Virus record (IMG/VR): IMGVR_UViG_3300008108_000023
Location: 64,001 to 128,000 of that record
Reading direction: 5' to 3' (one strand)
DNA: 64,000 bases
DNA from: a virus
Lineage: Duplodnaviria > Heunggongvirae > Uroviricota > Caudoviricetes
In this document: positions 1 through 64,000 of the stretch, piece by piece
How the letters are laid out: each line of letters begins with the position of its first letter
How positions within the stretch are numbered: position 1 is the first letter of the stretch
Program-made: the position numbers and the translations under genes
The notes under the pieces: generated by a model
Seen by the model: the letters and a program-made list of their open reading frames with translations, nothing else
What the model was told of the DNA's origin: nothing
Database searches by the model: none

Positions 1-296
1 TGACTCGTAATATCAATATATGAATAGGCGAAATAAATATTACCAATAAATTGAATGAGGGTTACAATACCAAATGGGAAATATACTTTTCTACCCATAT
101 CAGCTGATATTGCAGCCAACGCAGATAATGCGGCAATTTCGATACCTATTGATAAATAGATAGCCCAACTAATTGGGTTTGAAATTCCGTACCATTTAGT
201 TACGTGTGATATTGAAACCAACGCAACAGTTATAATTGGTATTAAAAACGCAGATACTATTAATGTTTTATAATTTTTATTAATCCAATTTTTCAT
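1..296 (-). CDS. Multi-pass membrane protein, runs off the left edge (partial; not in the ORF track)
   Basis: Manual translation from ATG at 296: MKNWINKNYKTLIVSAFLIPIITVALVSISHVTKWYGISNPISWAIYLSIGIEIAALSALAAISADMGRKVYFPFGIVTLIQFIGNIYFAYSYIDITS..., open to the window edge with about three hydrophobic segments. Its ATG overlaps the TGA of the upstream ORF (ATGA at 293-296). Confidence 0.8.
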   Translation of the reverse strand, partial: MKNWINKNYKTLIVSAFLIPIITVALVSISHVTKWYGISNPISWAIYLSIGIEIAALSALAAISADMGRKVYFPFGIVTLIQFIGNIYFAYSYIDITS

Positions 297-580
297 TTAA
301 CACTATTTTCCAACTTGCTTATTTCATTATCAATTTCAGTTTGACGGTTTACATCTAAAATTTTTCTATCAGTTGCTTGAATCATTCTTTTTTCTGATTT
401 CAATCCTTCAATTCTTAACCTAACATCCAATTCTTCTTTGGTGTAGGTAGAATCTTTAATTGACTCAATTTCCTTTCTCATTTTAGAGAGTTCTCTTCCG
501 TCGCCACAACTTTTAAAAAATCCTAAAAGTGCAACAACCAAAACGATTATTGTGAAATTTTTTTGAATAAAATTTTTCAT
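293..580 (-). CDS. Putative lipoprotein with coiled coil
   Basis: Basic N-terminus, hydrophobic stretch, then lipobox-like FFKS-C25, followed by a charged helical region. A-rich start context (AATAAAAAAC-ATG). Confidence 0.7.
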   Translation of the reverse strand: MKNFIQKNFTIIVLVVALLGFFKSCGDGRELSKMRKEIESIKDSTYTKEELDVRLRIEGLKSEKRMIQATDRKILDVNRQTEIDNEISKLENSVK

Positions 581-589
581 GTTTTTTAT

Positions 590-1402
590 TTATAAATAGT
601 TTAATAATCCATAACTGTCGTTACGAAGTTTCTTTAGTGCTTTATCACGTAGTTGTCTAATACGTTCTTTAGTGCATCCGAATTCATCACCCAAGTCTTC
701 TAAATTCATTTCAATACCGTTCAACCCATAAGACTTTTCAATAATGACCTTTTCTCTATCGTCAAGGATTGAAAGCATTTGAGAAACTCTTTTTTTAATT
801 TCTTCAGACGTATTTAAAATGTCTTCAGGGTTATCAGCGTTGACATTAATGATGGTATCGATTAATTGGTCTCCCTCTTCATTTATTTCATCATTCAAGT
901 TTACACAATGAGGTAGTACTATTTCTGCCCCATTATCTTCATAATTGATAAAGAAAGGGTCATCAACATTTAACTGTTCATTTTTCTTTCTTTTTTGATT
1001 TTCCTGAATAATGTTTGACGGCAGTCTTATCATCCTTGAATTCTCGTTTAGAGAAGCCATAATAGATTGTTTAATCCACCAAACAGCATATGAAATAAAT
1101 TTGTAACCACTGTTAGGGTCAAATCTTTCGGCGGCTCGTATGAGACCGATATTACCTTCGGATATTAAATCAATTAAATCCATACCATTGTTTTGATATG
1201 ATTTAGCGACGGTGATTACAAAACGTAGATTACCCACTACGAGTTCGTTTAACAAATCGACTCTTTCCTTCTTAGGTAGGTCTTTATTTTTTAAGAGTTC
1301 GAAGACTTCATCCTGTCTTTGGTGAGTAATTACCTTAATCTTTCGGATGTCTTTGATGTAGTTCTGAATTTCTTCAGTGTTGATTAGTAATGTTTTGGCC
1401 AT
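590..1402 (-). CDS. rpoD: RNA polymerase sigma-70 family factor (RpoD/SigA-like, no region 1.1), phage-encoded
   Basis: Region 1.2 (IQNYIKDIRK), region 2 (GNLRFVITVAKSYQNNGMDLIDLISEGNIGLIRAAERFD...YKFISYAVWWIKQSI...RMIRLP) and region 4.2 HTH (NLEDLGDEFGCTKERIRQLRDKALKKLR). Confidence 0.93.
   Translation of the reverse strand: MAKTLLINTEEIQNYIKDIRKIKVITHQRQDEVFELLKNKDLPKKERVDLLNELVVGNLRFVITVAKSYQNNGMDLIDLISEGNIGLIRAAERFDPNSGYKFISYAVWWIKQSIMASLNENSRMIRLPSNIIQENQKRKKNEQLNVDDPFFINYEDNGAEIVLPHCVNLNDEINEEGDQLIDTIINVNADNPEDILNTSEEIKKRVSQMLSILDDREKVIIEKSYGLNGIEMNLEDLGDEFGCTKERIRQLRDKALKKLRNDSYGLLNYL
592..598 (-). promoter_or_regulatory. Recurrent TATTTAT motif upstream of a start codon
   Basis: ACTATTTATA, 11 nt before the ATG at 580. 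One of 10 copies. Confidence 0.5.
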
Positions 1403-1446
1403 GAATGTTCGGTTTGTGGTTCATGGGTAAAAATATGTAAAAAAAA

Positions 1447-1908
1447 TCAATTTTGGAAGCCATCCAAGAATTTTTTTTCGTCAGGAGTCAAACTGTCTAT
1501 CCCCTCCTGTTCAATTTTCTCTAAAATATTATCAAGGTCCATTGTTTCGTTAGGGTTCTCGGTGTTTTCTTTTTTATTATATTCTAACCTTAATGAACTA
1601 TATTCTTCACTTGGCTTAAACATAAAGTCCTTCATCTGTATAGGTAAATTGGCACTATATATACTTTCTCTTTCGAAGAGGAAGTAAAATTTCACATCCT
1701 CCATAGAAATAATATTGTGAAGTTCTTCAGAGAGCTCTTTTCTATTTGATTCGGATTCAAATATAACTATTATACTTTTAGACGTATCTTCAATAACAAA
1801 CCTAACCTTGGCAATTTTTGGACTAACTCCAAGAACTTCCAAACAAAAAAATTCAATGTCTTCGTGGTCTTCGAAATTCGCGAATAAAAATAAAAGATAT
1901 GTCTTCAT
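1447..1908 (-). CDS. Hypothetical protein with a C-terminal DUF6576-like helix pair
   Basis: In the co-oriented gene run. C-terminal LDNILEKIEQEGIDSLTPDEKKFL resembles the ILDKI..sG..SLT.eEK.fL motif. Confidence 0.65.
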   Translation of the reverse strand: MKTYLLFLFANFEDHEDIEFFCLEVLGVSPKIAKVRFVIEDTSKSIIVIFESESNRKELSEELHNIISMEDVKFYFLFERESIYSANLPIQMKDFMFKPSEEYSSLRLEYNKKENTENPNETMDLDNILEKIEQEGIDSLTPDEKKFLDGFQN

Positions 1909-1917
1909 TCAAATAAA

Positions 1918-2346
1918 TTACTGTACGATTAAAAATACGGATAAAATTGCAATAAGTCCACCCCCAACGATGGTTTTGAACTTATTTTTCACCTTTTCTT
2001 TCTTCAACTGTAATTCTAAATTTTTTGTGTGATTTTCTAAAATTTGATATTTTTCGTCTTGAGATTTAATTATTGTTAAATAATTTTCCTCTTTCTTCTG
2101 CATGGTAACAATTACACTATCTTTCAGTGAAACCTTTTCCTCTAATTTTGTGATTTGTTCATTTGATAATTTCAATTCAGCAATCGCAGAATCACCTCTT
2201 AATAAGTCTTTAGCAATTGACTTAAATGTAGAAACCGGTAAACATTTTACTGGTTCGGGGGTTCGATTTTTATTATTTGTATCTGTCTGAGAAAAAGCTA
2301 TCAAGCTCTGGCTCAGTAAAATTAGAAACACGATTAATTTTTTCAT
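1918..2346 (-). CDS. Exported coiled-coil protein with C-terminal transmembrane helix (spanin-like architecture)
   Basis: Signal peptide MKKLIVFLILLSQSLIAFS|Q, long coiled coil, C-terminal IVGGGLIAILSVFLIV. Confidence 0.7.
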   Translation of the reverse strand: MKKLIVFLILLSQSLIAFSQTDTNNKNRTPEPVKCLPVSTFKSIAKDLLRGDSAIAELKLSNEQITKLEEKVSLKDSVIVTMQKKEENYLTIIKSQDEKYQILENHTKNLELQLKKEKVKNKFKTIVGGGLIAILSVFLIVQ

Positions 2347-2665
2347 GATATACTTCCTTTACTATTGTTTTTTGATTTTTAATTTTATCGATACTATTAT
2401 CAACTTCTCCAATTTCTTTATTGATGTTGTCGATTTTATCGTCTAACATTTCTTGTTCTTTATACATGTTATTAATTACAACATTCAAAGAATCAATCTT
2501 CGCCTTATCTTCAGGTGACATACCCACTCGAGGTGTTAAAATGAAAATCATCCAATACAGAACGAACAACCCGAACACAACCATTAAAACGGTTTTATAG
2601 TTCTTTGCAAGAAAACCTGCAATTTTATTTGTATTTTCTTTTGCGTTTAAAAGTCTTTCGTCCAT
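2273..2665 (-). CDS. Membrane-anchored coiled-coil protein (i-spanin-like architecture)
   Basis: TM segment VLMVVFGLFVLYWMIFIL followed by a heptad-rich coil. Overlaps the next gene by 74 nt. Confidence 0.7.
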   Translation of the reverse strand: MDERLLNAKENTNKIAGFLAKNYKTVLMVVFGLFVLYWMIFILTPRVGMSPEDKAKIDSLNVVINNMYKEQEMLDDKIDNINKEIGEVDNSIDKIKNQKTIVKEVYHEKINRVSNFTEPELDSFFSDRYK

Positions 2666-2670
2666 ATGAT

Positions 2671-2677
2671 ATAAATA
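2671..2677 (-). promoter_or_regulatory. Recurrent TATTTAT motif
   Basis: AATATTTATA, 5 nt before the ATG at 2665. Confidence 0.55.
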
Positions 2678-2687
2678 TTAATAATAA

Positions 2688-3362
2688 TTATTTTTTCTTT
2701 CTAATTATCTCATCGATAATGCCATAACTCAACGCATCTTCTGATGATAACCACAAATCTCTCGACGCATCCTCCATGACAACTTCGGATGGTTTGTTAC
2801 AATATTCACCCAATAGGTCAAATAGAATTTTATTTAATTTTTCCCATTCTTTCATATTAATCTTAGCATCCTGAATATTACCTTCAAAACCTCCTGAAGA
2901 CTGATGTAACATTGTTCTACTGAATCTTAGTGAACATCTCTTACCTTTTGTACCCGCACCAAGTAAAACCGAACCCATAGATGCTGCCATTCCAGTGTTG
3001 ATTGTACGAATATCCGAGTTGATATAATCCATTACATCCACCATTGATAATCCACTTTTTACAGAACCACCAGGACTATCAATGTGCATTGTGATATCAG
3101 TATTATCGATACTGTCTAAAAACATAAGTTGAGCTTGAACCACTGTCGACATGTTATCGTTTACAACACCCGCAACCCATATGATTCTTTCCATCATCAA
3201 TCGTGAGAATACATCCATCACGGTTACGTTCATTTGTCTCTCTTCCAATATGTATGGAGTTAAACTGTCTTCAACTTGTTTGTTGTAGTGATGTAAATTT
3301 AAACCGCTAATCCCTTTGTCCTTAGCGAATAGTCCGAAGTCTTTATATAGTTTACTGTTCAT
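2688..3362 (-). CDS. clpP: ATP-dependent Clp protease proteolytic subunit
   Basis: DVFSRLMMERII, IDSPGGSV, catalytic Ser motif GMAASMGSVLL, His motif MLHQ, AxxYGIIDEI. Confidence 0.95.
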   Translation of the reverse strand: MNSKLYKDFGLFAKDKGISGLNLHHYNKQVEDSLTPYILEERQMNVTVMDVFSRLMMERIIWVAGVVNDNMSTVVQAQLMFLDSIDNTDITMHIDSPGGSVKSGLSMVDVMDYINSDIRTINTGMAASMGSVLLGAGTKGKRCSLRFSRTMLHQSSGGFEGNIQDAKINMKEWEKLNKILFDLLGEYCNKPSEVVMEDASRDLWLSSEDALSYGIIDEIIRKKK

Positions 3363-3401
3363 GTGAATTATTTTTTTTAAATCTAAGAAAAAAAAGTGAT
3401 A

Positions 3402-5768
3402 TTAAGAAATTTTTGGTGTGATAAAATCAATTGAACTAATGTTGTTATCTTTTTTGACCATAACCAAATTGTCCGACCAGTTTCTAATTAATGGGTTATG
3501 GGAAATAACAAATATGTGTTCAAAATAATCTTTAATTTTTTTGAAGAACTCTCCCACCATTTCCAAATTCTCATCCGCAATTTTACCAAATACTTCATCC
3601 ATTACAACAATATTTGGTTTGGGTAATGACGATATCTTGGTTAATACGCTTCGAAGGGCAAGTGATGAAATAGTTCTTTCATAACCCGAACCACTAACGA
3701 GTGGTTTTACTACTCTAGTTTCAGTATCAATCATTATAAATTCAACCTCGTTTCTCTCGTTGATGTTCAATTCTAAAATAAAGTGACAACTATCAACTAA
3801 AAGTCTGTACAACTCTTGGTTAATTAGTGGGACCATATTTTTTAAAATAACCTTTGAGATTCCATTCTTACCGAAAACGGTTAGGTAAACCTTGAAGATA
3901 GATTGAGTTTCATTTTCAACTTTTATCTTTCTAATTAAATCCTTATTAGTTTCAATTTTTTCAGTTAAAGTTTGATTCTGATTTTTTAATCTTTCAATAG
4001 TAGTGCCATAACTTCTTAGATTTGCATTGAGGGTTTCAATTTGAGACTTTAAACCCACAATTTCAGCATCTATTCTTTGATTCTCTTCTAACTTTTGTTT
4101 GTTGCGGTCATAGTTATCAAGTTTTGTTTGTAACTTTTCAATTTCTATTTTTTTCTGCTCGACCTCCAACTCATACCTTGTCTTTTTAATTTTGTTTTTT
4201 TCGTACCCATCGTACTCTTTTTTCAAATCAATAAAGACCTTTTCCTTTTCAGTTAATTCATCATACTTCTTACGATTATCTGTTTGAATTTTCCTAATTG
4301 ATTCGACCAATTCTTTTAATTTATTTATTTCATCAGTGTGGTCAACCTCAGCTAATGCTCTTTTACAGGTCGGACATATTTGTCCTTCCTCTAATTGTTT
4401 TATTAGTTCTTCGTTTCGTTTAATGGAGTCAGCATTTACTCTACCTTCCACAACTATTCCATTCATTTCATCTTTTAGTAACAAATGATTTTCCTCAAGA
4501 TAAAACTGTGAAGGTTCTTTTACATTAACAGAATCGGCGTTAGTAATTGAAACTTGTTTTTGTTTTTCCAAATTACTAATATCAACCTTTATTTGACTTG
4601 TATTGGTACGAATTAAATCTTGGTCAATATCTGTGTTTCTTTTTGACAACAAATCATCTCTTTTATTTTCCGCATTTTTTAAGGTTGACTGAGTTTTTGT
4701 TGTTTCAATTTCTAATCTAGATATTTCTGATTTGTTTTCATCGATACCTTCTTGAAAAGAAGTAATCTCTGTTTCCAAATCATTCATATTATGATTATTG
4801 GAAATCAATTTTTTACTCCATTCACTTTGAATTGTTTTACAGATTTCTTCTTTTTCTTTAAGAATTTCTAAACCTAAAAACTTTGTAAGTATTAAACCTC
4901 TTGCAGTAGGTTTTGATTCAATGAGTTCTTCTAAATTATTTCCAGTTGTTAATATTGTTGATAGAAAATCTTCCTCTGTGCCGATTGCCTTTGTTATAAA
5001 ATCTTCAGTTTCTCTACGTTGTTCACCTGTTAAATTTTCAATCGTACCATCTTGATTTTTTTTATAAAAATCCAATTTATTTGTGACGGTATAATCACCA
5101 CTTTTTGTTTTCTTACGTGAGCTTATTCTCTCAATAATGTAGTCCTCATTGTCTATGGTTATGTATCCCTTAACTTTTACTTCGTCATTGTTACTGAACC
5201 TATTGAAAATTTCTGAATTGGTTTTAGTTTTTGTGGTTTTATTAAAAAATAAAAACATCATTAAATCAACTGTTGCAGTTGACTTACCACCAAAATTTTT
5301 GGGTGTAGATTCTACAACTGTGATGCCGGGTAATATGGTAAAATCAATCTCATTGTTTCCCCCATAGGACAGGAAATTTGAAAATTCAACCTTTTTGATA
5401 TACCATTTAGTGTATTTGATTCTATCACCGTTTTTACGGATGAATTCTTCATTTACTTTATTGTCAAGATTATTAAGTCTTTCTAATGATATATTGATTT
5501 CATTCTCCTCAACGAAATCTTTCATCAAAGTTTTTTGGTACTGAAAATCAGAAATATTTTCTGTTATGTCTAATGACGCTAATTTTGTTTGGTCATCATT
5601 GGATATAACTTTAGTTATAATTTGAACGTACTTTGTGTTGTATTTCTTTTGAAAATATGATTTAACTCTATTGAGTTTTTCAGAGGTGAAGTTCTCATGT
5701 GTATCCTGCCATGTAACTTTAATGTAGGGATTTTTAAGATTGGTTACTTCTTTCTTTGTAGTGTCCAT
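3402..5768 (-). CDS. sbcC: SbcC/Rad50 (T4 gp46-like) recombination ATPase with a ~115-aa N-terminal extension
   Basis: IKKVEFSNFLSYG, Walker A NFGGKST, long coiled coil with zinc hook CPTC, signature SGSGYE, Walker B IVVMDEVFG, H-loop ISHN. Confidence 0.93.
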   Translation of the reverse strand: MDTTKKEVTNLKNPYIKVTWQDTHENFTSEKLNRVKSYFQKKYNTKYVQIITKVISNDDQTKLASLDITENISDFQYQKTLMKDFVEENEINISLERLNNLDNKVNEEFIRKNGDRIKYTKWYIKKVEFSNFLSYGGNNEIDFTILPGITVVESTPKNFGGKSTATVDLMMFLFFNKTTKTKTNSEIFNRFSNNDEVKVKGYITIDNEDYIIERISSRKKTKSGDYTVTNKLDFYKKNQDGTIENLTGEQRRETEDFITKAIGTEEDFLSTILTTGNNLEELIESKPTARGLILTKFLGLEILKEKEEICKTIQSEWSKKLISNNHNMNDLETEITSFQEGIDENKSEISRLEIETTKTQSTLKNAENKRDDLLSKRNTDIDQDLIRTNTSQIKVDISNLEKQKQVSITNADSVNVKEPSQFYLEENHLLLKDEMNGIVVEGRVNADSIKRNEELIKQLEEGQICPTCKRALAEVDHTDEINKLKELVESIRKIQTDNRKKYDELTEKEKVFIDLKKEYDGYEKNKIKKTRYELEVEQKKIEIEKLQTKLDNYDRNKQKLEENQRIDAEIVGLKSQIETLNANLRSYGTTIERLKNQNQTLTEKIETNKDLIRKIKVENETQSIFKVYLTVFGKNGISKVILKNMVPLINQELYRLLVDSCHFILELNINERNEVEFIMIDTETRVVKPLVSGSGYERTISSLALRSVLTKISSLPKPNIVVMDEVFGKIADENLEMVGEFFKKIKDYFEHIFVISHNPLIRNWSDNLVMVKKDNNISSIDFITPKIS

Positions 5769-6250
5769 TTGTTCTTCTTTAAGTTATAGGTTTGAACGTG
5801 TTCTTTTTTAAATGACATCCATTTTTCTATCTCTTCACTATTGTTTGGTTTGAATTCTGTGAAAAGTATTTTGTCTTTATTCTTAATTGTGGTTGGTTTT
5901 ATTAATATAACTTGAGTAAAATCTCTGTTTGTTCTAATAAACCAATGCTTATTTTTGTTTGGGGTTATAGTATCACCTACTTTATCGTACCAATACTTTA
6001 CCTTCCGTATTGGAATATTAACAGTCCTAAAATCATAACCACTAATCAAGGAATATTCATTCTCCCAAAAATCACCAATCCAACCCCCTCTTTCCAACTC
6101 CACACCAAATGAATTATCGTCAACACAAATTAAATCAATTGCTTTTGAATTAGGATGTGACTCGAACAAAATGTTAAAAACTTCTTTAATGAAAATTTTA
6201 GCAAAATTTCTTACTTCAGTGTCATCAAAACTTCTTTTTATGTAACCCAT
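5744..6250 (-). CDS. Hypothetical protein, possible PD-(D/E)XK-fold nuclease
   Basis: IDL...FGVELE acidic motif spacing. Its 3' end overlaps the sbcC start by 25 nt. Confidence 0.55.
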   Translation of the reverse strand: MGYIKRSFDDTEVRNFAKIFIKEVFNILFESHPNSKAIDLICVDDNSFGVELERGGWIGDFWENEYSLISGYDFRTVNIPIRKVKYWYDKVGDTITPNKNKHWFIRTNRDFTQVILIKPTTIKNKDKILFTEFKPNNSEEIEKWMSFKKEHVQTYNLKKNKWTLQRKK

Positions 6251-6278
6251 TTAAAATTTTTGAACATCCCGTCAGGGT

Positions 6279-6623
6279 TTATTTATTGAATCTACTTTCT
6301 TCAAAGAATTCAACTATTCCATTTATAGCCCATACACTTCCCGCGGTAAACATACCGTCAAAGAAAATAGATGGTAACCAATGAATACCAAAATGAGTTG
6401 TCATTCCCCCGAGACAGATTGAAAAGAAGAATCCAACCCATGTTGATGTACATAACATACAACTAATCAATCCTGAAATAAAATTTCCAACTCCTTGTAA
6501 AGGAGCGTATTCATTTTTGGCCCAATTATGTATGGAATCTCTTACAGAGTCAAAAATAGAACCGTAAACGATTATAGTGCTCATTCCATATGCTGCCATA
6601 ATCCAAATAAAAATGTTTGTCAT
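6279..6623 (-). CDS. Small membrane protein (DUF1360-like)
   Basis: Several hydrophobic helices and the LISCMLCTSTWVG motif (CxxCxxxW). Confidence 0.7.
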   Translation of the reverse strand: MTNIFIWIMAAYGMSTIIVYGSIFDSVRDSIHNWAKNEYAPLQGVGNFISGLISCMLCTSTWVGFFFSICLGGMTTHFGIHWLPSIFFDGMFTAGSVWAINGIVEFFEESRFNK

Positions 6624-6671
6624 GTTTGAATGTATTTTATAAAATATATGAAAAAAAAATCAATAAAAAAA

Positions 6672-7193
6672 TTATTCACCATATAAAGATGAGAGGTTAC
6701 TGTCCTTCATAAATTTACCCTTTCTGCCGAGACCCTCTAATGATTTTGTTAGACTTTCCAATTCAGACTTTAATTTCTCATTTTCAACTTTTAAAGTGTT
6801 TAATTCTTCGTCATTTTTTACCTCAATAATCTTTTCAATTGGGACTTCTTTTATAACCTCTCTTACTACAATCTGAGTATCCCCTTTTATCTCCACCGGT
6901 ACCTCTTTAATAACTTCAACAGGTACCTCTTTAATAACTTCTCGAATAATTTCAATTGGTTTTTCAATTATCCTATCTACGGGAATCTCTTTAATAATTT
7001 CTTTGATTACTTCCTTCTCTACTATCTTTTCACCAGATGAAAATCCAAATGGTACTTCACCGTACTTTACAATATTGAAACCTTTTTTAAAAACTTGTTC
7101 CGCAAATTCTTGAGGATTCTCAATTTTGTTTAATTCACAATACTTTATGAATTCATTATCTAATATTAAGTAGTTTTTCTGATTCATTGTCAA
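6672..7193 (-). CDS. Hypothetical protein with EVIKEVPVE repeats and a C-terminal coiled coil
   Basis: About 6 imperfect (E/K)VIKE(V/I)PV(E/D) units in the middle of the ORF. Confidence 0.75.
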   Translation of the reverse strand: MTMNQKNYLILDNEFIKYCELNKIENPQEFAEQVFKKGFNIVKYGEVPFGFSSGEKIVEKEVIKEIIKEIPVDRIIEKPIEIIREVIKEVPVEVIKEVPVEIKGDTQIVVREVIKEVPIEKIIEVKNDEELNTLKVENEKLKSELESLTKSLEGLGRKGKFMKDSNLSSLYGE

Positions 7194-7962
7194 TATCTAA
7201 TATGTCAGATATGGAGAAATGTAGAAAAGGTTGTTCATTCTCTATATCATAAGTATGGTATTCATCGTTTACCACGTCATAAACACCGTATCCGTGATAA
7301 TTAACTGTCTCACCAAAATTTTGTTGAATCAGAGAACCAATCATGATAGCTTTACCTCCGTTGGGTAAGTCAAACATTTGTCTTTTATGGATATCACCAC
7401 AAAGTAATAAATCCAAACCAACAAAGTTTAATGGTGAGTAGGCATTTTCAAACTCGAACCCTAAATCAGTGGACAAACCTTGTATTGGTCCATGAAATAA
7501 ACCAACATAAAATTTATTATCCTCTTTTTCAAAATCGGGTTTTTGATTGTGTTGATATAAAGAGTAAACCACCCAATTAATGTTCTCATCCTCATATACC
7601 CCACTGTTTTTGAAATATTTGACATTTTCATTATTCAACATTTCAACAATTGGGGTAATACTATCCAATCTACTCACATTATTTTCTAAAAAATCATGGT
7701 TTCCTGGTATTATTATAACAGGTCCGATGTTTTCGTGTAACTGTGTTAGGAACCAAGATGTGAGCATCATTTGTTCGTTTGAGATATTAATTTTTTGATG
7801 AGCAATGTCACCAGTAATGACCACTCTTATCTCATCGTAATTACAATCTTCCACTCTTCTCATCGCATCGTCAATTACCATCTTGAATTGTTTCTTATAC
7901 ATGTCATGTAATTGAAAGGTCCTGATGTGTAAATCAGATATGTGTATAATTTTTCTTATCAT
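7156..7962 (-). CDS. sbcD: SbcD/Mre11 (T4 gp47-like) metallophosphoesterase nuclease, short form
   Basis: All five phosphoesterase motifs: HISDLH, TGDIAH, PGNHD, LFHG, CGDIH. Only 268 aa. Confidence 0.9.
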   Translation of the reverse strand: MIRKIIHISDLHIRTFQLHDMYKKQFKMVIDDAMRRVEDCNYDEIRVVITGDIAHQKINISNEQMMLTSWFLTQLHENIGPVIIIPGNHDFLENNVSRLDSITPIVEMLNNENVKYFKNSGVYEDENINWVVYSLYQHNQKPDFEKEDNKFYVGLFHGPIQGLSTDLGFEFENAYSPLNFVGLDLLLCGDIHKRQMFDLPNGGKAIMIGSLIQQNFGETVNYHGYGVYDVVNDEYHTYDIENEQPFLHFSISDILDIDNESEKLLNIR

Positions 7963-8813
7963 TTTAAGTATTTTTTTATATCCATTTGTAAAATCGAATT
8001 GGTCATGTCCGATGGGACTTTGTATTCCGTAAACGTCCCATTATCTTTAAGATGTGTAATGACACAACCTAATAATTTGATATCTGAAAACTTACTACCT
8101 TCCAACATTTTTAATAATAGTTTACCATACAATGGTAGTTGAACATAATAGTGACTTAGAGCGGTATCATAATAGTTTTCAAAAGGGTGTAACATTTTTG
8201 AAGTATAGGGTTGTATTTGAAAATTCTTTTCTTGGTTTGTTTTCCAATCCGTAACAACAATTCCAAATCCGTCTTTTTGTTTGTTCATCATCAGCCAGCA
8301 TTTATCAGGTTGACCAACATATCCTAGTTCAGGGTCACCCAACACCATTTCAGTATCTAAGAGTACCGCACCTCTTTCTTCCATCAAGGTTAAAAAATCT
8401 TTACCCGCTGATATCATACTGTCACTCTTCATGATTTGTTGATTGTCACATTCAAAAATTGGTTGTCTCACATCTTTATAATTACCATATCTACCAACTA
8501 AATCAGTTTCTAACATGTAATGAACCCTACTACCTAAATTTGTAGAGTAATCACCCGCTTTCTTCCATTTTTCTAACAATAAACGAGTTTCTTCCTCGTC
8601 ACCATCTGTCATTTGGTAAGCTTTAGATTCTGCATCAAATGGGATGTAAAATTTTTTAATGACTTTTGATACGGATGGAAAATTATTTCTATGTTTTCCA
8701 TCTAAATCTCTCATAAAATAAATGTGTTCATCTTCATAAAAAGTAAGTTCTAACTCCTTTTTTCTAATTTCAACACACTCTCTGATTTCCTGTGCTATTT
8801 CTGTTAAATTCAT
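7959..8813 (-). CDS. PD-(D/E)XK exonuclease (RecB/Cas4/YqaJ-like superfamily)
   Basis: FPSVSKVI, LGSRVH, DTEMVL, GQPD, VTDWKT, YYVQLPLY motifs. ATGA overlap with sbcD. Confidence 0.85.
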   Translation of the reverse strand: MNLTEIAQEIRECVEIRKKELELTFYEDEHIYFMRDLDGKHRNNFPSVSKVIKKFYIPFDAESKAYQMTDGDEEETRLLLEKWKKAGDYSTNLGSRVHYMLETDLVGRYGNYKDVRQPIFECDNQQIMKSDSMISAGKDFLTLMEERGAVLLDTEMVLGDPELGYVGQPDKCWLMMNKQKDGFGIVVTDWKTNQEKNFQIQPYTSKMLHPFENYYDTALSHYYVQLPLYGKLLLKMLEGSKFSDIKLLGCVITHLKDNGTFTEYKVPSDMTNSILQMDIKKYLK

Positions 8814-8814
8814 T

Positions 8815-9753
8815 TTAATCTAATTTAAATTCTTTGTATTCGGTTAAGTTTCCTTGTAAATCTGCAATGTCTTTGTCTTTAGGTAGTTTCACGATGTTTA
8901 TCTTACCCAATAGTTTACCACAATTTAATTTGTGATATAATTTTTCTGCGTCGTCCCACGCATCACCATCTAACAATATTGTCACTTCACATCTAAGGTC
9001 ATATATTTTATTAAAGAGTAAATCACTTATGTACTTACCTAACATTGGGACGGCATTATCTAAAAAAATAGAGTCAAACGCACCCTCGACTAAATAAATT
9101 TTTTTTGACCAATCTATCAAACTTTCATTAAAAATAATTGTCTCTTTTTGTACGTCAGGATTTTTATATTTTAATTTAGTTTTTGACAAAAATGAACGTG
9201 CAACAAAGTAATTGATTTGTCTCCATTCATTATAAGATGGAATTATTATTCTATTCTCATATGGTCCTGAGAATGCAAACCCTATATTGTGTTTTCTTAT
9301 TATTTTGTCAGTAACGTTTCTCTTTTTTAGATACGCCATGGCTTGTCTATAGTGGTGAGTCAATTTAACACCGTCACTTGGATTGTTAAGTGCAATAAAT
9401 TCTTTGGGTAATTCAACTTGTTTGAATTGTTTTACCACAAGTTCTACCTCATCAGGTTTTAATAACTCATATCTTTTTAGATGTTTTTCGTTTCCATATT
9501 TTTTTATGAGTTTGTAAACCGAGCCATGGGTATTGTATAATTCAGAACATGACCAACACTTATAAACCAACATTTTGTAATTGATTTCCAAGTTACCTTT
9601 ACCATCACCGTGGTCTAATCCTTTGATTTCGTGGGAACATACTGGACAATCAAACGCCAACTGTCCTTTGTATTCGTTGTGCATTCTACAGTCACCAAGA
9701 ATATCTTCAAGGATGTCAATAACAGGTTTGTATTCAATGGCAACTGATGGCAT
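8815..9753 (-). CDS. dnaG: DNA primase (zinc finger + TOPRIM)
   Basis: CPVC...CWSC zinc finger, YLKKRNVT, RIIIP, KYKNP, TOPRIM VEGAFD and LDGDA. Start moved to the ATG at 9753 (MPSVAIEY) because the track's 14-aa extension covers intergenic sequence. Confidence 0.9.
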   Translation of the reverse strand: MPSVAIEYKPVIDILEDILGDCRMHNEYKGQLAFDCPVCSHEIKGLDHGDGKGNLEINYKMLVYKCWSCSELYNTHGSVYKLIKKYGNEKHLKRYELLKPDEVELVVKQFKQVELPKEFIALNNPSDGVKLTHHYRQAMAYLKKRNVTDKIIRKHNIGFAFSGPYENRIIIPSYNEWRQINYFVARSFLSKTKLKYKNPDVQKETIIFNESLIDWSKKIYLVEGAFDSIFLDNAVPMLGKYISDLLFNKIYDLRCEVTILLDGDAWDDAEKLYHKLNCGKLLGKINIVKLPKDKDIADLQGNLTEYKEFKLD

Positions 9754-9795
9754 AGATAAAATATACAAAATAAAAATTGTAAAACCAAACCGCAT

Positions 9796-9834
9796 AAAAA
9801 AAGGTGGGGGTTATACACCAAAACCTCCCACCTT
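9796..9834 (-). terminator. Rho-independent terminator after the RuvC-like gene
   Basis: Minus strand AAGGTGGGAGGTT-ttggtgtat-AACCCCCACCTT (one bulge) followed by a T run. Confidence 0.75.
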
Positions 9835-9924
9835 ATGTCAAAATACTAATGCTATCTTGACATTATTAGTTATTGAATCAAATTCTTTTCAAAGTATACA
9901 CAATCATTTTCATAAAAACAAATT

Positions 9925-10533
9925 TTAATTGGAAATACCTAATTTTTGCATGTTCACAAATCCAATCACCGCTGTTGCCGCATCACTCATATCGTAGTTT
10001 TCTTTTTTCAATTGACCGTTTTTACCATACAACCACTCTACCTCAGGACAAACGGTATTTACGTTTTCCCATATAATGTGTTTCTTGTCTATATCTTTAG
10101 GTAAACCACCAAATAAAACATTCTTACCCTTATCGTTTTTACCAACTAAGCTTGGAAATGCATATTTTCTTGCATTGTAGGTGGTAATGAAAGTAGGTAC
10201 AATACCTAAAATCTCATAACACGATTTGAGAATCATTGTGTTGTATCTCAATAATGTTCCAACAGTGTAAATGTTATTTGAATTTAATAGTGGTTCCTCA
10301 ATAACAACTCGTGTTATCCCCACATCTTTATAATCTTCTAAATGTTTTTTAAACGCCTGTGCCTTCTTTAGAAGTTCCTCAATCTTATCTTCAGGTTGAG
10401 GTTTTATTTTAGGAGAAAAGTGTGTCAATTCTAAAAGTCGCGAAGAATTAACATCAAATAGCGCCCATCCGATGGTCTTGGTTGAAATGTCTAATCCCAA
10501 AATTTTGGGTGCATTCTTAAATTTTATACTCAT
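9925..10533 (-). CDS. ruvC: RuvC-like Holliday junction resolvase (RNase H fold)
   Basis: ILGLDISTKTIGWA, VVIEEP and DMSDA catalytic acidic motifs. Confidence 0.85.
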   Translation of the reverse strand: MSIKFKNAPKILGLDISTKTIGWALFDVNSSRLLELTHFSPKIKPQPEDKIEELLKKAQAFKKHLEDYKDVGITRVVIEEPLLNSNNIYTVGTLLRYNTMILKSCYEILGIVPTFITTYNARKYAFPSLVGKNDKGKNVLFGGLPKDIDKKHIIWENVNTVCPEVEWLYGKNGQLKKENYDMSDAATAVIGFVNMQKLGISN

Positions 10534-10539
10534 ATAAAA

Positions 10540-10568
10540 ATTATATGAGATATCATTTAAATTGTAAA
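10540..10568 (-). promoter_or_regulatory. Sigma-70-type promoter TTTACA-N17-TATAAT
   Basis: Minus strand TTTACA (10563-10568), 17-nt spacer, TATAAT (10540-10545). Only 6 nt separate it from the ATG at 10533. Confidence 0.65.
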
Positions 10569-10571
10569 GAG

Positions 10572-12722
10572 TTAGAAATCTATTTTTATTGCGAATACTT
10601 GTGTTCCGCTTCTTTTTACAGGATTGGCGGTCTTACCTATTGCCAACACTTCTTTATTTTCGTTCAATAAAGCAACTTCTGTAATTCTCTTATCTTGACC
10701 TGTAGTATACGTTGGATTTTGTGTAACATTAAATTGACTAGCCGGTAAGTTCACCAAGAAATTCATTTTCTCAATATCCGTTGCTCTTACCAATTTAATA
10801 CTACCAGGAAAAGGTTGTTCATCACCAAACTGTGGTGCTGTTGATGGTTGATTTGGTATCTCACCAATATAAGATTCTAAATCAAATATTGTAGTATCAT
10901 TATCGTACATGTCAAAAGTAACTTGAAATGAATAATCAACTAAGTTCGCAGGGTTAATTGTGTTACCAACAGTATGATTTGGTATATATTGAGTCATATC
11001 CAATAATTTCCAAAGATTTGGTTCAGGTAAATCACCATAATTGGTAACTTGAATTAATAATTGGAACTGATTAGCTATAAACCCATTTTTAAAATTACAA
11101 GTACTACCTGTTACCATATCTGTGAAATAACCATTTGCGAACTTGACATATAACTGACAGGGAGTTGTATAATAGGTACTACCTGTTGTTGTTTCGAATT
11201 TAGTATAGTAGTTACAAGGTAATCCATTCATTTGGGTATCACCCGTGTAGTTTAACATGTATGTTAACCATATAGTCTGTTCAGTTGAACCAGAATAAAA
11301 AGATTGTGCGGCTGGTAAATCACTTGGTAATAAGTTTATTTTTGGTGAAGGTAGTGTGTACTTTCTGTTAGATTTATAATCCATAACAGCAACCAACTCT
11401 TGGTCGTCAATGACAACTACTTTATTGTTTACGAAAATTTTACCAACTCTATTTCCAATCTCATCTAATAGATATCTGTACTTGATTTTTTGGTATGCGT
11501 TTTTCTTCGAACTAACAAAGTAATCTGTTGTGTCCATAGTAAGTAAAGCACCTATTGTTGTACCAGTATTTCTATGGTATTGAATAAATGGGATATATAC
11601 TTCAAAATATTCTAAATCTGTTATCGTGTTACCAATTGAGTCTTCTAACAATGCTTGAGATTCCGTATTATTTGTGCTTATATAATCGTCGTACTTATAG
11701 AATCTTTCAGGGTCATTTTTTAAATCTCCGAGTTCTGAATAATGGATTACAGCAATACATCTTTGTTCCTCAGGAGTAACTTCAATCACTTCATTATATG
11801 AATTTTTATAAGAAGTGGGGTTAGTTACCGTGGTACCTGAACTTGTTGTAAATGTTTGACCACTTGATGTTGTATAACCTAAAAATTGTTTAGTTGATAC
11901 GTGTTTGTTTGATGTAAAACCTGTTATGTTTTCGTCCACACCATTAACGTCAAAACCGATTGGTTTCATACCCCAAACGACATTCATGGTCCATGAATTT
12001 AATTGTTGTGTTGGGTCAATTTCCGCGGGTTTACAGTTTGGATTATATGTTACACTTACAGGATATTCATTTTCACAAGAATTACATACCACTTGAGCGG
12101 GACCTGTACATCCTGAAAAATTAGGTGTCGCTCTATCAAGATAAAGTGTATTTCCTGTTACACCTGTAATTTTATATGTTAAACTGTTTGTTTCACCAGT
12201 GATTACAGGATGATTTGGGTCATTACCACAAAATCCACCATAAACTATTGTAATATACTCACAGTCATTAAAACTAGCACCTGTTAATACGGTCACACTA
12301 TTATCACCTGTCATCGCGGATAATGATATTTGTTGAGTTTCACACTCAACACTCGTTCCTGTACAATTACTACTATCATAATCAATATACTCGGTTACAA
12401 AACCGGCAGGACCCATAACGTTTCTTAAAGTATCGGTGGTTGAAGATTGTACGGGAATACCATAAACCGTAGAACCCGTGTTACTACTATCTAATTTATA
12501 GGGATATTTTACACCCCCTTCTTTATCAAAGGGTGCAAAGACCATTTGAAATGGTTGTGAGTTTAATCCTGTAAAATTATCAAACGGTGATGTGTAATCA
12601 AATTCAGAATCCCCAATTTGAAAATATGCGATGTTAAAACTACCTTTTGCAATAGAATTTCTACCCTTTTGGGTGATTCTAACTGATAAAAATTCTGAAT
12701 TATTATTACTTAAAAAACTCAT
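10572..12722 (-). CDS. Putative virion tail/baseplate protein with tail-collar-fibre-like termini
   Basis: N-terminal RITQKGRNSIAKGSFNIAYFQIGDSEFDY and C-terminal ITEVALLNENKEVLAIGK resemble the two halves of the P2 gpH/DUF3751-type domain. Confidence 0.6.
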   Translation of the reverse strand: MSFLSNNNSEFLSVRITQKGRNSIAKGSFNIAYFQIGDSEFDYTSPFDNFTGLNSQPFQMVFAPFDKEGGVKYPYKLDSSNTGSTVYGIPVQSSTTDTLRNVMGPAGFVTEYIDYDSSNCTGTSVECETQQISLSAMTGDNSVTVLTGASFNDCEYITIVYGGFCGNDPNHPVITGETNSLTYKITGVTGNTLYLDRATPNFSGCTGPAQVVCNSCENEYPVSVTYNPNCKPAEIDPTQQLNSWTMNVVWGMKPIGFDVNGVDENITGFTSNKHVSTKQFLGYTTSSGQTFTTSSGTTVTNPTSYKNSYNEVIEVTPEEQRCIAVIHYSELGDLKNDPERFYKYDDYISTNNTESQALLEDSIGNTITDLEYFEVYIPFIQYHRNTGTTIGALLTMDTTDYFVSSKKNAYQKIKYRYLLDEIGNRVGKIFVNNKVVVIDDQELVAVMDYKSNRKYTLPSPKINLLPSDLPAAQSFYSGSTEQTIWLTYMLNYTGDTQMNGLPCNYYTKFETTTGSTYYTTPCQLYVKFANGYFTDMVTGSTCNFKNGFIANQFQLLIQVTNYGDLPEPNLWKLLDMTQYIPNHTVGNTINPANLVDYSFQVTFDMYDNDTTIFDLESYIGEIPNQPSTAPQFGDEQPFPGSIKLVRATDIEKMNFLVNLPASQFNVTQNPTYTTGQDKRITEVALLNENKEVLAIGKTANPVKRSGTQVFAIKIDF

Positions 12723-12731
12723 GGTTATAAT

Positions 12732-12738
12732 ATAAATA
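12732..12738 (-). promoter_or_regulatory. Recurrent TATTTAT motif
   Basis: AGTATTTATA, 9 nt before the ATG at 12722. Confidence 0.6.
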
Positions 12739-12759
12739 CTTTAGTTGAGATAATCAATT

Positions 12760-15681
12760 TTAATTACATGTTCCAGTGCTTGTAAAAGTACCGTCACCAT
12801 CATTCGTAACTTGAGGTGTTGGTGTTAAATAACCACAGTATGTCTCAGTTGTACCATTCCCAACAGTAATAAATTGAAGGGTACCGGTACAGTCAGTATA
12901 ACTAAATGTGGTATGACCTCCTGTTCCTGTCGTTCCTCCATCGAATTCCCATAGTATGTCACATGGAGTAGCCGAACTGGTTGGGGTGAGTGTTGGTGTT
13001 GGGGTATTTGTTGGTGTTACTGTATTGGTAGAAGTCACGGTCGGTGTTGGTGTTACAGTTTCAGTTGGTGTAACTGTATTAGTAGGTGTTACAGTATTCG
13101 TTGGGGTTACGGTCGGTGTTGGTGTTACAGTTTCAGTTGGTGTAACTGTATTAGTAGGTGTTATTGTTGGTGTTGATGTGGGCGAACCACCGGGTGATGT
13201 TGTAATTGTTGGAGTTACTGTATTAGTAGGTGTTACAGTATTCGTTGGGGTTACGGTCGGTGTTGGTGTTAAAGTATTGGTGGGTGTGGGTGTTACAAGT
13301 GGTATGATTGAATCGGAGCAAATACCCACCCTAGAACCTGAGGCACCACCATTACCTGATATGGTCATCGAGATAAATGGTGTTGAATTTGTTATTATGA
13401 ATTTTCCACCACCATTGACAAAAAGTGGTGCGGTTGAGCCACCAATAATTGTGTTACCTGTTATTGTTACATAACAACTTAACGGTGAAGATATTGTGGG
13501 GGTACCTGTATTTGTTGTAAATGTGAAATCTTCATCACTAGTACCACCCATACCGGTTATAAAAACAACTAAATCATTTACTGGTGAACTAAAATTGTAT
13601 CTATATGAGAAAGGTCCTGAATTTCCTAAAAAGTTATGATAGTCGGTCATTACAATAGTGTCACCAACACAGGATGACGTGTATCCAGATGTATTTTCGG
13701 TAACACTACCACTATATGTTGATGTTATAGAAACACCGTTCACTGTCGAGGGGACATAAACGCTATCGTTACAAGTATACCCTGTTGATGGTGTACTACT
13801 AACAGTTGGTGTTGGGGTAAGTGTTGGTGTATTCGTAGGAGTCGCACTCTGAGTCGGTGTTACTGTTGGGGTGGGTGATGATATCGGTGTCGACGAACTA
13901 TCACAACAATCATCCAAATTAACTCTAAAAACTTGTTCACAACAACCTTCACAATCAATTCTAACATATATCTCCATTAATGTTGGGTCTATACCTGTAA
14001 TATCACAAATATCTCCTGTGGACATACTTGTACATGAAGTTATACCTGTTATGTTAGTTGAAGTTAATCCGGTATAGACCGTACAATTTGTATAATTAGA
14101 ACCGGAATTAAATGAAATCTTAACGCCTTTTGGGGTGACCAAATCGTTTACACAACCTGAAGGTGTAACAGTAGGTGTAGGGGTTTTTGTTGGGGTGTTG
14201 GTGGGTGTTGGGGTTGGCGAACCACCAGGTGTTGATGTAACTGATGGTGTAACGCTAGGTGTTAGAGTCGGTGTTGATGTTACTGTAAGTGTAACTGTCG
14301 GTGTTAAAGACGGAGTTGTTGAAGGTGTTTCACTTGGTGTATTAGAGGGTGTTGCCGATGGTGAAGTAGTTGGTGTGGGCGAACCTCCTGGTGATGAAGT
14401 AACTGTAGGTGTAACTGTATTTGTAGGGGTTGATGTATTGGTTGGAGTTACTGATGGTGAGGTAGTTGGTGTGGGTGTAGGTGAATCGCCTGGTGATGAA
14501 GTAACTGTAGGTGTAACTGTATTTGTGGGAGTTGATGTATTGGTTGGTGTAGGTGAACCGCCAGGTGAAGTTGTGACTGTAGGTGTAACTGTATTTGTAG
14601 GAGTTACTGTTGGTGTGACAGATACAGTTGAAACCGGCGAACTTGTTGGTGTTACTGTTGGTGTTACTGTTGGTGTGACAGATACAGTTGAAGCTGGTGA
14701 ACTTGTTGGTTCAGGAGTGACTGTAGGTGTGACTGTCGGAGTACTAGTTAATGTAGGTGTTGGGACCGGTAGTGAGTCACAATTTTGGTAGTCCTCACAA
14801 CCACCATTAGGATTCACAACTATATTAGTTGGGTCACTGAATGTAATTGTTTGATTGTCAAAACATACACATTGATAAACCGTAGCAAAAGGTGCGATGG
14901 TTCCGGAAGTTTGAAGCAAACCATAACAATCAGTATATGAATATGTAATTGTATTTCCATCTTCACTTATGATTTGTTTACACACACAATCCGTACATAT
15001 TGATGGTGTTGGTGTTGGGGTGGGGGATAGTGTTGGTGTTACAGTGTTAGTTGGTGTGGGTGTAACTGTTTTAGTAAGTGTTGGAGTTGGGGTTGGGGTT
15101 TCTGTGGGTGTTTCTGAAGGTGTTGGGGTTGGGGTTTCTGTGGGTGTTTCTGTTGGAGTTGGGGTTTCTGTGGGTGTTTCTGTTGGAGTTGGTGTCGGGG
15201 TTGGTGAAGGACATGATGGACACTCACCAGCTGTACAACTTGGTTGTGAAACCCACGTCCCAGTGTCGTCAACTGTTGCGGTTGAAGGGCCCGACGCAAC
15301 CGCAATATAACAATCCGTATTGTCAGTGTATACACTACCTACTATATAATTTAATCCACTTTGTACTTCATAAATAGTGCCTCCTTGTTCACAACATTTT
15401 TCAAAAAAAGTGGTTTCTTGACATTGTGAACCACTATCATTTGCAGTACTATTCGATGCGGTTAATGGAGAATCGTTTTTAAAATAATATAAACTAGGTA
15501 ATCCATTTTGTATGTCGGTACAAATAGTATAACTACCATTTGAAAAACTTGTTGTTGTAAGTACACCATTACAGTTGTAATAAGCAACATACACCTTACC
15601 ATTATTAACAGGGTTAGTGTTACCGGTGGCATTACCGGTATCCAATGAACTTATTGTGACGTTATATAATTGACAAGCCAT
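12760..15681 (-). CDS. Thr/Pro/Ser-repeat protein with Cys-rich modules (putative virion fibre/decoration)
   Basis: 973 aa. Four T/P tracts alternate with Cys-rich globular segments (FFEKCC...CY...C...C, YSYTDCYG, FSYTDCTG). Confidence 0.8.
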   Translation of the reverse strand: MACQLYNVTISSLDTGNATGNTNPVNNGKVYVAYYNCNGVLTTTSFSNGSYTICTDIQNGLPSLYYFKNDSPLTASNSTANDSGSQCQETTFFEKCCEQGGTIYEVQSGLNYIVGSVYTDNTDCYIAVASGPSTATVDDTGTWVSQPSCTAGECPSCPSPTPTPTPTETPTETPTPTETPTETPTPTPSETPTETPTPTPTLTKTVTPTPTNTVTPTLSPTPTPTPSICTDCVCKQIISEDGNTITYSYTDCYGLLQTSGTIAPFATVYQCVCFDNQTITFSDPTNIVVNPNGGCEDYQNCDSLPVPTPTLTSTPTVTPTVTPEPTSSPASTVSVTPTVTPTVTPTSSPVSTVSVTPTVTPTNTVTPTVTTSPGGSPTPTNTSTPTNTVTPTVTSSPGDSPTPTPTTSPSVTPTNTSTPTNTVTPTVTSSPGGSPTPTTSPSATPSNTPSETPSTTPSLTPTVTLTVTSTPTLTPSVTPSVTSTPGGSPTPTPTNTPTKTPTPTVTPSGCVNDLVTPKGVKISFNSGSNYTNCTVYTGLTSTNITGITSCTSMSTGDICDITGIDPTLMEIYVRIDCEGCCEQVFRVNLDDCCDSSSTPISSPTPTVTPTQSATPTNTPTLTPTPTVSSTPSTGYTCNDSVYVPSTVNGVSITSTYSGSVTENTSGYTSSCVGDTIVMTDYHNFLGNSGPFSYRYNFSSPVNDLVVFITGMGGTSDEDFTFTTNTGTPTISSPLSCYVTITGNTIIGGSTAPLFVNGGGKFIITNSTPFISMTISGNGGASGSRVGICSDSIIPLVTPTPTNTLTPTPTVTPTNTVTPTNTVTPTITTSPGGSPTSTPTITPTNTVTPTETVTPTPTVTPTNTVTPTNTVTPTETVTPTPTVTSTNTVTPTNTPTPTLTPTSSATPCDILWEFDGGTTGTGGHTTFSYTDCTGTLQFITVGNGTTETYCGYLTPTPQVTNDGDGTFTSTGTCN

Positions 15682-15684
15682 TTA

Positions 15685-16035
15685 TTACGTTATTTGAACA
15701 ACATTAACATTAAATGCACATGGGTAGTAACAATCACTACATCTTAAATCAACTAATGCTAATTGATAACCACCTTGCAATTTTGGTACCGATGATGGTA
15801 CAGGGTTTATGTGTCCGTCACAGTGTTCCACAAATACAAAAATTTGTGGTATGTTATCCAATAAACTTATATTAAACGTATATCCCGTTGATATTGGAAT
15901 TAAAACTTCAACCCCATTGATATAATTTGCATCATCAATATTATGTGTTAACCCTGTGTAGATATAGTACCCGTTACAAGGTGTTTGTCCTGAAAAATTT
16001 GATATTGTTACTGAGTATGTTACTAATGACGGCAT
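15685..16035 (-). CDS. Small hypothetical structural protein
   Basis: 116 aa, beta-rich with four Cys. Preceded by the TATTTAT motif. Confidence 0.7.
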   Translation of the reverse strand: MPSLVTYSVTISNFSGQTPCNGYYIYTGLTHNIDDANYINGVEVLIPISTGYTFNISLLDNIPQIFVFVEHCDGHINPVPSSVPKLQGGYQLALVDLRCSDCYYPCAFNVNVVQIT

Positions 16036-16041
16036 TATTTC

Positions 16042-16048
16042 ATAAATA
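16042..16048 (-). promoter_or_regulatory. Recurrent TATTTAT motif
   Basis: TATATTTATG, 6 nt before the ATG at 16035. Confidence 0.6.
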
Positions 16049-16060
16049 TAAATTCAATGT

Positions 16061-16909
16061 TTAATTACAATAATCGGGATTTAAATCACAATCTATAAAT
16101 GCAATACCACAATAGTTAGGGTCTGTTATGGTTCCACTTAAACCGGTTTGTGCAACTAAGTATTCACCAGCACTTGGATTGAGTGTAATATTTCCACTAT
16201 CCTGTGATGAACCAATGAATATTTGCCATTGTGGTGATGTGTATACCGCAATTACCACCCCTGAACTATTAACCTTATAAAAAGTAATTGGGATATTTGA
16301 AGTGGCGGTTGTTACACTACCTAAATTATCTTTTAGTGTCCAAGTAACTTCATATTGTATATTTTCATCTATCGTTTCAATACTGTACCATAAACAATAT
16401 GATGAAGGGGTGTTTTGTGTTGGAGTAGGAGTTGGAGTCTTGGTAACTGTTGGGGTTGGTGATAAACCAGGAGTTTTTGTTGGAGTAGGGGTTGGTGTAA
16501 TTGAAGCGTTCGGTGTCTTAGATGGTGTAGCGGTAACTGTTGGTGTTTTTGTAACTGTAGGTGTTGGGGTTGGGGTTCTTGTAACTGTAGGTGTTGGAGT
16601 TGGACTTATTGGTGGGTCACACTGTACCTCAACACTAAAACATAGTGTATCATAACAAGGAAACGCTTTACTATCGTGAGTGTAAATATTTTTAATTATA
16701 TAACGACCTGTAGTGTCGTCTGTCATTTTAACCCAATATTGAGTATTAAAACTTAAGTTTGTAATTGTAACAGCTGTAAGAGTTAAACCTGTTGCGTAAA
16801 GTGTAAATGTTGAATTGTTCGTTTCAGGATACGGGCTATCACCGGACTTGTATCTAATTGAGTACGTACCATCATTGATTATATTGTATAAACGAACATT
16901 TAATCCCAT
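16061..16909 (-). CDS. Two-domain protein with a central T/P linker
   Basis: Beta-rich N-terminal domain (FN3-like [14 protein letters not shown]), ~70-aa PTPTPT linker, beta-rich C-terminal domain. Confidence 0.75.
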
Positions 16910-16935
16910 TTTTTAATTATTGATTTCTATATTTG

Positions 16936-16942
16936 ATAAATA
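16936..16942 (-). promoter_or_regulatory. Recurrent TATTTAT motif
   Basis: TATATTTATC, 26 nt before the ATG at 16909. Confidence 0.55.
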
Positions 16943-16972
16943 TAAAAAATCCTATTTTATAGTAAAGTTATT

Positions 16973-19537
16973 TTAACATCCATCACCAATTGTATACTGA
17001 GTAGTTACCGAACCAGAAACTACTTCATAAATTACACTTCCAATTTGAAAAAACCCATCAAATGTTGTTGTTAAGTTATTATTCGTGTAGATGGTAACAC
17101 CTGAATCATAAATATTGACCACATTTGGTAATGTGTATAATGTTACACTATACGAACCTGAACACAACACAACCCCACTACAGTAATTTGTACATCCAAC
17201 CATATTCCATTCTTGATATGTCGGACTAGGTGTTGGTGTAACTGATGGAGTTTTAGTTGGGGTTGGGGTTTTAGTTAAAGTAGGGGTTGGGGTTGGGGAA
17301 ACCGCTACCAAGGATGAACCACAAATTTCGTATAGAGCATTATCATTTATACCATATATTGTATTTGTCGGTACATACAAAGGTTTAGAAATACCGTCAC
17401 CAATAATTTCACTAAATATACCTGTTGTCGGGTCTAGAACACCTAAGAATCCATCTGACAATGTTGAATATCTGCTAATATATAATTTACCGTTATCAGG
17501 ATTATATATCATAGACCTTGTTGAGCCAAAAATCCAAGTTGCTCCCGATATTGAATTTAAAGTAAGTGTGGTGTTTGTTGCAACATCTATTTTGTATACC
17601 GTAGACGCACTAACTAAATAAATAATATTGTTCGTCACATCCAAAGCAATTAAACTTGCTGAGGTGATTGGTAGTGATGTACCATCTAACGAAATAGTAT
17701 TACCAGAACAAGAATATATTCTACCACTCTGAGCGAAATATAATTTATTATTATTAGGATTGTAAACAGTCGCTTCAGGGTTTGATAAAGTTATACCTGT
17801 AATTTGGTTTGTAAAAGTATCTGTTGAACCATCTATGACACTAATTTGTGAAACTGAAAAATTTCCACCTGTTTGACTAAATGCATAAATTTTATTTAAA
17901 ACAGAATTATATTCAATTTTTCCTAAACCTGATGTTATTCCCGAAATTGATATTGACGATGTTGTGTTTGTGTTTAAATTTCTTATTAACATTTTAACAG
18001 GAAATGATGATTCCCAACTGTATAATTTGTTGTTAGTTGAGTTATATCCTAATAATAAACTACTTCCTGACCATGTAAATTCATTTGTTAAACTTGTTGA
18101 ATTTGGGACAAAAGATTGTACAACACTTGATGCGTTTAGAACGTATGCTTTGTTATTTGATGATGAATAAACCATACCTTGTCTACCAACGGCAGAATAT
18201 GAATTCGTTGCGGCAAGAGTATTTCTAACTGAATCACTACAACCACCTGATGGTGTTGGGGTCAGGGTCGGGGTTACGGTATTAGTAGGTGTTACACTTG
18301 GGGTCGCAACTGGATTACCGGATGGACTTGGTGTTGGGGTTTTTGTTGGGGTCGGGGTTGGAGATACAATAGGTACAGGTAATGTAAAATTCACAGAATT
18401 AGTACACGTACCAGTACTTTGAACTGTAAATGTTGTTATTGAATAACACACAAGTGCGGTATACCCAGATAATAATTGAGATGTTGTCACACCAGTTGCA
18501 ATTAATACTATAGTTCCTCCTGTTGTTGTTCCCGAAATATTATAAGGTCCGGCTTGCGTTAAAAAATAAATTGGGTGTAATGAGAATGTATATTGAGTAC
18601 ATCCTGTAGGTACTAGTGAAGGTGATGGGGTTACTGTGGGTGTTACACTAACAGTTACCGAAGGTGTTAATGAAGGGGTATTTGTGGGTGTATTTGTTGG
18701 TGTAACCGAAGGTGTCGAACCTAACGTACTTGACGGTGTATTTGTGGGTGTATTTGTTGGTGTAACCGAAGGTGTCGGAGTTAGACTTGGAGTTTTTGTT
18801 GGAGTTACAGTATTTGTTGGGGTTGGGGTTTCGGAAGGAGTTTCGGAAGGAGTTTGTGTTAATGTGGGTGTTGGAGTTGGGGTCACACTCGGACAAACTA
18901 CAGTACAGAAACCATTGAAAGATATCCCTGCATATGGGTAACTCGGGTCGTAACAAACATATGTTGGTGAAAATGAACCACTATGATATACACCACAACA
19001 GTCCGTATAATACCAATTTGGTGAATCGGTTATACCTGAGTAACATAAAGTTGGTGTGGGTGTTGGAGTAGGGGTAGGAGTTGGACTTGGTGGTGTTAAA
19101 CAGTCAATACAATTTGTAAAAAGAGCATTTTCAGAAATTAATTGTGCAACAGTATAATTGTAAGTGGTGCTACCAGTGCCTTGTTCATAAACTCCTGTAT
19201 AGTTGTAACATGTACCATCATAAGAAATTGTTGCACCTGTACTTTGGAAATACTGATTAACTTCTGAATTTTTTAAACCAAAGTAAACAAATGCCCCTGG
19301 TATTTGGCAATGTTCAAATTGCCACCCATTAAAATCGTCGTTACATTGTTCACAGGTTGTATAACCACTAAAAATAACCGTACCTGACGGTCCACCTCCG
19401 ACATTTCCTGTTGAAGACCAACATTGGTAATCAGCAAAAATCGTGTCACCCGATAATACTAAACTGTCATCGACGACAAAATCATAGTATGACGCTGGGT
19501 CTAAACAATTTTGAAATGTTATTATTTGTGCTGGCAT
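16973..19537 (-). CDS. T/P-linker protein with Cys-rich modules and a YVTN/YncE-like beta-propeller
   Basis: Two N-terminal Cys modules, T/P tracts, and ~40-aa repeats YSSSNNKAY, YNSTNNKLY, YNSVLNKIY, YNPNNNKLY, DVTNNIIY, YNPDNGKLY. Confidence 0.8.
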   Translation of the reverse strand: MPAQIITFQNCLDPASYYDFVVDDSLVLSGDTIFADYQCWSSTGNVGGGPSGTVIFSGYTTCEQCNDDFNGWQFEHCQIPGAFVYFGLKNSEVNQYFQSTGATISYDGTCYNYTGVYEQGTGSTTYNYTVAQLISENALFTNCIDCLTPPSPTPTPTPTPTPTLCYSGITDSPNWYYTDCCGVYHSGSFSPTYVCYDPSYPYAGISFNGFCTVVCPSVTPTPTPTLTQTPSETPSETPTPTNTVTPTKTPSLTPTPSVTPTNTPTNTPSSTLGSTPSVTPTNTPTNTPSLTPSVTVSVTPTVTPSPSLVPTGCTQYTFSLHPIYFLTQAGPYNISGTTTGGTIVLIATGVTTSQLLSGYTALVCYSITTFTVQSTGTCTNSVNFTLPVPIVSPTPTPTKTPTPSPSGNPVATPSVTPTNTVTPTLTPTPSGGCSDSVRNTLAATNSYSAVGRQGMVYSSSNNKAYVLNASSVVQSFVPNSTSLTNEFTWSGSSLLLGYNSTNNKLYSWESSFPVKMLIRNLNTNTTSSISISGITSGLGKIEYNSVLNKIYAFSQTGGNFSVSQISVIDGSTDTFTNQITGITLSNPEATVYNPNNNKLYFAQSGRIYSCSGNTISLDGTSLPITSASLIALDVTNNIIYLVSASTVYKIDVATNTTLTLNSISGATWIFGSTRSMIYNPDNGKLYISRYSTLSDGFLGVLDPTTGIFSEIIGDGISKPLYVPTNTIYGINDNALYEICGSSLVAVSPTPTPTLTKTPTPTKTPSVTPTPSPTYQEWNMVGCTNYCSGVVLCSGSYSVTLYTLPNVVNIYDSGVTIYTNNNLTTTFDGFFQIGSVIYEVVSGSVTTQYTIGDGC

Positions 19538-19554
19538 TTATTACTATTCTTTCT

Positions 19555-19561
19555 ATAAATA
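19555..19561 (-). promoter_or_regulatory. Recurrent TATTTAT motif
   Basis: AGTATTTATA, 17 nt before the ATG at 19537. Confidence 0.6.
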
Positions 19562-19581
19562 CTTAAATCATTATTTTATCA

Positions 19582-22500
19582 TTAACATGCTTCTCCACAA
19601 AATGTGTTACAATAATCACCACAACCAGTACCGTATGTATATTGCGAAGTATATATTGGTGGTACGAAGTTTCCTCTAAACAATATAAACACATTTGTCA
19701 CTCTCATAAGACAAACGCTATAATTACCAGGGGCGTTATAACCTTGTGTTGTGAATGTACCATCACAACATTGGTATGCAAAGTATACTTGATTATCATC
19801 TGAGGCTGTTAAATCATTAATATCAACAAAAAAGTCTGTACACAAACAATCACCACAAGCACCATCATACGTTATCTCCCCACCATAAGGACCTAATACA
19901 CTTGGAATACTACATGAACATATCTCAATTGTACCACTTGCTGGGTACACATTTGGGTCAAGTATTTCTGTGGGTGTTCCTCCACCGCAACAAGTGGTAT
20001 AGTTAACTATATTACCAGGTCCTAATCCTGTAATAATATATGACTCACAAACACATGGTGGAGTTGGGGTTGGGGTCGGAGTTGGAGTTGGGGTTGGGGT
20101 TGATGACGGATTTGAAACCGGAGATGGTGTTGGAGTGTTTGTTGGAGTGTTTGTTGGAGTTACAGTCTTGGTTGGTGTATTTGTAGGAGTATTGGTTGGT
20201 GTTAAAGTTGGAGTAACTGTCCTTGTTGGAGTATTTGTAGGGGTAAAGGTTGGAGTTACAGTCTTGGTTGGAGTATTTGTAGGGGTAAAGGTTGGAGTTA
20301 CAGTCTTGGTTGGTGTATTTGTAGGGGTAAAGGTTGGAGTTACAGTCTTGGTTGGTGTATTTGTAGGAGTATTGGTTGGTGTTAAAGTTGGAGTAACTGT
20401 CCTTGTTGGTGTATTTGTCGGTGTTTTTGTTGGGGTTAAAGTTGGTGTAACTGTTGGTGTAACTGTTGGGGTTGGTGAAGGACAAGGGTGATAAGTTTCA
20501 CATTCAGTACATGTATTGTATGTACCATACGCAGTGATTGCGGAACCAGGTACTCCTGGTCCGACTGAGTTTGTAACAAAATAACAACAACCATTAATTG
20601 ATATATAACGGTTTACTAAAAGATTTGGGTTAAATCCATTTTGACAACCAAATTGAATTGTATATTGTCCTGTTGTACCACAACATCCACATCTTTGTAA
20701 ATCGAAAATCCAAGTGGCGCATGGGTTAGCTCCAATACATGTTTCACATGTATCAACACTAAATGATGATGGTGGATAATACCCGTCAACCCCACTAAAG
20801 TTTGGTGGTGAGTAGGTTTGACTATAACCTTCAACAAAATAACAACATCCATTTATAACAATAGTTTGACCTTGTGAAATACCGCTTTGAACATAGGTCA
20901 AATTAGTTGTTATACTTAAATAAGAAATAGTATTACCTAAAATACCACCATCACAACATGGTAATAAATAAACATAACCAACCTGTAAGGATGGTGATGG
21001 TGTTACTGTGCTTGTTGGTGTTAATGTAGGAGTTAAAGTTGGTGTAACTGTTTTTGTTGGTGTATTGGTAGGGGTTACGGATGGTGTTCTCGTAGGAGTA
21101 ACACTATTGGTTGGGGTGTTAGTCGGGGTTAAAGTTGGTGTAACTGTTCTTGTTGGTGTATTGGTAGGGGTTACCGTAGGGCTAACAGTGGCGGCTGGAG
21201 TTCTTGTTGGAGTAACAGTATTTGTTGGGGTATTGGTTGGTGTGAGAGTTGGTGTAACTGTTCTTGTTGGTGTATTGGTAGGGGTTACCGTATTCGTAGG
21301 TGTAACAGTTCTGGTTGGTGTTGGTGTCGGGGTTGGTGATGGACAAAAATTTAGAGTTTCTCCTAAACATTGTGCACAACTTGTCTGAACAGTAGTGTAA
21401 ATCGTACCTCCAGGTCCTACCTGTTGCACATACGTTGCACATAACTGAATGTCTTGTAAATAAAATACCGTACCTAACAATGTACCTAATGGTACTTGAC
21501 CATAATAAACATTGGTGTCACCAGGACAACATGATTCAAATCTAGCAGCAACATACTGAGGACTAGCCGTTGGGGTTACTGTTTTGGTTGGTGTCAATGT
21601 TGGTGTAACAGTATTTGTTGGAGTGTTAGTTGGTGTTACGGTTGGACTAACTGTGGCAGCCGGTGTTCTTGTTGGTGTAACAGTATTTGTTGGGGTATTT
21701 GTTGGAGTTACCGTAGGACTAACAGTGGCTGCTGGAGTTCTTGTTGGGGTATTGGTTGGGGTAACAGTATTTGTGGGGGTTACTGTGTTCGTTGGGGTAT
21801 TGGTAGGTGTATTTGTTGGTGTTAATGTTGGACTAACAGTAGCCGCTGGTGTTCTTGTTGGTGTAACAGTATTTGTTGGGGTATTTGTTGGAGTTACCGT
21901 ATTTGTTGGAGTATTAGTTGGGGTGTTAGTTGGTGTTACAGTGTTGGTTGGTGTATTAGTTGGAGTTAAAGTTGGTGTAACTGTTCTTGTTGGTGTATTG
22001 GTAGGTGTAACTGTATTCGTAGGGGTGACTGTATTAGTTGGAGTGTTGGTTGGAGTATTAGTTGGAGTTAAGGTTGGACTAACAGTGGCAGCTGGTGTTC
22101 TTGTCGGGGTTACGGTATTAGTAGGGGTATTGGTTGGAGTTACCGTATTTGTTGGAGTATTAGTTGGGGTGTTGGTTGGAGTAACAGTGTTGGTTGGGGT
22201 GTTAGTAGGGGTGTTGGTCGGTGTAACTGTATTTGTTGGAGTAACAGTATTAGTAGGTGTGTTTGTTGGTGTGTTAGTCGGTGTTAATGTTGGACTAACA
22301 GTAGCCGCTGGTGTTCTCGTAGGAGTTACAGTATTGGTAGGAGTATTGGTAGGAGTAACGGTGTTTGTTGGGGTGTTTGTAGGAGTATTGGTTGGTGTTA
22401 CAGTATTGGTTGGAGTATTGGTTGGTGTAAAAGTTGGTGTAACAGTTTTTGTTGGTGTATTAGTAGGAGTATTGGTCGGTGTGACAGTGTTGGTTGGTGT

Positions 22501-22803
22501 TACTGTATTTGTTGGAGTATTGGTTGGGGTATTGGTTGGTGTAAGGGTAGGACTAACAGTGGCTGCCGGAGTTCTTGTTGGAGTAACAGTATTGGTTGGG
22601 GTATTGGTTGGTGTAACAGTATTAGTCGGCGTATTGGTTGGAGTATTTGTTGGTGTGACTGTATTCGTTGGAGTGTTAGTAGGTGTAAAAGTTGGTGTGA
22701 CGGTTCTTGTTGGTGTATTGGTTGGTGTAACGGTATTGGTTGGGGTGTTTGTGGGTGTAAGGGTAGGACTAACAGTGGCGGCCGGAGTTCTTGTTGGAGT
22801 CAC
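19582..22803 (-). CDS. C-terminal part of the giant T/P-repeat protein (T/P tracts + Cys-rich modules)
   Basis: The track's start is a GTG (Val) inside the repeat with no intergenic space. The frame continues upstream in repeat register to the lesion at ~23085, so this is probably not an independent gene start. Confidence 0.75.
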
Positions 22804-25800
22804 TGTATTGGTCGGTGTGTTGGTGGGTGTGACTGTGTTAGTAGGTGTATTTGTAGGTGTATTAGTTGGTGTGACTGTATTTGTTGGAGTGTTTGTTGGG
22901 GTGTTTGTGGGTGTAACAGTATTAGTAGGAGTATTGGTTGGTGTTACAGTTTTGGTTGGAGTGTTAGTAGGTGTAACAGTATTAGTAGGTGTATTGGTAG
23001 GTGTATTGGTTGGTGTAACAGTATTCGTAGGAGTATTTGTTGGAGTATTTGTTGGACTAACAGTAGCTGCTGGTGTTCTTGTTTTACAGTGTTAGTCGGA
23101 GTGTTAGTTGGTGTATTCGTTGGTGTAACGGTATTTGTTGGGGTGTTAGTTGGTGTATTTGTTGGTGTTACTGTATTGGTAGGAGTATTTGTAGGACTCA
23201 ATGTAGGTGTAACTGTATTGGTCGGTGTTAAAGTTGGTGTAACTGTCTTTGTTGGTGTATTAGTAGGTGTCTGAGTTGGTGTAACTGTATTAGTCGGAGT
23301 ATTAGTAGGCGTAACAGTGTTTGTTGGAGTATTGGTTGGGGTATTTGTAGGAGTTACCGTATTGGTTGGGGTGTTTGTAGGAGTATTGGTAGGGGTGACA
23401 GTCTTGGTTGGAGTATTTGTGGGGGTAACAGTATTTGTTGGGGTAACCGTATTAGTTGGTGTGTTGGTTGGAGTATTTGTTGGGGTTAGAGTTGGTGTAA
23501 CAGTTTTTGTTGGTGTATTAGTTGGAGTAACGGTATTTGTTGGGGTATTGGTTGGGGTATTTGTAGGAGTTACCGTATTAGTCGGGGTATTAGTAGGCGT
23601 AACAGTGTTTGTTGGAGTATTGGTTGGGGTGTTTGTAGGAGTTAAGGTAGGTGTAACAGTCTTGGTTGGGGTGTTGGTTGGTGTAACTGTATTAGTAGGT
23701 GTGTTAGTTGGTGTAACTGTATTAGTAGGTGTATTTGTTGGAGTATTTGTTGGGGTAACAGTATTCGTAGGAGTATTGGTCGGTGTTAATGTAGGAGTAA
23801 CAGTTCTTGTTGGAGTATTTGTTGGGGTAACAGTATTCGTAGGAGTATTAGTAGGTGTTAATGTAGGTGTAACAGTCTTGGTCGGAGTGTTTGTAGGAGT
23901 ATTTGTTGGTGTAACAGTGTTTGTTGGTGTTACCGTGTTTGTAGGAGTATTGGTAGGAGTGTTCGTTGGAGTATTGGTTGGTGTTAATGTAGGTGTAACA
24001 GTATTAGTAGGTGTTAATGTAGGTGTAACAGTCTTGGTTGGGGTGTTTGTAGGAGTATTTGTTGGTGTAACGGTGTTCGTAGGGGTAACTGTAGGACTCA
24101 ATGTAGGGGTTACAGTATTGGTCGGAGTATTAGTAGGTGTTAATGTAGGTGTAACAGTCTTGGTTGGTGTATTGGTTGGGGTAACCGTGTTAGTTGGTGT
24201 GTTGGTGGGTGTTACTGTATTAGTAGGAGTAACTGTAGGACTCAATGTAGGAGTTACAGTCTTGGTTGGTGTATTAGTGGGTGTGTTTGTTGGTGTAACA
24301 GTATTGGTTGGGGTAACCGTGTTAGTTGGTGTGTTGGTTGGAGTATTTGTTGGGGTATTGGTTGGGGTGACTGTCTTAGTCGGTGTATTAGTTGGGGTTA
24401 CTGTATTTGTTGGTGTAACCGTATTTGTTGGTGTATTTGTGGGTGTATTGGTTGGAGTTAAAGTTGGTGTTACAGTTTTTGTTGGTGTGTTGGTCGGTGT
24501 AACTGTATTTGTTGGTGTATTTGTGGGTGTATTGGTCGGTGTAACTGTATTTGTTGGAGTATTTGTTGGGGTGTTAGTGGGTGTAACAGTATTAGTAGGA
24601 GTATTTGTGGGCGTATTGGTCGGTGTAACTGTATTTGTCGGAGTATTGGTTGGGGTATTTGTTGGTGTAACGGTGTTCGTAGGGGTAACTGTAGGACTCA
24701 ATGTAGGGGTTACAGTGTTTGTAGGAGTGTTTGTGGGAGTGTTGGTTGGGGTAACTGTATTAGTAGGAGTAACTGTAGGGGTGACAGTTTTAGTAGGTGT
24801 ATTAGTTGGAGTATTGGTAGGGGTTACAGTATTAGTAGGGGTATTTGTAGGAGTTAATGTAGGAGTTACAGTCTTGGTTGGGGTATTTGTTGGTGTAACG
24901 GTGTTCGTAGGGGTAACTGTAGGACTCAATGTGGGAGTCACCGTATTGGTCGGAGTATTGGTGGGGGTTACTGTATTAGTAGGAGTATTAGTAGGAGTAT
25001 TGGTTGGGGTTACCGTGTTGGTCGGAGTTAAAGTTGGTGTAACAGTTTTTGTTGGTGTATTGGTTGGAGTTACAGTGTTCGTAGGGGTATTTGTTGGTGT
25101 TAGAGTTGGTGTAACAGTTTTTGTTGGTGTATTAGTAGGAGTTACGGTGTTAGTTGGAGTGTTGGTAGGTGTGTTAGTTGGTGTTACAGTGTTGGTTGGT
25201 GTATTAGTAGGTGTCTGAGTTGGTGTAACTGTCTTGGTTGGGGTATTAGTTGGCGTTACAGTATTGGTTGGGGTTACCGTATTTGTAGGAGTTACGGTAT
25301 TGGTTGGAGTAACAGTATTAGTCGGCGTTACTGTGTTAGTTGGGGTGTTAGTGGGGGTAACAGTATTAGTAGGAGTAACGGAATTCGTGGGAGTGTTTGT
25401 AGGAGTGTTTGTTGGTGTTAATGTAGGTGTTACGGTTTTTGTTGGTGTATTGGTTGGGGTTACTGTATTTGTAGGAGTATTTGTAGGAGTTAAGGTAGGT
25501 GTAACAGTATTGGTTGGGGTATTGGTAGGTGTGTTGGTCGGGGTGACTGTGTTAGTTGGTGTAACTGTATTAGTTGGTGTATTCGTAGGGGTTTGAGTTG
25601 GTGTAACAGTATTGGTTGGGGTATTTGTTGGAGTTAAAGTTGGTGTGACAGTTTTTGTTGGTGTATTGGTAGGAGTTACGGTATTTGTAGGAGTATTAGT
25701 CGGTGTCTGAGTTGGTGTTACGGTGTTTGTTGGAGTATTGGTTGGAGTTAATGTAGGTGTTACAGTCTTGGTTGGTGTATTAGTTGGTGTTACAGTATTA

Positions 25801-28800
25801 GTAGGTGTAACAGTATTAGTAGGTGTAACAGTGTTTGTAGGTGTAACGGTATTGGTGGGAGTCACCGTATTAGTTGGTGTGTTAGTTGGGGTTACGGTGT
25901 TGGTTGGAGTAACGGTATTTGTTGGGGTGTTTGTAGGAGTGTTTGTTGGTGTTAATGTAGGTGTTACGGTTTTTGTTGGTGTATTGGTTGGTGTAACAGT
26001 ATTTGTTGGTGTGTTGGTGGGTGTGTTGGTGGGTGTTACAGTATTAGTTGGGGTATTAGTAGGACTCAATGTTGGGGTAACAGTATTCGTTGGTGTTACA
26101 GTATTGGTTGGAGTGTTTGTTGGGGTATTTGTTGGGGTTACGGTATTAGTAGGGGTATTGGTTGGAGTTAATGTAGGAGTAACAGTCTTGGTTGGTGTAT
26201 TAGTTGGCGTAACAGTGTTTGTTGGGGTGTTAGTTGGGGTATTTGTAGGGGTTACCGTATTGGTCGGAGTGTTGGTTGGTGTTAATGTAGGAGTAACAGT
26301 CTTGGTTGGAGTGTTTGTTGGGGTAACAGTATTGGTTGGAGTCACTGTATTAGTTGGTGTGTTGGTCGGTGTATTTGTTGGGGTTAAAGTTGGTGTGACA
26401 GTTTTTGTTGGTGTATTGGTTGGGGTTACTGTGTTAGTAGGAGTGTTTGTAGGTGTATTAGTAGGGGTATTAGTATTAGTCGGGGTATTGGTCGGTGTAA
26501 CTGTATTCGTTGGAGTAACGGTAGGAGTTAATGTAGGAGTAACAGTCTTGGTTGGTGTATTAGTAGGTGTGTTAGTAGGGGTTACCGTATTGGTTGGGGT
26601 GTTAGTCGGGGTAACTGTGTTAGTTGGTGTGTTAGTTGGTGTGTTGGTCGGAGTTACCGTATTTGTTGGAGTATTTGTAGGGGTTAAGGTAGGCGTAACA
26701 GTTCTTGTTGGAGTATTGGTCGGTGTAACTGTATTCGTTGGAGTTACAGTGTTAGTGGGGGTTACGGTATTGGTCGGCGTTACAGTGTTAGTCGGTGTTA
26801 CCGTATTAGTTGGAGTATTTGTTGGCGTAACAGTGTTTGTTGGAGTTACAGTGTTTGTGGGGGTATTGGTTGGAGTATTGGTGGGAGTCTGAGTTGGGGT
26901 GACTGTCTTAGTTGGGGTATTGGTCGGGGTAACTGTGTTGGTTGGAGTAACGGTATTTGTTGGGGTATTGGTCGGGGTATTGGTTGGAGTTAAAGTTGGC
27001 GTAACAGTGTTTGTTGGTGTATTGGTAGGTGTTACAGTATTAGTTGGGGTATTGGTTGGAGTTAAAGTTGGTGTAACAGTTTTTGTTGGTGTATTAGTTG
27101 GCGTTACAGTATTAGTTGGTGTGTTAGTTGGTGTGTTTGTTGGGGTTACCGTATTGGTCGGAGTTACCGTAGGACTCAATGTAGGAGTTACAGTATTAGT
27201 TGGTGTGTTGGTTGGTGTGACTGTATTCGTTGGAGTGTTAGTAGGTGTCTGAGTTGGGGTAACAGTATTTGTTGGAGTATTGGTAGGAGTATTGGTAGGG
27301 GTTACAGTATTGGTAGGAGTATTGGTAGGGGTTACAGTATTGGTAGGAGTATTCGTTGGGGTTAGAGTTGGTGTAACAGTTTTGGTAGGAGTATTAGTAG
27401 GGGTTACAGTATTTGTAGGAGTTACCGTAGGACTCAATGTGGGAGTCACCGTATTAGTTGGTGTATTGGTTGGGGTTACGGTGTTGGTTGGAGTGTTTGT
27501 AGGTGTATTAGTTGGAGTAACAGTATTTGTAGGTGTATTAGTCGGGGTATTGGTTGGTGTTACGGTGTTGGTTGGGGTTAAAGTTGGTGTGACAGTTTTT
27601 GTTGGTGTATTGGTTGGCGTAACAGTGTTTGTCGGAGTATTAGTTGGGGTGTTGGTTGGTGTATTAGTTGGAGTTACAGTGTTGGTTGGAGTGTTAGTTG
27701 GTGTTACGGTATTGGTTGGGGTTACTGTGTTTGTAGGAGTATTGGTCGGTGTATTCGTTGGGGTTAGAGTTGGTGTAACAGTTTTGGTAGGAGTATTAGT
27801 AGGAGTTATAGTATTCGTTGGTGTGTTGGTCGGTGTAACAGTATTAGTTGGGGTGTTGGTTGGGGTGTTGGTTGGAGTAACAGTATTAGTTGGAGTATTA
27901 GTTGGGGTGTTGGTTGGAGTAACAGTGTTTGTTGGGGTTACCGTAGGGCTCAATGTGGGAGTTACAGTTTTAGTAGGGGTGTTTGTTGGAGTTACGGTGT
28001 TGGTTGGGGTATTGGTTGGTGTGTTAGTTGGTGTAACTGTATTAGTGGGAGTCACTGTAGGGCTCAATGTTGGAGTTACAGTGTTGGTTGGGGTGTTAGT
28101 TGGTGTATTGGTTGGTGTAACTGTATTCGTTGGAGTGTTTGTAGGAGTGTTGGTTGGGGTTACAGTATTAGTTGGTGTGTTGGTTGGAGTTAATGTAGGT
28201 GTAACGGTTCTTGTGGGGGTGTTGGTAGGGGTTACGGTATTAGTTGGAGTGTTTGTTGGGGTATTTGTTGGGGTTACGGTATTAGTTGGAGTGTTTGTTG
28301 GGGTATTTGTTGGGGTTACGGTATTAGTAGGGGTATTGGTTGGGGTATTTGTTGGGGTTACGGTATTAGTAGGGGTATTGGTTGGAGTTAATGTAGGTGT
28401 AACGGTTCTTGTGGGGGTGCTGGTAGGGGTTACGGTGTTAGTTGGAGTGTTGGTAGGTGTGTTAGTTGGCGTAACGGTGTTAGTTGGAGTCACAGTCGGA
28501 CTCAATGTAGGTGTTACTGTATTTGTTGGGGTGTTGGTAGGGGTATTTGTAGGTGTTACGGTGTTGGTAGGTGTAACTGTTGGACTCAATGTAGGAGTCA
28601 CAGTATTTGTTGGTGTATTTGTAGGTGTGTTAGTTGGGGTAACGGTATTAGTTGGAGTGTTGGTTGGTGTATTTGTTGGTGTTACTGTGTTAGTAGGGGT
28701 ATTTGTGGGAGTATTTGTAGGTGTTACGGTGTTGGTAGGTGTAACTGTTGGACTCAATGTGGGAGTCACAGTTTTAGTAGGAGTATTTGTAGGTGTTACG

Positions 28801-31800
28801 GTGTTGGTAGGTGTGTTTGTTGGGGTATTGGTTGGAGTTACCGTATTCGTCGGAGTATTAGTAGGGGTGTTAGTTGGAGTTACAGTGTTTGTTGGTGTGT
28901 TTGTAGGGGTATTGGTAGGTGTTACTGTGTTAGTAGGAGTATTTGTAGGAGTATTGGTTGGTGTTACGGTATTTGTAGGAGTTACAGTTGGTGTTAATGT
29001 AGGAGTCACCGTGTTTGTTGGGGTATTGGTGGGAGTATTTGTAGGGGTTACCGTATTTGTCGGTGTATTGGTTGGTGTTAAAGTAGGTGTAACCGTTCTT
29101 GTTGGAGTGTTAGTTGGTGTAACCGTATTTGTAGGAGTATTAGTAGGGGTGTTGGTAGGGGTTACAGTATTCGTAGGGGTATTGGTTGGTGTATTCGTGG
29201 GTGTGACAGTATTAGTTGGTGTTACGGTTGGACTCAGTGTAGGGGTTACTGTATTGGTTGGAGTGTTAGTTGGGGTATTTGTAGGTGTAACTGTATTTGT
29301 TGGGGTGTTTGTAGGTGTATTAGTTGGTGTAACTGTATTAGTTGGTGTATTCGTAGGGGTTTGAGTTGGTGTAACAGTATTTGTAGGAGTCACAGTCGGA
29401 CTCAATGTGGGAGTCACGGTCTTAGTCGGTGTGTTAGTAGGGGTAACTGTGTTCGTAGGAGTTACCGTAGGACTCAATGTAGGGGTGACAGTGTTGGTTG
29501 GAGTATTGGTTGGTGTGTTGGTTGGTGTTACGGTGTTTGTAGGAGTTACTGTATTAGTAGGAGTGTTCGTAGGGGTATTGGTAGGGGTTACTGTGTTAGT
29601 TGGAGTGTTAGTAGGTGTATTGGTAGGAGTAACTGTATTGGTTGGTGTATTTGTGGGTGTAACAGTGTTAGTTGGTGTGTTAGTTGGTGTGTTGGTAGGA
29701 GTTACGGTGTTAGTTGGAGTATTTGTAGGTGTCTGAGTTGGTGTAACTGTATTCGTAGGGGTTACAGTCGGACTCAGTGTAGGTGTTACTGTGTTAGTCG
29801 GGGTAACTGTAGGTGTATTTGTTGGAGTTACAGTGTTGGTTGGGGTGTTGGTTGGAGTTACGGTGTTCGTTGGAGTATTGGTTGGTGTATTAGTTGGGGT
29901 TACTGTATTAGTTGGAGTATTGGTTGGGGTATTGGTTGGAGTTACAGTCTTGGTTGGTGTGTTGGTTGGTGTTACGGTGTTTGTTGGAGTATTGGTTGGA
30001 GTGTTTGTGGGGGTGTTGGTTGGTGTTACGGTGTTTGTTGGGGTGACTGTATTGGTTGGAGTGTTTGTTGGGGTGTTGGTGGGAGTATTTGTAGGGGTTA
30101 CCGTATTTGTCGGTGTATTGGTTGGTGTTAAAGTAGGTGTAACCGTTCTTGTTGGAGTTACAGTCGGACTCAATGTTGGAGTTACTGTATTGGTTGGTGT
30201 TAGTGTCGGGCTTAATGTTGGTGTAACAGTACTAGTTGGGGTATTGGTTGGGGTGTTGGTTGGAGTTACCGTATTGGTTGGTGTATTCGTCGGTGTATTT
30301 GTAGGTGTAACAGTATTCGTAGGTGTTACAGTTGGAGTATTGGTTGGGGTTACTGTGTTAGTTGGAGTATTGGTGGGGGTATTGGTTGGAGTAACAGTAT
30401 TTGTTGGTGTCACAGTCGGACTCAATGTTGGTGTAACAGTTTTTGTTGGGGTATTTGTCGGTGTCTGAGTTGGTGTTACGGTATTGGTTGGCGTATTGGT
30501 AGGAGTATTGGTTGGCGTATTTGTTGGAGTTACGGTATTAGTTGGTGTGACTGTATTGGTTGGGGTGTTAGTCGGCGTGTTCGTAGGGGTGTTGGTTGGT
30601 GTTACCGTATTTGTTGGTGTATTAGTAGGTGTGTTAGTAGGTGTTACTGTATTTGTAGGCGTGTTCGTGGGAGTCTGAGTTGGTGTTACAGTGTTAGTAG
30701 GAGTGTTAGTTGGCGTGTTAGTGGGTGTAACAGTATTAGTAGGAGTCACCGTTGGACTCAATGTAGGTGTAACAGTATTGGTTGGTGTGTTGGTCGGAGT
30801 GTTGGTAGGAGTTACAGTATTAGTAGGAGTCACCGTTGGACTCAATGTAGGTGTAACTGTATTTGTTGGGGTATTTGTTGGGGTATTGGTAGGAGTTACT
30901 GTATTAGTCGGAGTGTTGGTCGGGGTGTTGGTTGGAGTAACAGTGTTGGTGGGAGTATTGGTTGGAGTGTTAGTTGGTGTATTTGTTGGGGTTACGGTGT
31001 TGGTTGGAGATACCGTATTTGTAGGAGTATTGGTTGGAGTGTTAGTTGGGGTTAGTGTTGGGGTTACGGTGTTTGTTGGGGTATTGGTAGGTGTATTGGT
31101 TGGTGTAACGGTATTTGTAGGAGTAACAGTGTTGGTTGGAGTATTGGTAGGACTTAATGTTGGCGTATTAGTTGGGGTTACGGTGCTGGTTGGAGTCACT
31201 GTTGGACTCAATGTAGGTGTAACTGTATTTGTTGGTGTGTTGGTAGGAGTGTTTGTAGGAGTCACAGTATTAGTAGGAGTCACAGTTGGACTTAATGTGG
31301 GAGTTACTGTATTAGTTGGAGTGTTGGTAGGTGTGTTAGTTGGGGTTACTGTATTTGTCGGGGTATTGGTTGGGGTATTTGTTGGTGTAACGGTGTTGGT
31401 CGGAGTGTTTGTGGGAGTATTTGTAGGAGTTACTGTGTTCGTAGGAGTTACTGTAGGACTCAATGTTGGTGTTACTGTATTTGTTGGGGTGTTAGTAGGA
31501 GTGTTTGTTGGAGTCACCGTGTTTGTTGGGGTATTGGTGGGAGTATTTGTTGGTGTAACAGTATTTGTTGGGGTGTTAGTTGGGGTGTTGGTAGGAGTTA
31601 CCGTATTGGTTGGTGTGTTAGTTGGGGTGTTGGTAGGAGTTACCGTATTGGTTGGTGTGTTAGTAGGAGTGTTTGTTGGTGTAACAGTATTGGTTGGTGT
31701 GTTAGTAGGAGTGTTTGTTGGTGTAACAGTATTGGTAGGAGTTACAGTTGGGGTGTTGGTTGGAGTTACAGTATTAGTAGGCGTATTGGTAGGAGTATTA

Positions 31801-34800
31801 GTTGGAGTTACTGTATTTGTAGAAGTATTGGTAGGAGTATTGGTAGGGGTGACAGTATTGGTGGGCGTATTGGTAGGAGTATTGGTTGGGGTGACTGTAT
31901 TTGTTGGAGTATTTGTTGGGGTGTTAGTTGGAGTTACTGTATTTGTAGGAGTATTGGTAGGAGTATTGGTAGGGGTGACAGTATTGGTGGGGGTGTTTGT
32001 AGGAGTATTGGTAGGGGTGACAGTATTGGTTGGAGTATTAGTTGGGGTGACTGTATTTGTTGGAGTATTTGTTGGGGTGTTGGTAGGGGTGTTGGTAGGA
32101 GTTACAGTATTGGTTGGAGTAACTGTATTGGTTGGAGTGTTTGTCGGGGTATTTGTAGGTGTCAGTGTCGGTGTTACGGTATTTGTTGGAGTATTAGTAG
32201 GAGTGTTAGTTGGTGTAACCGTATTTGTTGGTGTATTTGTGGGTGTATTGGTAGGAGTAACTGTATTGGTAGCCGTATTGGTAGGAGTGTTGGTTGGTGT
32301 ATTAGTTGGTGTGACTGTATTGGTCGGAGTTACCGTCGGTGTATTTGTTGGGGTTACGGTATTGGTAGGGGTTACTGTTGGTGTATTCGTAGGCGTGTTT
32401 GTTGGGGTTACGGTATTTGTTGGAGTATTAGTGGGGGTATTCGTAGGTGTATTGGTTGGTGTTACGGTGTTAGTTGGGGTATTTGTAGGGGTTTGAGTTG
32501 GTGTAACGGTATTGGTTGGAGTCACTGTTGGACTCAATGTTGGCGTTACCGTATTGGTAGGAGTATTAGTTGGCGTATTGGTAGGAGTAACTGTGTTGGT
32601 TGGGGTGTTGGTAGGAGTGTTAGTTGGTGTTACAGTATTAGTTGGTGTGTTAGTTGGTGTGTTTGTTGGTGTTACGGTGTTCGTAGGGGTGTTAGTAGGT
32701 GTCAGTGTTGGGGATACCGTATTGGTAGGAGTGTTAGTTGGTGTATTTGTAGGGGTTACCGTATTGGTAGGAGTATTAGTTGGTGTATTTGTAGGAGTAG
32801 CAGTATTAGTAGGGGTATTTGTTGGAGTATTGGTCGGTGTTACAGTGTTTGTTGGAGTGTTGGTTGGTGTTACAGTGTTTGTTGGGGTGTTTGTCGGAGT
32901 GTTGGTTGGGGTATTCGTTGGTGTTACAGTATTTGTAGGGGTTACGGTGTTGGTTGGAGTATTGGTGGGGCTTAATGTTGGGGTATTTGTAGGGGTTACG
33001 GTGTTGGTTGGGGTCGCTGTTGGAGTCAATGTAGGTGTAACTGTATTGGTTGGGGTATTGGTAGGAGTATTGGTTGGGGTAACAGTATTGGTAGGAGTAA
33101 CTGTTGGACTCAATGTAGGAGTAACTGTATTGGTAGGAGTGTTTGTTGGTGTATTGGTTGGTGTTACAGTATTAGTTGGAGTATTTGTTGGAGTTAAAGT
33201 TGGTGTAACAGTTTTTGTTGGTGTATTAGTTGGGGTGTTAGTAGGAGTTACTGTATTGGTTGGTGTGTTTGTGGGAGTATTGGTTAATGTAACGGATGGT
33301 GTTACAGTGTTGGTTGGTGTTACCGTTGGAGTATTGGTGGGTGTTGGGGTGCTCGTTGGAGTTGGTGAGGGTAACATTGTATAATCAATGTCACAAGAAG
33401 GTGCTGGTGTTGGTGAAACCGTCACAGTTACACTTGGTGTATTTGTTGGAGTTACAGTATTGGTTGGAGTTACAGTATTTGTCGGGGTGTTTGTGGGGGT
33501 AACTGTATTGGTTGGAGTCACTGTTGGACTCAATGTTGGTGTTACAGTGTTAGTAGGAGTGTTGGTCGGCGTGTTAGTTGGAGTATTGGTTGGTGTTACG
33601 GTGTTAGTTGGTGTTACCGTAGGACTCAATGTAGGAGTCACAGTATTGGTAGGTGTATTGGTTGGAGTATTGGTTGGTGTTACGGTGTTAGTTGGTGTTA
33701 CCGTAGGACTCAATGTAGGAGTCACAGTATTCGTTGGTGTGTTTGTAGGTGTATTAGTCGGAGTTACGGTGTTGGTTGGAGTTACGGTATTTGTGGGAGT
33801 GTTTGTAGGAGTGTTGGTAGGAGTGTTTGTTGGAGTTACGGTGTTGGTTGGGGTATTGGTTGGGGTATTGGTTGGTGTAACGGTATTTGTAGGAGTATTT
33901 GTAGGTGTCTGAGTTGGAGTTACTGTATTCGTCGGTGTGTTTGTTGGGGTGTTGGTAGGAGTTACGGTATTGGTAGGACTTAATGTTGGAGTGTTAGTTG
34001 GAGTATTTGTTGGAGTTACTGTGTTGGTTGGAGTATTCGTAGGTGTAACCGTATTTGTTGGTGTATTAGTTGGGGTGTTTGTAGGTGTATTAGTTGGTGT
34101 CACAGTTTCTGTTGGAGTCACTGTAACAGTATTGGTTGGTGTGACTGTATTGGTAGGGGTTACGGTGTTGGTTGGTGTAAGTGTTGGTGTTTCTGTGGGA
34201 GTATTTGTTGGTGTGTTGGTGGGGGTATTTGTTGGTGTTTCGGTTGGTGTATTTGTAGGTGTATTAGTTGGAGCTACCGTATTTGTTGGAGTTACAGTTG
34301 GAGTGTTAGTTGGGGTAACCGTTGGTGTAACAGTATTGGTAGGAGTATTGGTTGGGGTTTGAGTTGGTGTAACGGTTGCAGTATTTGTTGGTGTTAGGGT
34401 AGGTGTTTCAGTTTGTGTTACAGTGGGTGTATTGGTTGGAGTTACAGTATTGGTTGGAGTTACAGTTGAGGTATTAGTCGGAGTGTTAGTTGGTGTTATG
34501 GTGTTGGTTGGGGTATTGGTAGGTGTTTCGGTAGGGGTAACGGTTGGACTCAGTGTTGGTGTTACTGTGTTAGTCGGAGTATTAGTTGGGGTGTTGGTTG
34601 GTGTTTCGGTAGGGGTAACGGTTAGGGTTACGGTGTTGGTTGGAGTATTGGTTGGTGTTTCGGTTGGTGTTTCGGTTGGTGTATTAGTTGGGGTAACAGT
34701 ATTGGTTGGAGTTACAGTTGGGGTAACAGTTGGGGTAACAGTTGGAGTTACGGTGTTGGTTGGGGTATTGGTTGGTGTTTCGGTTGGTGTTTCGGTTGGT

Positions 34801-35500
34801 GTATTAGTTGGGGTAACAGTATTTGTTGGGGTGTTAGTGGGTGTTTCAGTCGGTGTATTAGTTGGGGTATTGGTTGGTGTTTCGGTAGGGGTTACTGTAT
34901 GAGTTGGTGTATTGGTAGGTGTTTCGGTAGGGGTTACCGTATTTGTTGGAGTTACAGTTGGAGTTTCGGTAGGGGTAACTGTATTTGTTGGGGTGTTGGT
35001 AGGTGTTTCAGTTGGTGTATTGGTTGGGGTTACCGTATTTGTTGGGGTTACAGTTGGAGTTTCGGTCGGAGTAACAGTTGGTGTCTCGGTTGGTGTAACT
35101 GTATTCGTAGGAGTTACAGTAGGTGTGTTGGCTGGTGATTCGGTTGGAGTTACTGTGTTAGTTGGGGTAACTGTAGGAGTTTCAGTTGGGGTAACCGTTG
35201 GGGTATTTGTTGGGGTATTGGTTGGAGTTACTGTGTTAGTTGGAGTAACTGTAGGAGTTTCAGTTGGGGTAACTGTAGGCTCGTTTGTTGGAGTATTAGT
35301 CGGAGTTACGGTATTCGTAGGAGTATTTGTTGGAGTGATAGTATTGGTTGGGGTAACAGTAGGTGTTTTTGTAACCGTAGGTGTAACAGTAGGGGTTTTG
35401 GTAACTGTTGGGGTTGGGGTATTTGAAGTAAAGGTTGTTGGTGTTGGTGTTAATGATGGTGTAAGTGTTGGTGAAGGTGTAGGTGAAGGTGTAGGGCAAG
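21560..35500 (-). repeat. ~14-kb coding tandem repeat of 12-nt (4-codon) units [16 protein letters not shown], synonymously diversified
   Basis: The plus strand is almost continuously gt(a/g)tt(a/g/t)gt(t/a/c)gg(a/t/g)-type units. One short non-repeat island ([11 protein letters not shown]) lies at ~33370-33405. Confidence 0.97.
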
Positions 35501-35690
35501 GAATCTCAGCCACACAAGTTTTATCAAGTGACGGAAAATAAACTGAGTAAGTACCTAAGTAGTAGTTTGTGTCGTAATAATATGGCATCACGACAGTACC
35601 TAAATTCAAGGTACCGCCAGTACAAGGATAAAATGTGATAACACCAATTTCACCATCAAAATTACCTGTGTTTATTTTTATTAATGCCAT
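22944..35690 (-). CDS. Giant mucin-like Thr/Pro/Asn/Val repeat protein (4,248 aa as called; frameshifted at ~23085)
   Basis: ATG at 35690, ~65-aa globular N-domain ([14 protein letters not shown]...CVAEIPC), then >4,100 residues of TPTN/TVTP repeats. The last ~46 aa (KQEHQQLLL...) are out-of-frame repeat. Confidence 0.85.
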
Positions 35691-35730
35691 TTAAATCTAC
35701 AGTCTTATCTATATCTATTTTTATTATAAA

Positions 35731-35759
35731 AATATACTCATTTATTCGGGTATTGTCAA
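35731..35759 (-). promoter_or_regulatory. Sigma-70-type promoter TTGACA-N17-TATATT upstream of the giant repeat gene
   Basis: Minus strand TTGACA-ATACCCGAATAAATGAG-TATATT, about 40 nt before the ATG at 35690. Confidence 0.6.
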
Positions 35760-35780
35760 CGTCTATTTTTACAGTTTTTA

Positions 35781-38700
35781 TCATGGACAATCAAAAATGG
35801 AACTACTTAATTCCTCATTAGTTGGTTCTGTAGGACAATGGTTGGCATCGATATAATATTGACCGAGGTTGAATCCAATATTTGGATGTTTATCGTATTT
35901 GTGTTTCATCAGAATTTGGTCGCTGTTATTTCCATTGAAAACAACAACAAATTCATCAGTTAGTGGTGTATTGTCTAATTCAAAATTTAGATTGAAGTAT
36001 AATCCTGTATCGCAATAATTTAAGTCGACATCAATTACTTCTATGGTTTTACCATATTTGTTTATTAAATAATCCCCATGGTTATATAATTCTTTCGGAT
36101 GGTCACAACAAGGTTCAATAAAATCTGTTGGTTTTTTTTGTAATTCCTCTGGGAACCTATCGTCAAAAAAGTAAACACTATTTGTAGGTGTTCCAAAATT
36201 TTCAATGATTCTATTTGTATAAACTCTTAGTTGTGTTGTTGGTAAAACTTCAAAAACTTCATAAGTATTATTTTGGGTTAATCCTGTAATGATACTTTTC
36301 TTGATTGATGCTAAACATTCAATGTCTGTAATTTCAAGTTTTTGATAGTTGTACGTAAATGAATACCCTGATACAGGTCCATTCACAATTTGTTGGTGAC
36401 TATATTCTGTACATTGTTTGTAAGATGCAGATAAAACATATTCCCCAACATTTAAATCACAAACACTTTTACCACTTATCGTACCACCACTAATATAACT
36501 TTCAATATTGTCATCTGTAGTTTGGTTGTCAATGGTTAATCCGCTATCAACTACTAAAACTATAGAGTCACATTTTAAACCATAGTTAAAGTTTGATTTG
36601 TATTCAACTTTTGGTTGTATTGTGTAACCTGTGTAATTGTCACAATATGTTGCACCTGAAACAACTGAAATTGGGGATGATATTGTTCCTTGGTAACCAA
36701 CAATACTAAATAATTCTACGTGACTTTTTCCTGATGGTGTTGGACATGGGTCATGTTCAATTTTGGGTTGTAGACCTTCAATTTTGAATTTTACTTCTTT
36801 ATTTGCTGCATCTACAATATTAAAATCTATTACATCATTTTCTGAAAAACCAGTTAATTTATATACACAATCACTAACTTTTTGAATGTAAACATCCGCA
36901 TTTTCATTTGTTCCACTTACACAATTAGCATAAATGTTAAATGGCCATGTTGAACCTTGTTGGATACCTGTTTTGTATCCAATTACTTCAAAAAACACAT
37001 CACTCACTAATGTACATCCACTGTTTGAGTCGCAATAAACGGTATTATCAGTATAAACTTTAACACTGATTCCATTTGTATTTTTTGTGATTTTGTAATC
37101 GGCATCAAATCGATAATCAAAATAGTCGACCACTGAACATTCGTTTGGACCTAATTTTACGGATGAAAACTTAACTTTTTCAACACCATTTTCATCAGTG
37201 TATGTTGTGTATTTTATTAATGGTATTGTTTCTGAAAAATATGTTTGGCCTGTGGTTCCCGTGAAAGCAGAATAGGGTTCATACCCTGCACTATTTCTTG
37301 TAATAGTTACGTCATCAATCAATACAGATAACGCCGATAACCATAGTTCTTTAATTTTAGTAACATCAGGTTCAAGATAATCTTTATAATCACATATTAA
37401 GGAAAGATTTACCGTATCACCACTGGTGACCCCACTTGTACATCCTGTAAATGGTTGTGCATCAAATAATTTTGCACTGTTTGAAGTGTTACTTGTTCCA
37501 CTAACAATCACATACATAGAGGATGTTAGACCCGTGTAGTCGGCCCCACCATAAACTGTTCCATCAATTTCAATTACAGGATAGTAAGTAACACCTGTAA
37601 GGTTTATTAAACCTCTAAAATTATTTTCTTCACCTAAAATATTTTCTAAATCTTCCTCAATTACATTTTCAAAATCAGGGTATAGTTCCTCAATAAATTC
37701 TAATGGTTGACAATCATATCTATATTGATATTTTGGTCTACCAAACACGTTATTTTCTATTAAATTACCGCCGGTCCATTGAGTGGTTGATGGTACTAAT
37801 TGTTCAACTAATTGTGGCCAATAAGGTGATAATTTATTAACAAATTCAATAACATTTATTTGATTATATGGTGTAAAACCTGTTGTTTGTGATATATAAT
37901 CTCTATAGACATCTTCTAATTGAATATAATTTTTTTTGTAACGAATTTTGTTAGAATTTGTTACAAGTCCATGAATAAAGGTGTCTAAAAATTCAGCAAA
38001 AGTTTTACCTGTTTGGGGTAATAAAGTATTTGTACCAAAACTTATTAATAATTCTCTACTTTGTCTAAAGATATCATAATCTATACCTCGTGATGGTGAG
38101 ATATAAATTCCAATGTTTTTTCTATTTAAAATTAATAAATAATCATCCTCAATTGGTTTTCCGTCTTTATTATCGACCGCGGAAACCAATTCATAACCGG
38201 TATCTAAACCTGGTAATGTTCTATATAAATCAAAGTATTCTTCTCCGTATGTGTAGTTTTTATTCTTTGTTTTAATTGTTTTGGTGTTACCCGTTAGTAT
38301 TGAGTTACTACTGTCTAAAACGAGTGGAGTACGGTGTGATAATGTAATATCGTACCATCCTGAACCTTTACCAAAGAATATGTTTTCAGTTTCGTTATAT
38401 GCTCTTCTTGGTAGTCCAGTTTTTTCGTCTACAGGGTAACCCTCTCTGTCAAATGTTGTTGACGCTGAGTAGTAAACTTTAGAATATGTGAAACCTGTAC
38501 TATCAAAGGTGGCGTAAGAATATCTTTTGTTACCTTGAATCGCATCGTATATGTCTTGTTGTAAATTAAAACTAGATGGAATTGACGTTACTTTATAAAT
38601 GTATTCATCAATCCTAATCAAAGGCTCGGGTGCCCCCAAAAATTTTAAAAAGAAATCAATAGAGGATTTTGTTCCTTTTGATTTATAAATGTGAGCAAGA

Positions 38701-40025
38701 TTTATAAGTAATCTTCGATAAAACTCATACTCAGCTTCAATTAAATTCGTACCGGTTGATACTCCGTCATAATTTGATTGTAATCTTGAATATAAAACAT
38801 CATTTAGACTATTTTCATCGAATAAATTTAATGTTGATAAACCTAAATTTTCTGCTAAGTTTTTTAAAAGTACATCAGGTAAATTATTAATTCCATCATA
38901 ACTTACGTTTCTCATATAAGCTATGTTGTCTATGTATTTCTTTACACTATCAAAGCTTTGACCATATAATTGAAATACACTTTCAGCTCTTTTATCTTCG
39001 GTGTCAAATTCAAATAACTGTGGTGCGGCTAAAAATCTAACCATTAGATTAGATTTATACACATCTATCTCATCAGCAATATCTTTTAATTTACCAACAT
39101 ATAAATCGTAATCAAAACCGGTTATTTGTATGTTATAACCATCATTAGATATTGGCCAAGTTATTACAACATCAACCAAAGATGTTTTTGAATTGTCTTG
39201 AACATCTCTCGGTACTTTAAATGATGAAGTATAAATTGGATTTGTTTCTCTATTTAAAAGTGATTCCTCTAAATCGTCTAACCCTTCGAAAAATTCTTCA
39301 ACTAAACCATCGTTTGGTCTTATCAATAAATTTTCTGAATATGTTGAACCAGTAAATGGTTGTCCATATACCTTTAAGTAAATTCTATTGTTTGTATTCG
39401 GTTCGCTGTATTCTAAAATTGGATATGGTGTGTTATTTGTAACAACAACATATTTTGTATAAGACGAATAAAAATTTCTTAATTCGTTTTCAGTTTCTGG
39501 TTTAACTACTGAATTAGGCTCAACAAAAACTAAATCAAAAGGATTGAATATTTTACTTCTTTCGATGTAAAAAGTTGTGGTATTGGTGCTATCGTTATAT
39601 GTTATTCCACTAGCACTGTAATTAGAAACACCTATAGGACTGTCCGATAAGATTGAAATTCCACCCGGAAACTTGTTTATAATTCTAGTTAATGAAACTA
39701 AAATTCTACTTGTTAACGAACCAAATAAAGATTTATCGGCATATTTTTTGTTGCCCTTAAACCTTACTTCGTCAGTTCTCTTTTTTCTTGGTGTTGCTGA
39801 TGTTGTTTGAATACCCTCAACCTCTTTTAACGTATCTAATGTTAAAAATTGAGAGAATGGGTTACTCGTAAAATTTTTAGAATCTTTGTCAGGGATAGAC
39901 TTATCAAGCGCAAATACGGTGTTGGTTAGTGCAGATGAACCATCAGTTATCTGTCTACCAACTAAGAAATCATTAAATGTTTCCGCTCCGCTTGACGCTT
40001 GACTCGGTACTTTTCTCCTTGCCAT
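35781..40025 (-). CDS. Large baseplate/tail protein with a P2 gpI (T4 gp7)-like segment
   Basis: LPDVLLKNLAENLG...LLINLAHIYKSKGTKSSIDFFLKFLG resembles the gpI-type HxxKGT motif. 1,414 aa, in the baseplate operon. Confidence 0.65.
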   Translation of the reverse strand: MARRKVPSQASSGAETFNDFLVGRQITDGSSALTNTVFALDKSIPDKDSKNFTSNPFSQFLTLDTLKEVEGIQTTSATPRKKRTDEVRFKGNKKYADKSLFGSLTSRILVSLTRIINKFPGGISILSDSPIGVSNYSASGITYNDSTNTTTFYIERSKIFNPFDLVFVEPNSVVKPETENELRNFYSSYTKYVVVTNNTPYPILEYSEPNTNNRIYLKVYGQPFTGSTYSENLLIRPNDGLVEEFFEGLDDLEESLLNRETNPIYTSSFKVPRDVQDNSKTSLVDVVITWPISNDGYNIQITGFDYDLYVGKLKDIADEIDVYKSNLMVRFLAAPQLFEFDTEDKRAESVFQLYGQSFDSVKKYIDNIAYMRNVSYDGINNLPDVLLKNLAENLGLSTLNLFDENSLNDVLYSRLQSNYDGVSTGTNLIEAEYEFYRRLLINLAHIYKSKGTKSSIDFFLKFLGAPEPLIRIDEYIYKVTSIPSSFNLQQDIYDAIQGNKRYSYATFDSTGFTYSKVYYSASTTFDREGYPVDEKTGLPRRAYNETENIFFGKGSGWYDITLSHRTPLVLDSSNSILTGNTKTIKTKNKNYTYGEEYFDLYRTLPGLDTGYELVSAVDNKDGKPIEDDYLLILNRKNIGIYISPSRGIDYDIFRQSRELLISFGTNTLLPQTGKTFAEFLDTFIHGLVTNSNKIRYKKNYIQLEDVYRDYISQTTGFTPYNQINVIEFVNKLSPYWPQLVEQLVPSTTQWTGGNLIENNVFGRPKYQYRYDCQPLEFIEELYPDFENVIEEDLENILGEENNFRGLINLTGVTYYPVIEIDGTVYGGADYTGLTSSMYVIVSGTSNTSNSAKLFDAQPFTGCTSGVTSGDTVNLSLICDYKDYLEPDVTKIKELWLSALSVLIDDVTITRNSAGYEPYSAFTGTTGQTYFSETIPLIKYTTYTDENGVEKVKFSSVKLGPNECSVVDYFDYRFDADYKITKNTNGISVKVYTDNTVYCDSNSGCTLVSDVFFEVIGYKTGIQQGSTWPFNIYANCVSGTNENADVYIQKVSDCVYKLTGFSENDVIDFNIVDAANKEVKFKIEGLQPKIEHDPCPTPSGKSHVELFSIVGYQGTISSPISVVSGATYCDNYTGYTIQPKVEYKSNFNYGLKCDSIVLVVDSGLTIDNQTTDDNIESYISGGTISGKSVCDLNVGEYVLSASYKQCTEYSHQQIVNGPVSGYSFTYNYQKLEITDIECLASIKKSIITGLTQNNTYEVFEVLPTTQLRVYTNRIIENFGTPTNSVYFFDDRFPEELQKKPTDFIEPCCDHPKELYNHGDYLINKYGKTIEVIDVDLNYCDTGLYFNLNFELDNTPLTDEFVVVFNGNNSDQILMKHKYDKHPNIGFNLGQYYIDANHCPTEPTNEELSSSIFDCP

Positions 40026-40942
40026 TATTCTGTTATAGTATCAAAGTTTAAGGTTTCGTCTACGTCATTTCTTTCTTCACGAATCTCATATAATGTTTCA
40101 TTAAATTCGTCTTTAACTTCGTAAAGATTGTATTGTCTATAGATGTTATTATTATTGTCATAGATGGTATAGATACCTTGTGAAACCGCTTTACTTTGAT
40201 TACCATAAAGAGCATGTGCCAATGTTGAAGCATCATGTTCAACCATTTCTACCTCAATTGTGGTGGGATTTAAATATGTGTTTGTTAATATGATTTTTTG
40301 TGATGGTACACCAATAAATGGAACCGTATTTGGTTTATTTGTTGGTGCTGAAGATGGTGTTACTGTTAAAAACATCAAATTGGTTGCCTGTTCACTATAC
40401 TGATATCTGATAGCTTTTTGTGATGTACTTGTTAAATTTGAAACAATTGGTGTACAGTAGAACGAAGATGTTACGATTCTATAAAAATTTGGAATTTTTT
40501 TATTGTCAGATGAATTAATGTACTCAATTCTATATCCAACAAGTCCTTGTGGTGTAAATTTATTTCTATCATCAGCAGGAACATTGGATAAGTCAATGAC
40601 CAATCCTCTAACTGAAGGTAGAGACGCTAAAATTCCACAATCAGTAATTGAAGTTCTTATTTGTTTTGGTCTTATATGGAGTGTGTATACACCTAAATCC
40701 GCAAAATCGGATGCGGTTAATTTTAAGTTGTACAATCCACCTAAGATTTCAACATTAGGTGCTGAAGTATCATCCGTGGTGTTCGAATTATGATAAACAG
40801 GGGTTAATACTTCAGCTGAACTTAATTTCTTAAGAGTAACAGTCGAAGTGCTATTTCTATCCGCAACGTAATGAAAATAAATTTCAACGTCTTCGGGTGA
40901 CACATCTGATGGTCTAATTATACCGTAACTACCTACTGCCAT
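40025..40942 (-). CDS. Hypothetical virion structural protein
   Basis: 305 aa. Its stop overlaps the next start (TAATG). Preceded by the TATTTAT motif. Confidence 0.7.
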   Translation of the reverse strand: MAVGSYGIIRPSDVSPEDVEIYFHYVADRNSTSTVTLKKLSSAEVLTPVYHNSNTTDDTSAPNVEILGGLYNLKLTASDFADLGVYTLHIRPKQIRTSITDCGILASLPSVRGLVIDLSNVPADDRNKFTPQGLVGYRIEYINSSDNKKIPNFYRIVTSSFYCTPIVSNLTSTSQKAIRYQYSEQATNLMFLTVTPSSAPTNKPNTVPFIGVPSQKIILTNTYLNPTTIEVEMVEHDASTLAHALYGNQSKAVSQGIYTIYDNNNNIYRQYNLYEVKDEFNETLYEIREERNDVDETLNFDTITE

Positions 40943-40953
40943 GTTTTTTTATA

Positions 40954-40960
40954 ATAAATA
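40954..40960 (-). promoter_or_regulatory. Recurrent TATTTAT motif
   Basis: CATATTTATT, 11 nt before the ATG at 40942. Confidence 0.6.
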
Positions 40961-40966
40961 TGAAAA

Positions 40967-42133
40967 TTATTGTTTTCTAATATTAAAATATCCGTTTCCA
41001 TAAATTGATAATTCACCTGTGTTGTCAATTTCAGATAATCGTAATGTTTTTTCCATTACACCTTGTTTTCCTCTTTCAACAAAAATGTCAGAATAGATTA
41101 CTGGTTCATCAATAAATCCTAAGAAATGTTCATTTCTTGTAATAACCTTATTGATGACTTCTTCTTTTGTAAATCCTGATGTTGTACCAGTAATTGTAGT
41201 GATTCCATCCTCAAAATCTTGATAATACAAATTATCAATTGTGTATGCACTGTAAGCCACACCATTTGTTACTCCTGTAGTTACACCTGAGTATGTATTT
41301 GAACCGTATAATTTTAATTCGCTAATTTTACTTTTACCAATTGCAGCATATGTAAATGTGGTATAACCTGTGTTGGTTCCATTATAGTCTAAATCGTTTA
41401 GATAATTTTGACTTTGACCCGATATGTTGGTGTATGGTATTGTGAACCCGGAGAATGTCCCTAATGGGTTAGAGACAGTGGTATTTGAAGGTACTTGTAC
41501 TTTCTTTTTAGTTTCAAACTGACTCCATGGTGTGTTGATTGAAATTGATATGGTTGTTTCGCCGGTGGATGAATATGTTTTTGTTGCGGTAATTCCAGTT
41601 GTTGATAGAATACTTGTAGTCCCGTCTCCCCAACTGACAGTAAAATCGATAAAATGTATTTCAGAAACTTTACTCGTGTCCACCGTATTGTAAACCTGAA
41701 CTGTGTTACCGGTCTGAGTATAAGAAAAGTTACAAATTTGTTCAACTTGTTCAAGTTCCCCATCAAAACCAACCATTACACCCATTTCGTCAACGTGTGT
41801 TTCTAAAAATATCGGTAACATGTGTTCACCATACGCCTCCCCTTTTGTAATATTGTTCCAACCATATAGTTCTAAAGTTAAATCACAACCAGCGTCTCCG
41901 TAAGAGTTGGTTGGTATGGTGGTTCCCGTCCACATGTAGTATCCATTACTAACAGTACCACCAGTGACGTTATACACTATAAAACCATCTAAAGGGTCAA
42001 GATATTGAGACTCCGACCACGATATTAAACTACCCAAACTATTGTACCAATATGGACCATCGTTTGAATACAATTTAACATTAGGAATATTTTTCCTAAG
42101 TATTTCGTATTTTGTTGGTGATTTAATATCCAT
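40967..42133 (-). CDS. Hypothetical structural protein with a PKD-like domain
   Basis: FTVSWGDGT...TKTYSSTGETTISI PKD-type motif; T/G/S-rich. Confidence 0.7.
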   Translation of the reverse strand: MDIKSPTKYEILRKNIPNVKLYSNDGPYWYNSLGSLISWSESQYLDPLDGFIVYNVTGGTVSNGYYMWTGTTIPTNSYGDAGCDLTLELYGWNNITKGEAYGEHMLPIFLETHVDEMGVMVGFDGELEQVEQICNFSYTQTGNTVQVYNTVDTSKVSEIHFIDFTVSWGDGTTSILSTTGITATKTYSSTGETTISISINTPWSQFETKKKVQVPSNTTVSNPLGTFSGFTIPYTNISGQSQNYLNDLDYNGTNTGYTTFTYAAIGKSKISELKLYGSNTYSGVTTGVTNGVAYSAYTIDNLYYQDFEDGITTITGTTSGFTKEEVINKVITRNEHFLGFIDEPVIYSDIFVERGKQGVMEKTLRLSEIDNTGELSIYGNGYFNIRKQ

Positions 42134-42966
42134 TATTGTTTTCTTTCATAAAAATTTATTGGTGCGGTTACTATTCCTTTTCTTGTACCTAATGAACCAT
42201 TATACGCATAAACTATGTATGAATAATTTGTTCTATCTATAATTACTTTATAGTAGACATCTTCTTCTTCAGCATACGGTGTTGTTGCATTTACATTTTT
42301 TGATTTATTTACAAAATCAATAACACTTCCGTCTTTTGCATTATAGTACTTGGCGGTCATATAAAATGTATTTCCCGTAATATTTGTTTCATCAAATGGT
42401 GAATCATCCGCAAACCAAAAAAAGTACATATTTTCCGTATTTCTGTAGTTTGAACCAGTGAAAACAGGGACATAAACAAAATCGTTTAGAGGTAACGTAG
42501 CTCCCGACGGTGTGCCTGTATAATATATTCTTTCACCAAGAGGGAGTGATAAATTCTTTGCAAAAACCAATCTTCTATTCGTTTGATTTGGTGATGCGTC
42601 ATTATTAGTTTTGTAAAACTCTAATCTGAAAAAACTTTCTGTTGACTGTTTTAACATTTTAGAATTTTCTTCCATTGTTATTCCAACGTCTTCATAATTT
42701 TGTGAGTAATTACCAAAACTATTCAAAAAATAAAAATTATACCATATGTCCGTTTGGTTAAAAGTATTATCAGTTACCGGTGAAACTTGGTCATATGCGG
42801 TATGTATGTATCTTACAGTTTCATAATTTTCAGTTGGGTTGATGATTTCATATAAAATCTCTTGCTCCATCTGCTCAGCATTATCAGTCCAACCCAAATC
42901 TGTTTTAAACATTTGGTTTGATGGAATTATAATTGTTTGGTCATTATTTTTAGCAAGAATTTTCAT
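42133..42966 (-). CDS. Hypothetical structural protein
   Basis: 277 aa, translationally coupled (TAATG) within the baseplate operon. Confidence 0.7.
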   Translation of the reverse strand: MKILAKNNDQTIIIPSNQMFKTDLGWTDNAEQMEQEILYEIINPTENYETVRYIHTAYDQVSPVTDNTFNQTDIWYNFYFLNSFGNYSQNYEDVGITMEENSKMLKQSTESFFRLEFYKTNNDASPNQTNRRLVFAKNLSLPLGERIYYTGTPSGATLPLNDFVYVPVFTGSNYRNTENMYFFWFADDSPFDETNITGNTFYMTAKYYNAKDGSVIDFVNKSKNVNATTPYAEEEDVYYKVIIDRTNYSYIVYAYNGSLGTRKGIVTAPINFYERKQ

Positions 42967-42967
42967 A

Positions 42968-44728
42968 TTAACATTTAAACTTGTTTACGTTCTTAACTTT
43001 ATCTTGTTTATTCCTGTAGATATTTTCGTTTCGTAAATAAAAATCAATATCACTTTTTACATAATGTATATTATTAATAAAAGGAAAGTTGGTACCGAAA
43101 CCATCAGGGTCAATAAATCCATGGTCGTATAAATCTCTCCATTTCCATAACGCCTCGTCTTCAAAATATTTTGAATTCTGTGGTAATCCGTATACTTGAT
43201 TTGTTGTTGAAGTTTCAATATATGGTGACAATTGTCTTAGTTTTACTCTATGGTGTGGTTGATAATAAAGACCATACATGTTTGTCATTGAACCACCTGA
43301 AAAGGTTACAGTTGTACCCGTTTGTCCATAATCAAAAACAAATAAAGGATTAGAGAATCTGTGATATGATTCACTTATAATTCTTTCTTTTAATTCTGAA
43401 CGATTGTATTCAACAAAGGCACCATGTAAAACTGTACCAACAGGTAAATCTACACCTGTTGTAAAATTATAGGTTGTTGCACTAATCGTTCTCGAGAAAC
43501 CACTTGTTAATATGGACGTTTCAGTAGTTCCTGTACCATTAAAATGTTCGTCAACCCATGTATCATGAAAATTGAATTTCCAACCAACTTTAGGTGGGTA
43601 TTCAAAATAACCGTTTCTATTGGCCAAAATGGTACTTACATAAACTTCAGTTGGTAAATAACCTAAATTATTAGTTAATCCCGTAAGAACAAATGGTTCT
43701 TTGAAATCATAAATTAATGATTCCATCATATTCCTTTCAACCAAAACATCAGAAACACCAGCACTATTTTCTAAAAGTAATTTTCTTTCGTTTTCCCAAA
43801 TAGATGACTCAAATCCAATTTTGTCTAATATATAATCTTCCCTTTCTGTTAGTGTTTTGTGTTTGTGAACGTAATAATTAGATGTGGAACCTGTTATGTC
43901 ATTTCTGTCAAGACATCGTTTACCAAAAACAACTGTTGAAAGTGTTGAACCAGAGGGTAATTCGGATTTAGATATTTCTAAAACATATTTTTCAGAATTA
44001 TATATTGAGTCACCAACACTTATAATTGTGAATGTTTTACCCGTGACATTTACCGCGTTATTAAAACTACCTCCGCTTAGTGTAATAAATTCACCCGATA
44101 ACATTCCGTGTTCTACAGGACTTGTTAACTTGTATGTGTTACCATTGCTTTCAACCCTAAAAGGTATTCCATCGCCTGATGTAAAACTAAAATAAGTTCC
44201 ACCACTTAATGAATATTTCATCGGATAAGCACTGTCTTGACCATAAACATATGAAAGGTATATGTTCCAATTGTGATATGGTGCTTGTATGGACGATATT
44301 GAGGTGTGTTCAGTTTCTCCTGAATAAGCAAAAATGGGACTGTACGTTGTTAATGATGAAATAGTTTGTATAGTGTTTATTTGTCTTACCACATCTTTTC
44401 TTAAAAAAGCAAATTCTTGGTAGGGTATGAAACCTGTAAAATCATTATTACCACCGTCACCAACCAAATACAGTCTTTTTAATAATGGATTATATTCAGA
44501 TGAACCACTATAAAGATTTCTAAAAACCATTTTTAGTTTACCATGAATTTTATAGCTATTACTTTCGTTCCTTTCTTTATTAAAGAGCTCCGCGTTACTT
44601 AGAATAATTGTTCTGTCACCTTCTCTTAAAAGATTCTCAGTTTCCTCTAACCCAACACGAATTGTTTGGTCTTCATTGATTGAACCAAAAAATTTTTTAG
44701 ATGGTAATATAATCCTTTTTTTATCCAT
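42968..44728 (-). CDS. Hypothetical structural protein
   Basis: 586 aa, coupled to its neighbours in the baseplate operon. Confidence 0.7.
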   Translation of the reverse strand: MDKKRIILPSKKFFGSINEDQTIRVGLEETENLLREGDRTIILSNAELFNKERNESNSYKIHGKLKMVFRNLYSGSSEYNPLLKRLYLVGDGGNNDFTGFIPYQEFAFLRKDVVRQINTIQTISSLTTYSPIFAYSGETEHTSISSIQAPYHNWNIYLSYVYGQDSAYPMKYSLSGGTYFSFTSGDGIPFRVESNGNTYKLTSPVEHGMLSGEFITLSGGSFNNAVNVTGKTFTIISVGDSIYNSEKYVLEISKSELPSGSTLSTVVFGKRCLDRNDITGSTSNYYVHKHKTLTEREDYILDKIGFESSIWENERKLLLENSAGVSDVLVERNMMESLIYDFKEPFVLTGLTNNLGYLPTEVYVSTILANRNGYFEYPPKVGWKFNFHDTWVDEHFNGTGTTETSILTSGFSRTISATTYNFTTGVDLPVGTVLHGAFVEYNRSELKERIISESYHRFSNPLFVFDYGQTGTTVTFSGGSMTNMYGLYYQPHHRVKLRQLSPYIETSTTNQVYGLPQNSKYFEDEALWKWRDLYDHGFIDPDGFGTNFPFINNIHYVKSDIDFYLRNENIYRNKQDKVKNVNKFKC

Positions 44729-47700
44729 TATTCTTGAGATGGGAACGCACCTTTTGGTCCAAATAATTTTATAAATTTATCAACCGCAGTTGCGCCTGGT
44801 CTTAATCCAAAATAAAATAAGAATGGTGTTGATAATATTTGTTTATTACCAGTATAATTTACTTGTGTTGGTTTTAATATAAAATCAACATCATTATTCC
44901 ACGGTTTTGAAGCCCATCCCCCCACCTCTCCAACTCTAATCCACAAAGTACCTGCATCCGGTGATAAAGTGGTTCCTGATGTTATATGTAAAACAGTAAA
45001 CCCTTCCTCTTGATTGTTGTAGTTTAGATGCACGTCGTTTGTATCTTCAACATCAAACGAACCATCGTTAACATCAGCACCTGCGATTGTGAATGTATCT
45101 CCCGAATATGTTTTTGTCATCGGAAATAAAACATAATTATATGTTGAATCACCCGTAAACGCATAATTATACGTCATTCCTTGTAATCTCTGAGAAACAA
45201 CAGTGGCATAATCCCAAGATTGTCCATATCCTTCACCAAAACCTTGTCCGTCCTTATCCCAATAAAAAAATGGAACAATTTGTGACGATTCTGTTAACCT
45301 ACCTGGTTCATTTAGACAAACTCTAACCCTATAACCGTCATCGTCTAAAACAAAATTTATCGGCATTGGTCCATTCGTTGTTCCGGATTGTGATTTAAAT
45401 AATTGAACATAATCATCAGGGTCAAGAATTACAGGACTGTATTGACCATAATATCTATTTTGTAAATCAAATTCCTCAATACCGGCTTCATTGTTAATTG
45501 ATATTAATTGTAAAACGTCACCATTTAATATTTCTTTATTAGTGTTAAACGGGTAGTATGAAGTGTATCCATTATTAGAGAAAAAATCTTTATAATTATA
45601 ATTGGCGTTTGTGTCAAGTCTGTAATTAATGTAAAGACCCAACATTTCTTTAAAATTTTGATACGATGTTGAACCTATACTTCTAACAATAGAGCAATTT
45701 GGGTCTAATGTTGGGTCTACACAAATTTCTTTAATAAATTCATCTCTTGGACCTAAATCCATTATTGTTGTTGGGTGTCTTAGGGTACTGAATTCAGAAC
45801 CTGATGCCGTTTTTTGGAAAATCGAGCCGTTCCATTTTGTGGACCTGTAATAAAATTTTTTTACTGCGTCATTTGATGTTTTTTCTGAAACTTTATAATA
45901 TAGTAAATTTTGACAGTAATTGGTCCCTCTGACGTTCAAATCTAAAGTTTCTTCATTGTCCCATCTCACTCTAGCTTTGAAAGGGAACATATAAAGAGAA
46001 CCCGCTAACCAGTTGTCAAAAAAGGAATAATTAGCAATACCTTCGCAGAAAACTTTATTTACCAATTTTCTTCTTGCATATTCTCTGATTAATTTAAATT
46101 GTACATCTCTATTGTCTGTATGAGCCGCGGGAATTACTGTGTAAACACCAAATCTAAATTCAGAAAAACCACTTCTCGTGTCACATTTTATCGAACAAGG
46201 GTTTTTGGACAAGTCATTAGCTGCTGCTTGTCCAACTACCATTAAGTTTAAATTATTACAATTTGTACCAGGGTTTGCCGTTGTTCCACTATAATCGGCA
46301 GTAGTACCGCTTGCACAGTAACTTATTTTTACAATACCACTATCGTCATATATTGTATTTTGAGATAAACACCCTTCGGGTAAAGATGTGGAATCAAACG
46401 AGCTTGTTGTTGAACCGGTTATCGGGTAATTTGAATCGTATATTTCGTAAGTGAATCCCGACCAAACATAATCTTTTGGGATTGTTGGGTCGTTCCATTG
46501 TAACCACGAATTTGCGGACGCTAAATCTCTACCTAAAACACCTGTTGTTGAACCACAAGTATAGTTTCTGTAAAGAAAAGTATAACTATTTCCTGTTGTT
46601 AATCCACTTAATGCTGTAATATCGGCCGTTTGTGCACCTGAATGAGCTAGATAAGAAGTAACCCTTATGTAATAATTTCTATTAGGATTTACTATTATAT
46701 TGTTTATAATTGTTGATAATGATTGTCCATACGTGTAACCCGTATAATAATAAGATGTTAAACCACTTGAGGGTGATTCACTTAAAAAATATTCTCTTTC
46801 AGTTGGGTCATAGTCACATATAAAAATATCTGTCACCGTGGAATCACAGGTTCCTGTTACCACGGGTACACCATCTCCACCAGCGTAGGACATAGAACCA
46901 TCTCTAGCGCAAACACCTGTAACTGATGACCCACTAAATGGTATTGATTGGGATTGAATTGAGTTATTAGTACAATCTCTCCAAGTATAGGTGGTTGTGC
47001 CAGTAGTTGGTGGTGGTAAAGTGTATGTTGTACAATTAACCAAAAAAGTAAGTTTGTCTCGAACCGCGGTACCACTAGCGACTTTTTGATATATGTTAGA
47101 AGGGTCGGTGTCAGTCGACGAATCTTCCGTAAAAACTTGAATTTCATCACAAGATTCACATTCGGGATATATTGTTAAACTTAATCTTACTGTTCCCAAT
47201 GCTTGTAATGGTTCAATAATTGATTCATCCCACCCGTCAAAAGGTGCCCAATAAAAAGTCCATCCTAAAATATTCCAAGGACCAATTCTAACTTTTTCAT
47301 AAATTAATTGAAATGGAGCAATGATAATTTGAACAGCACCAACAAAGGCGGTATATATGACTCTTTCGAACGCATTAATAATAATCGCCAAAAGAATTGC
47401 AAAACTAAACTTTCTCCACGCATAATTTATTGGTGGGGTGACAACACTTGATTCGCAATCTTCTTCCGCTTTTGGTGCAATATCTTTTATACCTAAAAAG
47501 TTGTCTTTACCACCTTTAAAATGCCCACCCATGTAAGATGTTACAGTGTAGACTTTGTTATATGTAAATCTATAGAAATAATCCTCAGGATAATAACTTC
47601 CATAAGTCTGATTGAATATTACTGATGAACTTGTGGCTGAAGTTGGGTAGTCGTCCCAATTTAATGAAAACGCATATGAACCATCAACGTCGGAATTGTA

Positions 47701-48852
47701 CTCCCTAATGTTTGGTATCAAATAACTAGCAACATATCTAACCCTACCTAAAGTTTCATTTTTACCTGATATTCTGAATCTATAACAAGCCGATGTTGGT
47801 ATTCCTTTGTTAGGGTCATTTGTTGTTTCATTTTCACCAAATTCATTTGTGTACACAAAATCCATGTTCATGGGTAATGGGACCACAAATGAACCATCGT
47901 CCTCGATATCTTCTTGTATTTCGTATCTCTCAAGTATTGGTCGACCACTACTGTCTTTATTTGGTGTAAACCTTATTATTTCAATAACAGCATCAAATGT
48001 GGTTAAATCACATTTTCGACCCATCTCACCTCTTGGTCTACAATTTTTATTTATTGTATTTTTACCTTTATCCGAATATATTGAACCTAATAGATACGCT
48101 TTTGGCTCTACTTTAACCCCTTTACTTGATAAATCAAAATCAGTTCTGGTTAATCCAATTTCACATAAATCTTCGTTACCCCAAAAAGGATAAACTTCTA
48201 TAGTTTGATTAAAAGAAACTATTTGAGGTAAAGTGTCTAAATCATTTGACGCTTTGTACGAATATGTATTTTTGAATTTGTCAACACCTAAACCTTGTCT
48301 AATAAAATCGTCAGGTCTAAGTGAAAAACACCCAATATCAGATAAATCTACATCAACATGAATTGTTTGTGTCCCTACAGGAACACCCCAAATCATGAAG
48401 TCACCAGCATCGTTTGTTTTTACAGTGTATTTGTAATATTTTTCATAAACCTCAAGAACCTCTTCTCTCGTTAAAATATCTTTTTGGTCAGGGAATGTAC
48501 CGGTTGGTTCGTGTCCACCGTGTTGTTTTCGACTTGGTAAAAGATTATATCTATATCCTTCATCATTTTTACTATCTACCGTGGTAAATGGATATAACTC
48601 AGAAATTACGGGGTCGTTTGAATCTTCTTCGGATATTGGAATGAAAATAGAAACTCTAGCATTTGGAACACCGAATCCATTGTTTACAAAGATTCTTCCA
48701 CAAACAACACCATAGTCCGCACACATTGAGGAGTATACCTCCGTCTGTGTGAATTTAAGGGATAATATTTCCAATAAGTCAAAGTCGTTTTTTAATTCGA
48801 CAACAACTTTTTGGTCTTTACCTATATTTGTGGAAATTCTGTGTTTCTGCAT
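44728..48852 (-). CDS. Large structural protein with N-terminal prealbumin/carboxypeptidase-regulatory-like fold
   Basis: GVPNARVSIFIP...VKTNDAGDFMIWGVPVGTQTIHVD. 1,374 aa, directly downstream of the gp6-like wedge gene. Confidence 0.7.
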   Translation of the reverse strand: MQKHRISTNIGKDQKVVVELKNDFDLLEILSLKFTQTEVYSSMCADYGVVCGRIFVNNGFGVPNARVSIFIPISEEDSNDPVISELYPFTTVDSKNDEGYRYNLLPSRKQHGGHEPTGTFPDQKDILTREEVLEVYEKYYKYTVKTNDAGDFMIWGVPVGTQTIHVDVDLSDIGCFSLRPDDFIRQGLGVDKFKNTYSYKASNDLDTLPQIVSFNQTIEVYPFWGNEDLCEIGLTRTDFDLSSKGVKVEPKAYLLGSIYSDKGKNTINKNCRPRGEMGRKCDLTTFDAVIEIIRFTPNKDSSGRPILERYEIQEDIEDDGSFVVPLPMNMDFVYTNEFGENETTNDPNKGIPTSACYRFRISGKNETLGRVRYVASYLIPNIREYNSDVDGSYAFSLNWDDYPTSATSSSVIFNQTYGSYYPEDYFYRFTYNKVYTVTSYMGGHFKGGKDNFLGIKDIAPKAEEDCESSVVTPPINYAWRKFSFAILLAIIINAFERVIYTAFVGAVQIIIAPFQLIYEKVRIGPWNILGWTFYWAPFDGWDESIIEPLQALGTVRLSLTIYPECESCDEIQVFTEDSSTDTDPSNIYQKVASGTAVRDKLTFLVNCTTYTLPPPTTGTTTYTWRDCTNNSIQSQSIPFSGSSVTGVCARDGSMSYAGGDGVPVVTGTCDSTVTDIFICDYDPTEREYFLSESPSSGLTSYYYTGYTYGQSLSTIINNIIVNPNRNYYIRVTSYLAHSGAQTADITALSGLTTGNSYTFLYRNYTCGSTTGVLGRDLASANSWLQWNDPTIPKDYVWSGFTYEIYDSNYPITGSTTSSFDSTSLPEGCLSQNTIYDDSGIVKISYCASGTTADYSGTTANPGTNCNNLNLMVVGQAAANDLSKNPCSIKCDTRSGFSEFRFGVYTVIPAAHTDNRDVQFKLIREYARRKLVNKVFCEGIANYSFFDNWLAGSLYMFPFKARVRWDNEETLDLNVRGTNYCQNLLYYKVSEKTSNDAVKKFYYRSTKWNGSIFQKTASGSEFSTLRHPTTIMDLGPRDEFIKEICVDPTLDPNCSIVRSIGSTSYQNFKEMLGLYINYRLDTNANYNYKDFFSNNGYTSYYPFNTNKEILNGDVLQLISINNEAGIEEFDLQNRYYGQYSPVILDPDDYVQLFKSQSGTTNGPMPINFVLDDDGYRVRVCLNEPGRLTESSQIVPFFYWDKDGQGFGEGYGQSWDYATVVSQRLQGMTYNYAFTGDSTYNYVLFPMTKTYSGDTFTIAGADVNDGSFDVEDTNDVHLNYNNQEEGFTVLHITSGTTLSPDAGTLWIRVGEVGGWASKPWNNDVDFILKPTQVNYTGNKQILSTPFLFYFGLRPGATAVDKFIKLFGPKGAFPSQE

Positions 48853-48858
48853 TATTCT

Positions 48859-48865
48859 ATAAATA
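48859..48865 (-). promoter_or_regulatory. Recurrent TATTTAT motif
   Basis: TCTATTTATA, 6 nt before the ATG at 48852. Confidence 0.6.
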
Positions 48866-48904
48866 GAAAATTATGGATTTCCAGAAAAATAAATAAAAAT
48901 TAAA

Positions 48905-50737
48905 TTAGAATGTAGTCGTTCCTAATGTTTTTACTCTAACTTTTATATCTTTCTGAGGAAATCTTATTTGATATATTTGGTTAGATTTCATATAGATAGT
49001 CATATCGGATTGAGCAATTTCTTTTGTGGTTGGGTCAATATATGATTGTAACACTTCAGAAGATGAATATTCTCCACCTACGTTATTGAAAACTCTTATA
49101 TCGACAGCGTTTACCACTCCATTTACTTCACCTATTGTTTTATATAAATCACCAACAAATAATGGGTCACCCATTTTTCTTTTTTCAATTGAAAAATAAC
49201 TAACAGTATCCTCGATAATAGTTTTAACAATCTCTGTTTGGTTACCATTTTTATCAATAACAACGTCAATCTCTAGTGTGAAATCAACCACTTCACCGCT
49301 TTGAACTTCTAAAAAGTCATTAACCATTCGGTACTCGGCTAAGTAAGATAAAATGTTGTTTTTTAATGTGTTTGAAACAGTATCAATAAGATTACCATTC
49401 TCATCATATGACAATAATTTAATTTTTATTTTATTGTCTTCTTCCATCACGTTTACCTTAGCGGGAGCCCCATATGTTGATGGCATTGTCTCAATTAAAG
49501 ATTTATAATCATTAAGAGTTACCGCCCTATTTTGTGCAGAGAAGTTATATGCTATCATGTTTCTAACTTCTTCAATTGTGGGTTGGTCCGCACCTCCAAC
49601 AGCTGGTGTTACGTTGGTTACGGTTAAAGAATTTTGTACTTGAGTGTTCGTTGATGAGTTAGGTCCATTAATAGAAAATTCAACATTATCTACACTTGTA
49701 ATAATATCAATACCGAGATTACTATCCTTACCTCCTCCAATTCTATATTTTATGAATAACGTTGTATTTGATTTCGGTAAAGCACCTAATGATAGGTTAT
49801 TCAAATACGTTCCAAGACTTACTCTTAAAGTACCTTGGTTATAGTTGTCCAAATTATCCAATGGATTAACATTACCAGAACCAAATGTTACCGAAAAATA
49901 ATTTTCGGGAGTATATTCTGTAATAAATTTATTTGTAACTGGAACGTATGTTCCCGATATGAAATTATCACTATCAGATGCCGATGTTGGGTCGGGCACA
50001 AATACTTTATCTTGTATTAATGATTTTACTTCGTACCATTTATTTTCAGAACTTAAAAATTCAGAGTTAGTTGGATTATTTACAAAGTTTGTTCCCTCTT
50101 TATGAATTACTCCACTCACCCCTAATATGTTTTGTTCAGGTAAGAATATTTTTAAGAAAGGTTTTTGGTCAACTTCTGTTATAACTTTTCTATATATTCT
50201 TGTTACACCATTTACAACAGCTTCTCTTTTTACAATTGAGTATGATATGAGTCTATTATTACCATCAAAATTTGGGATTTTTAATCTGTTTGGTTCACCT
50301 CTTTTATTGAAGGGATTTGAGAAATCAATATCGTCGATGGTTTCAAAAACTTGTCCCCCACCCGATACTTGTGCACCTGATTTTATAGTCCCCAAATAAC
50401 GCTCATCTTCTTTATCTCCTCTAACAGGTACTTGTATTGTAAAATCACACAAAGAAACCGATGGTCTATTACCTGGTATTCTCATACCATATGTTTTGGC
50501 AATATGATACAATGATTGTCTTTGTTGTGCAAAATCTAGCATTGTCTCTTGCCAAACCCTATCAATGTGAAAATGTAAATTGTCTGTCACAGCGGCATTT
50601 AAATCCAATAAAACAGAATAAATTGATGCGTCATTTGTATTCTTAATCAAATCGGGATAATATTCCCTTGTGAGATTAACTAGTTCCTGTCTTAAACTCG
50701 CAAAGTCTCTGACGGCGTATGATATTTTTTTAGCCAT
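48905..50737 (-). CDS. Baseplate wedge subunit (T4 gp6 / baseplate J-like)
   Basis: RDFASLRQEL N-terminus, YRIGGGKDSN, GGADQPTIEEVR, AQNRAVTLNDY motifs. Confidence 0.88.
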   Translation of the reverse strand: MAKKISYAVRDFASLRQELVNLTREYYPDLIKNTNDASIYSVLLDLNAAVTDNLHFHIDRVWQETMLDFAQQRQSLYHIAKTYGMRIPGNRPSVSLCDFTIQVPVRGDKEDERYLGTIKSGAQVSGGGQVFETIDDIDFSNPFNKRGEPNRLKIPNFDGNNRLISYSIVKREAVVNGVTRIYRKVITEVDQKPFLKIFLPEQNILGVSGVIHKEGTNFVNNPTNSEFLSSENKWYEVKSLIQDKVFVPDPTSASDSDNFISGTYVPVTNKFITEYTPENYFSVTFGSGNVNPLDNLDNYNQGTLRVSLGTYLNNLSLGALPKSNTTLFIKYRIGGGKDSNLGIDIITSVDNVEFSINGPNSSTNTQVQNSLTVTNVTPAVGGADQPTIEEVRNMIAYNFSAQNRAVTLNDYKSLIETMPSTYGAPAKVNVMEEDNKIKIKLLSYDENGNLIDTVSNTLKNNILSYLAEYRMVNDFLEVQSGEVVDFTLEIDVVIDKNGNQTEIVKTIIEDTVSYFSIEKRKMGDPLFVGDLYKTIGEVNGVVNAVDIRVFNNVGGEYSSSEVLQSYIDPTTKEIAQSDMTIYMKSNQIYQIRFPQKDIKVRVKTLGTTTF

Positions 50738-50738
50738 A

Positions 50739-51191
50739 TTATATGTTAATAATTATAAAATCGGACGAAACAAAAGGTTCGTTATTTATGTCATAGTCAA
50801 TTCGAACTTTTGCGGTATATGGTTTGGTTGAATAATCAGAAACTCTAAACAATCTTGAGTCCTCATCTTCTTGTGGGCTCATAGATTCTTCAGGGTCTTG
50901 GTCAGCGGGTGTAACTCTAATTGATTTTATTTCTAAATTAGGTATGTATAATTTCACCGCAGTTCTTATTTCATCTTCTATCTGACCCCATGTTACAGCG
51001 TCATTTGGTTCAAAAATAAATTCATATAATCTAGTCCCAAAATCAGGTAAATAATATCTTGAACCCTTTCTTGTTAATAACAAGTGAATCAAGTTTGCAC
51101 GAATCTCTCTCTCAGGGGTTTCGGTCATAACCAAAAAATCACCCTTAGGACTAATTCTGAATGGAAAATCTATACCATATGTAATCGCCAT
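50739..51191 (-). CDS. Baseplate protein, GPW/gp25 family
   Basis: IRANLIHLLLTRKGSRYYLPDFGTRLYEFIFEP. Confidence 0.9.
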   Translation of the reverse strand: MAITYGIDFPFRISPKGDFLVMTETPEREIRANLIHLLLTRKGSRYYLPDFGTRLYEFIFEPNDAVTWGQIEDEIRTAVKLYIPNLEIKSIRVTPADQDPEESMSPQEDEDSRLFRVSDYSTKPYTAKVRIDYDINNEPFVSSDFIIINI

Positions 51192-51195
51192 ACTA

Positions 51196-51202
51196 ATAAA
51201 TA
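51196..51202 (-). promoter_or_regulatory. Recurrent TATTTAT motif
   Basis: TATATTTATT, 4 nt before the ATG at 51191. Confidence 0.6.
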
Positions 51203-51224
51203 TAACTAAAGAACAAATACTAAT

Positions 51225-51255
51225 AAATAAAAAAATCCCAACCGAAGTTGGGATT
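51225..51255 (-). terminator. Rho-independent terminator after nrdA (cUUCGg tetraloop)
   Basis: Minus strand AATCCCAAC-TTCG-GTTGGGATT followed by TTTTTATTT. Confidence 0.88.
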
Positions 51256-51341
51256 ATATATTGTTTGATTTTTTTGCTCCTGTATAATCAAACAAAGTAG
51301 ATGTATGGTTAATTATAAAATATCAATGGAGCCACCTACAG

Positions 51342-53774
51342 TTACGAGCCACAACCTTCACATTCAAAAGGAGAATCTGTTGGTCTTGATGGTATTGACA
51401 TCTCCACGACTTCTTCTTCTTTTTGATTATTTTGGTTGTATGAAGTATTTTGTACTTCTTTAGCTTCAACTGTGGGTTTTGCTGTTGAGGTGTCGATTCC
51501 TAAACCCTTTAATGGGTCAACAGCAGCTCTGGTTCGTAAATAATACATACCCGTTTTTAAACCAAGTTTCCATCCATAAAGATGTGCGGCTAAAACTTTG
51601 GTTTTGTTTGCGTTGTCAATAAATAAATTTAAAGACTGTGATTGGTCAATGTAAATTGACCTGTTTGCCGCCATGGTTAAGATTCTTTTTTGAGACATTT
51701 CCCAAACTGTTTTGTAAACTTCTTTCACATCAACAGGTACCTCAGGAATGTTTTGAACAGAACCATTTTCCATGATTAGTTTTTTCTTTAATTCGTCAGA
51801 CCACAATCCTCTTTCAAGTAATTCATTTACGAGATGTTTATTGATTACAATAAATTCACCTCCTAATGTTCTTCTTGAGTAAAGGTTAGATGTAAATGGT
51901 TCAAATGCTTCATTATTACCAAGAATTTGTGCGGTAGATGCTGTTGGCATAGGAGCAACTAATAGAGAGTTTCTTACACCATGTTTAACAACATCTTTTC
52001 TTAGTGACTTCCAATCCCATCTTCCACTTGTGTCCTTGTCTGTTTTACCCCATAACTCGTATTGAAATTGACCTTTAGATAACGGAGAACCTTCAAATGA
52101 AGAGTACGCCCCGTTTTCAACAGCCAAGTCTTTAGACGATGTGAGAGCCGCGAAATAAATTGTTTCAAATATTTCTACTTGTAATTTGTCCGAATCCTCA
52201 CTTTCAAAAGGTAATTTTAACATACAAAACACATCCGCCAATCCTTGTACACCTAAACCAACTGGTCTATGTTTCATGTTTGAAAGTTTTGTTTCCTCAG
52301 TAGGGTAAAAATTCAAATCAATAACGTTGTTTAGGTTTTTCACAACTTGATATACATTATCATAAAGTAGTTCATGATTAAATTCTTTATTAATGATGTA
52401 TTTTGGTAATGCGATTGACGCTAAATTACAAACCGCTTGTTCTGTTGGGCTTGAGTACTCAATAATCTCGGTACACAAATTAGATGATTTAATTGTACCT
52501 AAGTTCTTTTGGTTTGATTTGTAATTAGCAGCATCCTTGTACAACATGTATGGGGTACCGGTCTCAATTTGTGCCGTTAAAATTGCGTCCATTAATTTTC
52601 TCGCTTTAACAACTTTTCTTGCTCGACCCTCTTTCTCATACCTTTCGTACAATTCTGTGAATTCTTGAGTAAAAGAAAATGGGTCATCATAAGCGTCTGA
52701 CAAACCAGGAGCTTCATCAGGTGAAAATAGTGACCACTCCCCGTCTTCCTCAACTCTTTTCATAAAAAGATTGGGTGTCCACATCGCTAAGAATAAATCA
52801 CGAGCCCTTAATTCTTCTTTACCGTGATTTTTTCTCAAATCAATAAATTCAAAAACATCTGCGTGCCATGGCTCAAGATAAATCGCGAAAGAACCTTTTC
52901 TTTTACCACCCTGATTAATCCAACGAGCGACTTCATTGTATGTTTTCATCATCGGGAGTAGTCCGTCTGATTCACCACCTGTTCCTTTAATATATGAACC
53001 CTTGGCTCTAACATCATGAACATGTAGTCCGATACCACCAGCCCATTTTGAAATTTTAGCAACATCTTTAATTGTGTCAAACAAACCATCAATGTCATCA
53101 CCTTTATTACCAATTAAGAAACAAGAAGACATTTGTGGTCTACGAGTACCGGCATTAAACAAAGTTGGAGTTGCGTGAGTGTAAAAATGTTGTGATAAAT
53201 CGTCATAAATTCTCAAAGCAGTTTCTAAGTCACCATTACAAATACCAACAGCAACTCTCATGTACATATATTGAGGTCTTTCAACGATTCTTCTTCCGAT
53301 TTTCAAAAGGTAAGAACGTTCAAGAGTTTTAAATCCAAAATAATCAAAATCAAAATCTCTCTCTTGAACAATCGCACCATCTAAAGATTCTTTGTTTTGA
53401 ATCACAAATTGATAAACCTCATCTGATATTAAAGATGAATCTTTTCCTGTTCTTGGTTCAATAAATGAGTGAAGTTCTTTAATACATTGGGAAAACTTTT
53501 TTGGTGTCGTTTTATGTAGATTTGACACCGCCAATCTTCCAGCTAATTTAGCATAGTCTGAATGTGTTGTTACCATAGACGCAGCCGTCTCGGCTGCTAA
53601 TGTGTCCAACTCAGTTGTAGATATACCATCGTAAATCCCTTGAGTAACTTTAAGAGTCACTAATGTTGGGTCAATGTATTCTAAATTCAAATCATCACAG
53701 AAATATTGTATTCTTCTGGTGATTTTGTCATATCTCATTTCTTCCAATGAGCCATCTCTCTTTTTTACTTTCAT
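51342..53774 (-). CDS. nrdA: Ribonucleoside-diphosphate reductase class Ia, alpha subunit (with ATP cone)
   Basis: N-terminal ATP cone (VKKRDG), ATPTLFNAG, SSCFL, SNLCTEI, APMPTASTAQ, C-terminal CxxC (CEGC). No intein. Confidence 0.97.
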   Translation of the reverse strand: MKVKKRDGSLEEMRYDKITRRIQYFCDDLNLEYIDPTLVTLKVTQGIYDGISTTELDTLAAETAASMVTTHSDYAKLAGRLAVSNLHKTTPKKFSQCIKELHSFIEPRTGKDSSLISDEVYQFVIQNKESLDGAIVQERDFDFDYFGFKTLERSYLLKIGRRIVERPQYMYMRVAVGICNGDLETALRIYDDLSQHFYTHATPTLFNAGTRRPQMSSCFLIGNKGDDIDGLFDTIKDVAKISKWAGGIGLHVHDVRAKGSYIKGTGGESDGLLPMMKTYNEVARWINQGGKRKGSFAIYLEPWHADVFEFIDLRKNHGKEELRARDLFLAMWTPNLFMKRVEEDGEWSLFSPDEAPGLSDAYDDPFSFTQEFTELYERYEKEGRARKVVKARKLMDAILTAQIETGTPYMLYKDAANYKSNQKNLGTIKSSNLCTEIIEYSSPTEQAVCNLASIALPKYIINKEFNHELLYDNVYQVVKNLNNVIDLNFYPTEETKLSNMKHRPVGLGVQGLADVFCMLKLPFESEDSDKLQVEIFETIYFAALTSSKDLAVENGAYSSFEGSPLSKGQFQYELWGKTDKDTSGRWDWKSLRKDVVKHGVRNSLLVAPMPTASTAQILGNNEAFEPFTSNLYSRRTLGGEFIVINKHLVNELLERGLWSDELKKKLIMENGSVQNIPEVPVDVKEVYKTVWEMSQKRILTMAANRSIYIDQSQSLNLFIDNANKTKVLAAHLYGWKLGLKTGMYYLRTRAAVDPLKGLGIDTSTAKPTVEAKEVQNTSYNQNNQKEEEVVEMSIPSRPTDSPFECEGCGS

Positions 53775-53781
53775 AATCTAA

Positions 53782-54759
53782 TTAAAAATCTATATCTTCA
53801 AATGATGTATCCATATCTTCAATGGAAACGTTATTATTCACACCAGCTTTTTGATATTCAGCAACTCTTTTTTCAAAGAAATTAGTCTTACCTTGAAGAG
53901 CAATATTTTGCATGAAATCAAATGGATTTTCAACATTGTAGACCTTTGAACAATTTAATGACATTAATAGTCTATCGGTCACAAATTCCAAATATTGAGA
54001 CATCAAATCTGAATTCATACCAATTAGTTTAACAGGTAGTGCCTCTAAAATAAATTCTTTTTCAATCTCTAAAGCTCCACAGATAATGTCTTTAATTCTC
54101 TTCTCACTTAATTTATTTTCAATATGGTGATTAAACAAATGACAAGCAAAGTCACAGTGCATTCCTTCATCTCTTGAAATAAGCTCATTTGAAAAGGTTA
54201 AACCCGGCATTAAACCACGTTTTTTGAGCCAGAAAATAGAACAGAATGAGCCAGAAAAGAAAATACCCTCAACAGCAGCAAAGGCAATAAGTCTTTCAAC
54301 GAAGGTACCCTTTTCAATATACTTTAACGCCCATTCCGCCTTTTTCTTAACAGCAGGGATTGTGTCAATTGCATTAAATAATCTACCTTGTTCTTGTTTA
54401 TCCTTGATATATGTATCAATCAACAAAGAATAAGTTTCACTGTGAATATTTTCCATCATGATTTGGAAACCATAAAACATTTTAGCTTCCGTATATTGTA
54501 CCGCATTCACAAAATTCATTGCAATGTTTTCATTTACAATACCATCCGAAGCGGCGAAAAATGCTAATACGTTTTTAACAAAATGTTGTTCATCTTCATT
54601 TAGTTTGTTTTCCCAATCATAAATGTCTTGAGCTAAATCAATTTCTTCAGCAGTCCAAAAACATGCTTCTTGTTGTTTGTAAAGTTTCCAAATGTCGTGG
54701 TGTTCGATTGGAAAAAGGACAAAACGTCCTGGATTTTCTTTCAAAATCTTCTCTGTCAT
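53782..54759 (-). CDS. nrdB: Ribonucleoside-diphosphate reductase class Ia, beta subunit
   Basis: [55 protein letters not shown]. Confidence 0.97.
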
Positions 54760-54773
54760 GGTGATAATAATTA

Positions 54774-56150
54774 TTAATTTCTGTTTAAAGTTTCCTGTCT
54801 TTTGGTGAAAGCTTCTCTCACCCTGTCAGCAGCGTTTTTTTGTTTCTCCTCTTTATGACCAAGGAGTGTTGTTTGAGACTCAGTATCAATGACTAACAGT
54901 CTATTGTCAAATTTACAATTCTGCCAAATAATTCCGTCACGACCAATTCTTGACTTAAGTAAAGTCATGGTTGCTAAGTTATGTTCTTTTTGTTCTATGG
55001 TTTTACCTATTGATAAAATTACGTGGGCAATTTGCGCTTTTTTAATTGACCCACCCATTTGGTCACTGTTTACAACTTCAGATGAAATAGATTCTCTGTT
55101 ACCCTGAGTAGCCGTCCATATAACAATTCCAAATTCACTTGTCATCGCTTCTAAACTTCTCATTACTGAACCTTCACCTTTCCATTCTTCACCGAAATTA
55201 GATTTTTCGGGACTGATACAGTCGACATAATCAATAACTAAAAGGTCAATCTTTTTACCTTCTGAAATTCTTTTTCTCAATCGAGATTTAATCTCAGATA
55301 TTGAAACTGAATCACTTGGTAACTTTAAAATATCCAAGGTTCCTTTACTTTGAGTTTGAACCTCGTTTATCTTTTCTTTTACAAAATCTTTATTTTCAGG
55401 TTGTTCATCGGGTGCAATTCCTGACCAAATTGTGTAATGTTTCTTTTTGATGTTATCGGGATTGTCTTCAAAAAATATTTGAAGAACATTGTACCCATGT
55501 AAGTAAGCAGTATTTGCAAATAATGATAATATGGTCGTTTTACCCGTACCTGTTGGTGCTAATACAACACCAAGTTCCCCAATACCCAAACCACCTTTTA
55601 AAGCGGTGTCAAGACCCTCTATACCTGTTGGTATTGGTTGTCTATTATCTTTTTCTAAAGCGGCGTCGATATTGTGAAAAACATCCATACATTCTTCAGG
55701 TGGTAATCCGACTTGTAGTGCCTTTTGAATAATACCTTCAATCTTATGATACTCTTGGAATTTACCATTTTCAATAATGGTTGTTACCATTTTAAGTTCC
55801 TTCTTTAAATTTTGTTGTTTACAAAAATTCAAAGCCTCTTCTCTGACCATTGGGTCATCTACGGTATTTTCTTTGATGTCGTGAATTGTATCTAAATGTA
55901 TTCTCGCGGTTTCTTGTGAACCCATTTCAAGAATTATAGTTTGACACAAACTTTGATAATCAGGAATTTTCCCATATTTCTGATAGTACTCTTTGATATG
56001 GGAGGTAATAAATCTAAAAGAACTATTATCAAAATATTTGCTCTCGATTACATCAATAATCTGTTCACCGTACTTTTTATCCTCTACAATTGATTTAATT
56101 AACGTTTGTTGAAATGACGCTCCGAGAAAACCAAAATTTTTTTCTGACAT
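54774..56150 (-). CDS. dnaB: Replicative DNA helicase (DnaB / T4 gp41-like)
   Basis: Walker [37 protein letters not shown]. Confidence 0.92.
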
Positions 56151-56164
56151 AGTTTTTTATTTTT

Positions 56165-56608
56165 TTATAATTGATAGTTTAAATAAGTTGTTTCCAAATC
56201 TCTAGATGATAAAATGTCGGTTAAATCTGACAAATATCTCTTTAAATAAGGACGAATGTCTACCGTATATCTAACCTTTGGGTGATAGACTTTAGCGGAA
56301 AACATCCTTTGAATAAATACATCGTCACCCATCTTAATCTCGAGCAAAAAGTACTCTTTTTCATTTTGTTCATCGGTTTCTGCACTATCCAAACCGTAAA
56401 AATAATCACGATTTTCATGTAGATAATCCAATGTTTTTGTTTTCAAATCTACACCAATATCGTCACAAATATTTTTAACGTAATAGTGTAAATCCATAGA
56501 ACGTCTCGACTTTGGGTTATGCTCTCTTACATTGAAGAAGCGCTGACAGATAATGTTTCCTTCTAATGTCAAAAGGAACTCGAACTTTGTTACTTCTTGA
56601 TTACTCAT
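56165..56608 (-). CDS. Hypothetical protein
   Basis: 147-aa ORF, co-oriented and overlapping the exonuclease stop within the replication operon. Confidence 0.75.
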   Translation of the reverse strand: MSNQEVTKFEFLLTLEGNIICQRFFNVREHNPKSRRSMDLHYYVKNICDDIGVDLKTKTLDYLHENRDYFYGLDSAETDEQNEKEYFLLEIKMGDDVFIQRMFSAKVYHPKVRYTVDIRPYLKRYLSDLTDILSSRDLETTYLNYQL

Positions 56609-57623
56609 TGTTTTTGATTTTAATTAATTTTTTATTCTTTTCTTTTCTTGTTAATCTTAAAAATGGATTGAGGAAGTTTATCCACGCATCATCCGATTTT
56701 GGAAGTAATAAAAATATACCATCTTCCATCATCATCTTCATGGTGTTTTTATATGACCGACCTTCAGGGTCAATCAAATCGTTTATTAATGAAGTTATAG
56801 ATTCCCTTGCTTCATCAGTTAAGAAAGGATTATCAAGACTTACAATACGACTATTGACATCAAAAAATTCCTCACCTAATATCCCATATTTGGTAACACC
56901 TGTCAGAAGATTCTTTACAAGACGATTATCGTTGTCTTCCTCAAATAAATTGTTAAATCTTTCAAGAATAAATTCAACGGTAATCTCTTCGGTTTTAATT
57001 TCAGGAACTAATGAAATTAATCTCCTGACACCTAAATTTTTGATGCCCGCAATATTATCCGATGGGTCACCACAAATCATCTTGACCAATTTTATATTCT
57101 GTATAAGAATTTGTTCATGGTCATAAACGAACATATCATTTGGTTGGTATATTTTACTGTGTGAGGGATTAAAGAGTTTGGTATTTTCTGAAACTAATTG
57201 AGTCAAATCACCATCTGAAGAAAAAATTATTTTGTTTTCTTTTGGTGAGTTTTGAACATAATATGCGATTGAATCGTCTGACTCACAGAATTCATATTCA
57301 CCTTGTCTAACAAATAGTTCTTCAAGATATTGTTTAATTCTGTTTCTTTGTTTTCCGTAAGAATGTAATTCTTCTTCAGACCTGATACGAGATTTTCTAT
57401 TCTCTTTGTATTGATGGTAGAACCTTTTTCTTGTTATAGAACCATCTTGTCCATCCCAAAAAACGACAATCTTATCCAAATGATGGATTTCAATTGTTCG
57501 TCTTAAGGTGTTTATAAAATGATATATCCCACCAATATGTTCCCCCTTATAAAAGTGATTTTTTAATCCAAAAAAACCAATAGTAAGTAAATTGTCACCA
57601 TCTACCAATAATACATTAGACAT
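56601..57623 (-). CDS. 5'-3' exonuclease / flap endonuclease (T4 RNase H / PolA N-terminal-like)
   Basis: LLVDGDNL, VVFWDG, YKENR, ESDDSIA, SSDGDLTQL, GDPSDNIAGIKNLG. Confidence 0.92.
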   Translation of the reverse strand: MSNVLLVDGDNLLTIGFFGLKNHFYKGEHIGGIYHFINTLRRTIEIHHLDKIVVFWDGQDGSITRKRFYHQYKENRKSRIRSEEELHSYGKQRNRIKQYLEELFVRQGEYEFCESDDSIAYYVQNSPKENKIIFSSDGDLTQLVSENTKLFNPSHSKIYQPNDMFVYDHEQILIQNIKLVKMICGDPSDNIAGIKNLGVRRLISLVPEIKTEEITVEFILERFNNLFEEDNDNRLVKNLLTGVTKYGILGEEFFDVNSRIVSLDNPFLTDEARESITSLINDLIDPEGRSYKNTMKMMMEDGIFLLLPKSDDAWINFLNPFLRLTRKEKNKKLIKIKNNE

Positions 57624-57654
57624 TAATCATCACTCTTATAGGGTTAAACAAAAA

Positions 57655-58653
57655 TTAATCTTCTTCTTCGAAATCGTAAGTTGTTGATTCCGCTAAATCA
57701 AAGTCGCTAGACCCTAATTTTTCTTTCCAAAAACTTGAATATTCTTTTTTATACGACTCCAAAGCTTCTTTGGTGTCGGCAATATATCCATTATGGACAA
57801 CGATAACTTTACCGTCTTTGTAACCTAATCCATTAACGTGGTTTTTAAGGATTGAAATTTTGGTTCTAACAGCGTAAACAATTTTTCTACCGTCTTTGGT
57901 TGCATCAATGTGGTTGATACCTGATTTTTTCTGATTACCAAATAAGAAGATAAGTGAAGACGCTAATTTTAATGCTTCACCACCTTTTGGTTTGATTTCA
58001 GGTTGACCCATTGGATTGTCAGGTAATTCTACCCATGGTTGATTCACCACAACCATTGTCAAATAATATGACGAGTCTTTAGATGGGTAATCTTCTTTTT
58101 TTGATTTGGTAATTCTTGAGTGAATACCCATACCAATTTTATCGGATAATGCACTTGCGTTGTGTTGTTTACCACCTTTACCATCAAAAGTCATCTTACA
58201 TGGTATTGAACCAATTGAATCCCAACAAAATAAAATGTGTCTTGGGATTTCACCTTTTTCATGAGCATCAATGATGTCATTTATAAAATCGGTTGCTTGT
58301 TCAATATAGTCAAATGAATCATTGAAAATAAAATCACCTGTCCACTCGCCATTCGCATCTTTTTCAGCTTGGAAACCAAGTTCAATTGCGTGTTCCCATT
58401 TCCATTTTCTTTCAGTGATAATAAGTACGGGTAAATGGCCTTTCTTTTGTGCATCAACCGCAGCTAAAATCATTGCGGTTGTTTTTGATGAGTTTGTATG
58501 TCCTAAGAACATATTAATACCTCCCATCACGGGTCCTGGTAATCCACATGCGTTGTTAAACGCCTCACCACAATAATAAAAGTTTTCATCCTTATATTTT
58601 GTTTTTGATGAGAATTTGGATATATAATCGAATTCTTTTTTCTTGATTGCCAT
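57655..58653 (-). CDS. recA: RecA/UvsX-like recombinase
   Basis: P-loop GHTNSSKTT, IITE, FCWDSIGS, VVVNQPW, KPKGGEAL, KNHV. Start set at the ATG at 58653 (MAIKKK) because the track's extension overlaps a terminator. Confidence 0.85.
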   Translation of the reverse strand: MAIKKKEFDYISKFSSKTKYKDENFYYCGEAFNNACGLPGPVMGGINMFLGHTNSSKTTAMILAAVDAQKKGHLPVLIITERKWKWEHAIELGFQAEKDANGEWTGDFIFNDSFDYIEQATDFINDIIDAHEKGEIPRHILFCWDSIGSIPCKMTFDGKGGKQHNASALSDKIGMGIHSRITKSKKEDYPSKDSSYYLTMVVVNQPWVELPDNPMGQPEIKPKGGEALKLASSLIFLFGNQKKSGINHIDATKDGRKIVYAVRTKISILKNHVNGLGYKDGKVIVVHNGYIADTKEALESYKKEYSSFWKEKLGSSDFDLAESTTYDFEEED

Positions 58654-58678
58654 TGTATATTTTCTATTGTTTTTAATT

Positions 58679-58724
58679 AAAAAAGAAGAACTTGGACACA
58701 ATGTCTAAGTATGTGTCCAAGTTC
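58679..58724 (-). terminator. Rho-independent terminator after the SSB gene
   Basis: Perfect 13-bp stem GAACTTGGACACA / TGTGTCCAAGTTC (58688-58700, 58712-58724), 11-nt loop, then TTCTTTTTT on the minus strand. Confidence 0.82.
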
Positions 58725-58731
58725 ATTTTAA

Positions 58732-59589
58732 TTAGAATGGTAGGTCGTCATCCCCCTCCATGTCTTCTTGTGGGTCAACTTGAGGAACTGATGTTTTTGT
58801 TGGTGAAGATGGTTTAGACATTTCAATTTCTTGAGTGGAATTTGAAACATATTTACCAGTTGTTGTATCCCATCTTGGGACTTCACCTTTAGCAATCATT
58901 TCTAAATACTCTTCAGGTTTTTTAGAATATACATCAGACCAAACCAATTCATCATTAATCCAAGTATCTGCAATAACTGAATCAGAGTGTAGTGGTGATT
59001 GGTCTTCAGGGATGATAGATGTAATTGTTGTGTATTCTCTACCGTTACCCGCCTTAGTTAGGTTAAGATTAAGAATCAAATCCCTTCCTTTCTGTGGGTC
59101 GGTAATATCACCTTTATTTCTGAAAAGAGGTGCAATTTTATCCAAAACACCTTCACTTTTAGTGTTTCTTTTAAATCTCCAAAATTTAACACCATCTTGT
59201 TCTCTATCTCTATCAATAACTTTTACGATATAGAACATTTTAGATTTATACTGACGAGCTAAAATAGCATCTTGTTCGTCACCTGTCATTTTTAATCCTT
59301 CATGTACTTCGTTCAATGGTGAACGTTTACCTTCTTGATTTGGGTCATACAGTTTAACCCAATTACCATCAACCTGTACCTCGTGGAAATACACGGGAAC
59401 AAATGGGCTACTACCATCTTTCATAGGTAGGATTCTAATTCTTCTTTCACCACTTCTTTCACCTTTTGGTAGGAGTGTGGTAAAATACTTCTTCATTCTA
59501 TCCTCTTGGGATACCTTGTTTGTGTTGCCGCTTGCGACCTGTTTGTCTTTTTCGTACTGTGCCAGTACTGACTCTGTTGTTGACATCAT
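58732..59589 (-). CDS. Single-stranded DNA-binding protein (T4 gp32-like)
   Basis: RIRILP, YFHEV, FYIVKVIDR, GVKFWRF, DITDPQKGRDL, acidic tail DDDLPF. Confidence 0.85.
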   Translation of the reverse strand: MMSTTESVLAQYEKDKQVASGNTNKVSQEDRMKKYFTTLLPKGERSGERRIRILPMKDGSSPFVPVYFHEVQVDGNWVKLYDPNQEGKRSPLNEVHEGLKMTGDEQDAILARQYKSKMFYIVKVIDRDREQDGVKFWRFKRNTKSEGVLDKIAPLFRNKGDITDPQKGRDLILNLNLTKAGNGREYTTITSIIPEDQSPLHSDSVIADTWINDELVWSDVYSKKPEEYLEMIAKGEVPRWDTTTGKYVSNSTQEIEMSKPSSPTKTSVPQVDPQEDMEGDDDLPF

Positions 59590-59637
59590 ATGTTTGTTTT
59601 TTAAAAGTTAGAAAATGTTTCTATGTAAAGTATAGAC

Positions 59638-59677
59638 AAAAAAAGTCAGATTACAAAATCTGACTCTCTTTTTTTTT
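59638..59677 (-). terminator. Probably bidirectional intrinsic terminator after the ferritin-like gene
   Basis: AGTCAGATT-acaa-AATCTGACT (59644-59665), flanked by a 7-A run on the left and a T run on the right. Confidence 0.8.
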
Positions 59678-59697
59678 AAAATTGTTTTGGGAAGGGG

Positions 59698-60072
59698 TTA
59701 CTCAAGAGTTAAAAGATACAGTAATTTATTCAATAAACCAAGCATCTCATCTCTTAAATTTAACAAATCAGTGTCTAATCTATCATCTAAGTCATCTGAG
59801 AACTCAACAAGAGCTTCAGTACAAACTTTGACCATGTCAACGGGATTGACCTCTGAAAGGTTTACTAACTGAATAGTATTTGTATCCTCTTCAAGTGTAA
59901 ATCTACCATATTTACCCATGGCAACCTCAACAAATTCGTCAATAAGGTCTGATAAACCATCATAGGTTTTACCAAAAGCGTCGTGCCTGGCAATACCTTT
60001 TGTTTGCCAATGGTTTATTTTCATTTGTAATTGTAAACCTAATAAGAAGTTTACTTTAGAACTTAAATTCAT
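59698..60072 (-). CDS. Ferritin/Dps-like four-helix protein (DUF5856-like)
   Basis: HWQTKGIARHDAFGKTYDGLSDLIDEFVE and NLRDEM..LNKLLYLLTLE motifs. Confidence 0.75.
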   Translation of the reverse strand: MNLSSKVNFLLGLQLQMKINHWQTKGIARHDAFGKTYDGLSDLIDEFVEVAMGKYGRFTLEEDTNTIQLVNLSEVNPVDMVKVCTEALVEFSDDLDDRLDTDLLNLRDEMLGLLNKLLYLLTLE

Positions 60073-60685
60073 CTTCCTCTGTTTCTGCGTTAAAACTATC
60101 TTTTATTGTGTCGTTTGAATAATCTTCAATATCTTGCTTGGTGAGGACGTATTCGTTTTTACCTGTTTGTTGCATCTCACCTTGTTTTTGAGCAAAAAAC
60201 TCTTGGGGATTTAGATTGAAAGGGTATGAATCCAAAGAACGTAACTCCAACTTTTCTTGTGGTGATTTTTCTTTCATGGTTTCAACCTTGCTACCTAATT
60301 CATCAATTTTGTTCATTACCGCATCCATCTGAGATAATTTTTGTTCCAAATCTGTCAGTTTAGTAAATACTGTTTCCATTTTACCAACAACATCATTGTT
60401 ATTAGATTTGCTATCATCCAAATCCTTTTTAATTGATTTAGTCATATTAACTAAATCTGTGATATCGATTTCTTCGGTATCTTCCACGGGTGCTGCCGGT
60501 GCTGGTGGGACTTCAGCGGGCATCGGTGCTGCTGGGTCCATAGGTGGTACATCACCAGGTGGTGGGGGTGGTACATCTCCAACAGGAGGTGGTACTTCAC
60601 CTTGTTCCATTAAGGTTTTTGCATATTTGTTAATCGCGTTGTATCTCGCGAGTTCTTCCATAAGTGATTTTTCTAATTTTTTCAT
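60056..60685 (-). CDS. Hypothetical protein with Pro-rich linker and coiled coil
   Basis: PPPVGDVPPPPPGDVPPMDPAAP linker followed by a heptad coil and an acidic tail. Confidence 0.78.
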   Translation of the reverse strand: MKKLEKSLMEELARYNAINKYAKTLMEQGEVPPPVGDVPPPPPGDVPPMDPAAPMPAEVPPAPAAPVEDTEEIDITDLVNMTKSIKKDLDDSKSNNNDVVGKMETVFTKLTDLEQKLSQMDAVMNKIDELGSKVETMKEKSPQEKLELRSLDSYPFNLNPQEFFAQKQGEMQQTGKNEYVLTKQDIEDYSNDTIKDSFNAETEEDEFKF

Positions 60686-60687
60686 AG

Positions 60688-60894
60688 TTAGTCTTGTAAA
60701 AGTTGTCTACCGTCTTCGGTTATAAATTTTTTGTTTATTCTTTCTACTATACCATCCTTAGACCTGATAACATAACATTCACCGGTTTGAAGGTCGCATT
60801 CTTCTGTTTCCATTCCGTCTTTTGAAACGGATTTTACTTGTTTTGGATTTTTCATGTAGTTATCCAAAGTATTATTCAATTTTTCGTTGTTCAT
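60688..60894 (-). CDS. Small hypothetical protein
   Basis: 68 aa, tightly packed with the next gene, preceded by the TATTTAT motif. Confidence 0.7.
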   Translation of the reverse strand: MNNEKLNNTLDNYMKNPKQVKSVSKDGMETEECDLQTGECYVIRSKDGIVERINKKFITEDGRQLLQD

Positions 60895-60907
60895 GGTATT
60901 TTCTTTA

Positions 60908-60914
60908 ATAAATA
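60908..60914 (-). promoter_or_regulatory. Recurrent TATTTAT motif
   Basis: GATATTTATT, 13 nt before the ATG at 60894. Confidence 0.6.
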
Positions 60915-60939
60915 TCTAAAAAAGTGGAAAACTTAAAAA

Positions 60940-63900
60940 TTAATCCATTTTAAAGTATACAACGTCTCCATCGTATAGTCCTAATTCGGACATAAGTTTC
61001 GGTGACATACCCATACCAATCTCGGTAGACTTCGGTCCTCTACTAATTGGACCTTCAACCACTATTGAACCAACAGTTTTGTCTAATTGGTAATTAGGAT
61101 TTACTGTTAATTGAGTATTGTTTTTAGGGTTCTTAAATGTTGTTTTAGCAGTTTTTATAACATCATTAGTAATGGTTCTTGACAATTGAAAATCCACATT
61201 ATAGAATTTATAACTTGAATCCTTAACGTCAGACCATGTAATTCCGTTTGTGAGATTAAATCCTTGTGCGTCATCTATTGGGTATTTTTCTCCACCCATT
61301 TTATATACAATAGTTCTAAACCATTCCTCATTACCGTTTCTAACTTTTTGTATTAGACGAGTTTCATTATATCCATTATATGGTACACCAAATCTGTTAA
61401 TACCAACTTCTTGAATAACCGTTTCACCCTGTATATTTTTACCTTGTCTGTCCGTAACATATGGTATTCCTTGGTATATAACTTCTTGGTCGGTGTCGGT
61501 ATCGTTAGCGGCTCTCTGTTTGATTTTAGCAATAGCTTTTGCTTGAATTTTATCAAATAGAATTCGATAACTTGCAACAAATGAGTCTTTAGGGTCAGGT
61601 AATGAAGTATATGGTATTCGTGTTCCTGAAAAACTTGTTGAGATGTTATTACCCTTGATTTGATGAGAAACCTCAGTAATCCAATATGAACCCCTAAACA
61701 TAGGTATGTTTTTTAAGTAAAAGAACATTGTTGGTTGAATCATAACGTTACCCATGGCAGTTACACCACATTTATATGATGCTTGTTTATAATAATCGAA
61801 TAAACTTGTGTCTACATTATGAACACCAGCACCTGAAGCCGACCTTGATAGATTTTCTAAAACTTGAAAAGACTCTGATGTATTTTTTAGTGTACTTTGG
61901 TCTAATGTAACTCCTTTGAATATACCTTGATTTTGGTCACCAAAACTCACCTCAAACGCAACTACCCTATTAGATTTTGATAAATCGTTTTGTGAGAAAC
62001 CTTCTAATGATGTTATTAATAATGGGTTTGGAGTTTGTCCACCAATATAAAAACTATCGTCAACAAACTTATACGCCTTACTATTGGACATATCAATTCT
62101 TTTCGATGTTTGTCCAACTAATTGTATGATAACTTTTGGTGTCGCCTCTTGATAATCAACCTCTAAGAATGTACCAAATAAAGTTGATGCCACTTTTTTT
62201 GATGGTGTTATTTTATTCTTATTTGTCAAGTTATTACCATAAAAATTTATATAGGCAGGTAACGCTCTCATATCTAATCCAGTACCTTGTATTATCATAG
62301 AAATGGCGTTGTACAAAGGAAGTTTAGAGTTGTTTGGGTCCAATAAAGGTGTAAACTTATCTATGTTTAAATAAAATTTATCACCAATGTCTCTATTGGC
62401 TTTGTCTAAGAATAAAAATTCCTCAAGTAACAAACGTTGACCAATTGAATTACCGGCGGTCCATTTATCGTTAAATGATTTGAAAGTGTTATACAATTCT
62501 AACTTTGTTTGAGTTGAATTGTAACCTCTAAACATATCAATACTAGCAGCAGGATTACCCGTGGCGTTACTCGTTAAATTACCTAATAATGGTAAAAGTG
62601 TATTCAAATACAAAGCAAGTCTAGCTTCAGCCCCTTTTGGAACATTTGTTCCACCTGTATTTTTAAGTATTATTGAATCTTGTAAATAAGTTAAAAACGC
62701 GGCTTTGGTGTTGGTTCCTCCCGCTTTTCGATATCCACCATATATTTGAGCCAACGGCCTATGTTTTTTTATGTTATCTTCAGTTAATTTAACGTCCAAT
62801 AAACTAAAGAAATTAACATAGTAACTATCAATATCTTCACCAATATATAATTTAATAAAATTAAGATTTGGGGTTGTTAAATCTGAAGCACTGAAAGGTT
62901 GTGGTTTATAAGTTGTCAAAGACTTATAAGGTTGAACCGCTGTCAAACCATATAAAGAATTGGCATCAATTTCTTTTGGGTTTGCTAACGTAAATTTTAT
63001 TAAGTTGTTAGCACTTAATATATCTGTAGTGATAGATTCAGCGTTTCTTTTTTGTCTTTCTTTTAATGTGTTACCAATTAATAAATCAATATCATTACTA
63101 TCATCGTCTTTCTTTTCAACAACGGATAATTTCTTTAACATATCTTGGAATTTAGGATAACTAATATTCCTAAAAATGTTATACGGTATTTCTTCATTTA
63201 TTTTTTCACTAGCAAAATCAAGAAAGAAACTTTCAAAATACTCAAGTATTTGAGGGCTAAATGTACCGATTAAATCTAACGCCTTTTTGTAATTAGTTGA
63301 TATTGAATATGTGTTACCTGTTGTCCTAAAATAATCGTACGGACTTGGGAACGTTTGTCCACTAAAACTAGTTGAAAGAGTGTCGTTTAGGTACCAAAGT
63401 GTTTTAAATGTCAACTCCTCAGCTACTGTGAATGTGTTACTATTGGATATGTCACTATTTTTATGTCCCCCAAGAGATGGTAATAAAGTGTAGTTTTTGT
63501 CTGAGGTTATGTATTTGGAATTATCCATAACCACGTCCCAATAATTCATACCGCTTTTTTGTGTAACCCTATGTAATAATTTACCCGATGTACTTGTGGA
63601 AGAATATGAAACATTACCTAAAGTTATATCATAAGTTGCATAGTCATTTACTATTTGACTGTACACAGTTTGATAGAACGGTCTAATACCTGCATTAGTG
63701 TAACCAGTATATGTAACACCTGAAGTTGAACCTGATGATGTGGAAATTTTTGGTACTATATCAAAGGTCACATATTCATCATAAACAGCAAATACTGTGG
63801 CACCTGTTAGTCCTGTAAGTGGAGTTTGTGAAATTGTAAATCCTGTAGTACTTGTAATATTTGTAATGTACGTATTCGGCGCTGTTTGTCCTGTACCAGC

Positions 63901-64000
63901 AATAACCGTAACGGTCATTCCTGTTTGTAGTCCTATTGTACTTGGTACATTAATCGTAGTACCACTACTACTTGCGTTTGTTGATGTGTATGTTATTAGT
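60940..64000 (-). CDS. Large baseplate hub/tail protein (gp27/gpD-like C-terminal region), runs off the right edge (partial)
   Basis: GNVMIQPTMFFYLKNIPMFRGSYWITEVSHQIKGNNISTSFSGTR resembles the hub C-terminal beta region. The frame stays open upstream of the track's ATG at 63918 to the window end (...NVPSTIGLQTGMTVTV...). Confidence 0.7.
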   Translation of the reverse strand, partial: LITYTSTNASSSGTTINVPSTIGLQTGMTVTVIAGTGQTAPNTYITNITSTTGFTISQTPLTGLTGATVFAVYDEYVTFDIVPKISTSSGSTSGVTYTGYTNAGIRPFYQTVYSQIVNDYATYDITLGNVSYSSTSTSGKLLHRVTQKSGMNYWDVVMDNSKYITSDKNYTLLPSLGGHKNSDISNSNTFTVAEELTFKTLWYLNDTLSTSFSGQTFPSPYDYFRTTGNTYSISTNYKKALDLIGTFSPQILEYFESFFLDFASEKINEEIPYNIFRNISYPKFQDMLKKLSVVEKKDDDSNDIDLLIGNTLKERQKRNAESITTDILSANNLIKFTLANPKEIDANSLYGLTAVQPYKSLTTYKPQPFSASDLTTPNLNFIKLYIGEDIDSYYVNFFSLLDVKLTEDNIKKHRPLAQIYGGYRKAGGTNTKAAFLTYLQDSIILKNTGGTNVPKGAEARLALYLNTLLPLLGNLTSNATGNPAASIDMFRGYNSTQTKLELYNTFKSFNDKWTAGNSIGQRLLLEEFLFLDKANRDIGDKFYLNIDKFTPLLDPNNSKLPLYNAISMIIQGTGLDMRALPAYINFYGNNLTNKNKITPSKKVASTLFGTFLEVDYQEATPKVIIQLVGQTSKRIDMSNSKAYKFVDDSFYIGGQTPNPLLITSLEGFSQNDLSKSNRVVAFEVSFGDQNQGIFKGVTLDQSTLKNTSESFQVLENLSRSASGAGVHNVDTSLFDYYKQASYKCGVTAMGNVMIQPTMFFYLKNIPMFRGSYWITEVSHQIKGNNISTSFSGTRIPYTSLPDPKDSFVASYRILFDKIQAKAIAKIKQRAANDTDTDQEVIYQGIPYVTDRQGKNIQGETVIQEVGINRFGVPYNGYNETRLIQKVRNGNEEWFRTIVYKMGGEKYPIDDAQGFNLTNGITWSDVKDSSYKFYNVDFQLSRTITNDVIKTAKTTFKNPKNNTQLTVNPNYQLDKTVGSIVVEGPISRGPKSTEIGMGMSPKLMSELGLYDGDVVYFKMD

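Follow-up and report, generated by a model that had tools for sequence, protein, structure and literature searches.

A candidate hypervariable cassette of Thr/Pro-stalk fiber or adhesin genes in an uncultured jumbo myophage

Introduction

Fiber and receptor-binding cassettes of myophages, such as those for the long and short fibers of T-even phages or the fiber genes of P2 and Mu, combine a conserved N-terminal attachment part with an exchangeable C-terminal binding part. Known spacer systems include the PTS domains of mucins, bacterial Pro/Thr linkers (the PT box, Cellulomonas cellulases), and the staphylococcal Ser-Asp-repeat adhesins glycosylated by SdgA and SdgB. Virion glycosylation systems are represented by the fibrils of Mimivirus, and virion glycosylation has reportedly been described, by Freeman et al. 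in 2023, in mycobacteriophages Che8, Corndog, and Myrna. Among jumbo myophages, Tenacibaculum phages PTm1 and PTm5 carry capsid fibers, and Erwinia phage Y3 and Pectobacterium phage CBB carry tail hairs and whiskers (PMC13282480, PMC5259590).

Here, we analyze a block of genes in a 50%-complete fragment of an uncultured jumbo myophage (GC 31%, A+T 69%). The window, the whole stretch of DNA under analysis, spans 64,000 nucleotides. We propose, with a probability of roughly 0.6, that these genes form a hypervariable cassette encoding late, virion-attached fibers or adhesins.

Results and Discussion

Gene layout and genomic context

The ~23-kb block (12760-35690) comprises five co-oriented minus-strand genes, encoding proteins of 973, 116, 282, and 854 aa and a giant of ~5,370 aa, and is bounded by two conserved genes, of 1,414 aa upstream and 716 aa downstream. 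Globular domains are given single letters:

10572-12722, minus strand: 716-aa downstream flank gene, conserved in six viral contigs
12760-15681, minus strand: 973-aa gene, in which T/P tracts of 15-209 residues link domain G (with a single Cys module), a Cys-containing orphan domain, domain H, and another two orphan pieces
15685-16035, minus strand: 116-aa gene, domain F alone
16061-16909, minus strand: 282-aa gene, whose 97-aa N-terminal domain E is followed by 74 residues of T/P tract and a 112-aa orphan head
16973-19537, minus strand: 854-aa gene, in which T/P tracts of 23-98 residues connect five domains, J (carrying two Cys modules), O, K, L, and P
19582-23091, minus strand: giant gene, distal part, an open frame of 1,169 codons with a 506-residue stalk followed by heads I, N, and B
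23079-23091, minus strand: frame break in the giant gene, where continuing into the distal frame takes a -1 shift at the A4 run of GTA-AAA-C, as if CACC were missing
22944-35690, minus strand: giant gene, proximal part, a 4,248-aa ORF that opens with the 61-aa N-terminal domain D and continues as a stalk of 4,142 residues
35781-40025, minus strand: 1,414-aa upstream flank gene (P0009), conserved in relatives
48905-50737, minus strand: gp6/J-like baseplate wedge gene (PHROG 6, 1.7e-22)
50739-51191, minus strand: gp25-like baseplate wedge gene (PF04965, 1e-14)

The original prediction of five consecutive co-oriented genes holds for the four smaller ORFs, but the giant is divided between two overlapping frames that only a -1 shift at about 23082-23085 can join. 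The expectation that a baseplate operon flanks the block was likewise right in part: the gp6/J-like and gp25-like genes (48905-51191) form the upstream (5') end of the co-oriented run to which the block belongs, but five more large genes, without family assignment, lie in between. The block genes are encoded within this run of tail and baseplate morphogenesis genes, at the usual site of myophage tail-fiber genes, downstream of the baseplate wedge genes. Elsewhere in the genome, a sixth T/P-stalk protein (844 aa), bearing a DUF5122 propeller head, is encoded immediately before the tail sheath gene.

The flanking proteins are well conserved. Identity of the 1,414-aa protein is 97% in relative G001, 80% in G002, 68% in G005, and 55% in G003, and that of the 716-aa protein in the six viral contigs is 96%, 93%, 85%, 74%, 69%, and 52%. 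Neither protein had a tblastn match in 50,697 GenBank phage records. Family and fold searches with the 1,414-aa protein returned nothing above noise (best Z 6.2, with several contractile-system baseplate chains at Z 5 to 6). The 716-aa protein matched nothing in Pfam, PHROG, NCBIfam, PDB sequences, or GenBank phages, and the earlier description of its gene as tail-collar-fiber-like is therefore unsupported. The 1,414-aa protein has 455 homologues; of the 120 listed, 82 continue into a T/P tract after about residue 1,400, and some of these stalk-bearing homologues end in DUF285, LRR_5 (BspA-type LRR), or F5/8-type-C (discoidin) heads. In G003, the first 1,031 residues of the homologue are fused to T/P tracts and small domains.

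A promoter-like octamer was located at the following sites near the block:

19554-19561, minus strand: TATTTATA, promoter-like octamer, 16 nt before the 854-aa gene
12731-12738, minus strand: TATTTATA, promoter-like motif upstream of the 716-aa gene

The octamer of the 854-aa gene is also found ahead of the tail sheath, gp25-like, 1,374-aa, 305-aa, and 716-aa genes. In its general form, TATTTAT[AT], the motif occurs 34 times on the coding strand, 16 of them within 40 nt upstream of an ORF start; the tail sheath, gp25-like, 1,374-aa, 854-aa, and 716-aa genes are among those ORFs. Such motifs had been predicted before most genes of the block; the exact form lies within 40 nt upstream of the 854-aa gene (and of the 716-aa flank gene), the 116-aa, 282-aa, and giant genes have looser variants, and the 973-aa gene has neither exact nor loose form. 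The octamer is AT-rich in a genome of 69% A+T, and its promoter role is putative.

Stalks and heads

Domain dissection bore out the view that small globular domains joined by T/P tracts make up every product except the 116-aa protein: in the other four, globular pieces of 45-311 aa are linked in this way. Tract lengths run from 15 to 4,648 residues (4,142 + 506), matching the ~15 to ~4,600 first estimated. The proximal stalk of the giant follows a Thr-X alternation (49% T, 21% P, 16% N, and 9% V), and its total stalk of 4,648 residues is 48% T and 21% P, built predominantly of 14-residue units. It thereby has the long tandem repeats rich in Thr/Ser and Pro that define mucin-like proteins. The T/P DNA had been put forward as a substrate for recombination, a putative role; at the DNA level the repeats are only about 65% identical, the longest exact repeat being 80-99 nt. 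Thr codons in the stalk are evened out (ACT/ACA/ACC at 0.32/0.33/0.29 versus 0.20/0.56/0.16 in a neighboring gene); the strict Thr alternation kept despite this, and the 4,248 codons that stay open, suggest that the stalk is under selection at the protein level. The fragment encodes three GT2-type glycosyltransferases and sugar epimerases. A GT60-type gene (PF11397, over cut-off) is present in two copies in G001 and one in the complete genome G003, and none was found in this 50%-complete fragment.

Beyond its stalk, the giant carries three heads: I (68 aa), N (164 aa, two Cys modules), and B (153 aa, with 14 Cys). Between them lie T/P tracts of 121 and 151 residues. Head B is modeled by AF2 as all-beta (pLDDT 80-95); no fold search with the giant's heads gave a match above Z 4.4, which is below noise. 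A beta-propeller head had been anticipated and was recovered by an Atlas model search: domain L (311 aa, residues 433-743 of the 854-aa protein) is a seven-bladed propeller that matched ten clusters of the Lactonase/YncE/YVTN/NHL type (TM by query 0.70-0.78 over 274-299 residues), with no Pfam match or sequence-family membership. The FN3-like head that was also anticipated is no more than hinted at, by domain E, whose Pfam matches stay sub-threshold, both that to DUF5979 and that to Pur_ac_phosph_N (E = 0.003; 18 bits, with the cut-off at 30). None of the block's globular domains matched a known tail-fiber, baseplate-periphery, or decoration family in Pfam, PHROG, NCBIfam, or PDB sequences. 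By eye, no signal peptide is apparent at the N-termini of the block proteins, which would fit assembly in the cytoplasm.

Domain types were expected to be shared among the genes. This holds in part: a ~65-aa CC-C-CxxC motif is present in six copies in three genes of this genome, with a Cys spacing that can be aligned across all 18 copies of the module, but BLASTP detected no paralogous globular domains within the genome at E < 0.08. Leave-one-family-out profiles recovered only some families: scores well above decoys (at most 7 bits) were reached by J (maximum 19 bits) and Q (18 bits), G, N, and M were marginal, and I was not recovered. Paralogy among the domains of this genome is thus weakly indicated.

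Variation among relatives

Comparison with relatives was the proposed check on the idea of a recombinable cassette, and it was positive. Four relatives share both flanking genes (716 aa and 1,414 aa) in conserved, collinear form, and the intervening block ranges from 3 to 23 kb and differs in length, gene number, and domain order. Breakpoints had been predicted to fall in T/P tracts, and a T/P tract is present at every junction of a shuffled domain. Collinearity with the closest full relative ends about 1 kb into the T/P tract of the giant. The domain string J-O-K-L-P of the 854-aa protein is J-O-K in G001, and G002 distributes K, E-L-P, and J-G-G-Q-H-B-B over three genes. Domain H is 84% identical in G001, where it is part of a 405-aa gene; domain F, which stands alone here, occurs as an F-T/P-B fusion in G005, a genome with the B head on three different genes.

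As is typical of fibers, N-terminal parts are conserved among relatives and C-terminal parts vary. Domain D is 80-98% identical across 13 loci and occurs together with a T/P tract at 17 IMG/VR loci. Domain E is 67-82% identical in G001, G002, and G005, and is followed by a different C-terminal part in each. Against G001, the flanks are 96-97% identical, domains D, E, and F 82-85%, and giant heads I and B 46% and 42%, respectively; against G002, heads I, N, and B are 46%, 52%, and 32% identical. Across relatives, D, E, and F are 55-89% identical, and heads are 32-52% identical or replaced. Finally, many in-frame stalk indels (~36-40 gap openings in 2 kb of stalk) distinguish a strain in which the 1,414-aa protein is 99% identical. 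The block evolves, then, by in-frame gain and loss of stalk repeat units, by moves of whole domains between genes with T/P tracts at each junction, and by divergence or replacement of heads much faster than that of the flanks.

The frame break in the giant gene

The frame break coincides exactly with a switch between two repeat dialects: the unit RTPAATVSP occurs in nine copies downstream of it and in none upstream. Because the shift falls precisely where the wording of the repeat changes, it may reflect a join made in assembly or else a recent lesion, and because it breaks the gene in this record, the heads of the giant may not be produced in this phage. We put a little short of an even chance on the giant being partly an artifact or a dead gene, either a 16-kb repeat mis-joined in short-read assembly or the product of a recent 4-nt or 1-nt deletion, in which case its length and 5,370-aa product would be unreal. 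Most of the 17 contigs that carry the start of the giant gene terminate within the stalk, and the relatives' giants are single, uninterrupted ORFs (2,940 aa in G001, 2,737 aa in G002, and 4,989 aa in G005); like the dialect switch, both observations point to such a defect. The exact repeats are shorter than 100 nt, however, so that paired 150-nt reads could bridge them, both halves stay open (4,248 and 1,169 codons), and three contigs, each assembled independently, carry intact ORFs of 2,737-4,989 aa, showing that giants of this size are real in the clade. Alternatively, a programmed -1 frameshift could produce mostly a stalk without heads (4,248 aa), with the complete, head-bearing protein as a minor product, given that tRNA-Lys could re-pair perfectly one base back on A-AAA and that the shifted frame keeps the repeat and meets no stop. 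This is very improbable: no X-XXY-YYZ slippery heptamer conserved among relatives was found at GTA-AAA-C, the A4 run is not canonical, the site is not conserved in the single-ORF giants, and the ORF contains comparable runs at other places (9 of A4 and 14 of more A residues), all of which agrees better with an artifact or lesion.

Proposed function

We infer a virion location from gene position, the motif shared with tail genes, the conserved N-terminal domains, and the fusion of stalks to the 1,414-aa family in relatives. In the proposed mechanism, the proteins would dock on the particle through their conserved N-terminal part (domain D, E, F, or J), with the conserved 1,414-aa protein or its vicinity as the probable docking site. 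The Thr-X Thr/Pro tract would then act as an extended, probably O-glycosylated mucin-like spacer, which in the giant could reach ~1.2-1.4 μm if fully extended. One to five small heads, comprising ~65-aa CC-C-CxxC modules, a beta-sandwich, and a seven-bladed propeller, would bind structures on the surface of the host or of particles.

Two other roles were weighed against that of virion-attached fibers or adhesins. It is unlikely, in our estimate, that the proteins sit on the virion without determining host range, as general adhesion or anti-fouling decoration comparable to Ig-domain decoration proteins, or as a glycosylated brush, binding mucus, particles, or capsule nonspecifically. The mucin-like composition of the stalks would suit such a role, as would the lectin-type heads (discoidin, LRR) on homologous stalks in relatives and the glycan-building genes of the genome, but heads that are 42-46% identical between flanks that are 96-97% identical are what is expected of parts tracking a changing host surface, and the genes are positioned as those of tail fibers rather than of the phage head. 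Still more doubtful is a function off the particle, with the proteins made late and freed at lysis, or remaining intracellular, and perhaps, as soluble mucin-like polymers, acting as decoys, shielding progeny, or contributing to aggregation or a biofilm matrix. A lack of homology to any virion protein family is compatible with this, a thread exceeding 1 μm is hard to square with ordered virion assembly, and the Cys-rich heads (14-15 Cys per 150-160 residues) would form disulfides only extracellularly. Attached fibers better explain the conserved N-terminal domains with variable C-termini, the covalent fusion of the stalk, in most relatives, to the conserved 1,400-aa protein of the baseplate-to-fiber run, and the stalk protein gene that adjoins the tail sheath gene.

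Taking virion-attached fibers or adhesins as the preferred reading, we tentatively speculate that this freshwater clade builds micrometer-long, self-glycosylated mucin-like tethers, anchored at the baseplate periphery and bearing exchangeable lectin-like heads, with linkers that double as head-swap joints. If this doubtful scenario were true, the tethers would be "fishing lines" that widen the capture radius in dilute water, and their heads would include a previously undescribed ~65-aa CC-C-CxxC module.

Comparison with known systems

PTm1, PTm5, Y3, and CBB are, like this phage, jumbo myophages, with extra flexible fibers seen in micrographs (one on a Bacteroidota host). No homology to them was found, and the two flank proteins had no match among the 50,697 GenBank phage records searched by tblastn; the literature searched held no report of their hair genes as Thr/Pro proteins. 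Che8, Corndog, Myrna, and Mimivirus resemble this phage in encoding both glycosyltransferases of their own and surface proteins with many acceptor residues. In the mycobacteriophages, the sugar is accepted by a short extension at the C-terminus of capsid or tail-tube subunits, in contrast to the separate, micrometer-scale stalk found here, on which the sugar is putative.

The stalks share with mucin PTS domains, Pro/Thr linkers, and Ser-Asp adhesins the long Thr/Pro-rich tandem repeats that space small binding domains. Also comparable are the rapid variation in repeat number and the candidate initiating glycosyltransferases encoded in the same phage clade. Unlike those proteins, the block proteins are phage-encoded, lack a signal peptide by eye, and have Thr at strictly every second residue, with putative glycosylation; their tracts exceed bacterial linkers in length by one to two orders of magnitude.

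Unlike myophage fiber cassettes, the block encodes proteins with no sequence or fold similarity to any known fiber family, and no chaperone gene was recognized. Their shafts are low-complexity Thr-X tracts of up to ~4,650 residues rather than coiled coils or beta-helices, and each chain can bear several heads. In their organization, however, the block genes resemble such cassettes: they follow the baseplate wedge genes, their N-termini are conserved while their C-terminal heads diverge fast or are replaced, and the block is mosaic between close relatives.

Organization and genomic setting of the cluster

The description of this region as a cluster of Thr/Pro (T/P)-stalk genes in the original prediction was largely right, except that the giant protein had been assigned to a single gene. 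The genes, including the two that flank the cluster, are as follows:

35781-40025, minus strand: 1,414-aa gene, first in transcription order (upstream flank)
19582-35690, minus strand: giant gene, in two frames, second
16973-19537, minus strand: 854-aa gene, third
16061-16909, minus strand: 282-aa gene, fourth
15685-16035, minus strand: 116-aa gene, fifth
12760-15681, minus strand: 973-aa gene, sixth
10572-12722, minus strand: 716-aa gene, seventh (downstream flank)

Segmentation by sliding windows divided the proteins into T/P tracts of 15 to 4,142 residues and globular pieces of 45 to 311 residues, many of them Cys-rich. BLASTP clustering of the globular pieces gave 17 domain families, denoted here by letters.

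The window (bases 64001-128000) belongs to a 155-kb IMG/VR viral contig with an estimated completeness of 50%. G+C content is 31% across the window and 40 to 44% over the cluster, where GC skew reaches +0.73; both shifts are due to Thr and Pro codons on the minus strand. Around the cluster are gp25-like and gp6/J-like baseplate genes, ribonucleotide reductase, a DnaB-type helicase, a primase and a RuvC-like resolvase, and tail sheath and baseplate hub genes lie farther along the same contig. The best cultured match of the sheath, in Microcystis phage Mel-JY01, is only 33% identical; the virus is thus a jumbo myophage that is uncultured and distant. Searches of GenBank phages with both flank proteins (tblastn) and the upstream flank region (megablast) returned no match. 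One further large gene adjoins the baseplate genes:

44728-48852, minus strand: 1,374-aa protein, directly following the gp6-like gene; contains 26 Cys and, at residues 606-625, a short T/P linker

This protein had no family match and is possibly a gp7-like wedge component or a protein of the baseplate periphery.

Domain shuffling among related phages

The 716-aa gene was found on six viral contigs at 52 to 96% identity, and four of the six (G001, G002, G003 and G005) also carry the 1,414-aa gene. The expectation that the flanks would be kept while module order and number varied was borne out: the intervening block ranges from 3 to 23 kb, and families relocate between genes.

Distance separating the flank genes
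This phage: 23 kb
G001: 13 kb
G002: 15.8 kb
G005: 22.6 kb
G003 (complete, 335 kb): 3 kb

The 854-aa protein has the order J-O-K-L-P, and its counterpart in G001 reads J-O-K followed by an unrelated tail. In G002, K opens one gene, a second gene consists of an E-type N-terminal domain followed by L-P, and a third, adjoining the 716-aa gene, carries J and then G-G-Q-H-B-B. Family F stands alone in three genomes and occurs as F-T/P-B in G005, where the B head terminates three different genes with a mutual identity of 72 to 75%. A T/P tract is present at every junction between shuffled families. This would be a natural case of linker-mediated domain shuffling, in which the same families occupy different genes of sister phages and a low-complexity tract always lies at the borders.

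Nucleotide comparison of this phage with G001 shows collinearity, at 87 to 89% identity, in both flanks. Upstream, this collinearity extends approximately 1 kb into the stalk of the giant gene and then ends; downstream, it returns at the final bases of the 973-aa gene, just ahead of the stop codon. Between these limits there are only patches of 70 to 86% identity. Relative to G001, protein identity falls from 96 to 97% in the flanks to 82 to 85% in domains D, E and F, 77 to 84% in J, K and H, 49% in O, and 46% and 42% in giant heads I and B, respectively. This gradient from flanks through N-terminal domains to heads marks the cluster as a hypervariable island whose N-terminal domains are conserved and whose heads change fast. 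One strain, with 99% identity in the 1,414-aa protein, retains 98% nucleotide identity across the intergenic region and domain D; from residue 137 of the giant on, dozens of in-frame indels set it apart.

Exact T/P DNA repeats of 30 to 99 nt are abundant in the giant gene, and a UvsX-like recombinase and exonucleases are encoded near the cluster:

57655-58701, minus strand: UvsX-like recombinase
56601-57623, minus strand: exonuclease
58732-59589: SSB-like gene, beside the recombinase and exonuclease

The phage thus carries its own homologous-recombination kit. Together with the exact repeats, these enzymes would make linker-mediated exchange feasible; the data place the junctions and do not give their origin. 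A diversity-generating retroelement was also considered and dropped, as no reverse transcriptase was noticed among the annotated ORFs.

The giant gene and its frame break

The giant had been read as one gene of approximately 5,370 aa. The frame starting at 35690 is instead open for 4,248 codons and then runs into nonsense, and a second frame, shifted back by one base, stays open between 23091 and 19582, with the repeat carrying on in that frame. Combined, the two frames encode a 61-aa N-terminal domain, a 4,648-residue stalk and three heads. Thr makes up 48% of the stalk residues and fills essentially every other position; Pro accounts for 21%, Asn for 16% and Val for 9%, and the dominant repeat units are 14 residues long. 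If extended or PPII-like, at an assumed 0.25 to 0.31 nm per residue, the stalk would be approximately 1.2 to 1.4 micrometres long. An ice-binding or beta-helix TxT surface was ruled against by proline at about every fourth residue, which makes regular sheets unlikely. The DNA repeats of the stalk are 64 to 70% identical, the longest exact repeat being 80 to 99 nt, and Thr codon usage is flatter than in the neighbouring gene. Flattened codons and a long open frame argue for selection on the protein and against recent expansion by slippage.

A -1 shift at approximately 23082-23085 would join the two overlapping frames. The unit RTPAATVSP occurs nine times past the break and never ahead of it, homologues of the giant gene are uninterrupted in three relatives (2,940, 2,737 and 4,989 aa in G001, G002 and G005, respectively), and the gene start is found on 17 contigs, most of which end within the stalk. 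On these grounds, the break is best explained by a mis-join during assembly or by a recent lesion at a recombination joint, the artefact by itself having slightly less than an even chance; programmed frameshifting is improbable.

A word-indexed protein search for domain D within candidates of 2,336 to 7,434 aa found no match, and a DNA-level scan found 17 loci. For locus L023 (IMGVR_UViG_3300008267_000295, an 87-kb contig), the stored sequence ends 720 bases past the giant-gene start although the contig continues, perhaps through a data limit or masking.

Heads and the cysteine module

With every cluster protein and each domain taken singly as query, no Pfam, PHROGs or NCBIfam family scored above its cut-off, and PDB sequences yielded no match to either flank protein or to the propeller domain. 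The proposed beta-propeller head was supported by an Atlas structure search, in which residues 433-743 of the 854-aa protein (family L) matched seven-bladed propellers (TM 0.70 to 0.78). Its companion, an FN3-like head, fared less well, domain E being at best weakly FN3-like. Head B was modeled confidently by AlphaFold2 as two small beta domains (pLDDT 80 to 95), and no fold match exceeded Z 4.4. A profile covering its first half matched B-type heads only and no other 'YTDC' pieces. For the C-terminal 474 residues of the giant, mean pLDDT was 65, and the best VIA matches (Z up to 4.4; a fucose lectin, C2 domains and viral turret or penton jelly rolls) were noise.

The Cys module had been proposed as a homologous unit. 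A pattern of approximately 65 aa is indeed present (hydrophobic strand, C or CC, Y/F, G, (N/D)G-x-C, GP, C-x-x-C), with six copies in three genes here and further copies in relatives; homology between copies is supported only in part. BLAST between copies found no homology. Leave-one-family-out profiles clearly recovered J and Q, marginally recovered G, N and M, and did not recover I. A profile of all copies matched only 47 representatives among 1.84 billion proteins, about half of them with T/P/S tracts. The heads could be a source of small, disulfide-rich binding domains without known relatives.

Probable link to the virus particle

Four lines of evidence agree in pointing to attachment of the stalk proteins to the virion. 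The cluster occupies the position of tail fibre genes, after the wedge genes. The octamer TATTTAT[AT], which recalls the T4 late promoter TATAAATA, has 34 copies on the coding strand, 16 of which lie at most 40 nt upstream of ORF starts. Examples of the octamer are:

12731-12738, minus (coding) strand: octamer
19554-19561, minus (coding) strand: octamer
40953-40960, minus (coding) strand: octamer
upstream of 48852 and of 51191, minus (coding) strand: octamer

It precedes, among others, the tail sheath, gp25-like, 1,374-aa, 305-aa, 854-aa and 716-aa genes, with looser variants upstream of the 116-aa, 282-aa and giant genes. Genome-wide, it lies 3 to 38 nt ahead of many ORF starts, sheath and baseplate genes included, making it a candidate late-promoter element.

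The family of the 1,414-aa protein has at least 455 members. In 82 of the 120 homologues listed, a T/P tract sets in at approximately residue 1,400, leading in several to DUF285, BspA-type LRR or discoidin domains, and the G003 homologue has its first 1,031 residues joined to T/P tracts and small domains. Here the protein ends at residue 1,414, and the giant starts 90 bases on with domain D and then the stalk. Relatives fuse to this family what is a separate, adjacent gene here, and such a Rosetta-stone pattern suggests the 1,414-aa protein as the anchor of the stalk. Complex prediction with its C-terminal 375 residues and domain D scored 0.00, which is evidence neither way. An AlphaFold2 model of residues 1-1040 (43 sequences) had a mean pLDDT of 62, and Foldseek against PDB and AFDB clusters gave nothing convincing; in VIA-align, the best Z was 6.2, with several contractile-system baseplate chains at 5 to 6, against a stated noise level of 7 to 8.

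A sixth stalk-and-head protein is encoded outside the cluster, immediately upstream of the tail sheath gene:

G000:C1:143218-145752 (L036:15218-17752; this contig, outside the window), minus strand: 844-aa protein, with a T/P tract of 104 residues ahead of a DUF5122 beta-propeller (Pfam 5.6e-82)

BLASTP found no similarity between this propeller and that of the 854-aa protein.

Putative glycosylation of the stalks

The fragment encodes three GT2-type glycosyltransferases, a UDP-GlcNAc 2-epimerase and an NAD-dependent epimerase/dehydratase. PF11397 (GT60-type, GlcNAc-transferase-like) is not found in this half-genome fragment; there are two copies in G001 and one in the complete G003. These genes start runs of approximately seven to nine co-oriented genes that are not adjacent to stalk genes:

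G001:C1:151266-160811 and G003:C1:70561-76946: gene runs led by one or two PF11397 genes

By offset from shared genes, the G001 copies would fall past the end of this contig. We hypothesize that the stalks are glycosylated: Thr at every second residue, alongside phage-encoded glycosyltransferases, suggests mucin-type protein glycosylation outside eukaryotes.

Implications and comparison with known systems

We infer a virion role, a binding function and glycosylation for these proteins. If carried on the particle, they would far exceed in length any other phage appendage that one gene encodes. Such reach would widen the capture range in dilute water, and estimates of encounter and adsorption rates for large aquatic phages would change. 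A search of the literature on Thr/Pro-repeat phage fibres found no direct precedent. The cluster is best classed as a variant of phage fibre/adhesin cassettes, with an unprecedented mucin-like shaft and orphan heads.

Follow-up and report, generated by a model that had tools for sequence, protein, structure and literature searches.

A giant threonine- and proline-rich gene in the baseplate/fibre module of an uncultured freshwater phage, encoding a putative virion-anchored tether-adhesin

Introduction

Serine-rich-repeat adhesins (SRRPs) of Gram-positive bacteria possess stalks that project a binding region off the cell surface and whose length is thought to match the thickness of the capsule (PMC7661464). 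SRRPs such as Fap1, GspB, PsrP, and Srr1/2 comprise about 1,000 to more than 5,000 residues, the bulk of which is a very long dipeptide repeat of a hydroxyl residue and a residue X, forming the stalk that presents a variable binding region. Glycosylation of the repeat takes place in the cytoplasm and relies on dedicated soluble transferases, and stalk length is polymorphic. Among phage appendages, the long tail fibres and fibritin of T4, the L-shaped fibres of T5, and the head filament of phiCbK serve in first contact; they consist of folded rods, most of them trimeric, or of coiled coils and measure tens to a few hundred nanometres. Phage transferases which decorate the phage's own virion proteins by O-glycosylation are reported for the mycobacteriophages Che8, Corndog, and Myrna (Freeman et al. 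2023, cited in PMC12619734). Here, we describe a gene of about 16 kb from an uncultured freshwater phage, whose product of about 5,370 residues, when read through, falls within the size range of the SRRPs, its closest analogue. The window analysed is a stretch of 64,000 nt (positions 64,001 to 128,000 of the IMG/VR record IMGVR_UViG_3300008108_000023), and all positions refer to it unless stated otherwise.

Structure of the gene and its product

The gene occupies positions 19582-35690 on the minus strand as one reading frame of 16,109 nt with a single break at 23082-23085. Restoring the missing 4 nt gives 16,113 nt and 5,370 residues, a size that had been proposed in an initial sequence-only reading and was reproduced from the frames and their translations. 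ORF A (22944-35690, minus strand) has an ATG start and encodes 4,248 residues, and an open frame of this many codons cannot be due to chance in a genome of about 32% G+C. It contains 47.6% Thr, 20.7% Pro, 15.5% Asn, and 8.8% Val, so that the initial estimate of one-half Thr holds, whereas Pro amounts to about a fifth rather than a quarter. ORF B (19582-22803, minus strand) lies in a frame which is open from about position 23091. The proposed layout of a small N-domain, a repeat of about 4,600 residues, and Cys-rich C-terminal modules beyond one 4-nt lesion was confirmed; an island of 14 residues within the repeat had not been part of that description. The non-repeat parts are the N-domain, this island, a single and a double Cys-rich module, and a terminal module. 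A sigma-70-like promoter candidate (TTGACA, 17-nt spacer, TATATT; 35731..35759, minus strand) precedes the start codon by about 40 nt; it has 11 of 12 matches and is the top minus-strand site in 19300-36100, and it counts as weak evidence because the overall number of sites is not above that of the shuffled control.

The N-terminal domain (residues 1-66; 35493..35690, minus strand), the presumed attachment foot, is predicted to be a small Ig/FN3-like beta-sandwich (AF2, mean pLDDT 79) and gave generic Ig/FN3 matches only (Z of about 6, full-length coverage). It is not preceded by a signal peptide, and a hydrophobic N-terminal segment is absent (maximal KD over 15 residues of 0.84 in the first 40 residues). 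Neither the N-domain nor the Cys modules matched a family in Pfam or PHROGs, and no match to the N-domain was obtained among the proteins of 1,600-5,100 residues in a set of 5.8 billion, probably since the gene calls in that set are contig-end fragments.

The thread comprises about 4,600 residues or 86% of the protein and follows a (Thr-X)n pattern in a single dipeptide register. Thread part 1 (residues 67-4202; 23085..35492, minus strand) is strict in this respect, X being Pro, Asn, or Val, is almost uncharged, and includes the island (residues 763-776; 33363..33404, minus strand). Thread part 2, which is read in the second frame (21568..23085, minus strand), contains 10-residue units and more Arg. 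Over 4,610 residues, Thr or Ser occupies 2,288 of the 2,305 positions in one register versus 8 in the other, and the frequency of Thr/Ser at i+2 given Thr/Ser at i is 0.99 (0.01 for odd lags). Gly is absent and only four aromatic residues are present. Pro recurs irregularly every 4 or 6 residues, with four-residue units in runs of 1, 2, or 3 between six-residue units and no overall period. The DNA periods are mixed (12-114 nt, 60-80% matches), so that there is no constant coil length; for this reason, and because Pro is too frequent, an ice-binding TxT array was dropped from consideration. These properties suggest that the thread is non-globular, flexible, and extended. The value of about 1.4 micrometres initially calculated for it stands as a contour length and not as a reach: if the chain is flexible and its persistence length is taken as 0.5-10 nm, a worm-like-chain estimate gives an expected rms reach of about 40-170 nm, so that the gain in capture radius would correspond to about one tail length rather than a micrometre.

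The thread is followed on the minus strand by Cys-rich module 1 (21322..21567, short flanks included), a Pro/Thr linker (20995..21321), the double Cys-rich module (20461..20994), a second Pro/Thr linker composed of 42-nt units (20092..20460), and the terminal module of 158 residues (19585-20058; annotated together with the stop codon as 19582..20091). The terminal module is predicted to form two beta-sandwich lobes (AF2, mean pLDDT 90.3, pTM 0.81) and contains a conserved YQCCDG motif. It had no convincing relative in the PDB (Foldseek E > 0.2; VIA Z <= 4.2), only 20 relatives among 1.84 billion representatives, and none in IMG/VR or JGI contigs when searched by back-translated patterns, and an Atlas feature search returned only unnamed viral clusters (0.83-0.86). 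Neither the N-domain nor the end modules matched a known attachment or receptor-binding family. The C-terminus is a Cys-rich module, and an LPxTG motif is absent throughout the protein. The initial statement that no characterised phage protein of this architecture and size is known agrees with our searches of GenBank phages, Pfam, PHROGs, and the literature, in which none was found.

Repeat structure of the DNA and the frame break

All exact DNA repeats within the gene are shorter than 101 nt; only six of about 16,000 81-mers recur, and 89% of the 31-mers are unique within the 16 kb. Among 120 copies of an identical 14-residue peptide, third-codon positions are shared at 0.386 versus 0.382 expected by chance, so that the synonymous sites of units with the same peptide are completely random with respect to each other. 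That a near-perfect peptide repeat of 4,600 residues is encoded without a recombinogenic repeat in the DNA shows strong selection on the peptide pattern combined with complete synonymous scrambling, and the gene is under selection at the protein level. Between 77 and 85% of the 31-mers sampled from 22500-32499 were found in 20 runs of lake metagenomes, which come from 14 studies (2017-2025). An independent ENA contig (L106) matches 19136-21996 exactly except for one in-frame unit of 114 nt (38 residues), which it lacks at about 21179-21292 in the linker between module 1 and the double module, and for a scaffold gap of 100 N, which falls in the linker 20092..20460.

The unit at the frame break (23082..23085, minus strand) appears as GTA AAA CAA GAA. 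In seven copies located further downstream, it has the form GTx ACA CCA ACA AGA, so that CACC is missing at the break and an A-AAA run is left. The break coincides with the first of the 10-residue units. Beyond it, the second frame is open for 1,168 codons and the modules are intact, so that any inactivation must be very recent. ORF B contains no ATG and could start at the earliest at a GTG located 280 nt further downstream. Neither IMG/VR nor the JGI metagenome contigs contained a match to a pattern which extends across the lesion and allows a gap of variable size. As assembled, the broken frame would leave the knobs unattached, except in the case of a sequence error or a bypass of the lesion. 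The orthologues are single ORFs, and a conserved programmed frameshift was therefore discarded.

Orthologues

The 16-kb gene is real and is a single ORF in relatives. Intact orthologues of 2,940 residues (L001/G004), 2,737 residues (L010/G005), and 4,989 residues (G001) were found, as well as one of at least 4,673 residues which runs off its contig (G002). All four share the foot and the types of end modules, and their repeat vocabularies differ. The anchor-stalk-head architecture suggested initially is therefore real and conserved, relatives with the same N- and C-terminal domains being available, and a comparison of tract lengths among them revealed a variation of about two-fold. The island also occurs in L010/G005 (residue 611), G001 (residue 1254), and the contig L017 and is absent from L001/G004. 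Charge polarity is the same in all orthologues, with Glu near the foot and Lys/Arg increasing towards the knobs. At least eight further contigs terminate inside the thread, and the gene explains assembly breaks at one spot in an abundant freshwater phage group.

The N-domain is 70-97% identical to the copy in the window across 13 orthologues. Between orthologues, its identity is 80-89%, compared to 30-53% for the end modules. Module 1 shares 50-52% identity with its counterparts in L001 and L010, the double module is 53% identical to that of L010 and absent from L001, and the number of modules differs between orthologues. A conserved N-domain combined with divergent end modules is the usual pattern of host-recognition fibres. 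Although the upstream neighbour and its counterpart in L001 share 97% identity, the vocabularies of the two threads differ entirely. The gene varies in length and vocabulary in the manner of a host-range cassette.

Genomic context and sugar enzymes

The giant gene sits in a baseplate/fibre module, in which gp25-like and gp6-like baseplate wedge genes (48905..51191, minus strand), five large unannotated structural genes, the giant gene, and shorter paralogues follow each other in the same orientation. The gp6-like and gp25-like genes were recognised by matches to phrog_6 (1.7e-22) and phrog_261 (4.3e-19). This placement supports the initial interpretation. The conserved structural gene directly upstream (35781..40025, minus strand; 1,414 residues) serves as a synteny anchor and has 84 relatives in IMG/VR (48-100% identity) and no match in Pfam, PHROGs, or the PDB. 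The downstream paralogues of 854, 282, 116, and 973 residues (12760..19537, minus strand) follow the design of the giant protein, with Cys modules joined by Pro/Thr linkers, and bear beta-propeller-like heads; matches to phrog_15511 on them land in the linker regions. Most neighbours had no match in Pfam or PHROGs, three had none in a PDB sequence search, and GenBank phages contained no match to the end modules or the upstream gene. The record is about 50% complete according to CheckV, so that the genomic context is partial. An explanation based on tRNA supply was dropped, as the record contains no tRNA genes.

A cluster of sugar enzymes at 42.1-54.2 kb of the genome includes GT2-type transferases, a weak GT-D-like match, a UDP-GlcNAc 2-epimerase, an NAD epimerase/dehydratase, and two FkbM methyltransferases, and none of its 15 proteins has a membrane segment. 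For the GT1 family, the half-complete record gave one match of 17.6 bits versus a cut-off of 26.4, and the GT-D-like match is likewise below its curated cut-off. Within this record, a GtfA/GtfB pair was not recognised and neither GT60 (PF11397) nor GT41 (PF13844) was found. No tie can be made between any glycosyltransferase encoded here and protein acceptors. N-glycosylation was rejected, since only 2 of 727 Asn residues lie in N-X-S/T sequons, as was O-glycosylation of the Bacteroidota type, whose motif D-(S/T)-(A/I/L/V/M/T) is absent (0 sites). The thread may be O-glycosylated by the phage's own 15-enzyme soluble sugar cluster, and the two together provide a concrete candidate substrate for phage 'LPS-like' clusters, the target of which has long been unclear.

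Proposed function

The reading we prefer, with a probability of roughly 0.55, is that the protein is an extreme member of a lineage-specific 'foot-thread-knob' family and acts as a virion-anchored flexible tether-adhesin. The Ig-like N-domain of 66 residues would fix the protein to the virion, the approximately 4,600 uncharged alternating (Thr/Ser-X)n residues with Pro every 4 or 6 positions would form a flexible extended thread, as their sequence suggests, and the variable beta-sandwich modules, which are rich in Cys and form the distal end, would attach to a ligand on the host surface that is probably a glycan. Like a fishing line or tether, the thread would extend the capture radius by about 40-170 nm and allow the knobs to reach through a capsule, sheath, or slime layer ahead of baseplate engagement. 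Least certain is a further step, in which the soluble glycosyltransferase cluster of the phage probably O-glycosylates the thread in the cytoplasm, which would stiffen it and shield it from proteases. Points against a tether-adhesin are the foot and end modules, which match no known attachment or receptor-binding family, the frame break in this assembly, and the synthesis of Cys-rich modules in the reducing cytoplasm, which is unusual for phage fibres. If present on the virion, the protein would far exceed in length any single-chain appendage that has been proposed for a phage, and it would offer a natural experiment on how tether length and chemistry affect adsorption kinetics in dilute lake water.

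A more far-reaching proposal, which we regard as tentative and rather doubtful, is that of a self-glycosylated appendage with a thread of micrometre contour, a viral counterpart of the SRRP adhesins. The alternating Thr-X thread would serve as acceptor for the soluble glycosyltransferases of the phage, and phages would exchange thread length (2,700-5,400 residues) and vocabulary in accordance with how thick the capsule or sheath of the host is and with its chemistry. If true, virion appendages would gain a new class, and protein glycosylation encoded by viruses would have a new use.

Alternative explanations

A metagenome assembler could have mis-joined repeats and thereby produced an inflated or chimeric gene, possibly at the frame break, where the vocabulary changes; the many IMG/VR contigs that stop inside the gene and the position of the break at the first 10-residue unit fit such an error. 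An artefact of this kind is nevertheless unlikely, to the point of being very improbable in our estimate, because the gene lacks exact repeats of 101 nt or longer, which might mislead an assembler, synonymous sites are random between units, and words of the tract occur in 14 studies. Moreover, the Arg/Lys gradient towards the knobs is gradual and common to all orthologues, and another sample yielded an independently assembled orthologue with an unbroken frame of 4,989 residues and DNA that is likewise non-repetitive. More serious, if still doubtful, is the idea that the 4-nt deletion is real and that this genome carries a truncated 'headless' allele or a decaying pseudogene. Its product would be foot and thread, i.e. 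4,202 residues followed by 46 from the wrong frame, with the knobs missing or synthesised only via rare -1 slippage on the A-AAA run, which would yield a 14-residue stretch restoring the repeat unit. The deletion is present in the assembled sequence and is not a simple homopolymer miscount, ORF B lacks an ATG and has the GTG as its first possible start, and the in-frame length polymorphism across samples indicates that the locus does mutate. Against this stand the unbroken frames of all complete orthologues and the open second frame with its intact modules.

The thread might fold into a regular shaft (a beta-ribbon, a beta-solenoid, or a multi-chain rod) with all Thr side chains on one face, since the perfect alternation of polar and other residues is the classic beta-strand pattern and a single register over 4,610 residues suggests a constraint stronger than a linker needs. 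We consider this improbable in view of the frequent, aperiodically ordered Pro, the mixed DNA periods without constant coil length, the lack of Gly and near-lack of aromatic or large hydrophobic residues for a core, and the vocabulary which differs freely between close relatives. Somewhat less unlikely is a real protein that does not catch hosts at all and instead serves as a passive polymer brush or coat, guarding against aggregation, grazing, or sticking to debris, as a spacer, or as a non-virion product freed at lysis. The nearly uncharged, hydrophilic, and possibly glycosylated thread resembles anti-fouling brushes, no receptor-binding fold was recognised, and the gene may have its own promoter. 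A coat would, however, not need Cys-rich end modules, the conserved foot with fast-evolving, modular, and shuffled distal knobs bears the signature of host recognition, and the neighbours are baseplate/fibre genes and paralogues with beta-propeller-like heads.

Comparison with known systems

In its low-complexity chemistry, with T/S-X alternation between small folded modules, the phage protein is similar to the Pro/Thr linkers of secreted bacterial multidomain proteins, namely glycoside hydrolases with carbohydrate-binding modules and T9SS-sorted proteins, and many large metagenomic proteins with similar tracts were recovered using the thread as query. Such linkers form a minor part of their protein with tens to a few hundred residues and extend to about 1,500 in the largest matches; of the 120 best large matches, none had an alternating tract of more than 1,539 residues. 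The phage tract, in contrast, has about 4,600 residues, which is 86% of the protein, and is not accompanied by an export signal. With the fibres of T4, T5, and phiCbK, the giant protein shares the genomic position, a conserved proximal and a variable distal end, and a presumed reversible first capture; it differs in being a low-complexity thread with a micrometre-scale contour and no recognisable fibre fold. The mycobacteriophages reportedly modify short C-terminal tails of capsid and tail-tube subunits, whereas the candidate substrate here would be thousands of Thr residues in one fibre protein.

The analogy to animal mucins drawn in the sequence-only reading applies to the Pro/Thr/Ser-rich tandem-repeat core, the Cys-rich flanking domains, and the very large size. 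The phage protein, however, has no secretory pathway and no vWF-D, Cys-knot, or SEA-type domains (no Pfam family on the non-repeat parts), it keeps a strict dipeptide register, and there is no homology. The SRRPs are the closer analogue, as they share with it the hydroxyl-residue/X repeat as the bulk of the protein and the stalk that presents a variable binding region. Differences are the lack of sequence homology, the use of Thr instead of Ser with Pro every 4-6 residues, and the absence of a signal peptide, accessory-Sec export, and an LPXTG anchor. Furthermore, the presumed binding modules of the phage protein are located at the C-terminal tip and its presumed anchor at the N-terminus, and it is phage-encoded within a tail module.

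Organization of the giant gene

The giant gene occupies positions 19582-35690 on the minus strand and was listed as two open reading frames on that strand, ORF A (22944-35690, 4,248 aa, ATG start) and ORF B (19582-22803). Translation revealed that the frame of ORF B is open already from about position 23091, where it carries on the repeat of ORF A, and that the two frames join at 23082-23085. The total of 16,109 nt plus 4 nt corresponds to 5,370 codons, in agreement with the 5,370 aa that a sequence-only reading had obtained by restoring four nucleotides. The non-repeat parts of the protein are an N-domain of 66 aa (the foot), a 14-aa island (aa 763-776) within the long (Thr-X)n tract (the thread), and C-terminal Cys-rich modules (the knobs), namely a single module, a double module (one each) and a terminal module of 158 aa. 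No part of the protein matched a Pfam family, and a signal peptide, a membrane segment and an LPXTG motif are all absent from it.

ORF A consists of 47.6% Thr, 20.7% Pro, 15.5% Asn, and 8.8% Val. Within the 4,610 residues of the thread, one dipeptide register carries threonine or serine at 2,288 of its 2,305 positions, the other at only 8. The X positions are occupied mainly by Pro (969), Asn (727), Val (408), and Leu (82), the intervals between prolines are 4 or 6 residues and follow no periodic pattern, and the tract contains no glycine and only four aromatic residues. The TPTN/TVTP repeat described from the sequence alone was thus confirmed, but its regularity had been understated. The alternation amounts to 0.90-1.00 in the window gene and three complete orthologues (L001, L010, and G001) and is under selection. 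The same four proteins share a charge polarity, kept whatever the repeat vocabulary: Glu is confined to the first 15-20% of the thread near the foot, the middle is almost uncharged, and Lys/Arg increase steadily towards the knobs.

The terminal module is confidently predicted to form two beta-sandwich lobes (pLDDT 90.3, pTM 0.81). Among solved structures, none was a convincing relative (Foldseek E > 0.2), the best VIA matches being generic jelly-roll, C2, and lectin-like sandwiches (best Z 4.2). Its sequence family is tiny, with 20 matches among 1.84 billion representatives, all of them short contig-end fragments. The N-domain is predicted to be a small Ig/FN3-like sandwich (pLDDT 79; generic structure matches, Z about 6).

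Authenticity of the length

The giant gene is real. Assembly inflation, by which the sequence-only reading could have been refuted, is unlikely: no exact repeat within the 16 kb is as long as 101 nt, recurrence is limited to 6 of about 16,000 81-mers, and 89% of the 31-mers are unique, which removes the usual concern that identical repeats were collapsed or inflated. One thread peptide of 14 residues is found in 120 identical, non-overlapping copies, whose third-codon agreement was 0.386 as against 0.382 expected under independent draws from the codon usage of the tract; the peptide pattern has thus been kept although the DNA beneath it is completely scrambled. In 20 freshwater or lake sequencing runs from 14 studies (2017-2025), shares of 0.77-0.85 of the 31-mers sampled from 22500-32499 were recovered, compared with 0.97-1.0 for the unique flank (one run at 0.80), which documents the wide occurrence of the words of the tract rather than their order. 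L106 (ENA ERZ4239552), an independent contig from another sample, matches positions 19136-21996 exactly in all modules; it lacks exactly one in-frame linker unit of 114 nt (38 aa; 21179-21292) and contains a 100-N scaffold gap. The length of the Pro/Thr linker therefore varies between co-circulating strains.

Orthologues and the frame break

With the upstream 1,414-aa gene as synteny anchor, 84 related IMG/VR loci were found. In the closer relatives, an orthologue with the same foot lies directly downstream of the anchor gene. Three orthologues are complete single ORFs, of 2,940 aa (L001/G004, vocabulary TPSVTPTSSV), 2,737 aa (L010/G005, vocabulary TPTITPTVTPSTSV), and 4,989 aa (G001, vocabulary TPTNT[L/I/V]); a fourth, G002, comprises at least 4,673 aa, the contig breaking off shortly after the start of the first Cys module. 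At least eight further contigs end within the thread, where short-read assemblies of this phage lineage break systematically; the IMG/VR contigs L003, L004, L006, L008, L009, L017, L018, and L031 end 0.5-3.5 kb into the giant gene. In more distant relatives (anchor gene identity ≤68%), the genes occupying this position are modular but of ordinary size.

Between orthologues, identity is 80-89% for the N-domain and only 30-53% for the end modules, which also differ in number. The window gene, L010/G005, G001, and L017 have the mid-thread island, whereas L001/G004 lacks it. The anchor gene is 97% identical to that of L001 but the thread is completely different, and the variable cassette therefore begins at the giant gene. 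The giant gene evolves like host-recognition proteins.

The unit reads GTA AAA CAA GAA at 23082-23085 but GTx ACA CCA ACA AGA in seven copies further downstream; hence CACC is missing. This lesion may be an assembly or sequencing error, it may be a real, very recent truncating allele giving a headless thread, or it may be bypassed through -1 slippage on the A-AAA run. A conserved programmed frameshift is ruled out by the intact orthologues, the giant gene being a single ORF in relatives. Downstream of the break, 1,168 codons remain open and the modules are intact, which argues against old decay of the gene.

Genome context

The phage record (G000) is a 155-kb fragment from an uncultured phage, about 50% complete according to CheckV, and probably represents half of a jumbo-phage genome; no tRNA genes were found in this partial record. 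Absences from it, e.g., of particular glycosyltransferases, therefore mean little. Flavobacterium and Microcystis myophages and a 484-kb metagenomic phage are distantly related to it.

The giant gene sits in the tail module. On the minus strand it is preceded by genes for ribonucleotide reductase, a gp25-like and a gp6-like protein, and five large unannotated structural ORFs, and followed by four shorter paralogues, in which short Pro/Thr linkers join Cys modules and one beta-propeller-like head, and then by replication and recombination genes. Directly upstream, within the 90-nt gap behind the preceding gene, lies a near-consensus candidate sigma-70-type promoter (35731-35759, minus strand; TTGACA, 17-nt spacer, TATATT). 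The 854-aa paralogue (16973-19537) contains repeated NNK(L/I)Y-type motifs in its centre, resembling beta-propeller blades and flanked by Cys modules on short Pro/Thr linkers, and possibly represents a second head for receptor binding within this family. P0045, a large domain-less protein from a JGI metagenome (2,637 aa, 105 Cys, long Pro/Thr linkers), carries in its N-terminus a GPFDIY motif that also occurs at the start of fibre-cluster genes of the distant relatives L038, L043, and L047; the protein probably belongs to this phage protein family as a member with many modules.

About 10-22 kb before the window, 15 co-oriented plus-strand genes form a sugar-enzyme cluster (G000 42,100-54,250; L107 2127-14236) encoding several GT2-type transferases, a UDP-GlcNAc 2-epimerase, an NAD epimerase/dehydratase, and two FkbM methyltransferases; a GT-D-like match was weak and sub-threshold. 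The 15 proteins are all devoid of membrane segments, and the cluster lacks a flippase or polymerase. The Thr threads are an obvious candidate substrate of such soluble enzymes.

Proposed function and comparison with known systems

The best-supported reading of the giant protein is a virion-anchored tether-adhesin, in which the foot would attach to the particle, the thread would form an extended flexible chain, and the knobs would bind a ligand on the host surface. At 0.31 nm per residue the thread has a contour length of about 1.44 micrometres, close to the maximum of 1.4 micrometres first estimated, but its rms reach as a flexible chain would be about 40-170 nm (worm-like chain, persistence length 0.5-10 nm). 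The advantage would thus lie in a wider and softer zone of capture, or in getting through a capsule or sheath, and not in a rod a micrometre long. Because the phage encodes soluble sugar enzymes, cytoplasmic O-glycosylation of the approximately 2,300 thread threonines is an attractive hypothesis, and such a modification would stiffen and protect the thread. In the record, at its completeness of about 50%, no sugar enzyme could be assigned to protein acceptors and a GtfA/B pair was not identified; the giant protein is all but free of the known N- and O-glycosylation sequons.

The literature searched yielded no account of a phage protein of this kind. By analogy, its nearest working counterpart is the serine-rich-repeat glycoprotein adhesins (SRRPs), which combine a long stalk of hydroxyl-residue/X dipeptides, cytoplasmic glycosylation, a projected binding region, and polymorphic length (PMC7661464). 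The giant protein shares the dipeptide stalk and, across its orthologues, the polymorphic length; a projected binding region and cytoplasmic glycosylation are proposed likenesses. Unlike SRRPs, to which it has no homology, it lacks the export signal and the LPXTG anchor, two of their defining features. The chemistry of the thread equals that of ordinary Pro/Thr linkers of bacteria, and many large secreted proteins have alternating tracts of 500-1,500 aa; the giant thread looks like a common linker that was lengthened several-fold and made the main body of a phage fibre.
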